Of a stretch of DNA of 64,000 nt, positions 1 to 64,000 are shown piece after piece. Source of the stretch: an uncultured Acidobacteriota bacterium. GTDB taxonomy: Bacteria; Acidobacteriota; Blastocatellia; RBC074. The notes under the pieces are model-generated. The model made no database searches and was not told the origin of the DNA. It saw only the letters and a list, made by a program, of their open reading frames with translations. The position numbers and the translations under genes are program-made. Location of the stretch: NCBI GenBank assembly GCA_963796275.1, contig CAWCKY010000001.1, positions 32,001-96,000 of the forward strand. The letters are read 5' to 3'. Numbering within the stretch: position 1 is the stretch's first letter; each line of letters starts with the position of its first letter.

Positions 1-702
1 TGGACAGCCATCTCTAACTGGTCGACCGTGGCGATAAGCTGTCCGGTCTGCTGGTTGTAGACCTTAACATCGCTGATCTTTGCCGTGCGTATTCCCCAGG
101 ATATATCGAAGCTTCCGATCTCTGCGCGCAGGCCGTACTCTCCGAGCGCAGCCACCACCTGATTTGCAATGTAGCGATTGAGCCTGCCCGAGCGGATGTG
201 GTAGAGGCCGGCAAGGACGAGAAATGCGATGAGTAAAAGAAAACCCAGACCGATATGCAGGAGTCGTTTGTGGCTTCTGTACCAGTGTGAGCGTATGGAT
301 GGCGTCACCTGTGTCTGATCCATGATACTCCTTCAAGTTAACTCAGAAATCATGGGGAGTGACAGTCCAAGCAAAATGTGGCAGTTTTTATAAAAATCTG
401 CACTACTATGGGGGATTGATCATGTGGGACAGTGATCCTGTGAGATGGTGATGATAGCACGACTAACCAAGGCGAGGAAGCGGCAGTCAACGTGGTCGCG
501 ATGCGCTATTGGCTAAAGGCAGCGAAGCGCCTCGTCAATGTCTATTGGAAGATTCCGAAAGGAACGACACGATATACGCTGACCCAGATCGCCGAATGGA
601 TCGATGCGGAAATGCGAAGGTCAGAGAGTTGACAGATGCCGCTGTCAAGAGGCTGAAACAAGTCGGATCAGAACCGTTCCATAAAATATGGTCGAATATG
701 AC

Positions 703-2250
703 TCATACTTTACGCCGGCGCTTTTGTTTATTTGCCGCCGGCAGTTTCGCTCTCTGATTGACGCGCGATTTGATCTCAGGCGCTCCGGCGCGTTCTAGAG
801 TCGGCCCCGGAACGGTCACCGTCCTGATCTTCCCATCCTGAGATGAGGCATTCCGGTGTTCCAAGCGGGACTCGTACCTTTCGGCAAGAATCATCCTGAC
901 GGTCTCTTTAGGCGTGTAAAGAGTGATCCTCGGATCATTGACTCTTGCCTTCTGGTTGATTGCCGCGATCACATCCGCATGGCCCGCGTGCCAGCATTTG
1001 ACGCACTGAAACCTATCTCCCTTGCGATTCGCCTTACTCAAATAACCGCAAGCGGGACAGGTTTGCGAGCTGTATGCCGGATTGACCTGCTCTCGACGGC
1101 ATCCTGCCGCCGACGCCTTGAAGTCGATCCTTCCCCTCAACGCGTGTCGATGCCAATAACTCACCCGCCGTGAGAGTTCCTTGCTCTGCGCCGGACCACG
1201 CAGATCCAGCTTTTCGACCACCATCACCGCAGGCTTTCTCTCTTCGATCACCTGATTGAACGCCCGATTGACTTCGTTCGCTATCCGCGCGCGGATCCGC
1301 CGCTGCCGCGCTTTCTGTTTTTTGCGACCCAGATTGTATTGCCCGATCTGGTGCGCTTTCGCACCTTTACCTTGCCGGCGATATTTCTTTTGCAGCCCGT
1401 GCAGTTTGTTTCTCTTCTTCCCTTTCTCGTTGAGCGCGGCGCTCGCTTCCTTCAAGACCGCCCCCATCTCCTCGCCGTAGAGTTGCCCCGCGTCATCGGC
1501 GAAGACTTCCGTCACCCCCACATCCAAGGCCACCACTTCCTCACTCGCCGGTTTCCGAGCTTTGACCTCGAACGGGACGTGCAATTCCACGCTGCGCTTC
1601 TCCGGCGCGAGCACCACTCGCAGATTCCCTTTGATCTCCCCTCCGCCCTTGAGCGGGATACCAAGACGTTTGCCTCGTTCCAGGCAACTGATCGCGATCC
1701 ACTCACCTGTCTCCGTCTCGGAGACACGATATAACGTCTCATCCAACACAAAGCTGCGTGCTCGGCGCACTTGCGGACGCCGCCCCATGATCTTGCGCGC
1801 CTGCCGCCGCACATAATTCTGCACCTGCTTCCGCTCAGATAAACTCAAAGCGATCTGTTCGCTTTTCGGCGCGCGGCCCAATATTAATTGCGAAAATCTC
1901 TGCGGGTCTGACAATAACCAGCGCCCGTATCCTTTCTGTGCCGTGCTCCACTCACGCCCACTGACATAAATCTCTTCAGCGATCGCCGCCCAATATTTCT
2001 CCTCCGTTTCAAAGGCTTCCTTGACCGCCAGGTCCGACATGTGCACAGGCAAGGAGATGCGCCTGTGATAATCGCTCAGCTTCAATTCGTCGCGCCGGTC
2101 GCGCCAAGTGTCCGCCGAGGCGAAGTTCGTCGCCCCCTGATAATGCTCCAGATGACGCTGCTTATCGCAGGCAAACTCCTCTGCCAGGCGCTCGATGGCT
2201 TTCCATTTGCCCCAATTCAACTCCACGCTTTCACGTTTGACTGTTCGCAT
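703..2250 (-). CDS. tnpB: TnpB RNA-guided endonuclease (IS607 type), 515 aa
   Basis: RuvC-I VVALDVGV, RuvC-II VVEKLD, Zn finger CPAC..CVKC and RuvC-III ADVIAAIN are all intact. Confidence 0.92.
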   Translation of the reverse strand: MRTVKRESVELNWGKWKAIERLAEEFACDKQRHLEHYQGATNFASADTWRDRRDELKLSDYHRRISLPVHMSDLAVKEAFETEEKYWAAIAEEIYVSGREWSTAQKGYGRWLLSDPQRFSQLILGRAPKSEQIALSLSERKQVQNYVRRQARKIMGRRPQVRRARSFVLDETLYRVSETETGEWIAISCLERGKRLGIPLKGGGEIKGNLRVVLAPEKRSVELHVPFEVKARKPASEEVVALDVGVTEVFADDAGQLYGEEMGAVLKEASAALNEKGKKRNKLHGLQKKYRRQGKGAKAHQIGQYNLGRKKQKARQRRIRARIANEVNRAFNQVIEERKPAVMVVEKLDLRGPAQSKELSRRVSYWHRHALRGRIDFKASAAGCRREQVNPAYSSQTCPACGYLSKANRKGDRFQCVKCWHAGHADVIAAINQKARVNDPRITLYTPKETVRMILAERYESRLEHRNASSQDGKIRTVTVPGPTLERAGAPEIKSRVNQRAKLPAANKQKRRRKV

Positions 2251-2818
2251 CTTCTATCGCCTTGATCGCCCGCCGCGCCCGATTCGCGGCTGACCGCTTC
2301 CCATATAGTCGCGCGCAAAAGGAGGTCAGGACTTCCGTCATATCACGAACTATATCTTCTTTGACTTCACTCTCATCCATTACCATGATTCGCCGGCCCT
2401 GTCCGGCGAGCGCCGCTTCCAAATACTCGTACCCGAATCTCATCAGTCTATCCCGATGCTCCACTACAATGACGCCTATGCTATTATCTCGCAACAATTT
2501 CATCAGCTTTGTTCTTTGGCCGTTCATCGCCGAGCCGATCTCAGTGACTGATTGAGCGATCGGCAATTTCTTCTTTACTGCATATTCAAGCAAACGCGCG
2601 ACCTGACGATCGAGATCATTCTTCTGGTCAGCCGATGAGACTCTGGCATATAAGGCCACGCCCTGGGCTTTCTCTCCTTCGGCTCGTGTTTTGACAATGA
2701 TTGTTCCCGTCGCCAGTTGTTCGGCTTCCACGGGCAAGGTACCGGCTTGAAACATCCGCCAAGCGGTGCGATAGCTCAATCCGTTTTCCCTGGCCCATTT
2801 GCTCAACTTCATACGCAT
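2231..2818 (-). CDS. tnpA: IS607 transposase (N-terminal HTH + serine recombinase)
   Basis: MKLSKWARENGLSYRTAWR HTH; LYARVSS catalytic motif; VVEHRDRLMRFG; SFCARLYGKRS. Confidence 0.95.
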   Translation of the reverse strand: MRMKLSKWARENGLSYRTAWRMFQAGTLPVEAEQLATGTIIVKTRAEGEKAQGVALYARVSSADQKNDLDRQVARLLEYAVKKKLPIAQSVTEIGSAMNGQRTKLMKLLRDNSIGVIVVEHRDRLMRFGYEYLEAALAGQGRRIMVMDESEVKEDIVRDMTEVLTSFCARLYGKRSAANRARRAIKAIEDANSQT

Positions 2819-2824
2819 ATATGA

Positions 2825-3268
2825 TCATAATTGCTCATATATATCCATATTAATTTGAGCTGTGGCCAACCCTTGCGCCAGCTCGACATAAGCAAAATCG
2901 GCCCCTGAATGATCTAAACTCAGATTCTCATCCTCAACGCGCAACTCCTGGACTGGCGAGGTCACAAGCCGCCAGCCGTCAGCGTTAACCTCCATCCTAA
3001 GCCCGACACCGAGCCAACCCATCTTGAGCATGCAGCCCCCAAAGGTTGAACCGCTCACGGTAGCCTCAACCAACTCAGCCAAGTATTTCCAGCCCTTCAC
3101 AAGCGCGCGCCCCGACTCAGGTTCGAGCAGGAATATCTCATAGTCGCTATTGCATGTGCGCACGTGGATCGTATCGCAAGGTTCCAGCGTTTCCAGCATC
3201 ACCCCCTCAAGCTCATCCTTCTTCCCAATGACTCCATCTAAAGTGTAATATTGCGACATGGTATACAT
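2825..3268 (-). CDS. Hypothetical protein with its C-terminus replaced by the IS607 left end
   Basis: 147-aa ORF whose last 13 codons lie inside the IS. Removing the IS restores ...AQGLVLIRLVSAS*, with a TTGACAG/CTGTCAA hairpin (629-648) overlapping the restored stop. Confidence 0.6.
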   Translation of the reverse strand: MYTMSQYYTLDGVIGKKDELEGVMLETLEPCDTIHVRTCNSDYEIFLLEPESGRALVKGWKYLAELVEATVSGSTFGGCMLKMGWLGVGLRMEVNADGWRLVTSPVQELRVEDENLSLDHSGADFAYVELAQGLATAQINMDIYEQL

Positions 3269-3722
3269 AATTTTCTCGATGCTTGCCCCCTCATATGAGT
3301 GTCAAGCATTCGTCCTTTCAAAACTGTTAAGGGTAAAAAGCGTGCCTGCGTTAAATGCTGGACTTATGGCTGGCAAGGAATAGCAAGTGGGTTAAATTGC
3401 GCACCATTTAGGTGAATTTGCCCGTTCAGATGGGCTGTGATCTTTTCGAGGTCTCGCCTCCAGTCAAGAATTCTTATCCCTATCACGCAGCCATTTGCTC
3501 AATTAGCCACGTCGCATCCTCGATGTGAGCGGTGGGCCCGGAGTTTCAAGCATGGCTCGAAAAACTCGATCACAGAATCCCCGACCTGCAGCTAGGCCTC
3601 TTCCTCGGCGCTGAGCGATCAACCAACGTAAACATAAAGCTACTGATAATCAACAAGAAGGTATCTATCAATCAGCGAGTGCGGTTCGAAGTGGCCGAAG
3701 AGCTTACAGAGGAAAGACTAAA

Positions 3723-4091
3723 ATGAACAGCGCTAAATCCGCGTCTCAAGTAAGTACACGTGCCCGAGCTGCGACCAGAACGCATGGGGCGAAGCCGTTG
3801 GTTGATAAACATGGAGGAATGGCAATGACCAGTCTCAATAAAATAATAAACAAGATATATGCTGACGAGGTCGAGATCACAACGGAAGTGCAAGTTAACA
3901 TTGCGTTGTCTTTGTTTAGATCGGAGGAAGGCAAATTAGTGGCCCAAATTAACTTTGTGCGAGATGGCGAGTACCTCGAGATTGAAGATGCCGGCATCTT
4001 TTTTCATGTTTCACCTGATGAGGCCTGCAAGATTGCAAACATTTCACCAGACGACGATGTCTGGGAAGTCGAAGAGCTACATGCAATATAG
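3723..4091 (+). CDS. Hypothetical protein
   Basis: 122-aa ORF with protein-like composition; an internal GGAGG RBS suggests a later start. Confidence 0.45.
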   Translation: MNSAKSASQVSTRARAATRTHGAKPLVDKHGGMAMTSLNKIINKIYADEVEITTEVQVNIALSLFRSEEGKLVAQINFVRDGEYLEIEDAGIFFHVSPDEACKIANISPDDDVWEVEELHAI

Positions 4092-4096
4092 CGGTA

Positions 4097-4466
4097 CGTG
4101 GAAGGTAAACCCTGCCAAGAGTAAAACCGAGAACCCGATATGTTTACTCCATTTTCCACACTAGAAAATTGTGTGCAAATGTGCAATTGGGTTGACGTGT
4201 CAGGGGTGTTTTATGAAGTTCAATGCGCCCCTCAGCCATGCCTGTAAAGGCAGGGGGTAAGGACGGATGGTGACTGTGATCTGACTCGTTGCCCTGCCGG
4301 TTGTTCATTTGTCACCATCCGGTTTCTGGGAAATCCCCCCTTTCTGATTCACGCAACAAAAGGGTATTCATTTACAAATTCCCCCTCAAGCGGTTCCCAC
4401 GAACACAGGGTATTCAAGACAAACAATCTTCAATACCAAAAGGTTGGCATTCTATTATGAGCGTTG
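4097..4466 (+). repeat. ~370-bp structured non-coding repeat, copy 1 (candidate ncRNA)
   Basis: Colinear with 23330-23694; differs by small indels and substitutions; multiple hairpins. Confidence 0.85.
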
Positions 4467-4650
4467 ATCCCGGCATTGATCATCGAATCGCCATCAACTC
4501 GCATAAAGAACGTCGTCGCCGGCTGTTTGGAGATTCCGACCGATATCCAGAGACTCCTCGATGTAATCCTGTGCGAGTGAATGAAAACCTGCTGAAACAC
4601 ACGCGCCATGACAAGCGGGAGCCTCGTGGCCAAAGGCAGCGACGCATACC
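4462..4650 (-). pseudogene. umuD: UmuD/S24 peptidase fragment, frameshifted
   Basis: VSAGFHSLAQDYIEESLDI and QPATTFFMRVDGDSMINAGI occur in two different frames. Confidence 0.75.
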
Positions 4651-5271
4651 GAGAGGCGAACCGCTAAGGCGGAGAGGCGTGGGCTGTGGGCGGATCCGTC
4701 GCCGGTGGCGCCGTGGGAGTTTCGAAGGGGTAAGCGTGAGCCGAAAGTTGATGTTACCGCGCCGGCAGCTATAAGAGGCGAAGTAATAGGCAACAAAAAT
4801 AGTGGAATATACCACCGACCTAACTGTCCAGATTATCGCAAAGGTGTCAGAGCGTAACAGAGTAATTTTCGGAACAACGGCAGACGCCGAAAAGGCGGGC
4901 TACAGATTGGCAGGGATTTGCCCACGGTAAAAGTAGAAGCTCCTTGGTTGCACAATAAAATGCTGAATCAGCATTTAGCAAGAAATCAAACGTGATCTCA
5001 ACATCTGCTTTTGTCCTAATACTTCATTCCTTTCCTTATCGATCCCATCGAGCCGGATATTGTGCTGTCACTTAGTGGATCGGAATAATAATTCAGAAAA
5101 CTGCAATTGTCGTAATTGATCTTGAAAGCACGAGCCCGTGCGAATGTTCTGTGACCGCCGTGGAACGGTGTGAAACGCTGGTGTTATATCCTGCTCAGAA
5201 GAAGATTTCGGGTGGCATAGGGACAAATAACATGAGCTGTGGAACACCGTGGAACAAGCTTCAACGTTTCT

Positions 5272-6255
5272 TCAGAGCGCGGCCTGGCCGATACGCCGCT
5301 CTTCTACGAGGCTAGCAATCATCATTACCAGTTCGGCAGGCTCGACCGGCTTGGCGACGTGCATGTTGAAGCCTGCGGTGAGTGCGCGCACCCAATCTTC
5401 TCTTCTACTCGCCATTGCCGTGAGCGCTATCGCCGGAAGCCGCTGCGACTCCTTAATTCGCTGCTCTGCTTCGAGCGTTCTAACACGTTTCATTACGGCG
5501 TAACCGTCTTCACCCGGCATGGCAATGTCATATATAAACACGTGGGGCCATTGACTGTCCGTCTGGGCGGCCAGAATCGACAGAGCCTCGTCTCCGGAAG
5601 AGACCGCTGTCACGACTGCGCCGCATTGGCTCAGAAAAGTAGCAAGCACTTCACGCGCTTCCTGCTGATCGTCCACCGCCAGCACCCTCACGCCTTCAAT
5701 TGTCGCTGTGTCGGGTAGTTCGATTGCGCCTTCAATATGTAAGGCGGGCAGTTTCATTTTAAAGAACCTGCTCTGCGCCAACAGCGGGAGTCTGATGGTG
5801 AAGGTCGAACCGAGCCCTATACCTTTGCTCGCGGCTTCGATCGTGCCGCCATGCAGTTCGGTCAGATGTTTTGCCAGCGCAAGCCCAAGACCGAGACCGC
5901 CACCCCTATGCGAGTTCAACGGATCGGCTTGGTGGAAACGGTCGAAGACATGAGGCAAAAATTCCGGCTCGATGCCTACGCCAGTATCGCTGACGACGAT
6001 GCAAATATCTTCTCCCTTCTAACCACAACTCGACACGCCCGCCTTTGGGAGTGAACTTGATCGCATTCGAGAGTAGATTCCAGATCACCGGCTGCAGTCG
6101 GACTGAATCGCCGGCGACCACCTCAGGCTGCCGGTCATAGCGCGTCCGTAGACTGACGCCTTTAGCCTCTGCCGCCGGGCGTACCACATCCATCGCGTTG
6201 TTGAGCACGGTCACGATGTCAGTCGGGCGCCTATCGAGTCGCAGCTTGCCGGAGG
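5272..6255 (-). pseudogene. Hybrid histidine kinase remnant (HATPase + receiver), 5'-truncated and frameshifted
   Basis: NLLSNAIKFTPKGG, GLGLGLAL, VLAVDD and KP motifs split over two ORFs. Confidence 0.85.
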
Positions 6256-6339
6256 AACGCCGACCAGTAACATTAAAGTTGACGTGCGAATAATTGCCGC
6301 GACGCATCGCGATCTACGAGCATAGGTCGAGGAAGGTTC

Positions 6340-6838
6340 TTTTCGGGAGGATTTATATAATCGTCTCAACCCTTATCCTATCAGGACGCCACCGCTGCGC
6401 GAGCATCTCGAAGATATTCCACTGTTGATAGAGCCTACGCTTAAGAAAGTGAGAGCGCGTGCGAGATTGCAGTATGAGGTCAGGTTCGCCCCGGCTGCAC
6501 TCGACACGCTGTGTAACTGGGGCTACAGATGGCCGGGCAATTTTCGCGAGTTCGAAAACAAAATTCTGTGGCTTGCGATAAAAGCGAAGAGGACCGAGGG
6601 GGTCATCACGGAAGCTCTTGTGTGGGAGATGTTTGGGCGGAGCGGCGCAATTGCGGAGGACCGCAGCGGCGGCGCTAACGCCGAAATGGATGAGATGCGG
6701 GAATATCTCGACATCATGGGGGCGCTCAAGATGACACGCGGAAACAAACGAAAAGCAGCTCTCCTTTTGGGGATGCCTCGCACAACAATGCAATCGAAGC
6801 TCCAGAGATTCGAGCGCCGCGTATCAGGCCGTTTTTAA
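6340..6838 (+). pseudogene. Sigma54-dependent activator C-terminal remnant (end of AAA+ domain + Fis HTH)
   Basis: EDLYNRL..PPLREHLEDIP, YRWPGNFREFEN, GNKRKAALLLGMPRTT; N-terminus absent. Confidence 0.8.
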
Positions 6839-6991
6839 AATACGCACAGCTTCAATCACTTATGCGCGATTTATCGGGGATAAAAAGTCTCGGCCGAGCC
6901 AGGAGCACAGAGTACAAACATCCACCAGCCGATAAAGCGTCTTCCCAATCCCTGCGACAAATCCGTGGCCGAGAGGCTCTCGTAGGGATTA

Positions 6992-7735
6992 GTGGTTAGT
7001 AGCGAGAGAATTTACGCAGGTAGTCCGAGCATACGAACAATGAAAAGAGCGAACAGCCCTAATAGACATACGTGTGCCCCCTCACAGACGAACGCGAAGC
7101 ATGGAGCTGCGGTCGATGGTGAGTCGCTCCTCGATGATCGAGATTGGGAACTTTTCCTGAAAGCCTCCGGACTTGATGGCGATCCGGAGGCGGCTGACGC
7201 GCAGGCTCGCCTCTGGCTGCGGCTTGACGAAACTCTCGACCAGCCGTCGAGCGGCAGGTGGTTACGGAGCACGTTTCGCGCCGGCATCAGGGAAGCTCAC
7301 AAGCGTTCGACGTTCAATCGAGTGACCATAGAAGAATACATGGCATATATCGAGGGGGACCTAGATATCTATTTTGTGAATGATGAAATTGAATTGCTCT
7401 ATCACAGAGAGGCAACGCCTATCGAGATTACGGCATGGAAAGATTCTCTGTTTGATGGGCGGGACTGGCTTATATTTTTGAGTCCGGATGCACTTCACGA
7501 CGATCCGGATGCGGCCGACGATCAGGCCCGTCTTTGGCTGCGACTCGATGAATCCCTCAACGATCCACAGAATGCAGCTCGATTACGGGATACATTTAGG
7601 GTAGGCATTAGAGAGGCTCAAACACGTTCGACATATAAACACCTGCCGCTACAAGAGTACATCGCACATATCAAGAACGGATACAGTCGAGAGATCTGGG
7701 ATACTCTGAGCGGCATGGGCAGAAGGAGAGGGTAA
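6992..7735 (+). CDS. Hypothetical protein with an internal tandem domain duplication
   Basis: Two ~75-aa repeats (DxRDWxxFL...DPxAADxQARLWLRLDE...TFRxGIREA..RST). Confidence 0.75.
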   Translation: MVSSERIYAGSPSIRTMKRANSPNRHTCAPSQTNAKHGAAVDGESLLDDRDWELFLKASGLDGDPEAADAQARLWLRLDETLDQPSSGRWLRSTFRAGIREAHKRSTFNRVTIEEYMAYIEGDLDIYFVNDEIELLYHREATPIEITAWKDSLFDGRDWLIFLSPDALHDDPDAADDQARLWLRLDESLNDPQNAARLRDTFRVGIREAQTRSTYKHLPLQEYIAHIKNGYSREIWDTLSGMGRRRG

Positions 7736-7736
7736 T

Positions 7737-8333
7737 ATGGCCGCAAGACCACGAGACACTCCCTCACCCAAACAAATTAAAGACGCGTTGAGACAGGCAT
7801 CAGATGGCGACCTGTTCTATGAGGTCTGTCGACGGGGGATGATCTCGTCTCCGGAAATCAAAAGAAGGGAAAAGTGGGGTGAGGCAAAAAAATCCCTAGA
7901 AGATCAAAAAGATTCTGCAGCCAGGCACAGAGAATATGTTCAGGAATTGTTTGTCCTACTTCACCAGAAGCGGATCGAGAAGATAGAGGAGAAATGTATC
8001 TGGCGCGCGCACACGGTTCCTGAGTTTGCGGCTCTTGGCGTGATGATGACCAAAACAATCTTCGATCATTTGGTCGATGCCCGGCGTGCCGAGTTGGATC
8101 AGGGCAGTTGTAATATTGAATCGCTATTGGAAGACTTCATGAGTGATAGCGGCCGCTCATTTGCGGAAAGTCTTGTTTCAGGAGATATCCGCATCCGGTC
8201 TACTTTGTGGGCAAGTCTCATTTATACGACGGTCCATTATGCTGCTAGGTCTTTCTCGGACATTGTGGATGAAGATGCAGTAGAGGCAGATCAGGACAAT
8301 CGGAGTCCCGAAGAGCCTGGTTTCATCAACTAA
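7737..8333 (+). CDS. Hypothetical helical protein, operonic with the upstream gene
   Basis: AGGAG RBS; starts 1 nt after the previous stop. Confidence 0.7.
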   Translation: MAARPRDTPSPKQIKDALRQASDGDLFYEVCRRGMISSPEIKRREKWGEAKKSLEDQKDSAARHREYVQELFVLLHQKRIEKIEEKCIWRAHTVPEFAALGVMMTKTIFDHLVDARRAELDQGSCNIESLLEDFMSDSGRSFAESLVSGDIRIRSTLWASLIYTTVHYAARSFSDIVDEDAVEADQDNRSPEEPGFIN

Positions 8334-8376
8334 CGAAAAGCCAGCCAGTGACGCATTTTTAAGTAGGCGGAGGACG

Positions 8377-8560
8377 ATTGAAACGAATAGAGTCGCCTTT
8401 TCCACTTATGTGCATCGTGCTCCGCTCCTCCGCCGTCAATTCCTCCGCTTTTGCTCCGGCCCCCGGGTGATTGCGCTCGGTCGCTGCGCAACATAGCAAA
8501 TAAGAGGAAAAGGCTATCACCCAGTTCTGTCGAACTATGATTACGATGCGCGAACACAAT
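8377..8560. repeat. Hairpin-forming intergenic element, copy 1
   Basis: Inverted repeat GCCTTTTCCACTTATGTGC...GCAAATAAGAGGAAAAGGC; homologous to 25794-25999 and partly to 39895-39955. Confidence 0.75.
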
Positions 8561-8838
8561 CTGTCGGCAGCGTCGGACCTTCCCAAGACTAGAAGGTCGG
8601 GGTGTAATTGACTTAGGTCGACTCCGCGGGAAGCCATCTTGATTATGAAGATGGTAAGCAACCCTCTGGGCTTCTGCGAATATCTATTCCTCTCGATTTC
8701 ATCCTCACTGATTTCTTCTTGCCATCGAAAGCGGGCTGCTGATAGAGAGTGGCGCAGTGCTTGATGTCACGGCAATCTTAATATTTTTTTATATGATATA
8801 TTCAATATTAATGGCACTTAGTTCGACATTAGGTACGT

Positions 8839-9972
8839 ATGATGAGTATTCAGAATCTCAACGAACTGGCAACACTCATCAAGCATGAGCATGAGCGCGA
8901 TGCTTTGCTCTCTCAGTGGAGGGAGCAAGTGCGGCAACTCCCATCAGCGAAGGATCTCGATACACCCACGCTGAACGATCAGATTCCCGCCCTCCTTGAT
9001 GAATTGGCCGCCGCATTCCACTCAGCGTCTGATCAAACGATCCCGGAAGAGATTCGGGAAGGCAATTCGCCAGCCCACGGCATGCAGCGGTATCAAGATG
9101 GGTTCGACATCATCGAAGTTGTGGCAGAGTACAATATCCTTCGCGGCTGCATCTACGATCTCGCCGAAACCCATGGCCTCAGCCTGGATGGCAAGGCGTT
9201 CCATATCTTGAATCGCGTCCTGGATAAGGCGATCGGATTGGCCGTCCAGACATTTTCCACTCAGCAAGCGCTCGAAATGCAGCGGCGCCGTGAAGAGTAT
9301 TTGGCATTTGTGGCGCACGATCTGCGCAGCCCGCTTAATGCTATCTCCCTTGCCGCGCATGTTCTGCAACCCCCGTTCTCTGAGCAAGACGACAGCGCTG
9401 AAACTGCCCAGATGCTCAAGACGCTCCACCGTAACGTGCAGCGTCTTCAAGCGCTGGTTGAAAACGTGTTAAAAGAGAGCGATCACATCCAAACTGAGAC
9501 CGGCATCAAATTGGAGCGCCGTGAGTTCGATTTATGGCCGCTTGTCGCGGCCCTTATCCACGATCTGCATCCTGTGGCTGGAACCTCCCGTACGCAACTT
9601 ATCAACGAGGTTCCCGAGGATCTAATCGCTTACGCGGACGCGAGTTTACTGAAGCGTGTATTTCAGAACTTGATCGCGAATGCGATTAAGTATACCCCGC
9701 GCGGAGAAGTCGTCATCGGGGTGCGAGAAGTCGGAGCGGCAGGCGGCCTCGAGTGCTGGGTCCGCGACAATGGCGCTGGAATCCCTGAAGACCGGCTCGA
9801 AATAATCTTCGACAAACTAGAAACCGATCCGGAAAAGGAAGGTGGAACAGGCCTGGGTCTTGCCATCGTGAAGACGTTTGTCGAGGCGCACGACGGGAAT
9901 GTGACTGTGGAAAGTAAGGAAGGCGTTGGCTCAACTTTCCGGTTCACGCTTCCTGGCCGGGGGGCAGGTTAG
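8839..9972 (+). CDS. Sensor histidine kinase with an RsbRD_N-like N-terminal domain
   Basis: H-box VAHDLRSPL, N-box NLIANAIKY, G-boxes DNGAGI and GTGLGL. Confidence 0.92.
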   Translation: MMSIQNLNELATLIKHEHERDALLSQWREQVRQLPSAKDLDTPTLNDQIPALLDELAAAFHSASDQTIPEEIREGNSPAHGMQRYQDGFDIIEVVAEYNILRGCIYDLAETHGLSLDGKAFHILNRVLDKAIGLAVQTFSTQQALEMQRRREEYLAFVAHDLRSPLNAISLAAHVLQPPFSEQDDSAETAQMLKTLHRNVQRLQALVENVLKESDHIQTETGIKLERREFDLWPLVAALIHDLHPVAGTSRTQLINEVPEDLIAYADASLLKRVFQNLIANAIKYTPRGEVVIGVREVGAAGGLECWVRDNGAGIPEDRLEIIFDKLETDPEKEGGTGLGLAIVKTFVEAHDGNVTVESKEGVGSTFRFTLPGRGAG

Positions 9973-10125
9973 CGGCGCTTGACATGTAGGAGCTGTAAAA
10001 GGCATTCAGACCGAAGCGCGGCCTCGGGGCTACTTTTGTCATGCGCGCAGTATGAAATACGCCAGGAGCGCCGGACGATATATAAGAAGAAGCCTTAGCT
10101 ATTTGATCAAACCACAGCGCTGCCT

Positions 10126-10689
10126 TCACCAGCCCGGGGTGAAAGAGGGAAGGAGGATAGCGGCTGGGATCGAGCCGCCGCCGCAAGCCTTCTTGAGCCT
10201 TTCCATCATTTGTGACTCCTGGGTGGGATCGAGCTTTCCGGCCCATAACTCCTCCAGCTTATGCTTCCCGTCCAGCAGCAACAGAGTCGGCGTACCCCTC
10301 ACTCCCAGCTTCGACACATCCATCGAGATCACCTCGTCCACCCCGATCCTCTGTTCTTTGAGGTAGCTTTCGGCCTCCTCCTTGCTCTGGGGCAGGACCG
10401 CCACCAGCCGCAGCCCTTGCGGGGAGGAATTCTTGAAGGCCGTCAGCTTTTGATAGAACCCGACGCTCTCCTGGCAGAAATGGCAGTTCTTCGAGAGCAC
10501 CAGGACCAGCGTAGGTTGTGGGCTGGTGGGGGCCGCGCCGGGCAGCTTGACCACGGCCCCTTTCGCGATCTCAGGCGCGAGTCTCGGATTGGGTCTTGAG
10601 CTGAGGTAGTAATTCCAGGCCAGGTTCCCGACCAGGACGGTACAGGCCACGATGATGGCTACATTTGTCGCTTTTTCCAGTCGAGTCAT
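10126..10689 (-). CDS. Membrane-anchored thioredoxin-fold (AhpC/TSA-like) protein
   Basis: N-terminal TM segment, CHFC CxxC motif, GTPTLLL cis-Pro motif. Confidence 0.8.
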   Translation of the reverse strand: MTRLEKATNVAIIVACTVLVGNLAWNYYLSSRPNPRLAPEIAKGAVVKLPGAAPTSPQPTLVLVLSKNCHFCQESVGFYQKLTAFKNSSPQGLRLVAVLPQSKEEAESYLKEQRIGVDEVISMDVSKLGVRGTPTLLLLDGKHKLEELWAGKLDPTQESQMMERLKKACGGGSIPAAILLPSFTPGW

Positions 10690-10859
10690 ATCAGGTTCCT
10701 CCTTGTCGTAGTCTTAGGCTTTGTTACAACAAACAGAAAAGCAGTCGCCCCGAATGCCTTGCGGATGTGTTGTGGATGCGTTGTCGCGGTAACTTCAGAG
10801 TGCCAACAATAAGTAAGCCGAGTACCGTTTTAAATCTTTAAATCAAGCCTGGGAATGTA

Positions 10860-11400
10860 CTCCCTACTTACTCCGTTTCGGCGGAAGGGAAGATTCAGGA
10901 TGTGCGCCTTCGATACCGAACTGGCCTGGTTCTTCTCGTAATGTTTGCGCAGCCGCAGCAGCGGATCGTTGTGATGATCCTGCGTCGGGCGCCCCGGGAA
11001 GACGTCGGTCTTCCCCTGTAAGATTTCGTTCGGGTCCTTGCCCGCGACCAGATCAAGGAAATGGCTATAGCGGTAGAGGTGATCGAAATCTTCCAGGAGG
11101 CCGAAGTCAAAAACATCCTTGACGTATTTATCCGGCTCATGTCGCGCCAGATAGGCCGTCAGATCGATCGCCACTTTGCTCATAAGCGATGGTCGGCTCC
11201 AGCACGATCTGATCCGCGTGTTGAGCCAGTTGATGGTCGTCTGCTGCTGGTCCTCGACTCGCCGCATGTAAGCCAGTTGGCCTTTCAAATCCATATCGGC
11301 GAGGTTGCGCGCGGCAGCGCGTATAAGCGTCCACATCGCGATCGCTTCGGGGAGATCGTTTACGCCAGCCATGTCCGACAGCATGAATTACGATGCTGGA
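10860..11400 (-). pseudogene. Internal fragment of a ferritin-like protein
   Basis: RRVEDQQQ and DFGLLEDFDHLYRY (ExxH-type helices); both ends appear truncated. Confidence 0.55.
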
Positions 11401-11451
11401 ACAATCATTGCGCCGCCGCGTACTGTGGTGGGGGTGACTTTCTACCACCTC

Positions 11452-11751
11452 TCACGGTTGGGCTTTGCACGGGCCCGTGTTTGAAATCTGCCGCGTTAGC
11501 GTCACTGATCCGTCCTCGCATATGTAGGTGCATAGCCGTTCGCAACAAACCGCCGGATTCCGTTGGTTGGTACACGCCTCCTGTAGCGTGCATCCTTGCG
11601 CGGCAGGTTCGCACGGCGGGGCGTTATGGGGGTTTCCCACAAAGTTAGTTGTCGGCAATGTTACCTCGCGGCCCGTAACTCCGCCATATGGCGTGATTGA
11701 TGCCGTTATGACGAGAAGTAGCAATACTATTGTTAGTCTATACTTTTTCAT
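11452..11751 (-). CDS. Small secreted cysteine-rich protein
   Basis: GGAGG RBS, MKK + hydrophobic signal peptide, 8 Cys in the mature part. Confidence 0.7.
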   Translation of the reverse strand: MKKYRLTIVLLLLVITASITPYGGVTGREVTLPTTNFVGNPHNAPPCEPAAQGCTLQEACTNQRNPAVCCERLCTYICEDGSVTLTRQISNTGPCKAQP

Positions 11752-11768
11752 TTCAGTCCTCCGTGACT

Positions 11769-12497
11769 TTATATTAACGAAGAATAAATGGCCCTTAATT
11801 GACCAAATAGTCTCATAGTTTTCCTCACCTCGTAATACACACCAAACTCAAAAAAGCTTCGCTCCGTTGAAAGTTTTTTTCTCAACCCTGTCAATTCCCC
11901 CCGCAGCCTCCGCTTCGCGCGCACCAACAGCGACCCGACGGCCTTGACCGAAAGGCCCAGTTCCGCCGCCGTTTCGGCGTAACTGCACTCTTCCTCATAG
12001 CACAGGGTCAAAGCCAATCGCTGATTGGGCGGCAGTTTGGCCATGGCTGCGGCCATGACAGTTCGCTGCTCTTCGTGCGCAAGCTCTCCCTCCAGATCGT
12101 CAATTGCGCGCGCATCTTTTAACAGTTCGATGAACGTACGATTCCTGTTTCTCCTGACAGCATTGCGGCAGAGATTGGTGAGAATCGAGAAGAACCAGGT
12201 TTTAAAAGAGGCGGTCTCAGGATTGTACAGGTAAGCGCGCCGGTGGACTTGCAGGAAAGCTTCTTGGACCAGGTCTTCGGCCTCAGCATGTTGCCCGATA
12301 CATCGCTGCGCCACTCGCAACGCCTGCTTCTGGTAGAGATCGACCAGCGTTTCGAAAGCCCTTGCGTCGCCATGGCTCACGCGCAGAATCAGGCCTTTAT
12401 CAGTGACCGTCGTGGCGTTGGCCTCACTCTCTATATTGTGTTTACGGGGCACACACACTCCTAAATCCCGCTCGCCAATCCCGTCCCGTGATAACAC
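11769..12497 (-). CDS. ECF sigma-70 factor
   Basis: AEDLVQEAFL, FKTWFFSILTNLCRN, SYAETAAELGLSVKAVGSLLVRAK; true start and end uncertain. Confidence 0.88.
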   Translation of the reverse strand: MLSRDGIGERDLGVCVPRKHNIESEANATTVTDKGLILRVSHGDARAFETLVDLYQKQALRVAQRCIGQHAEAEDLVQEAFLQVHRRAYLYNPETASFKTWFFSILTNLCRNAVRRNRNRTFIELLKDARAIDDLEGELAHEEQRTVMAAAMAKLPPNQRLALTLCYEEECSYAETAAELGLSVKAVGSLLVRAKRRLRGELTGLRKKLSTERSFFEFGVYYEVRKTMRLFGQLRAIYSSLI

Positions 12498-13051
12498 TTA
12501 CCCCGCGCCTTTATAGGTCGCCGCGAGAGAAAGTCGTAATAATAACTGCTTTGATTTAGTAATCGGCTGCATGAAGACTGATATGATCTATTGGCATGGC
12601 TGTCCGACTATATGATTCACGAGTTCCACATGGCGTATGGTTTTCGGAATAAATTCTCGTGGCTATCCTACCTTTAGCCATAACTCGGTTATGTTGCAAT
12701 AAAATTCTCTGTCTTACGTCTCTGTATAAGAGGTGTGTTTCTATGAATGTGCTAGATGATCTGAGGCTTTGAGATTGAGCCTTGGCAACTTCAATAAGTG
12801 ATTACGGGAAGCCCTGCCTCTGATGTCCGGCAAGGTTATAAATGGCTTGCGCCGTCGCCATCGCATGCCAAGTAGACCCCCATGGTAACGATGTTAACTT
12901 ATGCCATATAGTGCATAATCGCCCTTATCCCCTGCATATGGGCGAATTGCCGTTAGGACTTTTATTGGCGGGCCTTTTTCGTTAGTCTGCTTTACCCTAT
13001 CAAGTACTATGTGCACATATGGGCTCGGGCGACTCATTGCATGGGCCGGCC

Positions 13052-13281
13052 CACCGGGAGGAATTCCAAGAGTTCGTGATCTCCCAATCCGACAAAGCCT
13101 ATCGACCGATCCTGCACCGCCTCTATGTTATGTGGGAGAAGTACGCTAAGTATCTATTGGCTGAAGAGTCGATGATCCCGCCCTACATAATGCTGGCGTC
13201 TCCTTCCCTCCACAGCATTTCGGAGATTATTCTCCAATGAGCGGCTTCGGCGGACATTCGCAGATTCGTCTCCGTCCGACG
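13052..13281 (+). pseudogene. Degenerate 5' fragment of the SprT-like gene at 27461
   Basis: HREEFQEFVISQSDKAYRPIL is nearly identical to the 27461 gene; frameshifted. Confidence 0.85.
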
Positions 13282-13383
13282 CGGTGGTAGCGGCGATCAG
13301 GACCTTGCCGTCGCGACAGCTGGCGCAGCTGCATTTTAATGATGTCACAATGGCCGGACACTGACCGACGATGAGGTGTAAGG

Positions 13384-13550
13384 ATGACTTGGAATCGAAA
13401 TCGACTGACTGAAAAACTCGGCATCCACTACCCGATCATTCAGGGGCCGCTCGGTGGATTGTCGTCGCAGAGATTGACGGCGGCAGTATCCAACTTTGGC
13501 GGATTGGGATATTTCGGAGCGCTTAGTCTGTCACCGGAAGAAATTAAGAA
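13384..13550 (+). pseudogene. Nitronate monooxygenase N-terminal fragment
   Basis: LGIHYPIIQGPLGG..LTAAVSNFGGLG; truncated after ~55 aa. Confidence 0.8.
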
Positions 13551-13635
13551 GGAACCGACAATGTTCGTTAAATCAGATCAGAAGACTTCCTCCACCGCCA
13601 AGGACACGCACATATATCCACCGTATGTTTAACGG

Positions 13636-14601
13636 CTAACCCAGATCAGATAATGCCTGTTTTGCTCGATTATTGGCTGGATCATTATTGATTACACGTT
13701 TCAAAAGAGCTTTGGCTTTTACCTGTTGACCAGTTTCCTTAAGGAAGACACCAAACCGCAAGCTCAATTCTATATCATCGGGGTCGAGCTCAAAGCCTTG
13801 CTGGTATAGATCCTCAGCCTCTTTAGCTCTTTCTTGATATTCAAGAAAGAGCGCATAACACCAGTAACCAAGACTGTCATCTGGCCAAATTTCAAGTACT
13901 TTTTTGAAAGCCATTTCTGCTGATGATATATCCCCAATAGTCCATAAAGTATTGCCAAGATACACATAACTCCATCCATCTAAGTTATATAATTCAATAG
14001 CTTTATTTAAATGGTAGAGAGCTTCCGGAAGTTGTATTTGTCGGCGTAAGCACCATCCCAACTCACGATGTGCAACAGAGTAATCAGGGTCTAGCTCAAT
14101 TGCTTTCTCAAGCAGATTAATCGCCTCAGTAAGCTGTTCATTTCTACAAGTCAAGGCCAAATTGTAATATGCTTCCTCGTAATTAGGGTCCACACTCAAT
14201 GCTCTATTGAAATCATCTCTAGCGAGGTTTAAATCTCCTTGTCGTAAATGTGCCACACCTCTCAGAGTGAGGATTCTAGCACTCTCCTCAATTTTCAAAG
14301 CCTGGCTTAAATACTCTTTTGCAAGATCAAGTAGCTCACGTTCAAGATAAAACACTCCCAAACATTCATAAGGCATCCCCATTTGAGGCGCCGACTTAAT
14401 AGCCGACAGAAACAGCTGTTCTGCCTGTGAGTCATAACCCTCTTCAGCCGCAGTATGACCAAATTGACACAAAAACTCAGTGCTAGGATCTCGTCTCACT
14501 ATTTCGCGCCAGTGGTCAAGAGCACTACCTATGTTGCCAGATACTACTAGTTGCTCGGCTCTGGCCAGTAACTCATCAGTGGTGAAATGTTCATAGTTCA
14601 T
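13636..14601 (-). CDS. TPR-repeat protein, candidate immunity protein of the RHS toxin
   Basis: Serial TPR motifs (AYYNLA, AIELDPDY); its start overlaps the RHS stop (ATGA); AT-rich. Confidence 0.85.
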   Translation of the reverse strand: MNYEHFTTDELLARAEQLVVSGNIGSALDHWREIVRRDPSTEFLCQFGHTAAEEGYDSQAEQLFLSAIKSAPQMGMPYECLGVFYLERELLDLAKEYLSQALKIEESARILTLRGVAHLRQGDLNLARDDFNRALSVDPNYEEAYYNLALTCRNEQLTEAINLLEKAIELDPDYSVAHRELGWCLRRQIQLPEALYHLNKAIELYNLDGWSYVYLGNTLWTIGDISSAEMAFKKVLEIWPDDSLGYWCYALFLEYQERAKEAEDLYQQGFELDPDDIELSLRFGVFLKETGQQVKAKALLKRVINNDPANNRAKQALSDLG

Positions 14602-17600
14602 TGGTCGTCATCGGTATCCTTTTTAGATTTTATCTTCTTTAACTGTGTTTTTACATCTTGCTTACTCTTCTCGATTGAGTCAACCGGTCTGTTCCTTTTC
14701 CCTTCGCGATGAGCCTTTTGTGCATGTGAAACACCCTCTAACTGATCTAAGGCTCCTTCTAAGGTTCTTTCTTTCTTCGGTTTTGGCTGATTCGGCTGAT
14801 TACCGCCTTCTTTTGGCTGGGTGTTCTGTTGACCACTTTGGTCACCGCTTTGCTCGATATTGCTTCCTGCTTCATTAGGTTGATTAGTACCCTTATTAAA
14901 GATATTAATCTTTCTTATGTTTTCACCAGCATGATACTCTGGAGAGTAGCTTTTATTATTTTGTAGAACCCAACTTCCCCATTCAGCAACCTTATCTAGC
15001 GCTCCGCTGGCTGCCGCTCCTGCCGCTACCGATCCTGCTATAACGTAAGGAGTTGCTCGTCGAATTGCTTCTTGAGCTGCTGGATTATTAAGCACCCCTT
15101 GAACGATACATTGTGGACAATGCCCGTCCGGATCAGTATATCTCAAGGGGTTGTTGTAGGTATATTGATATTTATTGAGCGATTGGGGATTCGTTAAATC
15201 AGCATAGAAAGTCGGATTGGCTGCCGCATCACTCGCAAAAAAGTACAATTCATCCGGTCCGCCCGTAAATTCATCCGGCGAAGTAAACCTGCCCTGAACA
15301 CTTGAGAAATATCGTGCTTCAAAGAAATCCAGATCCGTCTCATCATCCCTCTTCTTACCGGTGAATTTATGACTCACCGAATTTTCGCTATAACCATTGC
15401 TTGTGCTCCTAATTCCGACGTCATTTCCGATCTGTTCACCGAAGGGTAAAAAGTCTTGTTTTAGTACTCCCCCCAAACTCCCTGATCGATCAACTAACAT
15501 CCTGGTAGAACCAAGATGGTCTAGCACTAGCCATTGTAACTTGCGGTCATCCGTCTCGCTCCCATCCCACTCTACCAGCAACTGCCCATTCCGATATCCA
15601 TACTCCTTCAATGGACTCCCAACAGCGCTATTGGCGTTATACTCCGCCACCAATTCGCCACCGACGCCATAGACATACCAGGTCTCCTGCCCTCCTGCAA
15701 ACCGCCTCGTTCGCTTCCTTCCGGCATCGTAGGCATACTGGCCCACCACCACTCCTCCATTTTTCGCCTCCACTATCCGGTTCTCCTGGTCATAGTCGAA
15801 AGCTTGGAGTGTCGCTTTAGTATAGCTGTCCGTAACAAGGTTTCCTGACGCGTCATATTCCATCGTTCCGCTTCCAGCCGGCGGCTGCAAGCGGTTGGTG
15901 GCGGTCTGCACCACATAAGCCTTTTTATTGACTGGGCCGGTAGTGTTAGCCTGGTCGATTGTGCGATTGCTCCATTGATCGTATAAAAACGCTTGCCGAA
16001 AGACGTCTTGGTAAATCTCATCGCCTGACGGCCCCTTCCTGAATGACCGCTCGTAGACGCTCTTAACACGATTGAGTGAATCGTATGTGTACTGGTCGAT
16101 CGACATCACGAAGTTGGTCGGCGCTTCGGTCTCGTCGACCTGGATGTGGAAGTCCATCCTCAGCAGATTACCGTTGTTGTCCGTCCCGCCGTTCCCATAT
16201 ACTTCGCCTCCATCTAATGTGGCGTAATAGAGCCGCAAGGCCCCACGGTTCCACGACCCGGTGGCGTATTGCCAGTCTTGCAGATCATCGCTGTCGTAGA
16301 GTGAATTCGGATCGGTTCCCAGCCTGATGTCGAACATCTGTAGCCGGTTGTTGTAATGGCGGCGCAGATAGAGCGGGATGGTCGTGCCGAACTGCTCCCG
16401 CTTAATCAAGCCTGCAGCGTCATATTGCATCCCGGTGGCGTAATTCCGATTGACCCCATCTCCCAGGTTGCCGCTGAAGCCCGAGAGCCGGCCTGACTGA
16501 TGGTAGTTGTAACTAACCGTATGACCCGATGGATAGGTCAGAGTCTTGACGTTACCGGGTATATCGTAAGTCTGCGATGTGGTAAAGAAGGCGCTCCAGA
16601 CACCATTCTTCTTGAATTGACGTTTGAGAACCGTAGGACGGCCAAGTATATCGTAACTGTCAATGACGGTGTAATCGGTGTCAGTTCCGGCCGTTGCATC
16701 ACCTTTGGAATATTCTTTCCAGATTCTGCCTTTGCCATAGCTTCCTGCGTTGGGATTATCGTAGCTGCGCTTGATGTCGGGGTTGAGAGTCGTGTCTGAG
16801 TAATCGACCGTTATGTTGCGATTGAGCACATCGTATTCGTACTTGGTAGTGATGTTGCGAGCGTCTTTCTTTTCTTTGAGATTTCCGTTTTCGTCGTACT
16901 TATAGGTGACCGTTCCGCTCTCCGGATTGATCGCCGAAGTTAAGCGCGACCGGGAATCGTAGGCAAAATTTCTCTCCTGCGTTCCTTGCTTCACCTTGAG
17001 CAGATTATTCAGTGCGTCATACTCGTAAGTCGTCACATGTCCCGCCCCACCTGGGTCTTCGATCACTTCGATCATTCTGCCCTGGGCATCGGTCTTGCTC
17101 TGGCGCTTCTTTCCTCCCTGGTCGGTGACTGTGACCTCATTACCGTCATATTGGGTATTGACCTGTGAGCCATCGGGAGTGGTTACTCTTGTCACTCTGC
17201 TCAGCGCATCGTAATCGGTCGTCGTCCATTCTGCCTCGGTTGGCGGATTGAAATAAAGTTGCTCTGTCCGGCGGAATGGATTCGACACTTTGTGCACTCT
17301 ACCCAATGCATCGTACTGGGTATAGACAATTGAGAATGTGCTGGTCTCATTTTCCCAAGAGGATGAACGATACATCCGCCCTAACCCATCATGAAAGGAC
17401 TGTTTCCACAACTGCCCGTCACTTAAGCCGTTCAAATCGTTGTATATATCAATGCGATTGAATTCGTCATAATACACAAGTGTCGTCACGCTTTTTGTGG
17501 AAGACGTGAAGCCGTGGTTGATGACCTGTGTCAAGCGGTCAAGCGGGTCACCATAACCCCAACTGACATCCAGGCCGTTCGGATCCGCCCGATCGACCGG

Positions 17601-19964
17601 CTTGCCCAGATAATAATCATACTTGGTGTGCGTTTCGTGTCCGAGCGCGTTGGTCACTTTGGTTGGGAATGCGTAGCTTTTCTGCTGACCTAGCTCGGTT
17701 GGCGGAATATTTGTATGTGCCCCGCCAGTGGGGGAACCGAATAGATCGCTGTAATCAAATGTGGTGATCCCCGCAGGTGTCCGCCCGTCGATCGTCTTCA
17801 CTACATTGCCTGCAGTATCATATTGAGAATAGGTTGAGATTTCAGTGGAAGGCAAGAGCCAGCGGCTAACCTTTGTTACATTACCGCGGATGGGATAAGC
17901 AGAAGTGTAGCCTGGGTACATTGCGCTAATGCCAGGAAGATCAACAAGCGGCGCATGGTTTGCGCCCGTGTATTTGTCGTATTCGTAGGTCGTGCGCGCC
18001 ACCTCGGTGCCGCTCTCATTAAACGTCTGCTGCTGCGTAGGCAAATTTCGCATGTGAACGTTGAGATTAGTCGCGTAATTGACGTCGCCCAGGTCCGGAT
18101 TGTTCGTAAGATAGTCTGTATGAGTGTGTCGCAATAATGGCCCAGGATCTTCTTCTGAGCCGAAGTCGTACTCATAAACGTCAGTTACATTATTGTACAG
18201 ATCGTAATTAAAAGTTTGCTTCGCGACCTTGTCCACGTCCATGAGCGTGATCGTCGTTTCTGTGATGCGTGGTCCGCTCGGCATATATGCGTCAACCCAG
18301 GTATTCTGAATCCGTCTCAATACTGCTGAGTTATCGGGATTGATCGTGTCAGTTTGGTACTCTTTGCCCTCGTTCCAGTATGAATCATATAGTGGGATTT
18401 GTGTAAGTAATTGGGCGATCGGGTTGTGATGAAAAAAATGCTGGCTTTTAGACAGCGCTTGTCCAGAGGTGCCTCCTTCATGCATTGTCACTACAATACT
18501 AGAGGTTTGAGGAATACCACCACTCGGAATATGCCCCCGAAAAGGGTCATTGCCGTAAGCAACCTTGGAATATGTAGTCGTATTCGCGAGTGTAGCTCCA
18601 TCGGGATAAACCCGACGCTGAACCAATCTGCGATGAATCTCAATCTGGGGAGGTAAGTAATTAAATCCTGAGCGAAACATCCGATAACTTCCTACCACGC
18701 CACTCGTTGTACCGTTCAGCTCACCACCTTCATAATCGTATTCAATCGCCCCACCCGTTGGGAGAGTAACACGCGCCAGCTCTCTGTATGGATTATATCG
18801 GAATTGGTAGCTGCGCCCATTCGGTAGCTGCACAGAGCTAACTAAATCCTCCGGGAAAGCGGATGGAGGAGGTATAGAATCCATTTCCGGGAACAATTGG
18901 CTTGGAGATAGAAGCGAATATCCACTACGCAGCACGCTGCCAAGATTAGCGTAGAATATCTTGATAGTTCGGGAAGTCCCCCCAAAGCCTTTAAATCTAA
19001 TCTGATTCAATCGCCAATAAGGGTATACGCTGTTGCTGCTGAAATCGAAAAAGACTTCACGATTGAGCGAGTCCGCAATCTTGTAGGGCGGAGTAAAAGG
19101 ACCGGTATAGTAGAAGTTGATCATGTTGCCGTTGGGATCGCGTATCCACTGCGGACTCCCCAGGTAGATGCGGTAGCAAGTTCCGTCACGCAGAAACAGA
19201 TATCCAGATGGACGGAAATTATCAGCAAGGGGGGTTGGACCGTCAATTGGTCCAAGAACATCTGAAATACCTATGTCAGAGATAAAAGTTGCTGCGGTTC
19301 CATCCTTTGTGCTGAAGACATTTCCACGATTGCCAGTTTCGCCAGTAAAGCAAGTGTACGTGATGGGCGAGCCACCCCTCAGCTGATCACGCATCTCGTA
19401 CTGAGTGCCGTCCGGAGCGATAAAAGTGATTGTGGTTCTTGTCTGCCTATAATAGATGGTTTGATTATCTGGATCACCACACTCTGTAGTGTCAACCCCC
19501 ATATGCTTCCCAATCATTAGGCCGCCGGGGGCAGGCGGTGGAATAGGTTCAGCATTCTCACGCACCCATCTGGGGGCAGCTTGGTAATAAAAAGATGTAA
19601 GTCCGTTAACATCTGGACCGGTTTTATTGCGAAGTACCATCCAGCCTGGGCCATCAATCTCGAGTGGGATTGTCAACCGCCTGCTTCCTCGACCACCTAT
19701 TTCTAGTAGTGGTATGCTGACACTCAACCGCCCACTGTAAATATCGATACTTTCCAGGTCGCTCAGCGAGTACGCCCCAGCAGGACTACCAGGTTCCATA
19801 GCTCGTGGCGAATTAAAATCTACCGTTGAGGTGGTTTGAGCGCCAACCGTCCCAGCCAAAGACATAACCAACAACAGCATTTGGAATAACGATATAGTGC
19901 TGACAATATTGAAGCATGGGCCAGTGAATGGACGGAGAATGGCACGTACGCAGGGAGAGAACAT
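14598..19964 (-). CDS. RHS/YD-repeat polymorphic toxin with a signal-like N-terminus
   Basis: YD repeats; core motif FTGKKRDDETDLDFFEARYF..QGRFTSPD; NPLRYTDPDG cleavage motif; ~165-aa variable C-terminus. Confidence 0.95.
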   Translation of the reverse strand: MFSPCVRAILRPFTGPCFNIVSTISLFQMLLLVMSLAGTVGAQTTSTVDFNSPRAMEPGSPAGAYSLSDLESIDIYSGRLSVSIPLLEIGGRGSRRLTIPLEIDGPGWMVLRNKTGPDVNGLTSFYYQAAPRWVRENAEPIPPPAPGGLMIGKHMGVDTTECGDPDNQTIYYRQTRTTITFIAPDGTQYEMRDQLRGGSPITYTCFTGETGNRGNVFSTKDGTAATFISDIGISDVLGPIDGPTPLADNFRPSGYLFLRDGTCYRIYLGSPQWIRDPNGNMINFYYTGPFTPPYKIADSLNREVFFDFSSNSVYPYWRLNQIRFKGFGGTSRTIKIFYANLGSVLRSGYSLLSPSQLFPEMDSIPPPSAFPEDLVSSVQLPNGRSYQFRYNPYRELARVTLPTGGAIEYDYEGGELNGTTSGVVGSYRMFRSGFNYLPPQIEIHRRLVQRRVYPDGATLANTTTYSKVAYGNDPFRGHIPSGGIPQTSSIVVTMHEGGTSGQALSKSQHFFHHNPIAQLLTQIPLYDSYWNEGKEYQTDTINPDNSAVLRRIQNTWVDAYMPSGPRITETTITLMDVDKVAKQTFNYDLYNNVTDVYEYDFGSEEDPGPLLRHTHTDYLTNNPDLGDVNYATNLNVHMRNLPTQQQTFNESGTEVARTTYEYDKYTGANHAPLVDLPGISAMYPGYTSAYPIRGNVTKVSRWLLPSTEISTYSQYDTAGNVVKTIDGRTPAGITTFDYSDLFGSPTGGAHTNIPPTELGQQKSYAFPTKVTNALGHETHTKYDYYLGKPVDRADPNGLDVSWGYGDPLDRLTQVINHGFTSSTKSVTTLVYYDEFNRIDIYNDLNGLSDGQLWKQSFHDGLGRMYRSSSWENETSTFSIVYTQYDALGRVHKVSNPFRRTEQLYFNPPTEAEWTTTDYDALSRVTRVTTPDGSQVNTQYDGNEVTVTDQGGKKRQSKTDAQGRMIEVIEDPGGAGHVTTYEYDALNNLLKVKQGTQERNFAYDSRSRLTSAINPESGTVTYKYDENGNLKEKKDARNITTKYEYDVLNRNITVDYSDTTLNPDIKRSYDNPNAGSYGKGRIWKEYSKGDATAGTDTDYTVIDSYDILGRPTVLKRQFKKNGVWSAFFTTSQTYDIPGNVKTLTYPSGHTVSYNYHQSGRLSGFSGNLGDGVNRNYATGMQYDAAGLIKREQFGTTIPLYLRRHYNNRLQMFDIRLGTDPNSLYDSDDLQDWQYATGSWNRGALRLYYATLDGGEVYGNGGTDNNGNLLRMDFHIQVDETEAPTNFVMSIDQYTYDSLNRVKSVYERSFRKGPSGDEIYQDVFRQAFLYDQWSNRTIDQANTTGPVNKKAYVVQTATNRLQPPAGSGTMEYDASGNLVTDSYTKATLQAFDYDQENRIVEAKNGGVVVGQYAYDAGRKRTRRFAGGQETWYVYGVGGELVAEYNANSAVGSPLKEYGYRNGQLLVEWDGSETDDRKLQWLVLDHLGSTRMLVDRSGSLGGVLKQDFLPFGEQIGNDVGIRSTSNGYSENSVSHKFTGKKRDDETDLDFFEARYFSSVQGRFTSPDEFTGGPDELYFFASDAAANPTFYADLTNPQSLNKYQYTYNNPLRYTDPDGHCPQCIVQGVLNNPAAQEAIRRATPYVIAGSVAAGAAASGALDKVAEWGSWVLQNNKSYSPEYHAGENIRKINIFNKGTNQPNEAGSNIEQSGDQSGQQNTQPKEGGNQPNQPKPKKERTLEGALDQLEGVSHAQKAHREGKRNRPVDSIEKSKQDVKTQLKKIKSKKDTDDDQ

Positions 19965-20241
19965 ACGAATAGCTCCTTCGATGATGCCAAGATGCAGTCC
20001 AAGTGAGGATGCTACAACTATTCAATACCTACTCGACTGATGATGGCCGGATTGTCGTGAGATAGAACACGATCGCGCGCGAAATTCTCAGGCCAATTGC
20101 TTCCCCAGCTCTCAACCGGTCTGAGCGCTCTCCAGCCTGAAAGAGCAAAGAGCACTTTGCTTCTTCAGACTGGTTTTCTGATCTTTCATGTATATAGAGA
20201 CAGTTCGCCGGCAAATTTACCTTTGCCCGAAAATTATATTT

Positions 20242-20988
20242 TCAATGGCTCTGGAAGCTCCCCATTATCCTTGTAAGTTTGAGAACAAGCGTTTGTTTGC
20301 ATTTGTAGATGATCTTGATCTCGGTCCTGAAGGTGGCTGCTATCTCTTTAGCATCCAGCTCATATACAAACCAGAGTTGGTAAAGCATCCGCTCTTGCAG
20401 GTTCAACTTACTGAGTGTGTTGAACAGCAGTTTTCGCCTTTCTGCGGTTTCAATACCTTGATCTTGCGGCGGTGAATAGGTCAATGATCCCTGGTCTAAT
20501 TCATCTAGGGATTCGAGCTGTTTCTGCCGGCAGAGATATTTGTAAATGTAGTGATTTACGACTGTTTGGAGCCAGGTCTTGAATGAAGATTGACCGCTGA
20601 ACGAACGGAACCGGCGGCAGTTATCCTCGATCAGCATAAGGATAACTTGTTGTGAGAGATCGTCGAGTTCATCATGGCAAATGCGGCCTTGAAAGCGTAG
20701 ATAGGCCCAGCGTACAGCGTCATTAACATTAGGCAGAAGGATTGCTACAAGCTGCTCCAGGTCAATGGGAGCAGTCGGATTGAGGGTTGTCAAAGACACC
20801 GATCCCTCAAGTTCTATTTGAGGTTTGATCAATAAACTGCGGCTACATTTTGAACAGGAGAGAAGAGATTGGTCAGGATGTGATTCCGCTGATATGCCCT
20901 TTAACCTCTTTACATATGGATGTGCGAAACCATCGATCTGGCCGCAGGAATGACAATAATTGTGCATGGGGAGTGCTCCTTGGCTCAA
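20242..20988 (-). CDS. ECF-like sigma-70 factor with an N-terminal CxxC..CxxC extension
   Basis: LDDLSQQVILML, SSFKTWLQTVV, AKEIAATF..IYKCK; CHSC and CSKC in the N-terminus. Confidence 0.8.
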   Translation of the reverse strand: MSQGALPMHNYCHSCGQIDGFAHPYVKRLKGISAESHPDQSLLSCSKCSRSLLIKPQIELEGSVSLTTLNPTAPIDLEQLVAILLPNVNDAVRWAYLRFQGRICHDELDDLSQQVILMLIEDNCRRFRSFSGQSSFKTWLQTVVNHYIYKYLCRQKQLESLDELDQGSLTYSPPQDQGIETAERRKLLFNTLSKLNLQERMLYQLWFVYELDAKEIAATFRTEIKIIYKCKQTLVLKLTRIMGSFQSH

Positions 20989-21301
20989 ATCTGATGTGAG
21001 GCTGGCAATCAGCTAACGCATCAGAAGGCTCTTCTATTATTGTAAGGATTGAGGATGTTGGTCTTCTTTATCCGTGAGTATATCCAAGAAATGGTAAGGG
21101 CTGACTATGAAGAAAAAGCCGCCCTCAGCTGATTCCACGGACACAAGTGAAGATCAACTGCTCAAGATGGGGTAGCCAGATGAGAAATACTATATATGCT
21201 GATTTCTTAGAAAGTCAAAAGAAAAATCCGCACTTGCAAGCAGGCTGATGAAATCGATCCGGTTGAATGAGGTAAAACACGATCCGAAGCGCAACTAAGC
21301 G

Positions 21302-21388
21302 GAGGCGCAGAGGAGGCAGATGTAGCGCACAGGGTAACTGAGGCACGAGTTACAACCTGTGCTCACTCTGCCCTTTTCTGCGTCTTTC
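21302..21388. repeat. Long intergenic stem-loop (REP-like)
   Basis: AGGCGCAGAGGAGGCAGA pairs with TCTGCCCTTTTCTGCGTCT; inner stems GCACAGG/CCTGTGC and GTAACT/AGTTAC. Confidence 0.6.
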
Positions 21389-21487
21389 GATGAACGATAT
21401 CTCTTACATCGAACAATCAATGCAAACGGGTGACTTCATCACACTTTAATTTGCTCATGTCTCAAGTAAGGGGAAAGAAATGTATGA

Positions 21488-21502
21488 GCAAGAAGTGTGC
21501 CG
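21488..21502 (-). promoter_or_regulatory. Sigma54-type -24/-12 promoter facing the ECF-RHS-TPR genes
   Basis: Minus strand CGGCAC-ACTTC-TTGC matches TGGCAC-N5-TTGC. Confidence 0.5.
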
Positions 21503-21756
21503 CTCGAAAGTAGCTTGAATGAAGAGAGTGAATCATCCGATCTGCGGATAATTACCAGGTCGGCGAGTAAAAATATGCATAAATGGCTAGCAGTGCGGAA
21601 AATTACTCACCGAGGGCATTGATGAAGCAACGGTTATAAGATTACAGCTTTGGGGATACCTTCATCTTCATCTCGTGCCTGGACATAGCCAAAATCAGAC
21701 TTAGTACCGCACGCTGAAAGTAGATAGTTGGAGTGGTATAAGAAGGTATTTTGTAT

Positions 21757-21784
21757 GAGTCCGATAACACATCTTATGTAACCA
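21757..21784 (+). other. XerCD dif-like site 1
   Basis: GAGTCCGATAA-CACATC-TTATGTAACCA (11-6-11). Confidence 0.75.
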
Positions 21785-22208
21785 GAGTAAAAAGATTAGA
21801 CGGTTACTATAAGGCAGATTAGCTCTTGCCGTAATTGATATATCCTTCATGGCCGACCGACCCATGACATCGTTTGGTGATCCATAGACCACCATGGACA
21901 AACAATAATTCTGAAAGAACCCCATTAAACCAATCACTTATTATTGGAGTCAGTATCTACAAACGAGCCTCAGCGTTGTTGCCAGGAGGGCTTTATGCAA
22001 AGACATAAGCTCAATCTGATATTGCTATCCTTGCTGCTTCGCTGGGTGTTTGATATCACAATTTATGTTATGCAACAAAAACAGTTCACAGACTCGGCAT
22101 TGAGATTTCTGTTGGCTCAGCCTGCATAACAACCGAATCCAGGCATTAATGAGGTTGGTGGCTGTATAAGACCAAGATTTCCATGCGACGTATTCTGCAA
22201 TCAGAAGA

Positions 22209-23021
22209 GTTAGCCGCAGTTGGAGGTGACTCGTGAACGATTATCAGATCAAGACGGTTGAATCGCGGCGTTTTGATATCACCGGTGCGGTATCTCCTAT
22301 TGAAGTAGAGTTCCACAAGGAACCGCGGTGGGCGGTTGAGCTTGGTGACATCGGCATCGTGTCGCGTGAGTCTCTGGTCGATGGGCTTGCCTTGGCGCGG
22401 TATTCGTCCCGGACTGCATTGACAGGTTCCGCTTTGCCCGCAATGACAATCATGCAACCTCCCGGAGAACCCGCTCCGCTTGCTCCATCAGATTTGCTCG
22501 ATCTCAGCTTGCTTGTTGCATCATTCGGACGAATGCCGACGGAAATGGACTACTCGGATGGTAGCCGATACCTCGCTCTGAGAGCGGCCATCGAAGCGCG
22601 ACTGGGGCTTCAGCACATCCATCTCGGAATACGTGGCGGCGAAAGACAAATCGAACTGGAGACCGCCGTCGAGCAGGTCGCTATGAGGTTAGCAGAGCAT
22701 TCGCTAGCATTCTCGCAGTCGCCTGATCTCGGCTTTCTGAAGTTCGTTGATCTCATCAAGAAGGGCGGACGAGTCTTCACGTTCTCCGCAGGCGCTGACA
22801 CTTTGCTTGGAGCAAGTGCTCTCGCGAGTGCCTACCAACTAGCGATGTTGTCGAATCCAGTAGTTGCCATCCAGTTGGCGGCAGGCGGAGCAGCTGCGTA
22901 CGTGGTTCTAAAGTTCGGTAGAGCAGTTGGGAAGAAGATCGACCATCTCATCCAGAAGTGGTGAGCTGGCTAACAACAGCATGCAGCGGACGGCACTCCG
23001 TGCCGCCGCTGATGCTGAGCG
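22209..23021 (+). mobile_element. Integron gene cassette
   Basis: Starts with core site GTTAGCC, the exact complement of the attC inverse core GGCTAAC; a single ORF fills the cassette. Confidence 0.85.
22233..22964 (+). CDS. Cassette-encoded hypothetical protein with C-terminal hydrophobic helices
   Basis: GGAGG RBS, GTG start, stop 3 nt before the attC. Confidence 0.75.
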   Translation: MNDYQIKTVESRRFDITGAVSPIEVEFHKEPRWAVELGDIGIVSRESLVDGLALARYSSRTALTGSALPAMTIMQPPGEPAPLAPSDLLDLSLLVASFGRMPTEMDYSDGSRYLALRAAIEARLGLQHIHLGIRGGERQIELETAVEQVAMRLAEHSLAFSQSPDLGFLKFVDLIKKGGRVFTFSAGADTLLGASALASAYQLAMLSNPVVAIQLAAGGAAAYVVLKFGRAVGKKIDHLIQKW

Positions 23022-23027
23022 TTATGC
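22968..23027 (+). other. attC recombination site (60 bp)
   Basis: GGCTAAC-AA-CAGCAT(G)CAGCGG(A)CGGCAC-TCC-GTGCCG-CCGCTG-ATGCTG-AGC-GTTATGC, with extrahelical bases. Confidence 0.9.
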
Positions 23028-23187
23028 GGCGCTTTCAAATTTGGTGCCACAGCAGGTTCTTCGGTAGAAAGCGCGTCCGCGCGGAGGCCGGCAGCCGTGG
23101 TTGGAGGTAATATCCGCTTCTGCACTCTTTTCACCCTGGAGGTCGTGTGACAGCTTGGCGGTCCAAACGCGTTGCTCGCACCGTCAA

Positions 23188-23298
23188 CAGGGAACTTCAG
23201 GAGTTCGTGATCTCCCAATCCGATAAAGCCTATCGGCCGATCCTGCGCCACCTTTATTTTCTGTGGGGACCTACGCCAAGGATATGTTGGCTGAAGAG
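23188..23298 (+). pseudogene. Second degenerate fragment of the SprT-like gene
   Basis: Nucleotide similarity to 27495-27608. Confidence 0.8.
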
Positions 23299-23329
23299 CT
23301 TCGCTCCGCTACGGCCCTTCGGATGAATG

Positions 23330-23694
23330 CGTGGAAGGTGAACCCTGCCAAGAGTAAAACCGAGAACCCCGATATGTTTACTCCATTTTCCACACACTAG
23401 AATTGTGTGCAATTGGGTTGGCGTGTCAGGGGTGTTTTATGAAGTTCAATGCGCCCCTCAGCCATGCCTATTAGGGCAAGGGGTAAAGGACGGATGGTGA
23501 CTTTGATTTGACTCGTTGCCCTGCCGGTTTTGTCATTTGTCGCCATCCGGTTTCTGAGAACCCCCCTTTCTGATTCACGCACCAAAAGGATATTTCATTT
23601 ACAAAATCCCCCCTCAAGCGGCTCCGACGAACACAGGGTATTCAAGACAAACAATCCTTCAATACCAAAAGGTTGGCACTATATTTAACCGTTG
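23330..23694 (+). repeat. ~370-bp structured non-coding repeat, copy 2
   Basis: Colinear with 4097-4466. Confidence 0.85.
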
Positions 23695-23863
23695 TAATCG
23701 AAGAGGGTCTGGAGAAGGGGTTAGCGGCAGGCAGTACGTACGTACGTGATAGGTTGCATCTTCTCAGCCCGATTCATAAAGAGGGAAGACCTATGAAACG
23801 ATCTATTGAGGAGGCAATAGTATCCCCTGAAAATCAGGAAGGGCGCTTGCTCAGGTGCGCGTG

Positions 23864-24178
23864 CTAAAGCGCGGAGCGCATCAACGACACATCTTCACTT
23901 TTCCTGATACATTGAATTTCCAGGTCAAGTAATTCAAGTAGTCTTCTGATTCGCTGCATCTTGCTCTCATCCACTTCAAGCGCTCCGATCGTAGACGCGT
24001 AATCAAGTAGAGCTTGGAGCTGTGCCCGATAATCTTCCGCGGCAGAAATGCATCTATCGGTTATCTCTTTCAGCTTCGGGCTCTGATGGTGAAGAGCGGC
24101 AAAATATTCCCCCATTAAAGCGTAGTACTTCCCAGCTGTGTGATAAATCGCTCGCTGCATCTCGATCAGGTTACTCAA
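23864..24178 (-). CDS. Hypothetical helical protein
   Basis: 104-aa ORF with a GAGG RBS and an amphipathic pattern. Confidence 0.5.
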   Translation of the reverse strand: MSNLIEMQRAIYHTAGKYYALMGEYFAALHHQSPKLKEITDRCISAAEDYRAQLQALLDYASTIGALEVDESKMQRIRRLLELLDLEIQCIRKSEDVSLMRSAL

Positions 24179-24628
24179 TTTTTTGCCTCACGTTTAAGGG
24201 GTGATGACATTCCAGCAACTCCACCCAATGCGCATCCTAGCGTGATGGCTGGAACGAGTGCTGTCTATCGTCCTTCTTTTTCATTTATCTCCCTGCCTCC
24301 GAAAGGCTACGAAAGTAGTTGGCACGAGCTCCTTCAACTCGGCCAGGACCTGATCGCACGCCGTGAGCTCGGCCACGAGTCGGGAGTCCCGGGTGCGTCT
24401 CTCCTTGTCCGAAGAATATAGTGATTCGAATCTGAAATGAGTATAGGGCGCTTTCGCGCCCTAAATTCAGCAGCGTCCTCAGCCATTAGGGTATACACTG
24501 CTAATTAGCCCGAGTTTATATCGCAGAGCCATGCTCTTGTCAACATATGAAACTATTCCAATAGATACTACATTTGGTGGAATCGCGTAAGGTGAATGTA
24601 TCGCCGTCGTCGGCAATGGCGACCACGG

Positions 24629-25699
24629 GATCCTTGCCGGCCAGGGAACAATCGCCGCCGGCGCACCAACAATCTGACCTCGATCTAACGTCGAGTGATG
24701 TCTCTTCCGGAAAACCCGTTGATGGTAAACAGTTCGCGGCACAATCTGACACCACGGAGTATAGCTTATATGTGTGCTTCCGCACAGATAGAATTCGGAG
24801 GCGGACGCCCGTGGCTATTGGCAATCCGGGCCGTGTCGGTGGCCGGCCTAAGTGAGATGCTGAGTAATCTCCTTACTAGGGGGAGGAGCTAGTCGCGTCA
24901 GTAGCAGCGCAATCTCGCCGAGCGGCAGGCAGTAATCCACATCTACGTTTTGCAGCACGCTGTACGGCATGGAGGAGGCAATCGCTTCCACCGGATCCTG
25001 CACGATGGCTATTCCCCCGCGATCCTTCACAGCTTGGAGCCCCGCCGTGCCGTCATATAGATACCCCGTTAGAACCACGCCCACGATGCGCGATCCATAA
25101 GCGTGAGCCGCCGAGCGGAATAATACGTTGATGGCTGGGCGGAAGCGGTTCTCCTTCGGGCCGCGCGTGACCCTGACAAGGCCGGGCTCAAGCAGTAGGT
25201 GGTAATCAGGCGGAGCCACATAAATATGCCCCGGCCTGAGCAGATCAAAATCTGCCGGAACAGAGGCTGGGAGCGGCCCAGCATCCATAAGTATCCGGGG
25301 CAATATGCACGGAGCAGTCGGACCGCAGTGTTGCACAAGGAGAACAGAAGCGGGAAACCCTGCGGGCAATCCGCTAACAATCACCCTCAACGCATCAATG
25401 CCTCCGTAAGAGGCTCCTATGACGATAATGTCCTTGTTCGCCATACGTACCACCTCTATCGAATAGGATTAAGATCACGAAACTCGATGGCGCAAGAATG
25501 ACAAAGTTGTATGGTCTAGTATATTGAAATTCTTGTTTGGCAACGAGCCCCCCAAATTCCCCACTGGTGTCCACCAGGCCCGTAGCCGGAGTGGGTTGGT
25601 GGAAACGGCCTAACTACTCATTTCACCAATAAATTAGATACCAGAGACGGTTCCAGAGCTAATCCGTCATATGTGCCTACGACGTCTTTATCGGGTGCA
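24629..25699. repeat. ~1.07-kb near-identical direct duplication (copy 1; copy 2 at 33133-34204)
   Basis: Sequences match almost base for base. Confidence 0.95.
24848..25453 (-). CDS. cheB: Stand-alone CheB-type methylesterase domain protein, copy 1
   Basis: IIVIGASYGG, VQH, YVAPPDYHL, FRPAINVLFRSAA, LTG..DGTAGL, SMP. Confidence 0.9.
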   Translation of the reverse strand: MVRMANKDIIVIGASYGGIDALRVIVSGLPAGFPASVLLVQHCGPTAPCILPRILMDAGPLPASVPADFDLLRPGHIYVAPPDYHLLLEPGLVRVTRGPKENRFRPAINVLFRSAAHAYGSRIVGVVLTGYLYDGTAGLQAVKDRGGIAIVQDPVEAIASSMPYSVLQNVDVDYCLPLGEIALLLTRLAPPPSKEITQHLT

Positions 25700-25793
25700 C
25701 CTCTATTTGGATAGGATCATGAAACTCGATGGCGCAAGAATGACAAAATGGCTTGGCGTATGAAATTTCTTGTTTGGCAACGAGCCTCCAGCC

Positions 25794-25999
25794 ATTGAAG
25801 CGAGTAGAGCCGCCTTTCCTCTTATTTGCATTGTGCTTCGCGTCGTCAGGCCGTCAACTCGCTACGCTGCGCTCCGCGACTCCTTCGCTTCACTACGGCC
25901 TTGACGGGTGACTGCCTTCCTCCGCTCCGCTAAATCGGCAAACTAAGAGGAAAAGGCTATCACCCGAGTTCTACTCGAACTACGTTACGCAAGCACAAT
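25794..25999. repeat. Hairpin-forming intergenic element, copy 2
   Basis: GCCTTTCCTCTTATTTGC...GCAAACTAAGAGGAAAAGGC with CGCTACGCT/CTCCGCT motifs. Confidence 0.75.
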
Positions 26000-26299
26000 A
26001 CGCTGGCGAATCGTCAAGTGCGACGGCGGATCCGCCTTGATTCGGAAACCAATAATCAAAGGCGGATTGCCCCTGATTCTGCGAAGAGCGAATCAAAAAG
26101 TGAAAAACTTCCAGCCGGCAATCCGGAGTCGGATCAACCCAGAAACCCAGAACTTGCGAAGCCCGCTATTTGAGTACCTGCAAAGGAACAACGCCTCACA
26201 GCGCCTGTGCTAGCGCAAGAGCGATAGTCCACAGAGCGAGATCGGAGTCTCTGAGAGACGATGCTCGAGCATCGCCGGCCGCGGCGTGGAGCCCACAGG

Positions 26300-26668
26300 T
26301 CAATTCAGCGGTAAAGTTCGCGAGACGACATCTATAAGCTCATCCACGAAATTCACCCCTTTCTTGATAAGTCCCTGAGCGCCTGCTGTCTTAATTTCCT
26401 GCATCGTGATTGAATAAGTGGAGGTACAGAAGATGATGGGAGTATCAGGGTCGAACGTGCGGATCAGAAGGCATAATTCAAGCCCGGTGCCGTCTGGCAA
26501 ATGATAGTCGAGTAGATAAAAGTCGAATCTTCCACTCGTGGCCCGGGTAAGAGCATCAGCTTTACTGTAAGCCCCAACCACCTCGTAATCCTTCAGAAGG
26601 CCAGCTATCATCCGACACAAATCTTCGTGGTCCTCGACACACAAGATTTTCTTTTTCGATTCAGCCAT
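26300..26668 (-). CDS. Single-domain response regulator
   Basis: ILCVEDH, LLDYHLPDGTGLELC, PIIFCT. Confidence 0.9.
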   Translation of the reverse strand: MAESKKKILCVEDHEDLCRMIAGLLKDYEVVGAYSKADALTRATSGRFDFYLLDYHLPDGTGLELCLLIRTFDPDTPIIFCTSTYSITMQEIKTAGAQGLIKKGVNFVDELIDVVSRTLPLN

Positions 26669-26715
26669 AAGTTTCCGCCGTGGCGAACTCATTCAGGCTG
26701 GTTGTGGAGCCAGGG

Positions 26716-27064
26716 CAATTTAGCGGTAAAGTTCGCGAGACGACGCTCCTAAGTTCATCCACGAAATCTTGATAAGTGCTTGAGTGTCTACTGCCTTAGT
26801 TTCCTTCATCGTGATTGAATAAGTGCACGTACAAAAGAAAGGGTGTATTAAGGTCGAACGTACGCCGTCAAAAGACAGAGTTCAAGCCCGGTGCCGTCTG
26901 GCAAATGATAGTCGAGTAAATAAAGGTCAAAGCTTCCACTCATGGCCTTCGTAAGAGCATCAATATTAGTGTAAGCCCCAACCACCTCATACTCCTCGAG
27001 AATTTATTGACCAACCGATATCTTGTTCCCCCACACACAGGATTTTCTTTGTCGATTCAGGCAT
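26716..27064 (-). pseudogene. Decayed tandem paralog of the response regulator
   Basis: Colinear nucleotide similarity to 26300-26668, with deletions. Confidence 0.85.
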
Positions 27065-27460
27065 AAGTTGTGGAGCGGTGCTGCAACGCTATTCTCGTGA
27101 AAGACAAAACCCTACTTGCAAAATAGAGTCCAAAGCAAACAGGGATATCCCCGTAATAGATGGGGAAATCCCGGTAACCGTGTGCTTTATAACAAGACAG
27201 TGGGTATTTATCTCATCTGTACCGCTGCAATTATTGGCTGAATCGCTATCGACCAGGCGGATATCGACAATACACAGGTATATGAGAAGCTGGTCAGAGC
27301 TACGCGAGACAGGCAAGCCAGAGGACTCTTTCGCAGACTCCCGCAGCTCTAGGCCATTCCTTGCCCTCTCATACAATCTCGTCAGCGCCATCCCTTGACA
27401 AATGGAGTAACATGTCTCTCGTATAAGAGACATGTACCAAGCTTTCGGAAAGGGTGCGCG

Positions 27461-28291
27461 ATGAAATCACGTATTACGGCCGCGGACATAAAGCACAGGG
27501 AGGAATTCCAAGAGTTCGTTGTCTCCCAATCTGATAAGGCCTATCGGCCAGTCCTGCGCCGCCTCTATTTTCTTTGGGAGACGTACGCCAAGGACCTGTT
27601 GGCTGAAGCATCGATGACTCCGCCCTACATAATGCTCGCATCCCCATCCCTCCCGCAGCATTTCGGAGATTACTCTTTGGTGAGCGGCTTCGGCGGACAT
27701 TCGCAGATCCGTCTCCGTCCGACACTCCTGACAGGGCACCACAATGCGATGAAGAAAGGCGACCGCTACGCTGAAGGGAGGTTCCTTTTCGTGTGCGACG
27801 TTCTCCTGCACGAAACGATCCACCAGTACCACCACGAGATCACTGGAAAGACGGAAGACTCTTACAAGGGACACGGCCCGCAGTTTCGGGACACGTGCAA
27901 CCTCGTGGGAAAAACGCTGGGGCTCGGTCATGTGCGCGTTGCCAAGGCGCGGGGCAAAGACAAGGACCTTCCCTCCTGCGCGCTATGGCCACACTGCGTC
28001 AGGCCTAGGAACTACTACCACGGCGCTTACGTGCCGCAGGCCACCAAGAAGGGAGCGAAGGAATTTGACGATAAGATCAGCGCAAAACGGGCGGCGCTTC
28101 GCAAATTTCTGGGGAATGACCGCTCCGGAGCCTTGATCACGTTAATCGAGGCCGCGCATAACTTTCGTCGCCTCTGCCCGGAGGGTTTCGAAGAAGAAGC
28201 CGCCGCGCTCTTGCAGGGTATCGATCGAAGGGAGAAGAGACGGTTGATCGGGTTTCTTCGAGCCGCACGTGAAATGGACATAGACCTCTAA
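27461..28291 (+). CDS. SprT-like zinc metalloprotease (HExxH)
   Basis: VLLHETIHQ...GHGPQFR motif; preceded by the palindrome ACATGTCTCT-N6-AGAGACATGT. Confidence 0.75.
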   Translation: MKSRITAADIKHREEFQEFVVSQSDKAYRPVLRRLYFLWETYAKDLLAEASMTPPYIMLASPSLPQHFGDYSLVSGFGGHSQIRLRPTLLTGHHNAMKKGDRYAEGRFLFVCDVLLHETIHQYHHEITGKTEDSYKGHGPQFRDTCNLVGKTLGLGHVRVAKARGKDKDLPSCALWPHCVRPRNYYHGAYVPQATKKGAKEFDDKISAKRAALRKFLGNDRSGALITLIEAAHNFRRLCPEGFEEEAAALLQGIDRREKRRLIGFLRAAREMDIDL

Positions 28292-28327
28292 TAGGGCGAC
28301 TGGGGACCGGGAGAATTTTGAGAAACC

Positions 28328-28372
28328 TTGCAAAGCTGAGCTTTGCAACATTTGGACGGTTTATGTTAGCAT
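28328..28372 (+). promoter_or_regulatory. Sigma70 promoter with a palindromic operator upstream of the NYN gene
   Basis: -35 TTGCAA, 18-nt spacer, extended -10 TGtTAGCAT; perfect inverted repeat TTGCAAAGCT-G-AGCTTTGCAA over the -35. Confidence 0.6.
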
Positions 28373-28472
28373 CCTGCCAAGAAATCCGAACGCCGGTAGG
28401 CCGGCACAACAATCGCCCTCTTCTGCGATTTTATCCAGCGGAAGAGGGCATTGATCTATATGGGGCACCTTA

Positions 28473-29093
28473 ATGAAGAAAACAGCCGTTTTACTGGATC
28501 TCGGCTTTGTCAGCCATAAACTCTTCAAACTGTTAGGAAATAGACACCCAAACGCAAATGAGGTTCGCGGTTTCGCTTTAAAATGCCTTACTGCAGATGA
28601 AGAGCTGTTTAGAATCTATTGTTATGATTGTTTTCCCTATGCTGAATCACAGAAACACCCGCTCACAAGTCAAATAGTGAACTTCGCAAACACCAATACC
28701 TATAAGAGAGCCACCAAGCTTTTGCATGATTTGAGAATTTCAGACAACATTGCGTTCAGATACGGGGAGCTGATCTTCAATGGATGGATTCTTAAAAAGT
28801 ACGCTGTCGACGACATTTTAAAAACCCATCGCAATCTGCAACCAGACGACTTTAAACCCGATCTCAAACAGAAACTTGTCGATATGAAAATCGGATTGGA
28901 CGTTGCTTGGTTAGCCAGCAAGGGCATCGTGGATAGAATTATTCTCGTGACGGCCGATAGTGATTTTATTCCTGCGATGAAATTCGCACGCCGCGAAGGT
29001 GTTCAAGTCGTCTTGGTTGTGCTCGGTCATAAACAGGTCAAACGCGAATTGAAAGAGCACGCCGACGAACTGAGAACCGTGACGTTTCCGTGA
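28473..29093 (+). CDS. NYN/LabA-DUF88 (PIN-fold) ribonuclease-like protein
   Basis: AVLLDLGF, KQKLVDMKIGLD, LVTADSDFIPAMKFARREG. Confidence 0.9.
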   Translation: MKKTAVLLDLGFVSHKLFKLLGNRHPNANEVRGFALKCLTADEELFRIYCYDCFPYAESQKHPLTSQIVNFANTNTYKRATKLLHDLRISDNIAFRYGELIFNGWILKKYAVDDILKTHRNLQPDDFKPDLKQKLVDMKIGLDVAWLASKGIVDRIILVTADSDFIPAMKFARREGVQVVLVVLGHKQVKRELKEHADELRTVTFP

Positions 29094-29309
29094 TGGAAGC
29101 CTGCCTGTACAACGCAAAAAATTAGTTAATTAAAAATACAATCGTGCCCGATCTGCATGAATGAAAAAGCGGATTTTGCTGGACCACAAGAACCCGGGTC
29201 GCGGCGAACGATGGTTCGAATCGCTGGCATCGATTGCCCGGATGCTTGATCCGAATGCGCCGGCGGATAACCAGGCGGCGATACTCGGCATTGAATGGCA
29301 CCAGCTGGC

Positions 29310-29460
29310 GCCGACCCCTTTGAGCGTGCCTGCGTAGTAGGTAATCTTGCGCGGAGAGATAGCCTGGATGTTCCGTCTCGATCTCGCCGTGATCTTCATT
29401 CTGCCGCTTGGCGCGTTCGAGCGCCGGCGCCTCGGTCAGAATGAGGTTTCTCCCGCCGAC
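29310..29460 (-). pseudogene. IS481-family transposase internal fragment
   Basis: HGEIETEHPGYL.AQD and YYAGTLKGVG across a frameshift. Confidence 0.75.
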
Positions 29461-29470
29461 TTGGCCTCTT

Positions 29471-29974
29471 CTATAAAATCTCAGATAAATCAATCTCGGT
29501 CGGCGGCGGGGCCATCCCAACCACCTGATAATTTCCCGAAGCTTCGGCTCCAGTCGCGTGAATGCGGAATTGCGGCCACAATTTCAAATCGTCGCGCAGC
29601 GAATGATAGACGTTGCAATATTTACTGACCGAGAGGTTGATGGCGCGGACCAGTTTATCGGGAGTGACCCCCTCGCCCCACACGTCGAACAGCAATCTCG
29701 CGCCAATCAAATAACTCGGGTCCATCCGATAGTGATAGGCCTCCAGAGTCACTTCGAACTTCGCGGCCGGCGTTCGCATCTCCTCCAGAATCGAAACCAC
29801 ATCGACGGACGCGCACGCGCCCAACGCTTCGAGCAGCAATTCGGCCGGGCTCGCGCCAGATTGCTTGCCGGCGTCAATCGCGGTGTCGATCCCGCCGGCG
29901 TTCACGCATGTGAATCTCGCCCCGCCATTCCAATTCAGTTTTACTGTCAGATCACTCATTCGGGTTCCCCTCAT
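29471..29974 (-). CDS. OsmC-like protein
   Basis: SPAELLLEALGACASVDVVSIL...LSVSKYCNV. Confidence 0.88.
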   Translation of the reverse strand: MRGTRMSDLTVKLNWNGGARFTCVNAGGIDTAIDAGKQSGASPAELLLEALGACASVDVVSILEEMRTPAAKFEVTLEAYHYRMDPSYLIGARLLFDVWGEGVTPDKLVRAINLSVSKYCNVYHSLRDDLKLWPQFRIHATGAEASGNYQVVGMAPPPTEIDLSEIL

Positions 29975-29988
29975 ATTGTGTCAGGCGC

Positions 29989-31224
29989 TCATCTGAAGTT
30001 GAAATCCGTCGTATATAAGGATGTCTGTGGCCAGCGCAGCATGGGGCTCGGTCTGGGACGCTCATCACCAGTTACTGGCGTGTTGAGTGTTTTTGGCAGG
30101 CTTCCCGGACCGGGAAGAAGGTGTCTAAAGTTGTCTTTAGACACCAGCTCCCCTGGAACGGATCTGTCGCATGCCCGCCTACTGTGATAAACACTGCTGG
30201 TAGTGGCGCCCGCAGCCGTTAACCCCTTGCTGACGAGAATCGCCACTTCAACCCTGCGGTTTTGCTTGCGGCCTTCGCGCGTGTCGTTCTCGGCCACGGG
30301 CTTCAGCTCGCCGAATCCGAACGGGTTGATCATGCGGTGAAGCGGGATGTCATGATTCTCCGCCAGGTAGCGGATCACCGCATCGGCGCGACGCTCACTC
30401 AGCGCGCGGTTCCTCGCCGCGCCGCCGTCTGCCGACGCGTAGCCGGTCACCTGAATGAGATACCCCTTCTCGCCCTTTGCTTGTGTCGCGATTTCATCGA
30501 GAGCCGCCTTGACTTCATCCGAAAGCGCCGCGCTGTTGACCTTGAAGTTTACGGCGACATTCTTGCTCGCCTCGTAATTGTCGATTTGTGAGATCCGGTC
30601 GTTAGTGGCCTGGATGTCGGCGCTGTTGGCCTTGGAGGTAGCGAGCGCCTGGTCAGCGGTCTCCTGGGCGGCTTTGGCCCCGCCACGAGCCATGTTGGCG
30701 ACGGCGGTCAGTTCATCGATCTGGCCCGACAGACGCTGAGCGTTTTGCTCGGCGGCGGTCAGCCGGTTCTCAGCCCCATCCACGCGCCCTTCGGTGGTGG
30801 TCACACGCGTTTCGACGGGAGCGACGCGCGCGTCGAGAGAACGCGCCACGCCGAAATCGTCGTTGGTGAATTTGATCTTCTCGGCGACCAATGCGCCCCC
30901 GTCATTGCCACGCCCTTCGACCTCGACTTCCAGCCCGCGCAGCAACGCGGTGACCGGATACGCCTTGGCCTGTCGGAACGGATTGCTCTTGCGCTCAGTC
31001 ATTTTTGTCGAGCCCGTCAGGGTCACGGTGACCTCCCCTCCGGCGATGTCGCGGACGATCATGTTGTCGGCATCACGGCTAACGATGATGCCGCTGATCT
31101 TTTGTTTTTGCCCGGCGGCGATGCGGGTGGCCGCGTTTTCCTGTGTCTGCGCGGCAGCCGGCAGGCACAGCGCGAGGGCGGTCAACAAGGCGGATAGCAA
31201 TCGAAACGACCTGGTATTCCTCAT
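29989..31224 (-). CDS. Secreted OmpA-like peptidoglycan-binding protein (OB-fold/coiled-coil N-terminus); C-terminal tail possibly foreign
   Basis: Signal peptide, NRALSERRADAV, GRKQNRRVEV. Confidence 0.9.
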   Translation of the reverse strand: MRNTRSFRLLSALLTALALCLPAAAQTQENAATRIAAGQKQKISGIIVSRDADNMIVRDIAGGEVTVTLTGSTKMTERKSNPFRQAKAYPVTALLRGLEVEVEGRGNDGGALVAEKIKFTNDDFGVARSLDARVAPVETRVTTTEGRVDGAENRLTAAEQNAQRLSGQIDELTAVANMARGGAKAAQETADQALATSKANSADIQATNDRISQIDNYEASKNVAVNFKVNSAALSDEVKAALDEIATQAKGEKGYLIQVTGYASADGGAARNRALSERRADAVIRYLAENHDIPLHRMINPFGFGELKPVAENDTREGRKQNRRVEVAILVSKGLTAAGATTSSVYHSRRACDRSVPGELVSKDNFRHLLPGPGSLPKTLNTPVTGDERPRPSPMLRWPQTSLYTTDFNFR

Positions 31225-31298
31225 GATGATAGTTTTCCTCCGATAGTTACTTTCGAAAATCACTGTTGTAAATTTCTGACTTCCGGCCGAGGTGTATG

Positions 31299-31313
31299 GC
31301 AAGTGATATGCCT
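31299..31313 (-). promoter_or_regulatory. Sigma54-type promoter of the OmpA-like gene
   Basis: Minus strand AGGCAT-ATCAC-TTGC, ~75 nt upstream of the ATG. Confidence 0.55.
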
Positions 31314-31564
31314 GAGAGAAAGTCGCGGTGGGAATGGAGAAGCGAATGTGTTTTCGAAAGTGGGCGCATCTTCAGTAAATACAGTGTCATTTATAGCGCT
31401 CGGGAGATATCCTTTTGGCATGCGATTCAGCTTATGTAGGTGGCCAGCCTATGGCGACTGCTGTAAAAAAATGATACATCGATTTGGTGGAAATGAGTTC
31501 GAAAATATGACGTTCGACAACGTACCGTAACCAGACCACCTTTCCTAACCAAAACCATCGGGTC

Positions 31565-32131
31565 GTGATCCAGCGATGCAAAACGATCGAGGAGGCGGTT
31601 GAGTTTCATCGCGAGTTGATCCGCGATCACAACCGGTTGCCGCACTGGGCGCACCATCTCCGCAACGACGGGAAGCATTCGCCGCTGAAAGTGCTCGAAG
31701 ACGCCAGAGGCAAGCAGGTTGAACCGTCCGATCTGCAGCGGGCCTTCGGGCAACGATACTGTCAGCGGATGACCGACGCGCGTGGCTTTGTCAAAATCGG
31801 GCGATGGAAGATCTACATCGAGGAAGCTTTGCCACGCACACATATCCAGCTGTCGTTTTGGGATGGACGCCTACGTGCCGAGTATCAATCACAAGTCCTG
31901 GCAGAGTACCGGTGCAAGTGGGGCAAAAAGGCTGACCGCCCGACAGCGATCTCACAGCCCATTCACTACGCTCACCCATTCCAATCGAGACAGATGATGT
32001 TGTTTGATCCATTGTGGATCCACTATCCAATGGATTTGGCTGCCAAGAATGTTCAGAGATCAGAGAAGAAACCTGCCGAAGCCGAACAGTTACGGCTATA
32101 TCTCGGGCCTGAACTGGTCAAATCCGCGTAG
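31565..32131 (+). pseudogene. Transposase C-terminal fragment (integrase-core/IS481-like)
   Basis: HNRLPHWAH..RNDG..SP..VL and RMTDARGFVKI; no N-terminus. Confidence 0.55.
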
Positions 32132-32303
32132 GCTCGTGACTCCACAATCAATGGGGCTTTCGTGCTCTCACGGCGAAATTATGAACCTACAAAGAGGGAT
32201 GCTGAGACTAGACCCAACAAGAAAGCCGGGTTCTGGCCAAGGCTTTCTGAAAATTTCTCACTTTAGACAGAACCAAAAATTTTAAGCTGCAATTGGCAGT
32301 AAT

Positions 32304-32339
32304 CGGATCCAGCCGAGATACGTATCTCGGCTGGATCCG
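32304..32339. repeat. Perfect 36-bp palindrome
   Basis: CGGATCCAGCCGAGATAC|GTATCTCGGCTGGATCCG. Confidence 0.95.
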
Positions 32340-32404
32340 TTGAGGGCCTCCCTCGTCATTAATTAAGCTAATTGCCGCTCAAGAGGAAAGCGTCAATGAA
32401 ACTC

Positions 32405-33118
32405 CTAGCCGAGCAAGCGATCGAACTCGGTTTTGACTACTTGATAACACTCGCAGCTGGTTGCTTCCAGGCCCTGACGGTCGAGGATCGTGATATGGCC
32501 TCGGACGTAGCGGATCAGTCCGGCTGCTTGCAGGTGTCCCGCAGCCTTAGTCACACTCTCGCGACGCCCTCCCAGCATATTGGCGATGAACTCCTGGGTG
32601 AGCAGCAATTCCGCTGACTCCACCCGATCGTGAGTGAGCAGGAGCCAGCGGCAGAGTCGCTGCTCGACGGTGTGCAGGCGGTTGCAGACAGCCGTTTGGG
32701 AGATCTGGGTGATCAGCGCTTGCGTGTAACGCAGCAGCAGATGTTGGCACGGCCCGCCCCGCCTGAACTCTTCCTGAATGACCGGCGCTGGCACTCTCAA
32801 GGCGTCGCCCGCGACCTGCACCACCGCCCGATTAGGCACCGTGTTGCCACCCATAAAGAGGGCAACCCCGACGACGCCGTCGTTACCCACCAGGCCCATC
32901 TCGGCGGTTGTGCCATCGGCCATGGTGTAGAGCAGTGAGACAATGCAGGTGGTTGGGAAAAGGAGGTACTCCATCTGTTCGCTCGATTCGTAAACGACAC
33001 CACCAAGCGCGAAGGAGACCGGATGCAGGGAGGGACGCAGACGAGTAAAAACCTCAGCGGGCAGGGCGGCGAGCAGCCGGTTTTCAGACGAACCCTGAGA
33101 TTTGGAGGAGATCGGCAT
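32405..33118 (-). CDS. Crp/Fnr-family regulator
   Basis: NRLLAALP, VGNDGVVG, CNRLHTVEQRLCRWLL, LTQEFIANMLGGRRESVT. Confidence 0.92.
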   Translation of the reverse strand: MPISSKSQGSSENRLLAALPAEVFTRLRPSLHPVSFALGGVVYESSEQMEYLLFPTTCIVSLLYTMADGTTAEMGLVGNDGVVGVALFMGGNTVPNRAVVQVAGDALRVPAPVIQEEFRRGGPCQHLLLRYTQALITQISQTAVCNRLHTVEQRLCRWLLLTHDRVESAELLLTQEFIANMLGGRRESVTKAAGHLQAAGLIRYVRGHITILDRQGLEATSCECYQVVKTEFDRLLG

Positions 33119-33318
33119 AAATAGCTTTCCTTGATCCTTGCCGGCCAAGGAACAATCGCCGCCGGCACACCAACAATCTGACCTCGATCTAACGTCGAGT
33201 GATGTCTCTTCCGGAAAACCCGTTGATGGTAAACAGTTCGCGGCACAATCTGACACCACGGAGTATAGCTTATATGTGTGCTTCCGCACAGATAGAATTC
33301 GGAGGCGGACGCCCGTGG

Positions 33319-33957
33319 CTATTGGCAATCCGGGCCGTGTCGGTGGCCGGCCTGAGTGAGATGCTGAGTAATCTCCTTACTAGGGGGAGGAGCTAGTCGC
33401 GTCAGTAGCAGCGCAATCTCGCCGAGCGGCAGGCAGTAATCCACATCTACGTTTTGCAGCACGCTGTACGGCATGGAGGAGGCAATCGCTTCCACCGGAT
33501 CCTGCACGATGGCTATTCCCCCGCGATCCTTCACAGCTTGGAGCCCCGCCGTGCCATCATATAGATACCCCGTTAGAACCACGCCCACGATGCGCGATCC
33601 ATAAGCGTGAGCCGCCGAGCGGAATAATACGTTGATGGCTGGGCGGAAGCGGTTCTCCTTCGGGCCGCGCGTGACCCTGACAAGGCCGGGCTCAAGCAGT
33701 AGGTGGTAATCAGGCGGAGCCACATAAATATGCCCCGGCCTGAGCAGATCAAAATCTGCCGGAACAGAGGCTGGGAGCAGCTCAGCATCCATAAGTATCT
33801 GGCGCAATATGCACGGAGCAGTCGGACCGCAGTGTTGCACAAGGAGAACAGAAGCGGGAAACCCTGCGGGCAATCCGCTAACAATCACCCTCAACGCATC
33901 AATGCCTCCGTAAGAGGCTCCTATGACGATAATGTCCTTGTTCGCCATACGTACCAC
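33319..33957 (-). CDS. cheB: CheB-type methylesterase domain protein, copy 2
   Basis: Near-identical to 24848-25453; the TAG of copy 1 is CAG here, giving 11 extra aa. Confidence 0.9.
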   Translation of the reverse strand: MVRMANKDIIVIGASYGGIDALRVIVSGLPAGFPASVLLVQHCGPTAPCILRQILMDAELLPASVPADFDLLRPGHIYVAPPDYHLLLEPGLVRVTRGPKENRFRPAINVLFRSAAHAYGSRIVGVVLTGYLYDGTAGLQAVKDRGGIAIVQDPVEAIASSMPYSVLQNVDVDYCLPLGEIALLLTRLAPPPSKEITQHLTQAGHRHGPDCQ

Positions 33958-34204
33958 CTCTATCGAATAGGATTAAGATCACGAAACTCGATGGCGCAAG
34001 AATGACAAAGTTGTATGGTCTAGTATATTGAAATTCTTGTTTGGCAACGAGCCCCCCCAATTCCCCACTGGTGTCCACCAGGCCCGTAGCCGGAGTGGTT
34101 GGTGGAAACGACCTAACTACTCATTTCACCAATAAAATTAGATACCAGAGACGGGTTCCAGAGCTAGTCCGTCATATGTGCCTACGATGTCTTTATCGGG
34201 TGCA

Positions 34205-34330
34205 TGAATGGCACAGGCTGGAGAACGCGCACGTCGAGGCGATCCGGACCAGGCTCGCTGAGTCGTTATCGCCGAACACGGCCAACAAGAAGCTTGCGGC
34301 CCTGCGCGGCGTGCTCAAGAAGGCAGACTT
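34205..34330 (+). pseudogene. Tyrosine integrase N-terminal (SAM-like) fragment
   Basis: HVEAIRTRLAESLSPNTANKKLAALRGVLK. Confidence 0.65.
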
Positions 34331-34766
34331 CATTACTGAGCCCGGCACCCGCGCCAAAAAGCGCTGAAAGTTTTACGCCAAATAATTCCGAAAGTGACAA
34401 AAAATAAGGTCGCCTCCCCCGCCTTTGTATGCCTGATAACGAAGAGGATTGTATCCGAAGTGCTCAGATCAGACCTCGGCTGTGACTGAGCAAACGGGTT
34501 CTGAGCATTTCGGATACAATCTGTTGAACTAAGCCGCGGCGTGGCTATGGGGTTTGTATGACGAAGAGGCGTAATCGAGAGGAATCGTAACGGCTCGGCG
34601 CCACCTCCGTTGGAAGACGAGTGCGTTGATTCCGCCTACGATCACATTCAGTGAGCCTGGTCTTGCGTGTTTGAAAGGCCGAACGAACACGCTTCTCCTT
34701 AATCGGCCAAGGGGCCATCATCTCAGCTTTGCTTCTACACGACTTGATTCTCCGCCCCATCTGGAC

Positions 34767-36023
34767 TCAGGAGGAATCCATCAGGAACGCCACGAACGTC
34801 TCCGCAGTGGCGTTGTCAGCCGAAGCTTGTATGGTTTCAATGATCATCATGCGGCCCTGCTGGCAAACCGGACAGCGGACTGATTCCGACATGACCGCCT
34901 GCTCATGATACGTCTGCCAGGTTCCCGGGCTGTCGGTCGAGAGGCCGCCATCTTGTTGTTCAATCAGTCGGCGGCACAACTCCAGATTCTCCTGCCGGGA
35001 GCGATGAGCCAGAAGGCCATAATAGCGGATTCTGACCAACCCTTTCGGGAGGATGTGGAGTAGAAAACGGCGCGTGAATTCACGAACATCAAGCGTCATC
35101 GTTTTGGTCGCGTTTCCGGCCGCATAGTCCTTGTAGCTGAATGTCACCCGGCCATCCGAGAGTTCCAGCAAACGATAATTAGAGATCGCCACCCGATGTG
35201 TGTAGCGCGCCAGATATTTTAAGACCTGTTCCGGTCCGCCGAAAGGCGGCTTCGCATAGACCACCCATTCCATCCCGCTCAATTCACGGAGCAGCTTTTC
35301 GAGACGACCTTTCTGCGTCAAATGGCTCAATTGCCCGGCACAGACCAGATTCCCATTCTGAAACTCTTGTCTGAGGCCAGCAATGAACTTGCGGCGAAAG
35401 AGCCGGCTCAGCACTTTCACCGGGAGAAAGAATCCTCGGCGACAAGCGATCCACCGGGAGTGATCCGGAGAGAGCCCGCCACCCGGCACAACGCAATGCA
35501 GATGCGGGTGGTGCTGCAAAGTCTGGCCCCAGGTATGGAGGACAGCGAGAAAACCAATTTCGGCGCCGAGATGACGCGGGTCCGCGGCGATCTCCAACAG
35601 CGTCTCGGAAGTGGCCTTGAAAAGTAGTCCGTAGAGTATTCGTTTGTTCTGCAGCGCTAACGTAGAGAGTTGCTCCGGCAGCGTGAATACAACATGGTAA
35701 TACTCACACAACAGAAGCTCCGCGGCACGTTCATCGAGCCAGGCGGCGCGCGCCGTAGCCTGACATTTTGGACAATGACGGTTCCTGCAGGAGTTGTATG
35801 CGATCTGATGATGGCCGCACTGGTCGCATTGCTCCAGATGCCCACCCAATGCAGCGGTGCGACATTGCATAATGTCGCGCAAGACCCGGCGCTGCACCGA
35901 AAAAAGGGGCAGCTCGTCGCGTTCCATTTGATCAAGGTCTATGCTCCTGAAGATGTCAGCCAGCTCCAGTCGCGGCTTATTCACAATCCCGGCTGGCAGC
36001 CTGCTGACTGAGCAGGTGGTCAA
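34767..36023 (-). CDS. IS91-family (HUH/Y2) transposase
   Basis: Zn finger CRTAALGG..CDQC..SCRNRHCPKC, HTWGQ..HPHLH (HUH), YLARYTHR (Y2). Confidence 0.95.
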   Translation of the reverse strand: MTTCSVSRLPAGIVNKPRLELADIFRSIDLDQMERDELPLFSVQRRVLRDIMQCRTAALGGHLEQCDQCGHHQIAYNSCRNRHCPKCQATARAAWLDERAAELLLCEYYHVVFTLPEQLSTLALQNKRILYGLLFKATSETLLEIAADPRHLGAEIGFLAVLHTWGQTLQHHPHLHCVVPGGGLSPDHSRWIACRRGFFLPVKVLSRLFRRKFIAGLRQEFQNGNLVCAGQLSHLTQKGRLEKLLRELSGMEWVVYAKPPFGGPEQVLKYLARYTHRVAISNYRLLELSDGRVTFSYKDYAAGNATKTMTLDVREFTRRFLLHILPKGLVRIRYYGLLAHRSRQENLELCRRLIEQQDGGLSTDSPGTWQTYHEQAVMSESVRCPVCQQGRMMIIETIQASADNATAETFVAFLMDSS

Positions 36024-36840
36024 GTGGACTGGCGGTGGAGCTCAACGCCAGTGTAGAGACGTGTACGTAAAGGGCGGTCGTCTTCAGACTGCGATGGCCA
36101 AGCAGCAATTGAATGGTGCGCAGGTCGGTACCGGTCTCCAGCAAATGAGTTGCAAACGAATGACGAAGCACATGTGGCGTGACGGTCTTTGTCAGGCGGG
36201 CTGTTTCACCGGCCTGCCGACAGATGCGATAAATGGTCGTGGTATTAATTGGGCGGTTTGGATCCTCTCCAGGAAAGAGCCACTGAGCCGGCCGGTACGC
36301 CTGCCAGAATTGGCGCAGCAAATCCAGCAGATGTGGCGAGAGCATGACCAAACGATCTTTGCGCCCCTTGCCATGACGAACAACGATGAGTCGCCGCTGG
36401 CTATCGATGTCTGTATTGCGCAAGGCTGCCACCTCCGAGACGCGCAACCCCGCGGCATAAGTGGTAGTGAGAATGGCACGGTGTTTAAGGTTATTGGTGG
36501 CTTGTAGAAGCGCTGTCACTTCGGCCTGGCTCAAGACGAGGGGGAGCCGTTTCTCGTGCCTGGGATAAGGAATCTGATCGATCATCTCCTGTCTGCCGAG
36601 AGTCACGTTATAAAAGAAGCGAAGAGCGCAGACGGTCTGGTTGAACAAGGCCCACGAAGCCTTCTTTTGCCGAACCAGATGGAGTTGGTATTCGCGGACG
36701 TGAGCCGGGCCAAGCTGATCTGGGGACCGCCTAAAGTGTTTGGCGAAATCGGCCACGCAACGAAGATAGACCCTGATCGTATTGGGCGAGTAATTCCGCA
36801 GCTCTAAATCAGCGGCCATCCTTTGACGCAAATCGGTCAT
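35977..36840 (-). CDS. Tyrosine recombinase/integrase
   Basis: YAAGLRVSE, GKGRKDR, HVLRHSFATHL, LLGH..TTALY. Confidence 0.95.
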   Translation of the reverse strand: MTDLRQRMAADLELRNYSPNTIRVYLRCVADFAKHFRRSPDQLGPAHVREYQLHLVRQKKASWALFNQTVCALRFFYNVTLGRQEMIDQIPYPRHEKRLPLVLSQAEVTALLQATNNLKHRAILTTTYAAGLRVSEVAALRNTDIDSQRRLIVVRHGKGRKDRLVMLSPHLLDLLRQFWQAYRPAQWLFPGEDPNRPINTTTIYRICRQAGETARLTKTVTPHVLRHSFATHLLETGTDLRTIQLLLGHRSLKTTALYVHVSTLALSSTASPLDHLLSQQAASRDCE

Positions 36841-36990
36841 ACAGAGACTCCTTTCACGACTGAAATAAAATGAGATACAAAACGAAAAGCCCTGCAGAAG
36901 CTATTTCAGCAGTGGCGATAAAAGGATAGGGCTCTGTTAGGAGATAAAGGAAGAACTGAGTGTGCGATGGACGATTGAACTGAACGGAGG

Positions 36991-37455
36991 TTAGGTTTTT
37001 AGTATGACCTGCGTCCCGTCGGGTAGGTCTCTGATCTGCTGGTGAATTGACGCATATACGCCGTAATGTTCTGTGACGCTCAAGATTGCCGTATTCTCCA
37101 CCGTGTATCCCCCACCAAGTATCGGCGGAATGATAAAGCTGTAGCACTGGCCCGCGTATAGTATCTTGCCGGCCTTTACCAAACTATCCACGAGAGGAAT
37201 CATGAGCCAATCGGAAGCATTATCATCTTCATCAATCTTGCGACTGAATTCATCCCTGTTTTCTGCCAATTGTTCTATGGTTCCACGACCAATCTCGATC
37301 ATGTGGACAGTACCGTCATTAAAAACCAGAAAGAGATCGCCATATCGGTTTATTAGCCAAACAGTAAACTCTTCGGGCAATAGCCAAGCCCAATCGGCTA
37401 GCAGAGTTGGCCAATCAAAATCATTATGATCAATTATGTAGTCGGTGATCATCAT
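36991..37455 (-). CDS. Tdi1/DUF1851-like toxin immunity protein (orphan)
   Basis: W.WLL..NRYGDLF and GQCYSFIIPPILGG.YTVEN motifs. Confidence 0.75.
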   Translation of the reverse strand: MMITDYIIDHNDFDWPTLLADWAWLLPEEFTVWLINRYGDLFLVFNDGTVHMIEIGRGTIEQLAENRDEFSRKIDEDDNASDWLMIPLVDSLVKAGKILYAGQCYSFIIPPILGGGYTVENTAILSVTEHYGVYASIHQQIRDLPDGTQVILKT

Positions 37456-37895
37456 TCTCCCTTACCCTGATGGGAGCCGAAAGCGTTAATGCACTGATAC
37501 CCCATGCATGTCGGATAATCCAGTAAGGACTACCGCGTATGATAATTTGGCATTGCTGAAACTTCCATGCTTTTTCACGGTTGGTCTCTTCTATGTGATA
37601 CTCAGTGCCGCTCAATCCTTTCCCGACAGGTGTGATGTCTCCTTTGGGAGCCAGAGTTGCTGTAGTGATATAAATCAAAGCCACGTCCCAGAAGGGGACC
37701 CAGTTCAGCCGAAAATAGATTGAGCGAATGGGTACAAAGAAGCCCGGCAAGCAGAAAGTGAAGACTACCGCGAAGCGGTTTAGTTCAACAGATTTTATCT
37801 GGCATAAGAGAAGGGGTCGAGGTATAAACCGCGAGGGAGATGAGCCCGATCCGATGGAGCGAGGTCGATCTTGTTAACGGGCACAATAATATTGA

Positions 37896-38471
37896 ATGAC
37901 TTATCACACATCGACACTCTATTGCTTTGTTGACGAGACCGGTCAAGAGACAGAGGGACGATTTTTCCTGGTTTCAGTGGTGATCGCTGATCAGGAATAT
38001 GGACAGATGGCCATGGCGCTGGAGGAAATAGAGCACGCTTCTAAGAAGAGCATTGGTAAATGGCGCAAGACAACCTTTGAAATCAGAATCGCATACCTGG
38101 AAGCAGTCCTAAAAAACCCTCTCTTCGTTGACACTATCTATTTCGCCCAGTACGCCGGCTCTCAAGACTACTTAGATCTGACAGTCCAGACGACAGCCAA
38201 TGCAATTCGTTGCAGAACAGTCTCTGATGACTACATTGCCACCATTACGGTCGATGGATTGAAAGGCAAAGAAGTCGATAAGTTCAAGAGGCGTTTAAGA
38301 ATGTTGAATATCAGTGTCCGGAAAGTCAGGGGCGCACGGGACGAAAGCGATCCAATGATCAGGCTCGCTGACGCCTTTGCCGGTTTTATTCGTGACTACC
38401 TGGAAGGTCAAACCTACGCTCAGCAGATGTTTGAGAGAGCGGTCAACGCGGGTGTAGTGCGGGAGTTATAA
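37896..38471 (+). CDS. DUF3800 family protein (RNase H-like acidic motifs)
   Basis: YCFVDETG at the N-terminus; IRLADAFAG at the C-terminus. Confidence 0.85.
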   Translation: MTYHTSTLYCFVDETGQETEGRFFLVSVVIADQEYGQMAMALEEIEHASKKSIGKWRKTTFEIRIAYLEAVLKNPLFVDTIYFAQYAGSQDYLDLTVQTTANAIRCRTVSDDYIATITVDGLKGKEVDKFKRRLRMLNISVRKVRGARDESDPMIRLADAFAGFIRDYLEGQTYAQQMFERAVNAGVVREL

Positions 38472-38569
38472 AAAGAAAACCCTCCGACAAAGGAGGGTGG
38501 AGCAACCTACATCAGCGTTTGGCCTTGCTGATAACCCGCCATACGGACGGTGTTCGGTTGCTGCTTCCA
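38471..38569 (-). ncRNA. Putative ~100-nt structured small RNA convergent on the DUF3800 gene
   Basis: Promoter TTGACC-N17-TATTCT (38603-38575), three-way junction, intrinsic terminator ACCCTCC/GGAGGGT + U-tract. Confidence 0.7.
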
Positions 38570-38914
38570 CGTACAGAATACGAAATTCAGTATTACCGGT
38601 CAAGCGACCCCAGTTCCCCGCCGTAACCTGGATCGGTCGAACAACCGACCAAACGGCCCGTGCAACCGCATTGAAGCTGCCGACCTTTAGCCAAGAGCAT
38701 AGCGGCGATGCGACCAGGTCAACGGCGCTCTCGTCGCCAATTGTGGGTTCCGGGAGAAATTGATTTTTGTTGCTAAAATGGCGTTACTACTCGATAACTA
38801 AATATATTTAATGTTGACAGATTCCCATTAAATCAATCACTAATTAATAAGTCGTTGACTCAAAAAGCCGGAAGCGATTCCTCGGCCCTGACTCAAAGGC
38901 AGATCGAGGCATAG

Positions 38915-39420
38915 ATGAAACCTGTACTTTTACAATCAGCACTGGATCGGATCGCCCGTGCCAAAATCAGCCAGTTAGTCTGCGGTATCCGCTTCGAGCC
39001 ACAATATTCTGTGCTCGACCGGATTGGTACTGTTGTTGACTTCATTCTGCGCTCACCAGGCACACCTTTCGGTCCCAATGTCTTTCCTTTAAACACAATA
39101 GGTGGTGTCAGCCACACTCTGCATAACAAAGACCATACCGCCTCAATCAATATTACTAATCAAGAATTGATTCTCAATTTGCCATTAGACACAGCAAGCC
39201 TTGACCAGGTTCGAGAAACCATAGCGTCATTTCAATAGTATATTCTCGAACCGATGCGCAATGTCGCAGGTATCCAACACATCGTGAGATATGGCTTGTT
39301 AATCTCCCTCAGCGGTGATAAATCCGTTTTTCGTACTCCACCTATACAGCACTATCTCTCATCCGACTTGCCTGACGCGGCAGACCTCATAATGAGATTC
39401 AGCAAGCGACTGGGCAACGC
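38915..39420 (+). pseudogene. Hypothetical protein gene with an internal stop, truncated
   Basis: Two same-frame ORFs separated by TAG at 39236-39238. Confidence 0.5.
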
Positions 39421-39496
39421 GGGTCATTTGTGCCGGGCTTCAGAAGGATTGATGGTGAGCTTTCGGCAAATACGCTTGCCGAAAGCTCAGGGACAT

Positions 39497-39875
39497 CTCT
39501 AGGCCACTTCCTCGCCCTCTCATATTAATCTCGTCAGCGCCAACCCATGACAAAATGGAGTAAGATGTCTCTTGTATAAGAGACATGTACCAAGCTTTCG
39601 AAAAGGGTGCGCGATGAAAGGACGCATTACGGCTGCGGATATAAAACACAGGAAGGAATTCTAAGAGTTCGTTGTCTCCCAATCTGATAAGGCCTATCGG
39701 CCAGTCCTGCGCCGCCTCTATTTTCACTGGGAGACGTACGCCAAGGATCTGTTGGCTGAGGCGTCGATGACCCCGCCCTACATAATGCTGGTATCCCCCT
39801 CTCTTCCGCAGCATTTCGGGGATTATTCTCCAGTGAACGGCTTCGGCGGATATTCGCAGATTCGCATCCGTCCGA
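39497..39875 (+). pseudogene. Degenerate copy of the SprT-like gene with its upstream region
   Basis: Colinear with 27348-27722; CAA>TAA nonsense change. Confidence 0.9.
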
Positions 39876-39987
39876 GGCTGCTTCCACGCATGCGTCCGCC
39901 TTTTCTCTCTTAGTTGTATTGTGCTTCGCGTCGTCAGGCGACAAGTCGCTACGATCCTTGTGGCACTAGATCAATCAATGATCATAG

Positions 39988-40445
39988 GTAAGCTCGCAAG
40001 CGTTCGAAGTTCAACCGAGTAACGATAGAAGAATACATGTCATACATCGAGGGGACCTGGATATCTATTTGGTGAATGAGCGGCTTGAATTGCTCTATCA
40101 CAGAAAGGCATTGCCTATCGAGATTGCGGCATGGAAAGATTCTCTGTTTGATGGGCAGGACTGGCTTATATTTTTGAGTCCGGATGCAGTTCACGACGAT
40201 CCGGATGCGGCCGACGATCAGGCCCGTCTTTGGCTGCGACTCGATGAATCCTCAATAATCCACGGAACGCGGCTCGATTGCGGGACACGTTTATGGCAGG
40301 CATTAGAGAAGCACAAGCGCGTTCGACATATAAACACCTACCGCTACAAGACTACATCGCACATATCAAGAACGGATACAGCCGAGGGATCAGGAATACT
40401 CTGAGCGGCATGGGCAGAAGGAGAGGTTAGCATGGCTATAAGACA
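39988..40445 (+). pseudogene. Degenerate copy of the 6992-7735 gene and the start of its partner
   Basis: Colinear with 7293-7750, with frameshifts. Confidence 0.9.
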
Positions 40446-40775
40446 CGGTGAATTCTGGAGCGCAGGTAATCCTGCGCCAAACATCACCGCCTTCTCCGCA
40501 TGCGCCCAGACACAGTTCCGTAGTTGTTTCTTGGCGTCCACAAGCAGGCTCGGGGTGGATCAATGGAAGTCAGGCGTATGATAATGCCGTTTTACGTTCG
40601 CGCCCGATTTACCGCTTCCACCACGCACATCAGCCCGCGAACCTAAAACAATTATCAGATGAGAGCTTTCCGATTCCCCTTAGCTTGTGGGTGCCTGCAC
40701 TAAGAGAAAGATTGGGGCCTTCGCTGCTTCCGAGTCTATCCTACTCCCATTGGACTTTAGTACCAACATTCATAA

Positions 40776-41243
40776 TTAGTCACATGCCATTGTGAGTCTC
40801 GCTGCTCCACAGTCACCCATAACTGCCCTTCCGTATTGCCAGTTCTTGCGCTTGACTGAGTAGCGCATCTTAATTTTCTGAGGTTGATCTTCGCGGTCTT
40901 TCAGATTCCAATTCAACAGAGCGTTATCTCTTTCCTGTTCGCATATGTATTGACGATATTCTGAATCAATGGCCAATCCAGCTATTGCCTGTTCGCACTG
41001 GCCGGTTTTCATCAGCTCTAGAAAACCTTCGGCACACTTCTCAGAGTGCCGTTCGCGGAACGGGTTAAAAATAGACACAACAGGGCGGTCACTGGTGACT
41101 CGTGCCTTAACAAATCTGTATAACACAGATTTTGAACGCATAAAGTATAGGGCAATGATGATCGCTATCACTACTACAGTGGCAAGCACTAACACTCTGT
41201 GCATCCACCTCCTCTCAGTAAAGCTCGCTCTCAGCATATGCAC
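40776..41243 (-). CDS. Membrane-anchored hypothetical protein, candidate immunity gene
   Basis: N-terminal TM segment; directly follows the toxin-like fragment; C-terminus possibly frameshifted. Confidence 0.5.
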   Translation of the reverse strand: MHMLRASFTERRWMHRVLVLATVVVIAIIIALYFMRSKSVLYRFVKARVTSDRPVVSIFNPFRERHSEKCAEGFLELMKTGQCEQAIAGLAIDSEYRQYICEQERDNALLNWNLKDREDQPQKIKMRYSVKRKNWQYGRAVMGDCGAARLTMACD

Positions 41244-41815
41244 CTCTCACCTCTCGGTCTAGTTGTTGGTGTTGGTTTTGGTGCTGGATTGCGACGCACC
41301 ATCGGATAGACGCGACCGTTACCCGTGATATGTCTAAGGTACCCCCCGTTTTCCCATCCATCAGCCGCTATTAGATAGAGAGAGCCAGTAGCATTTGGGC
41401 CTTCACGTTTCCTGGGATTTGACGAAAAATAAGCGTACCGGTCATAGCCGTAGGCAGAAACACCCTGTGCATTGGCAAAATTCTGACAGAAATTTTGCGC
41501 AGTGTTACATCCATAGAATTTAGCTTCTGCACTTCCTGACCAGTTCACCTTCAATGTTGCCAACTCACTTTTAGTGAACTGCGCTGCTCTACCACTTGTG
41601 TCGTGAAATACAGGTCCGTCACCCACTCCAGAATGAGAGAAGAGGGAGACTTGCCCGACCTTTCCATAAGTTTTCTCCAGTAGACCGGCATCCTTCAATA
41701 GATCCTTGAAATCATCCTTTGTTTTTACACCTCTTAGCAAAACTGTGTCCTTCTTTGGATCAAATCCTTTCATCTTCTGGATTTCTTGCGCTCTGGTCTC
41801 TGCCGCACGTCGCAG
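41231..41815 (-). pseudogene. Orphan RHS-type C-terminal domain fragment
   Basis: SLFSHSG...FYGCNTA His/Cys motifs resemble RHS tips; no native start. Confidence 0.5.
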
Positions 41816-41825
41816 TTCATCATCT

Positions 41826-42070
41826 GCGAGGGGATCATCGGATTGACGCGAGCCTTCCAATACGCCGGAGCGAAAAGCGTGATTGTCAGTCTATGGTCAG
41901 TAAGTGATGAGAGCACGGCGGCGCTGATGTCGGGATTTTACCGGGAGTTGCGACGGGGAGCGAGTAAGGATATAGCGTTGCAGAAGGCGATGGTGAAGGT
42001 GCGTAGCAATCCGAAATGGGCGCACCCATACTATTGGTCTGCCTTCATACTTTCGGGGAATTGGAAATAG
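41826..42070 (+). pseudogene. CHAT (caspase-like) domain C-terminal fragment
   Basis: EGIIGLTRAFQYAGAKSVIVSLWSVSD..HPYYWSAFILSG. Confidence 0.9.
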
Positions 42071-43504
42071 AGGCATTCCGCTGTTCTCACATACGCCTGG
42101 GCATCAAATGCGGTTTACTAGTCTTCATTCCTCTCCTCATCTATTAACCATTGCAACACGTTCCGGGCCTTAAGTGCACTGGCAGTTCGGTCAAAACGCC
42201 CATCTGGGGGAGGGAATTGGTAGCCTCGATGTCCTCCGCCCCCAGATGGGTGGGGATCAATACCTGGGCCCTGGGTGCCTGATCGCATCAAGGAAACGAG
42301 GCACTGCGAGCGCAATTGCATCTGAGTCTTTACCCCACTGAACTGAGGTAAGGTGAATGATATTCACGGTGCTCAGGTTTGGCGCTTGCGTGAGACGTGG
42401 GCCTCGTGATCCAATCATACTCTGACTACATTCAAGAAAAGCAGGAATCGAAAGGTTCCCGCACTTTTTGCTCGTTAGACTGCCCCCAATTACCCATTCA
42501 AACAAAACGCGCAGATAGTGAGCATAGAGTGTCTGTAGATTCGATGGTTCCAATCACAAACACCACTGCACATGTTAGAATAAAGTGCTTTTGTTTGGTT
42601 GCAAGCGAATCGTTGCACGGGCCTATCCTTTGGAATGAAGGGTGCATCACTGTGTACCTGATCAAATTTGGCTCGGTACCTCAGTTTGGGAGATGTCGAG
42701 AGAGTTCAGCGGCGCTTGAGCAATCCATCAATAACACAATATCGGCATCGTCTCCACCGACCGCGGCGAGTATATATCTCCCGTCTGAGGACCAGGACAC
42801 CCGACAAACGATGAATATAGTCATATGACTTTCATCAAGCAAAAGTATCGATCATTATGTGATCCGAGTAACCGAAAGAGCCTGTCAGGCAGCCTTATAT
42901 TTACTGGTTATATTCTCAGGTTATTGGTTATGGCGCCGCGTGCACACCGGTTCGTCGCACGACGTTCGATGAATGCGGCTGGCACATTACTTCCATAGCT
43001 GGAGACCAGGAGTCCGGTATCTCAATATAAATAGCGTACGCCTGCGCGGAAGTAGCACACCAGCGGAGCAGCAAACAGGATGGTCGTTGAATGGGCCCTC
43101 CGCTCATCTCAAGCGAACGTCTCTCAACGACCACCTGTGCCTGGCTGAGGGCGCCTGCTCATAACCCTCACTTGCGTCGTTGGCACAGCTATCCCGGTTG
43201 TTGGACAGCTCCGGGTGGGCTTGCCGGATCGATATGCGTGTCAATCTTTCGTTTTTCGTTTAGGAACACCCAAGCTTGACCTAGGTGTGGCTCAGTTCTC
43301 ACTGAAGCATTGCTTGCTAATTACAAGATGAATGGATTGATGTGAATCGTCGTATGATGTTTCAATGGGTTGCTACCTCAAACGCCCTCAGCTCCCCACC
43401 ACGATTTAAGTTCCGTAGCGGATTTGTGCTGATTGGCGACGGCAGATGACTGAGCCAACGGCTGAATGATGCCGTCACTATTCGGAGTGGTCTCACGGGC
43501 ACAC

Positions 43505-43918
43505 CTACCGAGTTTTATACACTATGACCACGTTATCAATAATGAAGTCGTCGATGGGGCCACCACCTCCGCCGCTTGCATTGCGAGATTCGACGTGCAG
43601 TACGTTATTTGCCGGGTTCAACTGATGACGAGATTCGATAAGCAGGATGTTGCCATTCCAGGTATCTCTGCTCGGGCTCACGGGTAACCCGCCAAAAATA
43701 TCGACTCCATTGACCCTGAAGATATTTCTTGAGTGGTCAACATCACGCGATTGAAACATCAGGAAGGCAGTTTCGCCAGGATTCACATTTGGGCAATTGA
43801 ACGAGAAGTCCTTTGTCGGTCCCACAAATGGAACATTAGGCTCAATATCGTTAAAGCCACCTGGGTCGTTGCCGAACTGTTGTCTTTGAAAAAGAATCAC
43901 AGTGAAATCTGTTGCCAT
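43505..43918 (-). CDS. Hypothetical beta-rich protein
   Basis: AGGAG RBS; ends in IDDFIIDNVVIVYK. Confidence 0.7.
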   Translation of the reverse strand: MATDFTVILFQRQQFGNDPGGFNDIEPNVPFVGPTKDFSFNCPNVNPGETAFLMFQSRDVDHSRNIFRVNGVDIFGGLPVSPSRDTWNGNILLIESRHQLNPANNVLHVESRNASGGGGGPIDDFIIDNVVIVYKTR

Positions 43919-44689
43919 ATAAATTCTCCTTATGGTGGTTAAGGACGCATTAACGAAACGGTTTTTCCATCGCCGCGTCCGTATTGGCTATAGCCGCCGA
44001 TGGTGATAGATCGCCCGACTCACAAGTCTGAGCCTTGCAATGGGGGGTCGTTTAGCAAAAGGACAGAAACCAACGCCTTCTGACCCTGAGGTTCTTATGC
44101 CCTTTTCCGTTCTCTGATCAATCATTTTTGTCGTTGTTGTTCCCGAACCGGCAGGCAAATTACTCAGCCGCCCGCAGACAGGAATTTACTCCACAGGTCG
44201 AATTCACTTATTGAATTCAACAAGGTAAGTTGCCGAATCCCCTGGCATATAGCCACACGTCATAAATATTTTTTGGGCGATCAATACACTGCTCTCGACA
44301 ACTGGCAGGGAGGATTTTCTATGTCATTCACATTACGCCTATCGCTCGGGTTTCTAGCTTTGAGCCTTACTTTCATCAGCATTACCCCAGTGCAGTCTCA
44401 ATCGATACCTCCCGCTGCAGCGGCGCAACGTTCAGCCGATGAAGCCGCTTCGATCGCTGGCTGAAGCCTTTTTCTACACCTGGATGACAAAAGACCTTAA
44501 CTGCTGTTGCTCGATCTTTCACGCGCTCCGCATCAGAAATCACGCAAGGTCTTCTTCGGCTCAATTCACCCCGTGCTCGACTTGTTAACCTCCTGATCAG
44601 CCGGTGAGCGTTATCATCGATCACCGCCTCACTGAGCGTTACTTGTGCTATCGACTCTTACGGCGCAATATCGACGATGCCTGAGGTCC

Positions 44690-45670
44690 TTCAGCGATTG
44701 AACGTCACCTGCTTGCCGCCGAGAAATGACGCTTGGTGGACTCCCGGTTTAAGGAAGATGAAATCCCCCGGCCGAGCGACCCCAACAGCTTTGGTTACCT
44801 CGCTGAAGAACTGTATGTGCAACTGGCGTTGGAGTTGCTGGCCAGCGGATCGACATAGCGCGCCCCGCTAGTAATCAGGTTCTTTCGAATGTTGGAGTTG
44901 CGCAGCACCTGTAAGGCCTTACTGACCTGATTGGCGGTGAACTGATCGCGACAGGTATAATTTGAGTAAGACATCAGGTTCTTTGTCGGTGGATTGTAAG
45001 CTGTCTGATTACAGTTTCCTGCGAGCGCGGCTGAGTTGTCATACATGCAATTGGCTACCCGACTCCTTGGAGGAGTGAATGAAAAATCAATCAGGCCAGG
45101 ATCAGCCGCAGTATCACATAACCGGTCGCCGACGGTAGAGCAATTGTTTCCACTCGGACATTCGGTACCAAAGAAAGTCTCGTGGGTATGAAAGAGGTCA
45201 AAGTAATGTCCGATCTCGTGAGCAAATGTAGATGGATCAGTCGCGCGCACGGCGCAGTTGATATCCACGAGCATCCCCTGGATAGAGGTGTTCGTAAAAG
45301 ATGACTCGCCGCACATATCCACTAGATTGGTGAAATAAACATTAATTGTATTCGCTACAACATTGACTTGCCGTAGCCGTCACGTCTGGGACGATAAAGT
45401 GAGTATCGTCGTTAATAAAATCAATCCCTCTGTAAATGAAGAACTGCATACCGACCGGCTGCCACATTTGGTTCAGGTCTCGCATCGCTATGTCGTATTG
45501 GCCGAGTGTGAAGCCGCCCGTGCCATTGCTGCGCCGCACGATGTGAATCGTCAACGGCACATAGTAAGGGGCATCTGTCGGAGGATCCACATCTGGCGCA
45601 GCGACGGCTTCACGATCCAGCTCCGATCTAAGTTGCCCTGGCGGGATGACCGTCCCGCACTCTCTTTTCT
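44690..45670 (-). pseudogene. M43/pappalysin-like zinc metalloprotease, truncated and frameshifted
   Basis: VPLTIHIVR, AHEIGHYFDLFHTH, NLMSY, FTANQ. Confidence 0.85.
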
Positions 45671-45714
45671 TAATTAACGGTGTCTTCTCCTGGGTCTGCG
45701 ATGCTTGACGCCGC

Positions 45715-45944
45715 CCGTGCCGCTGATCGCGCCGGCGACGGTGGTCAGCCAGTGGGAAGTGGAATCGGCCAGCACGCGCGACCTGATGCTCGGTTTTCAT
45801 CGGCAACTGCAAGCGCCGCGCGTCGCGAGCAAACTGACGAAGGCCGAAAGCTTGCGGCGTGCGGCCTTGAAGCTGATGAAGAATCCCGAGACCAATCATC
45901 CGTTCTACTGGGCGGGATTTGTGTTAGTGGGCGATGGCAGGTAA
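45715..45944 (+). pseudogene. CHAT domain C-terminal fragment
   Basis: TVVSQWEVES..KAESLRRAAL..HPFYWAGFVLVG. Confidence 0.9.
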
Positions 45945-45963
45945 TTCAACCGGCGTTAAAAAT

Positions 45964-47317
45964 TTAGCGGCGCATCGCCGATAGACTTTCTAGCAGGCGG
46001 CGAGAAATCCTTGAATTCGGATTGAGTTCATACAGCATGCGGAATTCCCGCTCAGCATCATCGAGCAGCCCGGACTTCGTATAAATCAGCGCCATCGTCA
46101 GATGCGAGGCGGCGTGATCGCGCCGCGCTTGAACTACTTCATTCGCCAGGGTCTCATCGAGAATACGGAATTTTGCCAGCGGCGCGGGCGGACGCGGAGA
46201 GCTGAATTCTTCTCCGCCTCTGATGGCTGTTACTTGCCAGGAATAGATTGCGCCACGTTTGAGGGATTGTGGCGTCGTCCACGAAGTATCTTTGAGCTGC
46301 GAACTGGTGGTTACCTGACTGAGCTTATCGTCGTAAACTTCAACGACGTAGCCTGTCGCGCCATCCAACGGCGACCAGCGGAATGTCGGGCGATCAGAGA
46401 AAATAACTATTCCAATCGGGTTGATCACTGAAAACTTGTTTCCCTGGTTGTCGCCACCTCTCATCAATAAATCATCAGGGCGGACCAACCCTGCCAGAAG
46501 CTGTGGTTTTTCGAGCAACTGAGAGCTGAGCGCATTCCTGATCATTTGCTGGTAAGCAGGAGGCAGGTGATCGACACCCGACAGCTTACCGTTTCCATCC
46601 AACGCCATCTGTCCGGCGCCGTCATTGAGCTGAGCGATGACCGCAGAGCCTCCTTGCGTCGGATTGGGCGAAACAACCGGTGTGGTTGGCGAGGGAGTCG
46701 TTTGCCCAATCTTCGGGTCCTTCCCGAAGTGTAGTGTAGTGTCCCAAATCATCAAGCCAACGGCAATCATTAAGAGCGCCGCCAGAGCGGACCCGGCGAC
46801 CAGCGCTGGAGACCTCGATAAAATAAATTGCGGACCTGCCAGGGAAGATTCGACCGGCGCGGGAGACCTCGGTATAGGAGATTGCGCAGCCGCGACAGAT
46901 CGGCGCAAAGGGGGTTCCTTCTACATGAGGCGGATGATATTCGCGATCCAGCCCGGGCATAACCCGGTTTCTGAAAGCGCGCAAGTCATCCACCGCCATC
47001 GCGCACTGCTCGCAACCGGTTAAATGATCCTTGACGAGCTGGAGTTCCTCTCCCGACAGAGCTTCATCAACATATGCAGCCGTCAGCTCAAAAGTCAGAT
47101 GCACATGCTCCGAGGACGAAGAAACCGTCTCCGCCGAAGCGCTAAACACTTCTGATTTCAGCGCATAAAACACCCCATCATCACCCAACACCCGTTCGAC
47201 CTTTAGGCGACATGCTTCGCAATCTCGCAAGTGTCTGGATGCGGACAGGAATTCTGCGGCCGAAACCGTTTGACGACCGTAGTCTTCAATCTGGGTTTTA
47301 GTAAGATGTTCAGACAA
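45964..47317 (-). pseudogene. Anti-sigma-like protein (two HxxxCxxC zf-HC2 motifs, TM, extracellular Ig/Fn3-like region), frameshifted near 46920
   Basis: HLRDCEAC and HLTGCEQC in 46622-47317; TM and PTFRW..YSWQV in 45964-46908. Confidence 0.8.
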
Positions 47318-47432
47318 GTCTCTTCACCCCACCATTAAGGAGCAGCGCCAGGGATAATGTTGTCCTTATAATAGCGTAAGTTATTCATAATAGTGTAAGT
47401 TACTCAAACTCGTCGAATATAGGCGTGGCATA

Positions 47433-48518
47433 TCAAAGAAACCCTTTTAACCGCCGTTCCAATCGTCTACGCGCCGATTGGCGCGCACTGATGACCTGTT
47501 GCCGCGTCTGTTGCAACAGTTCGGCGATCTTCGAGTCGTCAAGAGGCAATTCGCTCCACAACTCAGCCAGTTGTTCCTCGCTCATCTCCAGCGCCTCGGC
47601 CAATTGGTCAATAGACGCTATTCCTGTCGCCGGAAACAGCGCGATGCAACCCCGGTTTTTCTGGTCTCTCAGATTAAGCAGAAACGCCACACGCTGGTGT
47701 AGAGGAAGCAGTCGCAATTCCTCCCAGAGCCGTTGCAGGAAGATGCGTTGTTCCAAGCGCGAGGAGACATCGGCTTCCTGGCCCGCCAACTCAACCCTGG
47801 TGTCAGCTGAATCCTCATCAATTGACTCAATCCTCCTGTCCGAGATTTGCAACAACTCTGCTACAGTCTTTACCAATTCATCAAACTCAACCGGACCGCC
47901 AGCGTGATTGAAGATTGTCGCTAGCGCCTCCTTGAGGTCGGCTGAATCTTCGCCACCTCCGAGCGAATTGATAAGCTGTTCATTTTTAAGCAGTTGCTTG
48001 AGATCGGCCGCCTTGATAGAAGGCCTTTGTCCCTTCCAAGCCGCATACCCGGCGACCAGTTTCTTCGCTTCATCCTTATCTTCGTGCCAGAGCGCAAAAC
48101 CCGCCTGACGAGTCAGCAGGTATTCAATCTGATTTCTGAGCGCGTGTAGCCGAGGAAATTGACGGCGCATCCATCGAGCGCAGAGACGGTAAGTAATTGT
48201 GGCCGTAAGCCCGCGCACATCTCTGATAGGATGCGTCTCGATATCAGAGCGGAGTTTTTGTAATTCGACCAGCAGTTGCGCGATCGCTTCCAGCCGCAGG
48301 TCTTCTGCTTCCGCCTCCACACCGCCTCGGTTGAGATTGTGGCGCAGCTTATATCGAATAATCCCATTGATGACTGGCTCAGCGTATACGGTAATGAGTT
48401 GTGATAGAAACACGTCTATTTCTTCGCCACCACTCATCAGAACCAGTGGTTCGAGCAACCTGTCAATTTGTGGCGATGATTCATTCATTACAGACACACA
48501 ATATGAAAAAAAGAACAA
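47433..48518 (-). CDS. Atypical long ECF-like sigma factor
   Basis: AEDLRLEAI region 2 and IAELLQQTRQQVISARQSAR region 4; lies upstream of the anti-sigma gene. Confidence 0.75.
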   Translation of the reverse strand: MFFFSYCVSVMNESSPQIDRLLEPLVLMSGGEEIDVFLSQLITVYAEPVINGIIRYKLRHNLNRGGVEAEAEDLRLEAIAQLLVELQKLRSDIETHPIRDVRGLTATITYRLCARWMRRQFPRLHALRNQIEYLLTRQAGFALWHEDKDEAKKLVAGYAAWKGQRPSIKAADLKQLLKNEQLINSLGGGEDSADLKEALATIFNHAGGPVEFDELVKTVAELLQISDRRIESIDEDSADTRVELAGQEADVSSRLEQRIFLQRLWEELRLLPLHQRVAFLLNLRDQKNRGCIALFPATGIASIDQLAEALEMSEEQLAELWSELPLDDSKIAELLQQTRQQVISARQSARRRLERRLKGFL

Positions 48519-49202
48519 TGCAGAGCCGCCGCGATGATAAGCCCTGACTCGATAACACGAAAGTCTTGCAGCGTGTGATTTGATTTGATCACGTCAGATT
48601 TTGTGGTTCCAGCGGAAACTCTAAGGAAAGCGGCCTTCGAGACTTACAAGTTGGGCGCTGAGTCGTGCGCTGAAGCGAGCTTGGATGTCGACTCGAGAAC
48701 GCCGCCCCATGTCTTGCACCGAGCAGGGCCGCTTTCAGTCACCCCCTATCCACATCAAGCCGCCGCGCATCTATTTCATTAGCCGTGTCGGAGAACATCT
48801 TGTTAGTAATCTGATTAAGAGAACGGCGAAACGCACCAACGCGCTTGCCCTTGGGGAGCGATATGTACAGATCAGCTAACTTGTGGTCACCATGGAAGAA
48901 TTCCTTTTTCGAGTCCGCCGTGCGCGCATGTTGATGTCAATCAACACTCTCGACAAAAGCTTGAGTTCGGCCATCAGGGCAGCCGTCTTATACGCCCCGC
49001 TCAAAGCGGGTGGTGTCACATCGTCCTTTCATACCACGATTGAATTCTTCTATTGTCAGCATCCGTTTTTACCTCGTGTCGTAGAATATCGGAGGTTGTG
49101 GCTTTCTGAGGGGGGAGATTTCCAAGAATTTTCCCGATAAGTCACACGCCCCTATTTGTGAGGTGTCCTAGAATGAATGGGTGAGAAAGGCATGGAGGAG
49201 AG

Positions 49203-50873
49203 ATGGTCACTGTGGAGGTCATCCGAGACGAGGTAATCCAGGAAATCTTCGGCCTCGCATTCTTCACCCACCGAGACAGAGAGGTGGCGATAGAGGTCGT
49301 CGTTGATACACTTGTGCGAATCCCACTCGTTCGTGACATCCAGGATGAACGCCCAAAGGCAAAGATAATGCAGCCCTATAAGCTGAGAATACCCGAGGAT
49401 TTGCTTCCGCGGTTTTGCCTCTATTTGGCTTCAGACCTTTGGGAACGAGACCAGGAGAAAGCGGAGCCGAACAAAAAGCCTGTCTACCGACCGGATGATG
49501 CAGATTACTTGATCCGCTATATCAAATTCCTCGTTTGGCAAACGATGGACCGGCATTCTCGTTATGTTGCGGTGGCGCTCGGCTGCCTTCTTCACAACTA
49601 CGGGCCAACCCAAATCAGCGAGCTATCCCCGGCATTCTTCAATGGCAACAATATCCGAAATACAAAGAAATGGCTCACTGACCGTATCCGCGCTCGGTTT
49701 AATGGGATGAACATTGTCAATCCGGACAATGCACAGATAATCAATCGCCTGCCTATTGATGGTGAACGTATTCTTGTGCAGCAGTCGTTGGAATTGTTCA
49801 GCGACAATAACCATATTCAACCTCAGACTTTTATTTTGGACACGGTATTTGCAGAGGGATCATCACATACTGAGAGAGAACGAATCCATGTCGTGGCTTG
49901 CCCAGTTTGTGGCGGTTTGTCTAAATTGATTCGGGAATGGAACGATCTTTTTGAGACAACAAGCTGCTGCAGGTTGGCTGATCCCGAAACGAAGCTGCGT
50001 GTTCCTACCTTTACAGATGCGCCGACTGACCCAACAGACCGCTTGTATCCGCACCCTCTCAGCGACCTTGAATTATCCGGGATCAGGTTGAAGCTCTATA
50101 AAGAATTATTTCGCAGAAAATTAGCTCGCCCAAGCCGTCTCCGCTTGTGCGTGGACGGGGAAGAGTATTTGGAGTGGCAGCTAGACGCCTGGTCTGCTGG
50201 CCAGTCATGTACTATTCCCTCAACTGCTACTTATATCGAAATATTCGGGGATGATGCGCAGGGAGATGCCCTGCTGGCCGTATTTCCTTTATCGGGCTCA
50301 GATACAACAGAAGATGAAGCCTCCCATTGGTCTGTGACAACGGAGTGCGGGCTGAAGATTGAACTGATGATCTCGACAGTTGACGGCGGAAAGAGTGAAC
50401 AAATTGAAGCATCAATTCAGGTGGGAATCGTTCGAGTTGCGCTCTCTCTTCCCGACGTGCTCGTCGATTTTCGGCTGATACAGCATCGCACTATCGACGA
50501 TTTTAACGTCTACGAGAGAGGCTTCTACGAGCGGTTGCTGTATATGATGTTTTGTTGCACGGAGGTCCATGGATCAAAGGACGAAAGTGCGGAGCGCCAT
50601 TTAATTGAACAATCGATTACTGATATTCAGATAGCTATACTTTCGTACATAGATGAGTTGATCGATGGTCTTACGGATTCCATTAACCAGGTCGACTCAC
50701 CAGGCATAGAGGTTTTGACTTTTCCTGGGAGACCGCCGCCCAAGGTAGAAGGGCACTGGCCCCGCGTCACGATGGGCGCGGAGTTTGGTGAACGGGAGTG
50801 GTCGGTGCCCGATCTTGTTCTCCCAGGTGAGGGTGCAGGTGACAACAATCCCGCTGGAGCGCCATCGGCTTAG
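49203..50873 (+). CDS. Hypothetical 556-aa protein, N-terminus possibly sigma-derived
   Basis: GGAGG RBS; long ORF; HVVACPVC motif; followed by a hairpin at 50900-50928. Confidence 0.7.
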   Translation: MVTVEVIRDEVIQEIFGLAFFTHRDREVAIEVVVDTLVRIPLVRDIQDERPKAKIMQPYKLRIPEDLLPRFCLYLASDLWERDQEKAEPNKKPVYRPDDADYLIRYIKFLVWQTMDRHSRYVAVALGCLLHNYGPTQISELSPAFFNGNNIRNTKKWLTDRIRARFNGMNIVNPDNAQIINRLPIDGERILVQQSLELFSDNNHIQPQTFILDTVFAEGSSHTERERIHVVACPVCGGLSKLIREWNDLFETTSCCRLADPETKLRVPTFTDAPTDPTDRLYPHPLSDLELSGIRLKLYKELFRRKLARPSRLRLCVDGEEYLEWQLDAWSAGQSCTIPSTATYIEIFGDDAQGDALLAVFPLSGSDTTEDEASHWSVTTECGLKIELMISTVDGGKSEQIEASIQVGIVRVALSLPDVLVDFRLIQHRTIDDFNVYERGFYERLLYMMFCCTEVHGSKDESAERHLIEQSITDIQIAILSYIDELIDGLTDSINQVDSPGIEVLTFPGRPPPKVEGHWPRVTMGAEFGEREWSVPDLVLPGEGAGDNNPAGAPSA

Positions 50874-51088
50874 CAGGATTTCCTCAGCCAAGGGTATTGA
50901 GCGGTAGAGAGATCATCTCTCTACCGCTTGTTTGGAGTTACTGTAGCTCAAGAGTCTCGTCATTCATTCCCGGCACGAGAAGCGCCGATCTTTGGCCCCA
51001 AACTTTGTCTCATCGTTTTTTGACGCTATTATAGATAGTGACACAGCTGTCTAGGCTAGATAACTTTACTCTATCAAGTACTTTGTGT

Positions 51089-51116
51089 GGGTCTGATAAT
51101 AGGCCTTATGTAACCA
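51089..51116 (+). other. XerCD dif-like site 2
   Basis: GGGTCTGATAA-TAGGCC-TTATGTAACCA. Confidence 0.75.
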
Positions 51117-51240
51117 TTGTATTATAATTAGATAGTTACAAGAGTATTGGATTGCCTTTGACGGACGCTGCTTGAGCATCATCAGCGGTATATAGGAGAT
51201 GGAGGCGGGTTTGTTCAAGGGGCTCTTTAATGGCCTCTTT

Positions 51241-51615
51241 CTAGCCCTCTTCTACACGATTCTTGCCAATATCTTTTGCTTTTCGCGCTGCCCCATCAGC
51301 AATTGTGTTCAAATCGCGCGATCGAGGGTTCGGTGGCGAGGTGGTTACTCCGATACTCGCCGTGACTTTTGGAAGCAACTGACCATTGTATTCAATCGAA
51401 ATCGACCTGACCCGCTCACACATATCCTCGGCAATCTCACGTGCCCTCAGTTGTCCCTGCCCAACAATTATTGACACGGTTTCATCTCCGCGTCCCCTAT
51501 AGGCACTGCCCAACATTTCCAATGCGTCGCGGGCGGCGACCAAATAGGCTCTCATAACCTCATCTCCAGCATCATGCCCAAAATCCTCGTTGATCTTCTT
51601 GAAGTCATCCATCTC
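51241..51615 (-). pseudogene. GGDEF domain fragment (degenerate RGDET)
   Basis: MDDFKKINEDFGHDAGDEV, VTASIGV, AKDIGKNRV. Confidence 0.8.
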
Positions 51616-52632
51616 TCCACCGGTCAAGGACCATTCCTCGCACGCTTCGACTTGCCATGCAAATCGCAAGAGAGCGTCCCGTATAAGAGCCAAATTGGAG
51701 CAAATCCTTAGGGGGAACTTGGATAAGGAGCAGACTCATCAATAAGATTTGATGGGCGCGCTGAAAATGTTGCCTGAAAAGGATCGTGAGTTCATGGCTA
51801 ATTATGTGGCCAACCAGGAGATGCGCGTGAGTATGGCAAATCGTAAGAGAGCGTCCCCGTATAAGAGCTAAATTACAGACAATTCTTTCTGAGATGGAAT
51901 CAGCTTCGGGAACACAGTGATCTTTGTTTTGCCCCACGATCTCCTTAGATCGCATCATAGTGCCATCAAGTAAGCCAGCGTCACAAAAGCAGGATTGGTA
52001 GTCAGAACTAGATGACAGGTGTCGAACTTTGATGGCACTCTTCTCTATTTAGCGCCCATACTGAACCCTCATAAATTTATTAGCTACAACGATCTTGGAT
52101 GTGGAATGAATGTTGCACTACCAATTGCGGCTGGTAGAAATCTTCAGTTTACATGAAGCCGCAGGTTTGGACGGGTAATTTGTTTAGCTTAGCCATTCAT
52201 CAGTCGTCCAATGATTCACGGATCATCATGGTGCTTCGGCGTCAACTCAGCCGGATCGTGCCCATGCAAAGAAAACCTCGTGGAACAGTACAGCATTTCA
52301 GACAAATCGCTGCGTGCCCGGCTTCTCCAGTAAAGCGGGGACCGTAATGCCTTTGAGTAGGTGAGCGGCGATGACTGCTCCCGTGAAGCACGGAGGCGGT
52401 CGCTTCCGAAGTGTTCTTGAAGTGTAAAAGCCGAGTGGCAAGCGTAACGATCGTCGCACTTGGGAGGAGTTATATGCGCAATTAATTGGTGAGAGCAAAA
52501 ATGGAACAGGCAAACCACCTGTGCAGAAGAGACATTCTTCGCAGAGTCGAACGTCTCGGCTGGTATTTCTCCAATGGTCCGGAATAAAAGACCAGTGGAA
52601 TCGTTTTCTGAATTTGAAAGGAGCAAACAGGT

Positions 52633-53523
52633 ATGAAAAATTTCGCTAATCGATCTCAATTATGTAGGAGAACTCTCAGGAAGGGAATCGGGATTATGTT
52701 CTTCCTAATGGCAGTTGCGTTGGTTCCAACCAGCGCGGCTTACGCTCAGTGTTCGATAACATTCGGTCGCGGCGGCGCATCGACAACCTTTACCGGGAGC
52801 ACTACGAACGCAGGAGGCCCCTGGGACTTCATCCGATCAACGAGTGGGATGTGTACGTTCGAGGTATTTAACCAGACAAACTTTCAAGGTCAGTGGAGGC
52901 TTTACGGTACGGGAATAAATGAACGTATTCGAATAGGTGCGGACGGCGCACAGGATAGTAACGGCTGGCGCGCGCGATCAGTACGCATCACCCAAAGGAA
53001 TGAGTCGTCCTGCCAAATCGCTCTTGGCGACGCCGGCATTACCCAGACCTTTTTCGGACCAGTAGATCTATCCGGCATCTCCGGTTGGGCATTTATCCGA
53101 TCAACAAACGGCCGCTGCGTCTTTCAGGTCTATAACGGGAATAATCTCTCAGAGCCCAGTGTTACTTATGGAAGTAATATTAACGCGAGGATTCGGGCCG
53201 GGGCCACAGGCGGGCAGGACAACGGTGGCTGGCGCATTCGATCATTAAGCATTCGAAATGCTAGTGCAGGTACATGCTCCATCACTCTCGGTGATAATGA
53301 CAAATCACAGACCTTCTTTGGCCCTGACCGTGTCTCCAACATATCGGATTGGAGCTTTATTCGGGCATCTACCGGAGGATGCCGCGTCATAGTCTTTGAC
53401 GGGAAAAACTTCGATGGCAGGCAAGCTCCATACGAGCAGGCGATAGGCCCTCAGATTCGAGTGGGATTCAGGATAGGCTCTCTCATTATCCAACCCACAC
53501 GTATCCAACCACCTCTTAACTGA
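52633..53523 (+). CDS. Secreted protein with three beta/gamma-crystallin-like repeats
   Basis: Signal peptide ending AYA-Q; three repeats C.I..G..TF.G..W.FIRS...C...VF...NF.G..RI.S. Confidence 0.75.
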   Translation: MKNFANRSQLCRRTLRKGIGIMFFLMAVALVPTSAAYAQCSITFGRGGASTTFTGSTTNAGGPWDFIRSTSGMCTFEVFNQTNFQGQWRLYGTGINERIRIGADGAQDSNGWRARSVRITQRNESSCQIALGDAGITQTFFGPVDLSGISGWAFIRSTNGRCVFQVYNGNNLSEPSVTYGSNINARIRAGATGGQDNGGWRIRSLSIRNASAGTCSITLGDNDKSQTFFGPDRVSNISDWSFIRASTGGCRVIVFDGKNFDGRQAPYEQAIGPQIRVGFRIGSLIIQPTRIQPPLN

Positions 53524-53927
53524 TGACTATAAACTAGGGTTAACAATTATATAACAATATAGGTCGCCCCTCTGATGTGGAACATTGAGATTTTAAATCC
53601 AATCCTTTCCAATTGGAGAAGGCGACCTCGCGATGCCGAGCGCAGTTAACATATCTACTGATCGCAGGCGAGGATCAGGAAGCGGATGCGTCTTACTTCA
53701 CAGGCCGGATCCCTGCATTTATTCGCACGAGTATCTGAAAGGCTAGGTCTCGCTGTGATCTGGGGCAATCCCGACATCGTACATCACACTTGAAAAACTT
53801 CGAAAGCCCCTCATTGATATAGTCCGACCTCTTTCCACATCGTTTTCAATCTGCGCATCCCAAGGGGGCATCCTTTCCGAGTATATGTATGTGTATGGGT
53901 GAGATATATGACTTTAATATATCTAGA

Positions 53928-53955
53928 GCGTCTAATAATGTATCTTATGTAACTG
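53928..53955 (+). other. XerCD dif-like site 3
   Basis: GCGTCTAATAA-TGTATC-TTATGTAACTG. Confidence 0.75.
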
Positions 53956-53996
53956 GTGTATTGAACTTAGATAGTCTCTATGCCTACGAATCATTG

Positions 53997-54140
53997 CTAC
54001 AGCCGAGAGATCAGGGATACTCTGAGCGGCATGGGCAGAAGGAGAGGGTAATATGGCCGCAAGACCACGAGACACTCCCTCACCCAAACAAATTAAAGAC
54101 GCGATGAGACAGGTATCAGATGACGACCTACTCTATGAAG
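53997..54140 (+). pseudogene. Third remnant of the 6992/7737 gene-pair junction
   Basis: MAARPRDTPSPKQIKDA is identical to the start of the 7737 gene. Confidence 0.9.
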
Positions 54141-54226
54141 CTATCTCGTCTGACCATTACCATGCCGGCGTCCGATGTGGCTTGTCTCCACCGACTCTAC
54201 GCCGATTTCCTGCGAGGCACAGAGCA

Positions 54227-54575
54227 ATGATCCAACTTGTTCCGCAATTGCGGATTATGCTGGCCTGCCAGCCGATCGATTTCCGCAAGGGTATCGACGG
54301 TCTGGCGCTCTTTGCAAAAGGGAGTTACAAGAAGACCCTTTCTCCGGCACTCTCTTCGTCTTTCGCAATCGACGCGGCACCGCGCTCAAGCTGCTTGTCT
54401 ATGACGGCCTAGGCTTCTGGCTCGTTACGCGTAGATTTTCAGAGGGACGCATTCGCTGGTGGCCGAAAACTCAAGACGCCACACTACATCCCATCAGGCG
54501 CAGCAACTTTCCGTTCTTCTTTATAACGGCCTACCAGAGCAAGCTAGGTTTGCTCCTGCCTGGCGCAAACTTCCT
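54227..54575 (+). pseudogene. IS66 accessory protein (TnpB/Orf2), frameshifted
   Basis: PIDFRKGIDGL and DPFSGTLFVFRNRR..KLLVYDG.GFWL. Confidence 0.88.
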
Positions 54576-54930
54576 TCGTCTCTTCAAGCCGCTTCCGCTT
54601 CATTTTCCTTGTAGTTCCAGGGCAGATACAGGTGCGGGTTGCGTCGCGCATCTGATTTATTGCGAATGATACTCACTAGGTAGTCCCAGGCATTGACTCC
54701 ATTCAAGCGGCAGGTCTGGATCAAGGCATTGGATTGTGAAGATTCTTTCCGTTGCTACGCGCTTTTTTCTTAAATATGATGTTGCTTTCCCGAAAAGGAC
54801 ACAGCGATTCAATGACAGCAGCGATATGAGAGGACGGCGCCTCACCGAGTCGCCGCTCGCCCACGTGAAAGAGCGGTCAGAGGACGCGACTGCTTACAAA
54901 ATAAACCTTAGCCATAGAAAGGAGCCAGGT

Positions 54931-56082
54931 ATGGGTTGGAGATTTCGACAGAGCTTTAAAGTATTTCCGGGTGTCAGGCTTAATCTGTCAGGCCGCGGCC
55001 TCAGCGCGACCATCGGAAACGGCTCAGCGAGCGTCAACATCAGTTCGCGCGGCGCAGACGCCAAACTGAATATTCCAGGGACCGGCCTATCCTACCGCCA
55101 GAAAATTTCAGGAGGCGCAGGCAGCGCTTCTCAGTCACTCGAATGCTATCAATTCTCGCCGACCGTTCCGGGAGAAGACAGCGCTAAAGAAGAGATCAAG
55201 AGCGCCAGTACTCACGAATTGACCAGCGAAGGACTTCAAGGACTTCGTCAGTTGCTCAACGATGTGGATCGGGAGCAACAGCGCCTGGACGCCGAACTCT
55301 TCACTGCAAGGCAAGATTGGGAAAAGAAATCTCGCGCCTATGAGCGATGGAAAAAGGGGGTTCTGTTTAAACACATCTGGAAGGACCGTTTTATCACGAG
55401 GGAGCAAGAGTCGCAGGAGGCGCACGCCAGGCTCGACGAACTGGGAGAGCAGAGACGGCTAACCTTCGTGGCCACCAATATTGAAATAAGCGATGATGTA
55501 AGGCCTGCCTTTGGGCGACTACACGACGCATTCTCCAGGTTGGCCGAATCACAAGCCATCTGGGACACCCTAACGACACAGCGAGTTGATAGAATCCGCG
55601 AGCGTACAGAAGCCAGCAACAGCATAGAGAGAACCCTGGTGAGATTTAGTCTAGGCCAGAGCGGTCTTGTTCAATGCGAGTGGAAGGTGCCCTGCTTCGG
55701 CAATGCAAACGGCGGCGATATGTATCTCTATCCGGGCTTTATTCTCTACAGAGCATCGCGCAAAGCCTTCGCGGTGATTGAATGCCGCGAGACCGAAATT
55801 GCCTTCGAGCCTGTCAACTTCATTGAGGAGAGTCAGGTTCCACCCGATGCTCGGATTATTGGACAGACTTGGAAATACTCGAACAAGAACGGCGGCCCCG
55901 ACCGGAGATTTAATAATAACTATCAAATTCCGATCGCGCTTTATGGGCAGATAACGCTGAAAAGCCCCACTGGACTAAACGAACAATACTTAATTAGTGA
56001 CTGCCGCGCGGCGGAAGAGTTTGTTAGGGCCTGGCAGGGATTCCGAACCGCGATTTCAACCGCAAACACTAAACCGATATGA
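54931..56082 (+). CDS. DUF4236 domain protein
   Basis: MGWRFRQSFKVFPGVRLNLS..IPGTGLSY; C-terminal W.Y.NKNGGPDRRF..N. Confidence 0.88.
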   Translation: MGWRFRQSFKVFPGVRLNLSGRGLSATIGNGSASVNISSRGADAKLNIPGTGLSYRQKISGGAGSASQSLECYQFSPTVPGEDSAKEEIKSASTHELTSEGLQGLRQLLNDVDREQQRLDAELFTARQDWEKKSRAYERWKKGVLFKHIWKDRFITREQESQEAHARLDELGEQRRLTFVATNIEISDDVRPAFGRLHDAFSRLAESQAIWDTLTTQRVDRIRERTEASNSIERTLVRFSLGQSGLVQCEWKVPCFGNANGGDMYLYPGFILYRASRKAFAVIECRETEIAFEPVNFIEESQVPPDARIIGQTWKYSNKNGGPDRRFNNNYQIPIALYGQITLKSPTGLNEQYLISDCRAAEEFVRAWQGFRTAISTANTKPI

Positions 56083-56479
56083 ACCATGAATCGGCATCGC
56101 TCGACGAGGCTTTCCAATGAAGTGGGGGAAAAAAACGTTTTTATCAGCTTTACCTATGAAAATAATCGGTTCGTATTCCTTCGGTTGGCCGCTTTACCGA
56201 AAGGACACTGAACTTGAAAGTGCTAATTGCCCCCTAAAGGTATAGCTCTCTCCGGAGCTATAGAGACGCGACCTGCCACGGATGCGTAGGCATTATATGT
56301 CGCTGTCTCATTGCGTAGGTTAGGTCTTCTGCATATGGCCGAGTTGCTTGACCAATATACCCTCCTCCTGCGCCAGCAAGAGCATCAATACATATGCTGG
56401 ATATGCTAAGTGCTTTCGTTTGGTCGTTTTTTTCGGCTGCTATGGCGCTGTGGAAGTTAGGCGGTGGCGATAAAACCTT

Positions 56480-56850
56480 TTATCCATTCGCGGATTTCAT
56501 CCCGCACGCGGCGAAAGATTGAGAGGGTCTCTTCAGCGCTCTTTGCGCTGGGCGCGGCGGGTCTTCAAAACCTTGGTGGATGCGACGGGCCTTGCCGGGA
56601 AACACCGGACAAGCCTCTTTCGCGTTGTCGCAGACGGTAATGATGTAATCGAAGTCCTGGCCCAAAAACTCATCCACCGACTTCGACCGATGACCGGAGA
56701 TGTCAATGCCGATCTCCAGCATCGCCCGGATAGCTTCCGACCGTACGGCGCCGGGGTTGACGCCAGCGCTCTCCGCTTCGAAGGCTCCTTTGCCGTCGTG
56801 CCGGAGAATTCCCTCGGCCATCTGACTCCGGGCTGAGTTGCCGGTGCTTC
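56480..56850 (-). pseudogene. arsC: Arsenate reductase (LMW-PTP type); P-loop Cys region deleted and frameshifted
   Basis: TGNSARSQMAEG, ITVCDNAKEACPVFPG. Confidence 0.85.
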
Positions 56851-57609
56851 TTACTTATGTTGACGCGCATGCTGTTCCTCCTTGCGCCCCCGTCCCTCAT
56901 CGTGCGAGACGACGAGAGTCGGTTCGTCCTTGGAGATTGACGGGGCAAGCCACCGAAAGAGCGCCGTGGCCGCTACGGCGCCGACAACTTGGGCGGCGAT
57001 AAAGCCAGTCGCATCTGAGGGGCGAATGCCCGCGAAAGTATCGCTCGCGGCCCTGGCCAGCGTCACGGCCGGGTTCGCAAATGATGTTGAGGACGTGAAC
57101 CAATAGGCGGCGGTGATGTATGCGCCGACCGCAAATGGCGTGGCATGCGGGCGCCATCGTGAACAGCCCCGGATGACGGCCAGCAGGCCGAACGTGGCGA
57201 TGAACTCGCTGAAGATCTGCGCGCCGCCGCCGCGCACGCGCCTCGACGCGGAGAAGAGCGGTTCACTAAACATCAGGTGAGCCGCCGCCACTCCGGCAAA
57301 GGCACCTATGACTTGAGCCACGACGTAGGGTGGCGCTTCACGCCACCGGAGTCCACCCTGCGAGGCATCGGCCAAAGTCACGGCGGGGTTAAAGTGGGCT
57401 CCAGACATCGGACCGAAAGTGAGGATCAGGGCCACAAGCCCCGCACCCGTCGCAAGCGTATTGGCCAGAAGGGCGACGGCGCCATTACCGCCTGCGAGCC
57501 GCTCGCCCATAATGCCCGAGCCCACGACGGTGGCGAGGAGTAAGGCCGTCCCGATCGCCTCTGCTGTGACGCGCCGCGCGAGATTCATTCTTCCGCCGTC
57601 GAAATTCAC
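56851..57609 (-). CDS. MIP/aquaporin channel of an arsenic operon
   Basis: SGAHFNPAVT and SFANPAVT; lies between arsM and arsC. Confidence 0.92.
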   Translation of the reverse strand: MNFDGGRMNLARRVTAEAIGTALLLATVVGSGIMGERLAGGNGAVALLANTLATGAGLVALILTFGPMSGAHFNPAVTLADASQGGLRWREAPPYVVAQVIGAFAGVAAAHLMFSEPLFSASRRVRGGGAQIFSEFIATFGLLAVIRGCSRWRPHATPFAVGAYITAAYWFTSSTSFANPAVTLARAASDTFAGIRPSDATGFIAAQVVGAVAATALFRWLAPSISKDEPTLVVSHDEGRGRKEEQHARQHK

Positions 57610-58494
57610 CTTGTTTTCACGGCGAAGACTTTAACGCTCGCCGCGTATTCGTTGACGTCATAGCGGGCGAGTAAGTCTGTCAAACCGCCATGTATATCTC
57701 CATCCACGCCGCCGCCGCAACAGGGACTCGCGTTCACCACGGGAGATTTTGAGCGCCTGGTTTTGAGGTTTCACTCATTGCCGGGGAGCAGCAGCTGGAT
57801 TGATTCTCGACTTTCGCGTAAGTGTTGAGATCGGCGCCCGAGTCAACGATCATCACATCACTGAAACCAGCCTCGACTAATCCCTGACGATACTCCTCCC
57901 CGGCGATGCAGCCGACATAGGCAAACACATCGCCAAGGACCTCCGGAGGGAGTGGGCGATTGAGCGCGATGTCGCTAACCGCCAGCCGCCCGCCCGGCTT
58001 GAGCACGCGGGCGATCTCACGAAAGACCGCTTTCTTGTCCGGGGCGAGGTTGATCACGCAGTTGCTGATTACACAGTCCACGGCCCCGTCTCCGAACGGC
58101 AGATCGTCTATAGTCGCCAGGTGAAACTCGACGTTCTTCCCCCCGCCTTCAAGTTTCGCGGCGTTACGCCGCGCAAGCTCGATCATCTTCGGCGTCATAT
58201 CGATACCGATCGCCCGGCCTGACGGACCGACTTTGGCCGCTGCGAGAAAGACATCCAGGCCGCCGCCGGAGCCGAGGTCAACCACCGTCTCACCTTCACG
58301 GAGGCGCGCCATGGCGGTGGGGTTTGCCGCAGGAAAGCCCCATGTTCGGCCTCCGCCGGGATCGAAGCCAGCTCTTCAGGCGTGTAACCGAACGCTTCGG
58401 CCACAGCCCGCACGCCATCGTGTCCACTCGACAATCCGCTCACTGCGATCGCGTCGTATCTCGACCGCACCTCGTTAATGATCATTTCAGACAT
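57606..58494 (-). pseudogene. arsM: Arsenite methyltransferase, multiply frameshifted
   Basis: [24 protein letters not shown]; N- and C-termini lie in other frames. Confidence 0.85.
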
Positions 58495-58585
58495 AGAACC
58501 CTTCTTCCGGCTACGCATGGCTTAGCGCGATAACGATTATGAATACATTCACTGACGCGAATATATGGAGTGTATATCCGAGCTA

Positions 58586-58612
58586 ACATATATGTCAAAA
58601 CACATATGTGCT
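58586..58612. promoter_or_regulatory. ArsR-type operator-like inverted repeat
   Basis: ACATAT..N..ATATGT symmetry upstream of arsM; no intact arsR is visible. Confidence 0.4.
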
Positions 58613-58802
58613 GATATGTTTTTAAAATCATTTTCTATGAGTAAGCCGCCAAAATTCGACATGGAGGAGATGCGGGGCGATCGGGCGAATGCTTGTTAAA
58701 TTCTGCTGCACGCCTTCCGCCCTTGTCCAACTACATGAGGCGCCAGCGCGTTGACACGAGGCGATTCTGGACTTACAAAAGGCGGGCAGTTTACAATCAC
58801 TC

Positions 58803-59246
58803 GTGATGCGCTTTGACCGGCAGGTTACAAAAAAGATGGTTCGACTTCATTTCTCCATCTTCATCTTACTGTGGTGGGGCGGGCTGAATTGTCTATCCGG
58901 TTGCCTGGTTCCGTCGGCTGGCGCTAACGGCGAAAGCCATTGTTCGATGAGTAGTGAGGGCGGCGACTGTTGCCAGACTCAGGCGGGTGGCAAAAAATCG
59001 CTCTTACCGAAGTCAATTGGAGCGCATCCCGCTTCTATACAATCTCTTTCGTGCTGTTCTCTCCTATCGCTTTCGGGGGATGTAAGTCGTGACGTGCGAG
59101 CCGCAGACGGCGCTGCCAGTTCGGCGATATTGAGTCGACTAGGATTCACTCCTGAAAGCGAGGCTAAAGTCCAACTTCCTGACCGTTGGGCGCGCCTCCC
59201 TGACCGCGGAGGAACTCACCTTCTTCACTGTGTCTTCCTGATTTAG
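58803..59246 (+). CDS. Cys/His-rich hypothetical protein of a metal-resistance locus
   Basis: Signal/TM segment, CC pairs, C-terminal THLLHCVFLI. Confidence 0.7.
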   Translation: MMRFDRQVTKKMVRLHFSIFILLWWGGLNCLSGCLVPSAGANGESHCSMSSEGGDCCQTQAGGKKSLLPKSIGAHPASIQSLSCCSLLSLSGDVSRDVRAADGAASSAILSRLGFTPESEAKVQLPDRWARLPDRGGTHLLHCVFLI

Positions 59247-59333
59247 AAAAAAGCTTGCACTACGAGTTCTTGTCAGCGCCAGTGCTTATCACTGGTCTAT
59301 GGGTAAACTTTATCTTGAATAGGAGATACAACA

Positions 59334-59510
59334 ATGAAATCCGTTAAAACATTCGTCATCGCTGTAGCGCTTGGGTTAGCCGGCGTCGTTTACGTTGCTG
59401 GTGGTTCACAGGCTTCAACGCAGTCTTACGGTCTAAAAGCGGACTGCTGTGTCGCCGGCGCGAATTGCTGCACAGGCGAAGCGTGCTGCGTGACTCACGA
59501 ATCAAAGTGA
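59334..59510 (+). CDS. 58-aa secreted peptide with three Cys-Cys pairs (not in the ORF track)
   Basis: AGGAG RBS; MKSVKTFVIAVALGLAGVVYVAGGSQASTQSYGLKADCCVAGANCCTGEACCVTHESK. Confidence 0.75.
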   Translation: MKSVKTFVIAVALGLAGVVYVAGGSQASTQSYGLKADCCVAGANCCTGEACCVTHESK

Positions 59511-59602
59511 GCCAACTACTGTTCGAGAGGGCGGAGGCGGCTTCGTTCGCGGCGCCCGCCCTCTCCGCGTTCAACGACATCACAACCCAAGGAGAATTCG
59601 CG

Positions 59603-60510
59603 ATGAAACAACTCGCCACTGCGGCGCTTTGCGCCGTCCTCTTGTCGCTCGTAAGCGCGGGCATCGGTCTTGCTCAGGTACAACGTGTGGAGATGAAAAT
59701 TGACGGTTACCTTTGTGGCAACTAAGTGTTCAACATTCAGAAGGCCGTGAGCCGTCTAAACTTCGCACCTAAACTCAACGAGATAGAAATCACAGACATC
59801 AAAAACGGCATTGGCGTGTTCACGCCGAAGGCCGAGAAACCCGTCTCCTTTGCGGCGCTCAAGGAGACGCTGAAAAAGGCCGGTTATACGCTCGCTTCCG
59901 CGAAAATTACGGTCAACGGAAAACTCGCGCGTGACGCCTCAGGATGGGCGCTATTGTCTGACACATCTGGTCAGCGCTTTGCTTTGGAGAGAGAGGGCGT
60001 TGAACTAGCCCTACCGGACGCCGCCCCGAACGCGCAAGTAGAAGTCACTGGGGATTGGAAGACGGCAGGCGAAGGGAAGGAAGTCATCTCTCCTTTGCCC
60101 GCAAAGAAGGCCGGGCGATCTCGCAATGAAAATGGAGATAACCCTGCCCAAACAGAATACGTCGATGTAACCTGCGGCGGTCCCATAGTGGCGGGACCGT
60201 TGCCGGTTGCTCCCATAAGGACGACGAGTCCAGGGCTGACGGTTTATCGCGGCGGCGCATTCACGCCTCGTTACATTTATGTGCGGCAACAATTCGGAGG
60301 GCTGAAAGTTGATCGTAATATTATGTTCTTGGACTTCTCCTACACTCCGAAGCCGAAGCTTCTGGTAGAGGCTGAAATCCCGTTCACGTGGATTTCATTC
60401 AAAGAAGGGGCGACATCCGGTCGCGACGAGGGTATAGGTAATATTATCATCTCGGGCAAGTATCGCTTCTTTCGGCAGGTCGAGGCGTGGGGGGACCGCC
60501 AGGTAGCGCT
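59603..60510 (+). pseudogene. HMA-like metal-binding protein fused to a beta-barrel/transporter-like region; in-frame stop at CxxX; 3'-truncated
   Basis: Signal peptide, VEMKIDGYLCGN*VFNIQKAV, LKKAGY; the frame continues after TAA 59723-59725. Confidence 0.75.
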
Positions 60511-60709
60511 GACGATCGGATCGGCGCAAAACGAGCGGCGTTGCGCAAATTCTTAGGGAGTGCGCGTTCCTGGATTGGTTACGCCGATGCTCTGCCGAGC
60601 GATGCGCAAAGGGGTATCAAGAGGAAGCGAGGAGAGGGTGATCACGCTCCTTATGACTTCCGAATGTTCTTCAAAAGAAGCCGTCATAATTGACTCGCGA
60701 ACACAAAAC

Positions 60710-62030
60710 GAGGGTTTCAGAAAAAGCGTGTAAATGGCCATAATGCCTGGAATAATTTCCGGGAAAAGGATCGATTATGGCTATCAGGAAAGAAATCCTC
60801 GATGAACTTTTGAAAGACTACCAAAAACCGGAAGACCTACTCGGACAAAGCGGTCTCCTCCAGCAGCTCTCCAAGGCCCTGATTGAACGGGTCCTGGACG
60901 GAGAGATGACTCATCATCTCGGTTACGAGAAGCACTCTCCGGAAGGAAGAAACTCCGGCAACTCCCGCAACGGCAAATCGCAAGACGCTCAAAGGCAAAC
61001 AAGGAGAGATTCCGATTGAGGTCCCGCGCGACCGCAACGGCGAGTTCGATCCGCAGTTCGTCAAGAAGCGACAGACTCGGTTCGATGGCTTCGACGACAA
61101 GATCATCTCGCTCTATGCGCGTGGAATGACCAGCAGCGAGATACAAGGGCATCTGGAGGAGATCTACGGTGTGGAGGTTTCGCCGGAATTGATCTCGAGT
61201 GTCACCGACGGCGTGATCGAGGAAGTGCGAGCCTGGCAGGGACGGCCGCTGGATAAGACCTACGTCATCCTCTACCTGGACGCGCTGGTGGTGAAGGTCA
61301 AGCAGGACGGGCGAATCTCAAATCGCTCAATCTATCTGGCGATCGGGGTCAATCAGCAAGGGCGTAAGGAGGTCCTGGGCTTTTGGGCGGCGGAGAACGA
61401 AGGCGCGAAGTTCTGGCTGAGCGTCGTGACCGAACTCAAAAATCGTGGAGTCCAGGACGTGTTGATCGCCTGCGTGGACGGACTGAAGGGCTTTCCCGAA
61501 GCGATCGAATCAGTCTTTCCGCAAGCGCAAGTGCAGCTGTGCATCGTTCATCTGCTGCGCAACTCTCTCGGATACGTCTCGTGGAAAGAGCGTAAGGCGG
61601 TGGCTGCGGCGCTAAAACCTGTGTACACGGCCGCTACGGCCGAGCAAGCTGAACAACAATTGACAGAATTCGAGGCGAAGTGGGGCGCCCGCTATCCGAT
61701 GATCGGGCGGAGTTGGCGCGGGAATTGGACGCGGGTGATCCCCTTCTTCCAATTCCCGGAAGAGATTCGGCGGGTAATTTACACGACCAACGTCGTGGAG
61801 TCGCTCAATTACAGCCTGCGGAAAATAATTAAAAACCGGAGTCTGTTCCCGAACGACGAGGCAGTCTTCAAGCTACTCTATCTGGCCTTGAAAAACATCG
61901 AGAAAAAATGGACGATGCCCATCAAGGATTGGAAGCGAGCGCTGCAACAATTCGCGATCATGTTCGAAGGTAGAATGCCGTTACCTTAAATTATCAACTG
62001 GGCCATTTACACAGAAAATCTGATACGCCC
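60710..62030 (+). mobile_element. IS256-family element; transposase frameshifted near 60980
   Basis: 30-bp imperfect TIRs sharing GTGTAAATGGCC; [35 protein letters not shown]. Confidence 0.92.
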
Positions 62031-62725
62031 GTCGTTTTGGGTGCGACAGTCTTCGGATTCTTTCGCATCTTTATATTTCGACATCTCATCACACCAGTAG
62101 TACCAGCCTCGTTTGAAACAGTTTACCCCGTTCTTTTGCAACACACGGCTGTCCGTCTTCATCAGCAACAAGGAGACCGTTTCTGGAGCAATATCGTAGC
62201 GCGTTCGATAAAGCCTGAAGTATTCCGCCTGCGGGACTATAGTCGCACCGCCCTCGAGACTTGTTCTCTCATGCGGAGTCTGATTAAAGTGGGCAATAAA
62301 TTGCGCGAGCTGTGCCTGATACTCTTCCCAACTGATCAATGGTGAGCCCGCACGGCGGCCTCGTTCATAAGCTTGCTGCTTCGAAAACATCTGCTTCAAC
62401 CGCTCCGGTCTTCCGGAATGCCGACTTGTCTTTGCATCAGTATCAACTCCAGACTGCCGGACGGCGTCATTGCCTGCTGATGTAGGGCGATGACCTGCAC
62501 ATTCCAATTGTGCGAGCGGTAATCCTTGCCCTGATCGGTATAGATATAAGAGTGAAAATTCTCTTCCGGCCGCGGCGGCTGCTGCGCCCCGAAATTCAAT
62601 ATGCCATCCGCATATGCTAGGCTGGCGGTCTCAGACGACGGTTTGCGGTCCAGATACCACCCCCATATGATGCTGGTTCGCAGGTCCTGCCAGACTGTCA
62701 TCCACGGTCGCCTGGCGCGGCCGAG
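62031..62725 (-). pseudogene. Mu/TnsB-like DDE transposase internal fragment
   Basis: RPWMTVWQDLRT..IWGW, YTDQGKDY, FNQTPH, VLQKNGV. Confidence 0.75.
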
Positions 62726-62729
62726 ACGG

Positions 62730-62993
62730 AACGCGCATAGTTCTTCCATTTTTTCTCGAAGACGGGAACGAAGCGTTGGACCCATCGCAAAACGGTGGTA
62801 TGCACGACCGTGACGCCGCGCTCCGCCATCAGATCGCACACGTCGTGATAACTCAGTTTGTAAGAGACATACCATCGCACGGCTTGAATGATCAGAAGAT
62901 GATTGAAATGGCGGCCTTTGAAGAGGGCGAGTCTCAGAAGGGAGTTGGGTCATGCTGACGATTATCCATAATTATCGGGTTTGCACCAGAACC
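62730..62993 (-). mobile_element. IS6-family left end with truncated transposase
   Basis: IR GGTTCTGGTGCAAA; VRWYVSYKLSY..MAERGVTVVHTTVLRWVQ. Confidence 0.85.
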
Positions 62994-63262
62994 TGTTAAT
63001 TTGCCCGTCTGTCAATCTTGGACGGAGTATTTGATATGGACAGGTCATTGAATCAGATAATGGAGTTGGAGAGATTATCCATGAGATTGCGCAAATTAAA
63101 CGTGGAGATCTCCGACCGGAAGAACTCGGTCTTCACGCGGCCATCTCGCCGACGCCCGAAAAAAAGCGCGAGTCGGAAGAGTCGCCTCAGATGAACTGGG
63201 TTTTTCGTCAAAACGAAAGGCTCTTCCGGCCCGCTCTGTTTAGCGATTCAGATGACTAGATC

Positions 63263-63586
63263 TTAGTAGCGGCGGCTACTGCCACCATTAAAACCACCGC
63301 CTCCTCCTCCGCCAAAGCCGCCACGGCCGCCACGGTCTTCCCTCGGCTTGGCTTCGTTAACGGTGAGTGCGCGGCCATCCATATCTCTACCATTCAGAGC
63401 CTGAATCGCGGCCTGAGCCGATTCTTTGGAGTCCAGTTCGATAAACGCGAATCCGCGCGAGCGGCCTGTGTCTCGGTCGGTAATGATGCTCGTAGAGCAG
63501 ATCTGACCGTACTGGCTGAATTGTTCTTGTAGATCCTGCTCCGTCGTAGTGAAGGCCAGGTTCCCGACATATAATTTAACTGACAT
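63263..63586 (-). CDS. RRM RNA-binding protein with a Gly-rich tail
   Basis: RNP2 LYVGNL, RNP1 RGFAFIEL, LTVNEAKPR. Confidence 0.95.
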   Translation of the reverse strand: MSVKLYVGNLAFTTTEQDLQEQFSQYGQICSTSIITDRDTGRSRGFAFIELDSKESAQAAIQALNGRDMDGRALTVNEAKPREDRGGRGGFGGGGGGGFNGGSSRRY

Positions 63587-64000
63587 TGATTTCCTCTCAA
63601 TGTAATCGAAGCAACCGAATGAGCTTCGGGAACGGTTCCCACTTAACACAATCGACACTCAAATCAACGAGCGGCTTCTTAACGTTACTAATTACCTGCT
63701 CCCTAAGCCTGAGTGCGCAATTCACGATTGACAACGCATCACCGTTGGCGCCAAGAGAGAAAGCTCAAGTTGAAGATTTGACCAGACTTTGAGATCGAAG
63801 GAAAAGCTCGTTGCAATCGGTAAAGAAGGCAAGTAACTGATTCATTAAACAAAGAGGCTTTATTTCAACTGGCAAAAGTATAGCACAAAAAACGTCTGCG
63901 TGTTGAATTATCTGTGCCCCCGCTCCCGATCAATACTCGCAGTTCGGAACAAAAGTGATTCCGGCGATGCACGCACGCGACAGTAGTGTTGGACGAAATC

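Follow-up and report, generated by a model that had tools for sequence, protein, structure and literature searches.

Three dif-like sites in the window, the whole 64,000-nucleotide stretch of DNA that was analysed, probably represent portable Xer recombination sites that border accessory modules, a reading to which we give a probability of roughly 0.55 from sequence comparisons. They would be members of a small extended family, which comprises seven sites of about 65–130 bp in this genome (G000; three in the window on contig C1, and four on contig C7 at positions 101803, 426082, 445016, and 447395), five in one other genus (G052), and one in a tailed-phage provirus. The seven form a sharply bounded class in nhmmer searches of the genome (E ≤3e-12; next match 2e-4).

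All three window sites, described in an earlier note on this DNA, are present on the plus strand with exactly the sequence that it gave. Site 1 (21757–21784) reads GAGTCCGATAA-cacatc-TTATGTAACC and scores 52.9 bits against model R2, site 2 (51089–51116) reads GGGTCTGATAA-taggcc-TTATGTAACC (55.4 bits), and site 3 (53928–53955) reads GCGTCTAATAA-tgtatc-TTATGTAACT (47.2 bits). The 28-bp cores all fit the clade's dif consensus of XerC arm, 6-bp spacer, and XerD arm, and the three spacers differ, as the note had stated. Chance frequency does not account for the motif: with up to two mismatches, the core pattern was matched three times in the window compared to 0.01 expected, and none of 100 shuffles produced three or more matches.

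Conservation extends beyond the core. A box was expected 22 bp past the start of the XerD-like arm and was found there in each site (TTAGACGGT at 21796–21804; TTAGATAGT at 51128–51136 and 53967–53975). In sites 1 and 2 it lies within an inverted repeat that overlaps the outer XerD arm (GTAACC-N18-GGTTAC at 21778–21807 and GTAACC-N18-AGTTAC at 51110–51139), whereas the right element of site 3 (53949–53978) keeps the box with a degenerate GTTAC half (AGTCTC). The general anatomy is a XerC arm G(N)GTCYGATAA, a 6-bp spacer, a XerD arm TTATGTAAC(C/T), 18–19 bp of AT-rich DNA, and (G/A)GTTAC(A), which repeats the outer XerD arm in inverted orientation. Spacing of the repeat is narrow in this genome, with 18 bp found eight times, 19 bp three times, and most other spacings zero or one time. 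Of the 13 extended sites, 11 have GTTAC at the position expected from the alignment (5/7 in G000, 5/5 in G052, and 1/1 in the provirus), and the inverted repeat occurs in none of 29 core-only, ordinary dif sites, among which TTATGTAAC was likewise absent when the output was read by eye. The claim of a shared accessory box therefore holds in part: the conserved element is real, and its cross-genus portion is the GTTAC half of TGTAAC(C/T)-N18-(G/A)GTTAC, whereas TTAGAYRGT is a lineage-specific face of that repeat, its TTAGA part not being conserved in G052.

The sequence shared upstream of sites 1 and 2 had a similar outcome. It is present (AGGTATTTTGTAT at 21744–21756, immediately adjoining the XerC-like arm of site 1, and AAGTACTTTGTGT at site 2), and a core-less copy of the site 2 flank, CTTTACCCTATCAAGTACTATGTG, occurs on the plus strand at 12990–13013 with two differences in 24 nt, upstream of an ECF sigma gene (11769–12497, minus strand) in a segment that is duplicated in its entirety at C3:1154934–1155720. 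However, this XerC-side left box is not a general site feature; it is not conserved in G052, is confined to this genome, and corresponds to the 5′ part of ECF-sigma-like genes that are paralogues of one another. One such gene (20242–20988, minus strand) lies on the XerC-arm side of site 1, and its paralogues or fragments are likewise placed next to C7:445016 and C6:~1756750. At its full extent the site 2 element spans 51029–51180, with a left box of ~60 nt and ~40 nt past the inverted repeat; these outer parts recur at C7:445016, where identity is 70% over 132 bp, and to some extent at C7:101803.

An inverted repeat of this kind could also serve a non-recombinational role, for example as an operator for a repeat-binding regulator or as a XerD landing pad for chromosome organisation, with the accessory-gene neighbours being incidental; we consider this very improbable. 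Core-less copies of the repeat are found at four places in the genome, including a tandem pair (C6:823743 and C6:823790) that lies upstream of a MacB-like permease gene and overlaps TTGACA-like hexamers, but about two copies are expected by chance (arithmetic). By count, transcription of the gene next to the XerC arm leads away from the site in 9/13 cases, which is not significant, and gene orientation around the sites is inconsistent, sites 2 and 3 lying at the 3′ ends of genes. Moreover, an operator has no need of a two-arm dif mimic with a 6-bp spacer, and the distribution (2/87 family genomes and a provirus) is that of mobile DNA. As a hairpin the repeat is weak (folding z from -3.25 to +1.52 in 10 sites, with z < -2 in 2/10), and co-variation within the pair was never seen.

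The sites of the window are extras, as the note had supposed, and the true dif of this genome is C7:919401–919426. That copy lacks the flank elements of the extended sites and lies 14 kb from the cumulative G-C maximum of C7 (933,643); the dif flanks of two genomes of the same genus (G001 and G002) map to either side of it (C7:878–879.6 kb and 934.1–936.5 kb), and xerD is at C7:854.8–855.8 kb. In G052, the core-only site is 7 kb from xerD. The window itself, on C1, is off any skew maximum, and its sites are therefore not the single terminus site that defines a chromosomal dif. When up to one mismatch was allowed, the core pattern was matched in 23 of 41 genomes, this one included, with seven copies here and 0–2 in its relatives (mostly 0–1, two only in G012, G026, and G027), and the flanks of the relatives' core sites show no likeness to one another. 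Both arms of the extra sites agree with the host dif arms across the inner 7–11 positions. Among the 13 extended sites, identical spacers occur twice (taggcc at 51089 and C7:447395; tggcga at two G052 sites), compared to an arithmetic expectation of ~0.02 from 78 pairs of random 6-mers.

Full-length matches to model R2 were found in only 2 of 87 family genomes, namely G000 with seven and G052 with five sites, the latter all with the inverted repeat; matches in the other genomes were core-only. Extended sites were present in 2/151 genomes of the class sample and in 1/151 of the phylum sample, the one being this genome itself. The provirus record (G338; tailed phage, 67.5 kb, CheckV 71% complete) carries one complete site between its early and packaging genes. 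Except for the TonB-receptor family, no DNA or neighbour proteins are common to the two genomes and the provirus.

The phage-borne copy bears on another explanation, which we regard as unlikely: that the sites are relics of cer/psi-like multimer-resolution sites, left by plasmids, phage-plasmids, or phages that had entered the chromosome in another way. Xer would then only resolve dimers of the free replicon, and the chromosomal copies would be inert scars through which modules do not move. The provirus encodes an integrase 5.6 kb away from the site that it carries and therefore does not need Xer to integrate; likewise, one G052 site (site b) is 8 kb from an integrase, among phage-like early genes. 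Several sites in this genome are degenerate (C4:81744, C6:~1756750 with a 7-bp spacer, and C6:~2302740), which favours this explanation. Relics of whole replicons are not expected, however, to leave co-oriented intact pairs 1.4–2.8 kb apart that enclose one to three genes, and no replication, partition, or transfer gene was recognised by Pfam among the ORFs scanned near the sites, a weak point because many of these ORFs are family-less. In cer and psi, the XerC side carries ~180 bp of accessory DNA, to which PepA binds together with ArgR or ArcA, whereas the cross-genus element found here is on the XerD side, is ~30 bp long, and repeats the sequence of that arm, in sites that are chromosomal or proviral. 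The design is nevertheless alike, in that a dif-like core is joined to conserved flanking accessory DNA, which in cer is described as binding accessory proteins and setting the efficiency and direction of the reaction (PMC9226527).

The earlier note had suggested that the sites could explain the mosaic character of the region, and their setting agrees with this: the extra sites are intergenic, in accessory mosaic DNA, and the genes beside one site are unrelated to those beside another (RHS, an NRPS cluster, an ArsR operon, and phage genes). To the left of site 1, downstream of the sigma-like gene, the minus strand encodes an RHS-repeat protein (14598–19964) and a TPR protein (13636–14601). The 29.3-kb segment between sites 1 and 2 (21785–51088) has a patchy GC content (0.46–0.58) and encodes two CheB-only proteins, a response regulator, SprT-like, NYN, OsmC, OmpA, and Crp proteins, an IS91 transposase with a tyrosine recombinase, a Tdi1 immunity protein, DUF3800, an M43-like peptidase, and many family-less ORFs. 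Between sites 2 and 3 (51117–53927; 2.8 kb) are a truncated GGDEF gene (51241–51693, minus strand) and two family-less ORFs (52216–52659, minus strand; 52633–53523, plus strand). On C7, the NRPS cluster lies between 426082 and 445016 and a 2.4-kb nuclease unit between 445016 and 447395, and two G052 sites enclose a 1.4-kb ArsR and AHSA1 operon. Sites are co-oriented within each cluster (three on C1, four on C7, and two on G052:C79). The fragmented assemblies of G001 and G002 gave only scattered gene-sized matches to the site regions. A single cross-genome case was available for a cassette: the ArsR and AHSA1 operon recurs with 89% identity in G067, of the same genus as G052, with different flanks and no sites, and homology stops 276 and 152 bp inside the two G052 sites.

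The recombinase pair on the minus strand at 34767–36840 consists of an IS91-family Y2 transposase (34767–36023) and an overlapping upstream XerC/D-like tyrosine recombinase (35977–36840), which is the sole recombinase gene between the window sites. A dedicated enzyme of this type, rather than XerC/D, might act on the sites, their likeness to dif then reflecting the common ancestry of the recombinases. We judge this quite improbable, even though two candidates exist. The IS91-linked protein is XerA/integron-integrase-like (NF040815, 225.5 bits compared to a cut-off of 220), but it is single-copy in this genome and its best relative in G052 is just 33% identical. The other, a sporadic integrase, is common to G000 (C3:77820–78926) and G052 (C30) with 78% identity, but G094, a genome lacking extended sites, also encodes it (79% identity), and the contigs on which it lies carry no sites. 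In addition, most sites have no recombinase gene nearby (no PF00589 match lies within 400 kb of the C7 sites), and the agreement of both arms with the host dif argues for XerC/D. The xerD gene of this assembly has a +1 frameshift ~25 codons ahead of the catalytic-tyrosine motif, perhaps through an error of the assembly; if the frameshift is real, XerC catalysis alone would remain.

Known systems resemble these sites in different respects. The modules of Acinetobacter plasmids are bounded by pdif sites of alternating orientation (C/D, D/C), whereas the sites here are co-oriented within a cluster. What is common to both, including the chromosomal dif-module islands, is that many Xer-type sites border small, varied accessory modules (cf. 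PMC12907356); the differences are another phylum, no plasmid context, no resistance cargo, and the XerD-side inverted repeat. Extra chromosomal sites in Acinetobacter were judged unlikely to serve dimer resolution in that account (PMC12907356), and its plasmid Xer sites, the compatibility of which is set by site sequence, were reported to form cointegrates and not to excise (PMC11705084). IMEX arrays (Vibrio cholerae CTX/TLC/RS1 and the gonococcal genetic island), described as built by successive integrations (PMC9226527), are also dif mimics on mobile DNA in which sites in direct orientation flank inserted DNA, and most units in both have no recombinase of their own, the 29-kb window segment with its IS91-linked gene being an exception. 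Altered outermost XerD-arm bases are a further likeness: in the gonococcal island site such changes stop FtsK-driven excision, as described in PMC9226527, and a similar block is proposed here. In contrast to the known IMEXs, which lie at the chromosomal dif, these arrays are on C1 or 470–820 kb from dif on C7 (C7:101–447 kb), their modules contain no recognisable phage or XafT-like gene, and an inverted partner of the XerD arm is added, for which the parts of the literature covered by our search gave no description in Xer sites. Integron attC sites are likewise short, portable, imperfectly palindromic sites that border promoter-poor cassettes of unrelated genes in co-oriented arrays. The present sites instead have a two-arm dif mimic as their core, their palindrome makes a weak single-strand hairpin, and there is neither an integron integrase above cut-off beside the arrays nor an attI platform.

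The interpretation of the earlier note, extended Xer sites that mark serial integration of cargo, is thus partly supported. If the sites are portable Xer sites, host XerC and XerD would bind the core, and the altered outer XerD arm with its inverted partner would be bound by another XerD molecule or by a dimeric factor of the host, which may free the reaction from the FtsK/terminus control of dif or set its direction. Because the sites within a cluster share one direction, we propose that circular DNA with one site would insert at a site already present and could later be excised, giving arrays of accessory modules, and that differences in the spacer would restrict exchange of non-cognate sites with each other and with the true dif. 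The data showed no recombination product, no empty site, and no circular form; the sole public run with DNA of this genome consists of low-share contigs of ~200 bp, none of which spans a site. We count against this reading the distance of the sites from the dif locus, unlike in classical IMEXs, together with the provirus integrase, the xerD frameshift, the weak hairpin, the poor conservation of the left box and the TTAGA part in G052, and the G052 cassette homology that ends inside the sites. Based on their dif mimicry and separate true dif, their rarity and patchiness, their unrelated cargo, and the provirus-borne copy, the portable-site reading suggests that mobile DNA borrows the Xer recombinases of its soil-type host cell.

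The observation of three dif-like sites in the window is real and non-random. The earlier note had described them as co-oriented and as sharing an accessory box at a fixed distance, and reading the sequence bore this out: all three lie on the + strand, with a core made up of a XerC-like arm, a 6-bp spacer and a XerD-like arm (site 1 at 21757, GAGTCCGATAA-cacatc-TTATGTAACC; site 2 at 51089, GGGTCTGATAA-taggcc-TTATGTAACC; site 3 at 53928, GCGTCTAATAA-tgtatc-TTATGTAACT), and in 3/3 the box TTAGA(C/T)(G/A)GT starts 22 bp past the start of the XerD-like arm. The upstream sequence reported for sites 1 and 2, A(G/A)GTA(T/C)TTTGT(A/G)T, is also present, as is a second, core-less copy of the upstream flank of site 2 near 13 kb (12990-13013). 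With up to 2 mismatches allowed, the core pattern matches the window at these three sites and nowhere else (expected 0.01), and 0/100 shuffled windows reached three matches, placing the motif above chance frequency. In the source genome the window corresponds to C1:32001-96000, and four further sites with the same flanks lie on its contig C7 (101803, 426082, 445016 and 447395, all on the + strand of the contig). A whole-genome scan with a profile of the seven, covering the 9.46 Mb assembly (seven contigs, C1-C7, ~54% G+C), recovered them as a sharp class (seven at E <= 3e-12, next match 2e-4). We call a core with such flank elements an extended site and one without them core-only. Degenerate relatives were found at C4:81744 (XerD-arm stretch duplicated), C6:~1756750 (left box present, 7-bp spacer) and C6:~2302740.

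Judged from sequence comparison, the core is the dif site of this clade. When at most 1 mismatch was allowed, a slightly relaxed form of the core pattern was present in 23 of the 41 genomes scanned (the source genome and 40 relatives), with 0 to 2 copies per relative (two only in G012, G026 and G027) and seven in the source genome; the relatives' sites have G(C/A)GTC(C/T)GATAA-N6-TTATGTA in common and no similarity beyond it. The XerC-like arm presumably also resembles a resolvase res half-site, a reading that we did not keep, since relatives have this core as their single, terminus-linked site. The true dif of the source genome is located at C7:919401-919426 (GCGTCCGATAA-tacata-TTATGTAGC, without any flank element), 14 kb from the cumulative G-C maximum of C7 at 933,643, and on contig C3 dnaA lies at the minimum of the skew. 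It lies inside the syntenic dif interval, because the dif flanks of two genomes of the same genus (G001 and G002) map to C7:878.2-879.6 kb and C7:934.1-936.5 kb and bracket that stretch. Given a terminus-linked, syntenic dif on C7, the window sites are surplus, ectopic copies, in agreement with the earlier expectation of extra sites besides a single chromosomal dif. Every extra site differs from this dif in the spacer and the outermost XerD-arm bases.

The dif interval (C7:879600-934100) is ~54.5 kb longer in the source genome than in G001 and G002, with no recognisable dif remnant at its two borders; it also holds a degenerate, inverted site at C7:911734 whose XerC arm is intact. The genome encodes many CarboxypepD_reg/OMP_b-brl_4 TonB-type receptors and MacB-like permeases, a gene content that would fit Acidobacteriota; TonB-type receptor genes flank dif on both sides, one of them split over two frames (919438-923414). 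The xerC gene is found at C1:842856-843869 (TIGR02224, 345 bits, above cut-off) and a xerD candidate at about C7:854806-855763 (extracted locus L041:1306-2266). The latter has a +1 frame change ~25 codons ahead of the conserved ...LGHSDISTTQIYTHV tyrosine motif; the motif itself is complete in the other frame, and the shift point is not a homopolymer. This is either a real frameshift or an assembly indel, and an assembly error is plausible because other genes of the assembly are also split.

A covariance-type sequence model built from the seven sites identified five more in G052 (10.4 Mb, same family, another genus), which read GCGTCYGATAA-N6-TTATGTAAC(C/T)-N18-GGTTAC(A). These sites have neither the left box nor the TTAGA motif of the source genome, and the element common to both genomes is an inverted repeat, TGTAAC(C/T)...(G/A)GTTAC(A), whose left half coincides with the outer XerD arm. 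What the earlier note saw as a TTAGA box is the form that the end of the loop and the opening bases of the right half take in the source genome. GTTAC occupies the aligned position in 11 of 13 extended sites (it is absent from site 3 at 53928 and from C7:445016) and in 0/29 core-only dif sites, from which TTATGTAAC is equally missing (0/29). When repeat spacing was scanned in the source genome, 18 bp gave eight occurrences, 19 bp gave 3 and most other spacings 0-1; of these eight, four belong to extended sites, one is intragenic and three, a tandem pair among them, are intergenic. Single-strand hairpin energies of the repeat range from -0.5 to -9.1 kcal/mol, with z below -2 in 2/10 sites, and the idea of a stable hairpin was dropped, the fold being weak. 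Since the repeat pair shows no covariation in any site and the hairpin is weak, a protein-binding site in duplex DNA would be the simpler reading.

The tandem pair (C6:823743-823819) comprises two copies of GTAAC(C/T)-N18-(G/A)GTTAC 47 bp apart, with no dif core, in the intergenic DNA that precedes a MacB-like permease gene, where it overlaps TTGACA-like hexamers. It may be the operator of a regulator with the extended sites as further possible targets; no plausible ORF for a regulator was found beside it at C6:823.7 kb. That the extended sites are themselves a non-recombinational operator or XerD pad strikes us as very improbable. A promoter role was rejected separately, the orientations of the flanking genes being inconsistent.

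The left box, on the XerC side, is the 5' region of two ECF-sigma-like gene families (up to about 60 nt in some copies), confined to the source genome and missing in G052. At site 1, C7:445016 and C6:~1756750, the same place and orientation are taken by the gene at 20242-20988, its paralogues or fragments, and copies of the sigma gene at 11769-12497, 95% identical, follow the core-less left boxes at 12990 and C3:1155667-1155720. Because of this sigma-gene origin and the paralogues alongside, the left box represents cargo or ancestry common within the source genome, not a general part of the site. Identical spacers occur in two pairs, taggcc (site 2 and C7:447395) and tggcga (two G052 sites), when ~0.02 such pairs are expected by arithmetic among 78 random 6-mer pairs; the two tggcga sites also have the first part of the loop in common and differ in the XerC arm and left flank. 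Two G052 sites (extracted loci L054:3975-3995 and L056:8400-8420) carry a second, solitary XerC-like arm, GAGTCYGATAA, in direct orientation ~11 nt past the GGTTAC half, and their right flanks are homologous over ~45 nt. A candidate relic site at ~38.6 kb of the window, where the right flank of C7:101803 finds a match, was rejected as a separate ~95-bp repeat without a dif-like core (82% identity between window 38744-38840 and C7:101966-102059, just right of the C7:101803 site). Also rejected was a short conserved ORF with its end in the right box: depending on the copy (site 2, C7:101803 or C7:445016), the frame runs through stops or has none, so the stretch to the right of these sites is conserved as DNA, not as protein.

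Extended sites are sparsely distributed. A second model, built from 12 sites, was run at the family, class-sample and phylum-sample levels. In the family set (87 genomes, the same 87 as for the order, including the unpublished G004, which had no match), full-length matches were confined to the source genome (7) and G052 (5), each with one additional core-only match, and in the 25 further genomes that matched at E <= 1e-3 all matches were core-only. Matches were found in 2/151 genomes of the class sample and 1/151 of the phylum sample, the latter being the source genome. Exact patterns (core plus the source genome's right box, or its left box plus core) found nothing among species-representative genomes, but, resting on boxes specific to the source genome, they would also miss G052-type sites, so that this empty result carries little weight. 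The one match listed in an exact-pattern metagenome scan, in AT-rich coding DNA and lacking an XerC arm, was judged a chance match. Among the matches listed in two pattern scans of IMG/VR, one record has a complete site (GCGTCCGATAA-tagacg-TTATGTAACC-N18-GGTTACA), and 3/4 and 48/49 were without the XerC arm. The record is a 67.5-kb provirus (CheckV 71% complete), and its site lies 5.6 kb from the phage's own integrase, flanked by an HTH/HNH-endonuclease pair (heading packaging and head genes) and an early-gene block. The presence of a site in a provirus would suit an origin of the extended sites as cer-like resolution sites left behind as scars by replicons that had integrated; cassettes of 1.4-2.8 kb argue against this origin, which we consider unlikely.

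The extended sites are intergenic without exception, and the DNA that they border is diverse, ranging from single operons to a non-ribosomal peptide synthetase (NRPS) cluster and RHS toxin loci. In the window, a sigma-like gene, an RHS gene and a TPR operon lie to the left of site 1, sites 1 and 2 enclose a 29.3-kb mosaic, and sites 2 and 3 enclose 2.8 kb with a truncated GGDEF gene and two orphan ORFs. To the right of site 3 is a frameshifted IS66 Orf2 (TnpB)-like gene in two overlapping frames (54053-54669, + strand), followed by a gene for a DUF4236 protein and no IS66 transposase. On C7, the 18.9 kb between 426082 and 445016 hold a complete-looking NRPS cluster with an extended site at either side (MbtH, dioxygenase-like, aminotransferase, three-module NRPS of 3407 aa, Ldh_2 and TonB-C protein), the next 2.4 kb (445016-447395) an endonuclease/exonuclease/phosphatase-family gene, and a 2189-aa RHS gene adjoins 101803. 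Two co-oriented G052 sites enclose a 1.4-kb ArsR + AHSA1 operon that is 89% identical to one in G067, a genome of the same genus, where the flanks are different and sites are absent; homology ends 276 and 152 bp inside the G052 sites. Apart from the TonB-receptor family, no DNA or neighbouring proteins are common to the contexts in the source genome, G052 and the provirus, and a conserved neighbour protein as accessory factor was rejected on the same comparison. The traveller is the site itself, not any particular gene. Genomes of the same genus (G001, G002) and family (G003, G019) gave only scattered gene-sized matches to the site regions. In the only public run with this DNA, a soil metagenome, 0.09 of sampled words were present, as ~200-bp contigs, none of which spans a site, so that they say nothing on habitat or excision; one odd joint (48015 to 53018, depth 2) coincides with no site.

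The mosaic between sites 1 and 2 includes a pair of genes (34767-36840, - strand), an IS91-family Y2 (HUH) transposase and, overlapping it upstream, a XerC/D- or integron-integrase-like tyrosine recombinase; the pair is single-copy in the genome, and no dif-like site was found at its ends. A dedicated recombinase acting on the sites is quite improbable: the IS91-linked gene is single-copy in the source genome, and an integrase common to this genome and G052 also occurs in a relative without sites (G094). The same segment carries two stand-alone CheB methylesterase-domain genes without receiver domain (24848-25453 and 33319-33957, - strand; 201 and 212 aa), one adjoining a response regulator and the other a Crp-family regulator, as well as a ~60-75-bp stretch (24446-24520) with 79-100% identity to many contigs of G001, G002, G003, G019 and G052, which is neither a tRNA nor an Rfam family; no tRNA or known RNA family was found in the window as a whole. 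Elsewhere in the window, a TnpB-like protein (Cas12f1-like TNB domain, 515 aa) and a serine resolvase form an IS607-type pair (703-2818, - strand). A ~150-bp repeat at C7:424743-424896 (L035:4743-4896) has >40 copies across all large contigs (75-94% identity); it is palindromic (self-matches on both strands), MITE- or REP-like, and G001 and G002 give matches to it too.

Much is known about Xer-exploiting elements in Vibrio, Neisseria, enterobacterial plasmids and Acinetobacter. Our literature search (IMEX/Xer/dif with Acidobacteria) listed none for a large-genome soil bacterium of this kind. The arrays described here differ from IMEXs in not being at dif, from Acinetobacter modules in being co-oriented, chromosomal and in another phylum, and from cer/psi in the repeat on the XerD side. 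PMC9226527 reports that outer XerD-arm changes of this type abolish FtsK-driven excision in the case of the gonococcal island, and that integrations one after another enlarge IMEX arrays. For Acinetobacter plasmid Xer sites, PMC11705084 describes compatibility set by site sequence and the formation of cointegrates, not excision, and PMC12907356 records chromosomal dif-module islands in Acinetobacter.

The earlier idea of Xer-type sites marking accessory modules stands in kind and has changed in detail (identity of the box, left box); what the analysis shows is the anatomy and distribution of the sites, and from these we infer Xer binding, catalysis and mobility. With a probability of roughly 0.55, the extended sites are Xer-type sites at which the host Xer proteins act and circles integrate and excise. 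Host XerC and XerD would bind the core; a second XerD or a dimeric factor, bound to the altered outer arm and its inverted counterpart, would take the place of FtsK control or block it. Co-orientation would permit circle integration and excision, and differing spacers would bar recombination among arrays and with the true dif. More tentatively, and as a possibility short of probable, this may amount to integrase-less gene capture, in which a ~60-bp portable site (a dif mimic plus an inverted outer XerD arm) recruits host XerC/D and an extra XerD or dimeric factor, so that any circular DNA could insert and excise ectopically, independently of FtsK, and the site could move between genera and via phages. 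Such capture would be a functional analogue of the integron needing no recombinase of its own.

The signature core + N18 + GTTAC is simple enough for finding such modules in metagenomes, and the inverted repeat on the XerD side gives a concrete, testable starting point for explaining how FtsK control is evaded at ectopic Xer sites. If the sites are active, genes would be captured by way of the host's dimer-resolution machinery more generally than supposed, at chromosomal positions far from dif and with cargo as large as an NRPS cluster.

Follow-up and report, generated by a model that had tools for sequence, protein, structure and literature searches.

Insertion sequences of the IS91 family, together with their ISCR relatives, move virulence and resistance genes. 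According to one source on the family (PMC13181058), only four members have been shown to transpose, and IS91 inserts only single-stranded circles of the bottom strand. According to another (bioRxiv 10.1101/542381), the recombinases found in IS91 elements form an integron-like subgroup that lacks the IntI insertion. The window analyzed here is a 64,000-nt stretch of DNA from an uncultured soil bacterium of the Acidobacteriota, in which we delimited a 3.3-kb element at positions 34440-37788 (± 2 nt). All of its genes lie on the minus strand and comprise an integrase, an IS91-family HUH transposase and two passenger open reading frames (ORFs). The two-gene architecture is already catalogued; ISfinder has IS91-family entries with an extra tyrosine recombinase ORF, such as ISWz1. 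A sequence-only reading of the same DNA had held the mechanism to be poorly described, and the searchable papers, which do not include the ISfinder and TnPedia texts, yielded no published account of the ends, target or mechanism of this integrase-bearing IS91 branch. We offer a testable model that defines the ends exactly and includes a dyad target that empty sites confirm, a fold specific to one strand and a predicted circle joint.

Gene content, relatives and ends of the element

The features of the element and its flanks are listed below. The "bottom" strand is the strand antisense to the transposase gene (tnp), which is the plus strand of the window.

34428-34439, plus strand: left half of the target palindrome, TATGCCTGATAA; flank, not element
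34440-34446, plus strand: 7-nt linker CGAAGAG, the ori-side terminus of the element (border ± 2 nt)
34447-34521, plus strand: conserved subterminal hairpin, stems 34447-34468 and 34500-34521, variable loop
34518-34523, plus strand: internal spacer AATCTG, separating the repeat core from the hairpin arm GATAC
34524-34544, plus strand: ori-side inverted repeat, downstream of tnp, with core TTGAACTAAGCCGC at 34524-34537
34545-34556, plus strand: conserved motif CTATGGGGTTTG (CAAACCCCATAG on the tnp strand), candidate HUH-enzyme site
34767-36023, minus strand: tnp, IS91-family HUH Y2 transposase, 418-aa ORF from a TTG start
35977-36840, minus strand: int, Xer/IntI-like tyrosine recombinase (Int), 287 aa, directly upstream of tnp on the same strand
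36991-37455, minus strand: passenger gene, Tdi1-like T6SS immunity protein, 154 aa (T6SS_Tdi1_C, 1.1e-17)
37430-37750, minus strand: passenger ORF, 106 aa, no recognized family
37768-37788, plus strand: ter-side inverted repeat, upstream of int, with core GCGGTTTAGTTCAA at 37775-37788; element terminus (± 2 nt)
37789-37794, plus strand: target spacer CAGATT; flank
37795-37806, plus strand: right half of the target palindrome, TTATCTGGCATA; flank

The features from which the sequence-only reading had started were all present when the DNA was read again, and its description of an integrase and an IS91-type HUH transposase between inverted ends was confirmed by domain searches and repeat analysis. 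Tnp, the likely start of which is the ATG at 35927, carries the Pfam domains Y2_Tnp (2.7e-67) and Zn_Tnp_IS91 (4e-30), scores 450 bits against the NF033538 equivalog (cut-off 125) and has the motifs HPHLH and YLARY, recognized by eye. Int carries Phage_integrase (2.1e-39) and SAM_4 (7.6e-20) domains and scores 225.5 bits against NF040815 (cut-off 220). Its score against the integron integrase model TIGR02249 is 190.9, below the 265 of that model, and falls in two stretches with the middle missing; against NF011946 it scores 138 (cut-off 435). Judged from its sequence, Int appears to be devoid of the IntI-specific extra helices and to fall short of a full-length integron integrase. The nearest solved structures are XerA, IntI4 and XerD, and the catalytic R, HxxRH and Y residues are all present by alignment and sequence. 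Downstream, int is adjoined by tnp and not by cassettes.

The two passenger ORFs (36991-37750) had been missed in the sequence-only reading. The Tdi1-like gene sits between the ter-side repeat and int, an interval that measures only 79-250 nt in 62 of 65 relatives; the window copy shows that passenger genes, in this case an orphan T6SS immunity gene, can travel on such elements. The 106-aa ORF, which had no Pfam or NCBIfam match and no usable Atlas match, may not be a gene. An extra 1.1 kb in one relative (L079) was considered as cargo and rejected, being a nested DDE_3 insertion sequence.

We confirmed 247 relatives and kept the best 80. A full-length int ends less than 300 nt upstream of tnp in 69 of these 80 loci. 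Of 70 elements, 65 have the 14-nt repeat core upstream of int and 65 have it downstream of tnp. These counts overstate independence because related loci share ancestry. Throughout the group tnp is intact and kept together with int. The Int-Tnp pair, the repeat core and the hairpin downstream of tnp are conserved across the group. Its distribution is wide, with relatives in Acidobacteriota, Bradyrhizobium, Verrucomicrobia and planctomycete metagenome-assembled genomes, and a homologue of Int is found in 473 plasmid records. The plasmid annotation of a Sinorhizobium relative names the integrase only, and that annotation table is incomplete. One genome (G111) holds nine identical copies at different genomic places. 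The window copy is single in its genome, where searches by DNA, by protein and by the 20-nt end pattern returned no further copies.

The terminal inverted repeat arms (34513-34544 and 37768-37799) span 32 nt and are 84% complementary; within them, AATCTGTTGAACTAA(G/A)CCGC occurs at 34518-34537 and, inverted, at 37775-37794. The absence of terminal inverted repeats that is typical of classic IS91 members is therefore not found here. Following ISfinder practice, the family is defined by its transposase, and repeat-free ends are merely typical of its classic members. On the ter side, a 36-nt stretch at the repeat is 97% identical to the same end of the closest relative (L034), and copies within one genome start at this place. 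On the ori side, the linker pattern NNNAGAG is kept at the matching place in relatives, and conservation between elements ends just outside it. The core CCCATAG of the CTATGGGGTTTG motif is kept in all eight aligned relatives. The internal spacer matches the complement of the target spacer (37789-37794) at every position, and relatives have the same layout. That the element belongs to the integrase-bearing branch of the IS91 family, with the anatomy given here, we regard as nearly certain.

The subterminal hairpin and the target site

The hairpin has 22-nt stems that are 95% complementary and a 31-nt loop. In relatives a covarying hairpin lies 230-340 nt downstream of tnp, and about 125 nt downstream of tnp, with the hairpin within them, could be aligned in seven relatives. 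As the repeat core recurs across the group and the hairpin covaries, neither feature can be attributed to chance. On the bottom strand the alignment supports 21 pairs, nine of them compensatory, with 11 G·U cells, two broken cells and a folding energy of -37.8 kcal/mol, compared with 19 pairs, no G·U cells, seven broken cells (six A·C) and -28.4 kcal/mol on the top strand. A role for the hairpin as a tnp terminator was rejected because the wobble pairs lie on the opposite strand.

The terminal repeats are biased in the same direction. Of the transition differences between the repeat cores, 26 give a wobble pair on the bottom strand and none does so on the top strand; they fall at seven positions, alongside nine transversions. 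This comparison covers 43 usable of 46 distinct pairs; two empty rows and a mis-extracted row (L079) were dropped, the latter being the sole case of wobble in the opposite direction. Nearly every mismatch within the hairpin or between the terminal repeats is a G·T on the strand antisense to tnp, and hairpin and repeats are built to pair on this bottom strand. Of 57 distinct ends, 55 have the more stable fold on the bottom strand in the 125 nt beyond the repeat. Control windows taken from coding regions lean the same way, with a more stable bottom strand in 188 of 280 (the top strand in 88) and a mean difference of -1.83 kcal/mol as against -4.19 kcal/mol at the element end; base composition explains some of the fold bias. 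C-to-T damage could also add to the 26-to-0 bias without pairing, given a strand that is frequently in single-stranded form. The wobble and fold biases are indirect pointers to a possible bottom-strand single-stranded circular intermediate.

Empty sites were available for one relative, the closest. Where L034 carries its element, two genomes (G027 and G035) read AAGATAA-AATCTG-TTATCTT, with no hairpin and no duplication, and these orthologous sites contain the equivalent of the left arm at the window copy and the same spacer as at that copy. The target is a short dyad, xATAA-N6-TTATx, and insertion occurs at one arm/spacer border without target duplication. In agreement, of 17 distinct junctions, 14 have ATAA (at most one mismatch) at a distance of exactly 6 nt from the repeat core, compared with 0-3 at each of the 13 other offsets, and TTAT (at most one mismatch) abuts the other element end in all 17. 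The spacer and this arm vary among identical copies of one genome, from which it follows that both derive from the target. The arm-6-arm layout that the sequence-only reading had noticed at the window junctions was borne out. In the window itself, TATGCCTGATAA and TTATCTGGCATA form an inverted match at 11 of 12 positions and the junctions show no direct repeat; the arms show no significant locus-specific symmetry in their outer 7 nt (p about 0.2). No joined match to the flanks of the window copy was obtained among 87 genomes of the family, and no usable empty sites were obtained for three further relatives (L075, L032 and L092), the flank matches of which were too distant or abutted other repeats. 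The target look-alike GCCNGATAA-N3-8-TTATCNGGC had no matches genome-wide in the genome of the window. Flank palindromes of the form TTATGCCG-N-CGGCATAA were considered as a genome-wide repeat and rejected, as they number one or two per genome and all lie beside element copies.

These data bear on where the element ends. The sequence-only reading had placed the hairpin-side border at 34522, so that the element would run only from repeat to repeat (34522-37794) and would have been inserted at the foot of a pre-existing, attC-like host hairpin; indeed, in the window alone, deletion of 34522-37794 leaves a long imperfect palindrome. In the relatives of other genomes, however, the hairpin lies beside tnp with compensatory changes, the copies of one genome share it and diverge only beyond it, its sequence occurs once in the genome of the window, and the two empty sites of L034 have none. 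We consider a host origin of the hairpin extremely improbable. That reading had itself named a hairpin that travels with the element as evidence against it, and this is what was found; the true border lies at about 34440. It is the element that folds, and the target is a short palindrome of the double-strand type.

A model of movement and its rivals

A folded element and a short palindromic target suggest movement as folded single-stranded DNA, which the sequence-only reading had also invoked and which is the best-supported substrate. We lean modestly toward a model in which a single-stranded circle is produced by the HUH enzyme and, once folded, is inserted by the Xer/IntI-like integrase through a single strand exchange; the division of labor between the two enzymes is its uncertain part. 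The HUH transposase would release a circle of single-stranded bottom-strand DNA, much as has been reported for IS91. In the circle, the two repeats would pair with each other and stack on the hairpin to give one long duplex, which would read GATAC (arm), AATCTG (spacer) and TTGAACTAA (arm), would have a 5-nt bulge next to the joint and so would copy the arm-6-arm layout of the target. The integrase, bound to the folded site and the dyad target, would then exchange one strand; the target would be cut after ...GATAA and the circle after ...TTAGTTCAA. Replication would turn the inserted strand into duplex, as in the integration of integron cassettes and CTX phage.

Since the hairpin is not the target, the circle joint predicted in the sequence-only reading, TTAGTTCAA-N6-TTGAACTAA, gives way to TTAGTTCAA followed by the 7-nt linker, the hairpin, the spacer and TTGAACTAA. 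On the bottom strand the predicted joint folds at -42.9 kcal/mol (z -9.4) into one hairpin with a GAAGA bulge (top strand, -35.9 kcal/mol) and mimics the target as GATAC-AATCTG-TTGAAC. Three of the four arms are TTATC-like and the TTGAAC arm is unlike them; it is not obvious that a single integrase species would bind both. Whether the repeats and hairpin of the circle imitate an Xer/dif-type core that the nearest relatives of integron integrases insert into short dif-like dyads, with head-to-tail arrays as a possible outcome, we judge to be evenly balanced. One genome (G003) has a head-to-tail joint of the predicted kind (GTTCAA, then linker) at two loci. Public reads yielded one soil-metagenome run (0.10 word share) with three short contigs identical to the window, one of which spans the right junction in the occupied state, and no joints or circles; this run may be the source sample and so is not independent support.

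In the main rival model, the HUH enzyme inserts the element unaided, in a classic IS91-type or IS608-like manner, with Int in an accessory role (for example target capture, multimer or tandem resolution, or regulation). Here the enzyme, with the hairpin as its recognition element, would make two bottom-strand cuts, xAT^AA at the ori end and GTNC^AA at the ter end, and would circularize the strand and insert it 3' of an xAT site. The junctions can be read in this way. The ter end is GTTC, GTCC, GTGC or GTAC followed by AA, depending on the subgroup, and these are tetranucleotides used by IS91-family enzymes according to PMC13181058, which also describes IS91 TnpA as inserting single-stranded circles by itself and subterminal palindromes at oriIS as normal for the family. 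The crossover point is ambiguous by 2 nt because both partners carry AA. Placed ahead of AA, the cut would follow GTTC, the tetranucleotide at which IS801/IS1294 are classically cleaved. Such a cut would explain without mutation why L034 reads GATAG where the empty sites read GATAA, which favors HUH chemistry. G003 also holds a 105-nt miniature unit that resembles a deletion or a premature stop at a GTTC just inside the repeat. The ori flank, however, is (C/G)AT(AA) and neither GTNC nor CTTG, and the second target arm, set at exactly 6 nt, has no role in a tetranucleotide model. The conserved terminal repeats with their bottom-strand wobble bias and the strict linkage of the integrase (69 of 80 loci) would likewise be left unexplained. 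Insertion by the HUH enzyme alone is a real but rather unlikely possibility.

Alternatively, the integrase could carry out excision as well as integration, in the manner of a tyrosine transposon or IMEX, with the HUH protein only replicating or amplifying the circle or persisting as a co-travelling relic. In the integrated bottom strand, flank arms, repeats with spacer, and hairpin could adopt a three-way fold, the reverse substrate for the insertion proposed above, and the catalytic residues of Int are in place. Nevertheless, we hold this to be improbable: the group as a whole keeps an intact tnp together with int, the ter end fits HUH tetranucleotides, and double-strand recombination of the junction sites would leave a CTCTTCG linker scar that the empty sites do not have.

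If insertion of an HUH-generated circle by the integrase is correct, integron-type single-strand recombination would extend beyond integrons and phages. Rolling-circle insertion sequences would be linked mechanistically, and perhaps evolutionarily, to attC cassettes and Xer-exploiting phages, and the element would hint at a possible origin of attC-like folded sites.

Comparison with known systems

The element resembles IS91, IS801 and IS1294 in its HUH Y2 transposase with an N-terminal zinc domain, its ori-type end with a subterminal palindrome downstream of tnp, its upstream ter-type end finishing in GTNC, the lack of target duplication and the implication of the bottom strand as the mover. 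It differs from them in adding a linked tyrosine recombinase and conserved terminal inverted repeats of 14-32 nt, in an ori flank that is not GTTC or CTTG, and in a target that is a dyad with a 6-nt spacer. Its two-gene architecture is that of the ISWz1-type entries and of the "integron-like" subgroup of Smyshlyaev et al., with which it shares a simple Xer/IntI-like recombinase without the IntI-specific insertion; unlike these, the window copy has passenger ORFs.

With integrons, in which IntI acts on the folded bottom strand of attC, the element shares a related recombinase, strand-specific folding, a folded single strand with unpaired bases as the proposed substrate and, probably, one strand exchange finished by replication. 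Integrons have the IntI insertion, attI, Pc and a cassette array, none of which was noticed at the element, whereas the element would make its own single strand via the HUH enzyme and use a short palindrome as the partner site. IS200/IS605 elements such as IS608 likewise undergo HUH single-strand transposition guided by subterminal hairpins, with cleavage sites that differ between the two ends, but their enzyme is Y1 rather than Y2 and they have no integrase, terminal inverted repeats or dyad target.

CTX phage and IMEX parallel the proposed fold, in that a single-stranded genome folds into a forked hairpin mimicking an arm-6-arm site and tandem head-to-tail arrays are possible. The target of the element resembles the inner ATAA...TTAT part of dif sites. 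The element is not a phage and encodes its own recombinase; it falls outside the definition of an IMEX (a single dif, host XerCD and no recombinase of its own) and, as the nine copies in G111 illustrate, uses many sites per genome instead of one dif.

Organization of the element and its relatives

The features described by the sequence-only reading (an inverted repeat, a hairpin, an outer match and a motif) are all present in the window, and four ORFs, all on the minus strand, lie between the repeats.

Features of the integrase-bearing IS91-type element (window positions)
34428-34439 versus 37795-37806: outer match, 11/12
34447-34468 with 34500-34521: hairpin stem, 22 nt, 95% complementary
34513-34544 and 37768-37799: inverted repeat arms, 32 nt, 84% complementary
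34545-34556: motif CTATGGGGTTTG
34767-36023, minus: IS91-family HUH Y2 transposase (tnp); NF033538, 450 bits, cut-off 125
35977-36840, minus: tyrosine recombinase (int)
36991-37455, minus: Tdi1-like T6SS immunity protein; T6SS_Tdi1_C, 1.1e-17
37430-37750, minus: 106-aa ORF without recognisable family

Read by eye, the transposase carries HPHLH and YLARY motifs. At the inner edge of the passenger region, TTGAACTGAAC (36975-36985) matches the repeat core at 9 of 11 positions, adjoins the stop of the Tdi1-like gene and is oriented as the repeat on the ori side (downstream of tnp); it could reflect chance or be a trace of passenger capture.

The 9.46-Mb genome of the window contains a single copy of the element. 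When one genome per species was scanned, 247 relatives were confirmed, of which the best 80 were analysed; their hosts are Acidobacteriota, Bradyrhizobium and other Alphaproteobacteria, Verrucomicrobia and planctomycete MAGs, and none of the conclusions depends on G004 and G154, two unpublished genomes. Of these best 80 loci, 69 have a full-length int whose end is under 300 nt upstream of tnp, contig ends cutting some of the remaining 11. Upstream of int, 65 of 70 elements carry a 14-nt core like TTGAACTAAACCGC (79-250 nt from int in 62 of the 65), and the same core occurs inverted downstream of tnp in 65/70; these counts exaggerate independence because the loci share kinship. The repeat-to-int gap in the window is an outlier at 949 nt and is occupied by the passenger ORFs. 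Two relatives are also outliers: L079, in which a nested insertion sequence (L079 2949-4055; DDE_3 transposase domain, 3.5e-22) lies between repeat and int, and L040, with 419 nt.

The hairpin and the target site

Comparison with relatives assigns the hairpin to the element. In 7 relatives from other genomes, BLAST and alignment show conservation over about 125 nt downstream of tnp, in the order motif, repeat, 2 nt, hairpin and 7-nt linker ending AGAG, and likeness ends directly past the linker and the next TTAT. The stem covaries, with 9 predicted pairs altered on both sides, and the loop is variable. In genome G111, which holds a family of nine identical copies, 7 loci share the hairpin and diverge only outside it. 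For L034, the full-length relative nearest to the window element, orthologous empty sites exist in two further species of its genus; these read ...AAGATAA-AATCTG-TTATCTT..., without the hairpin, and the occupied site reads AAGATAAAATCTG/TTGAAC...element...CTCTTTGC/TATCTT (slashes mark junctions). The sequence-only reading had placed the insertion at the foot of a pre-existing attC-like hairpin in the host; since the hairpin travels with the element, being conserved and covarying in relatives and missing from the L034 empty sites, an outcome that the reading itself had named as refuting, that model is now scarcely credible.

The empty sites form a short dyad of two 7-nt arms around a 6-nt spacer, and comparison of empty with occupied sites places the L034 element at one arm/spacer border, without duplication. 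The window junctions follow this layout with near-identical sequence, TATGCCAGATAA-AATCTG-element-TTATCAGGCATA on the tnp strand. Of 17 distinct junction pairs of the window's subfamily, 14 have ATAA (at most one mismatch; 8 exact) at precisely 6 nt outward from the repeat core, against 0-3 of 17 at 13 other offsets tested, and TTAT (at most one mismatch) adjoins the other end in all 17 (12 exact). The spacer and this arm vary among otherwise identical G111 copies, so both derive from the target. Symmetry beyond the inner arms is high in the window and in L032 (11/12 each) and is not significant overall (p ~0.2). The crossover point can be placed only to within 2 nt, since both partners carry AA; the first base past AA is identical in target and element at 11 of 17 junctions, as read by eye from the listing. 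A comparison of the window flanks with 87 genomes of the family yielded no empty site for the window copy itself.

Several observations concern the flanks. To the left of the element, a 1.07-kb segment (33133-34204) is duplicated 8.5 kb upstream (24629-25699; 98.6% identity), with more partial copies elsewhere in the genome; within it lie a CheB-methylesterase-like gene and the beginning of ORF 34041-34367. This 108-aa ORF (plus strand) has a sub-threshold match to Phage_int_SAM_2, an integrase N-terminal SAM-like domain (E 0.0037), and may be what is left of another recombinase gene next to the insertion site. The 50 nt just left of the target (34350-34399) are 94% identical to a stretch of genome G090, the only one in which the surrounding context was compared and where it differs, and 80-82% identical in G010 and G082; they could mark where another repeat or mobile element ends. 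A DUF3800 protein gene (37896-38471, plus; weak match, 8.2e-05) lies directly right of the target. In by-eye translation only, the flanks of two G111 copies resemble the C-terminal box of tyrosine recombinase genes. At many loci, among them L038, L059, L091, L040, L071, L073, L131 and L132, a palindrome, TTATGCCG-N4-CGGCATAA, comes after the element, and before it stand one or two direct motifs resembling CGGCATAA. These genomes have just 1-2 such palindromes each, none of them away from the element, and the variants co-vary per locus (CGGCATAG three times in L071). An alphaproteobacterial GGATTGAACGAAGCC subgroup (L048-L051, L063, L065, L072, L083, L098) has the 3' end ...CAAGATTCC and a few recurring flank classes, e.g. 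...GAATCGAT-TTGGGA/, ...TGACTC.C.../ and GCAGAT.../; its sequences hint at a different target motif (GGAATC or GATTCC, perhaps).

Strand bias, the predicted circle joint and insertion

The hairpin alignment has 0 G·U cells and 7 broken cells (6 being A·C) on the top strand versus 11 G·U and 2 broken cells on the bottom strand, which is antisense to tnp and corresponds to the plus strand of the window, and the consensus energies are -28.4 and -37.8 kcal/mol, respectively. In the repeat cores, transition differences giving bottom-strand G·T number 26 versus 0 in the opposite direction, at 7 positions and beside 9 transversions, among 43 usable of 46 distinct pairs; two empty rows and a mis-extracted L079 row, the sole opposite-direction case, were dropped. 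Over the 125 nt past the repeat, the bottom strand is more stable in 55 of 57 distinct ends (means -29.35 vs -25.16 kcal/mol), a bias that is partly compositional, since in coding windows taken from these loci the bottom strand is likewise favoured, though less (188 vs 88 of 280 windows; mean difference -1.83). Damage to an often single-stranded strand could add to the wobble bias, and the structural mismatches all single out the bottom strand, whether by pairing or by damage. A role of the hairpin as tnp terminator is ruled out by the bottom-strand wobble bias. It is the bottom strand that IS91 is reported to insert as a single-stranded circle (PMC13181058).

A circle joint was built by joining both ends by coordinates on the bottom strand and was then folded. 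It is predicted to form one long hairpin (-42.9 kcal/mol, z -9.4; top strand -35.9) with paired repeats, a 5-nt bulge GAAGA one base from the joint, and then the subterminal hairpin. Along its unbroken strand this duplex has the sequence GATAC-AATCTG-TTGAACTAA, which would form an arm-6-arm site, its left arm and spacer being a copy of the target GATAA-AATCTG. Cuts after GATAA in the target and TTAGTTCAA in the circle, with the ends swapped, would give exactly both window junctions. The one public run found gave three contigs, identical to the window, and no circle joints.

A full element (L030) is present in genome G003, together with two contigs that differ in their flanks (CATAA/ and ACAA/) and end alike, each bearing a 105-nt unit, at the end of G003:C119 (L166 about 2510-2646) and the start of G003:C128 (L172 1-140). 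The unit consists only of linker, hairpin, spacer, TTGAAC, 8 nt and GTTCAA, and a second linker and hairpin follow directly, head-to-tail. The step from GTTCAA into the linker is the joint that a circle or tandem is predicted to have; the right junction is still arm-spacer-arm, so tandems would be expected if it remains a target. These units resemble MITE-like derivatives or tandem arrays; each contig breaks off within the repeat, and an assembly effect may be involved.

We propose, with somewhat better than even confidence, that the HUH enzyme would make a single-stranded circle, the integrase would insert the folded circle via one strand exchange, and replication would complete that exchange. 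The main rival, insertion by the HUH enzyme alone, would account for a ter end (upstream of int) finishing in the IS91-family tetranucleotides GTTC, GTCC, GTGC or GTAC, for the GATAG of L034, which requires no mutation if the cut falls before AA, and for the G003 miniature units, which resemble a stop or deletion at a GTTC. However, GTNC is never found as the ori flank, the second target arm stands at a fixed distance, and the conserved wobble-biased repeats and linked integrase would have no role. We regard this rival as rather unlikely; a model with the integrase only is considerably less probable still.

The integrase and known systems

ISfinder has entries that combine an integrase with IS91, e.g. 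ISWz1. One paper supports the membership of ISWz1 in the IS91 family and only that. Searches of paper texts turned up none that describes how integrase-bearing IS91 elements move, or their ends or target; an earlier description may exist in ISfinder, in TnPedia or in supplements.

The window integrase is a simple Xer/IntI-like enzyme. It scores 225.5 bits against NF040815 (XerA / integron integrase; cut-off 220) and 190.9 against the integron-integrase model TIGR02249, under the cut-off of 265; the latter match falls in two stretches, with the IntI-specific middle absent. Among solved structures, archaeal XerA, IntI4 and XerD come nearest. According to bioRxiv 10.1101/542381, the integron-like subgroup includes recombinases of IS91 and IS3 transposons, which are without the IntI insertion. 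The missing middle of the window integrase agrees with that description, and the architecture of an integrase joined to IS91 has thus already been catalogued.
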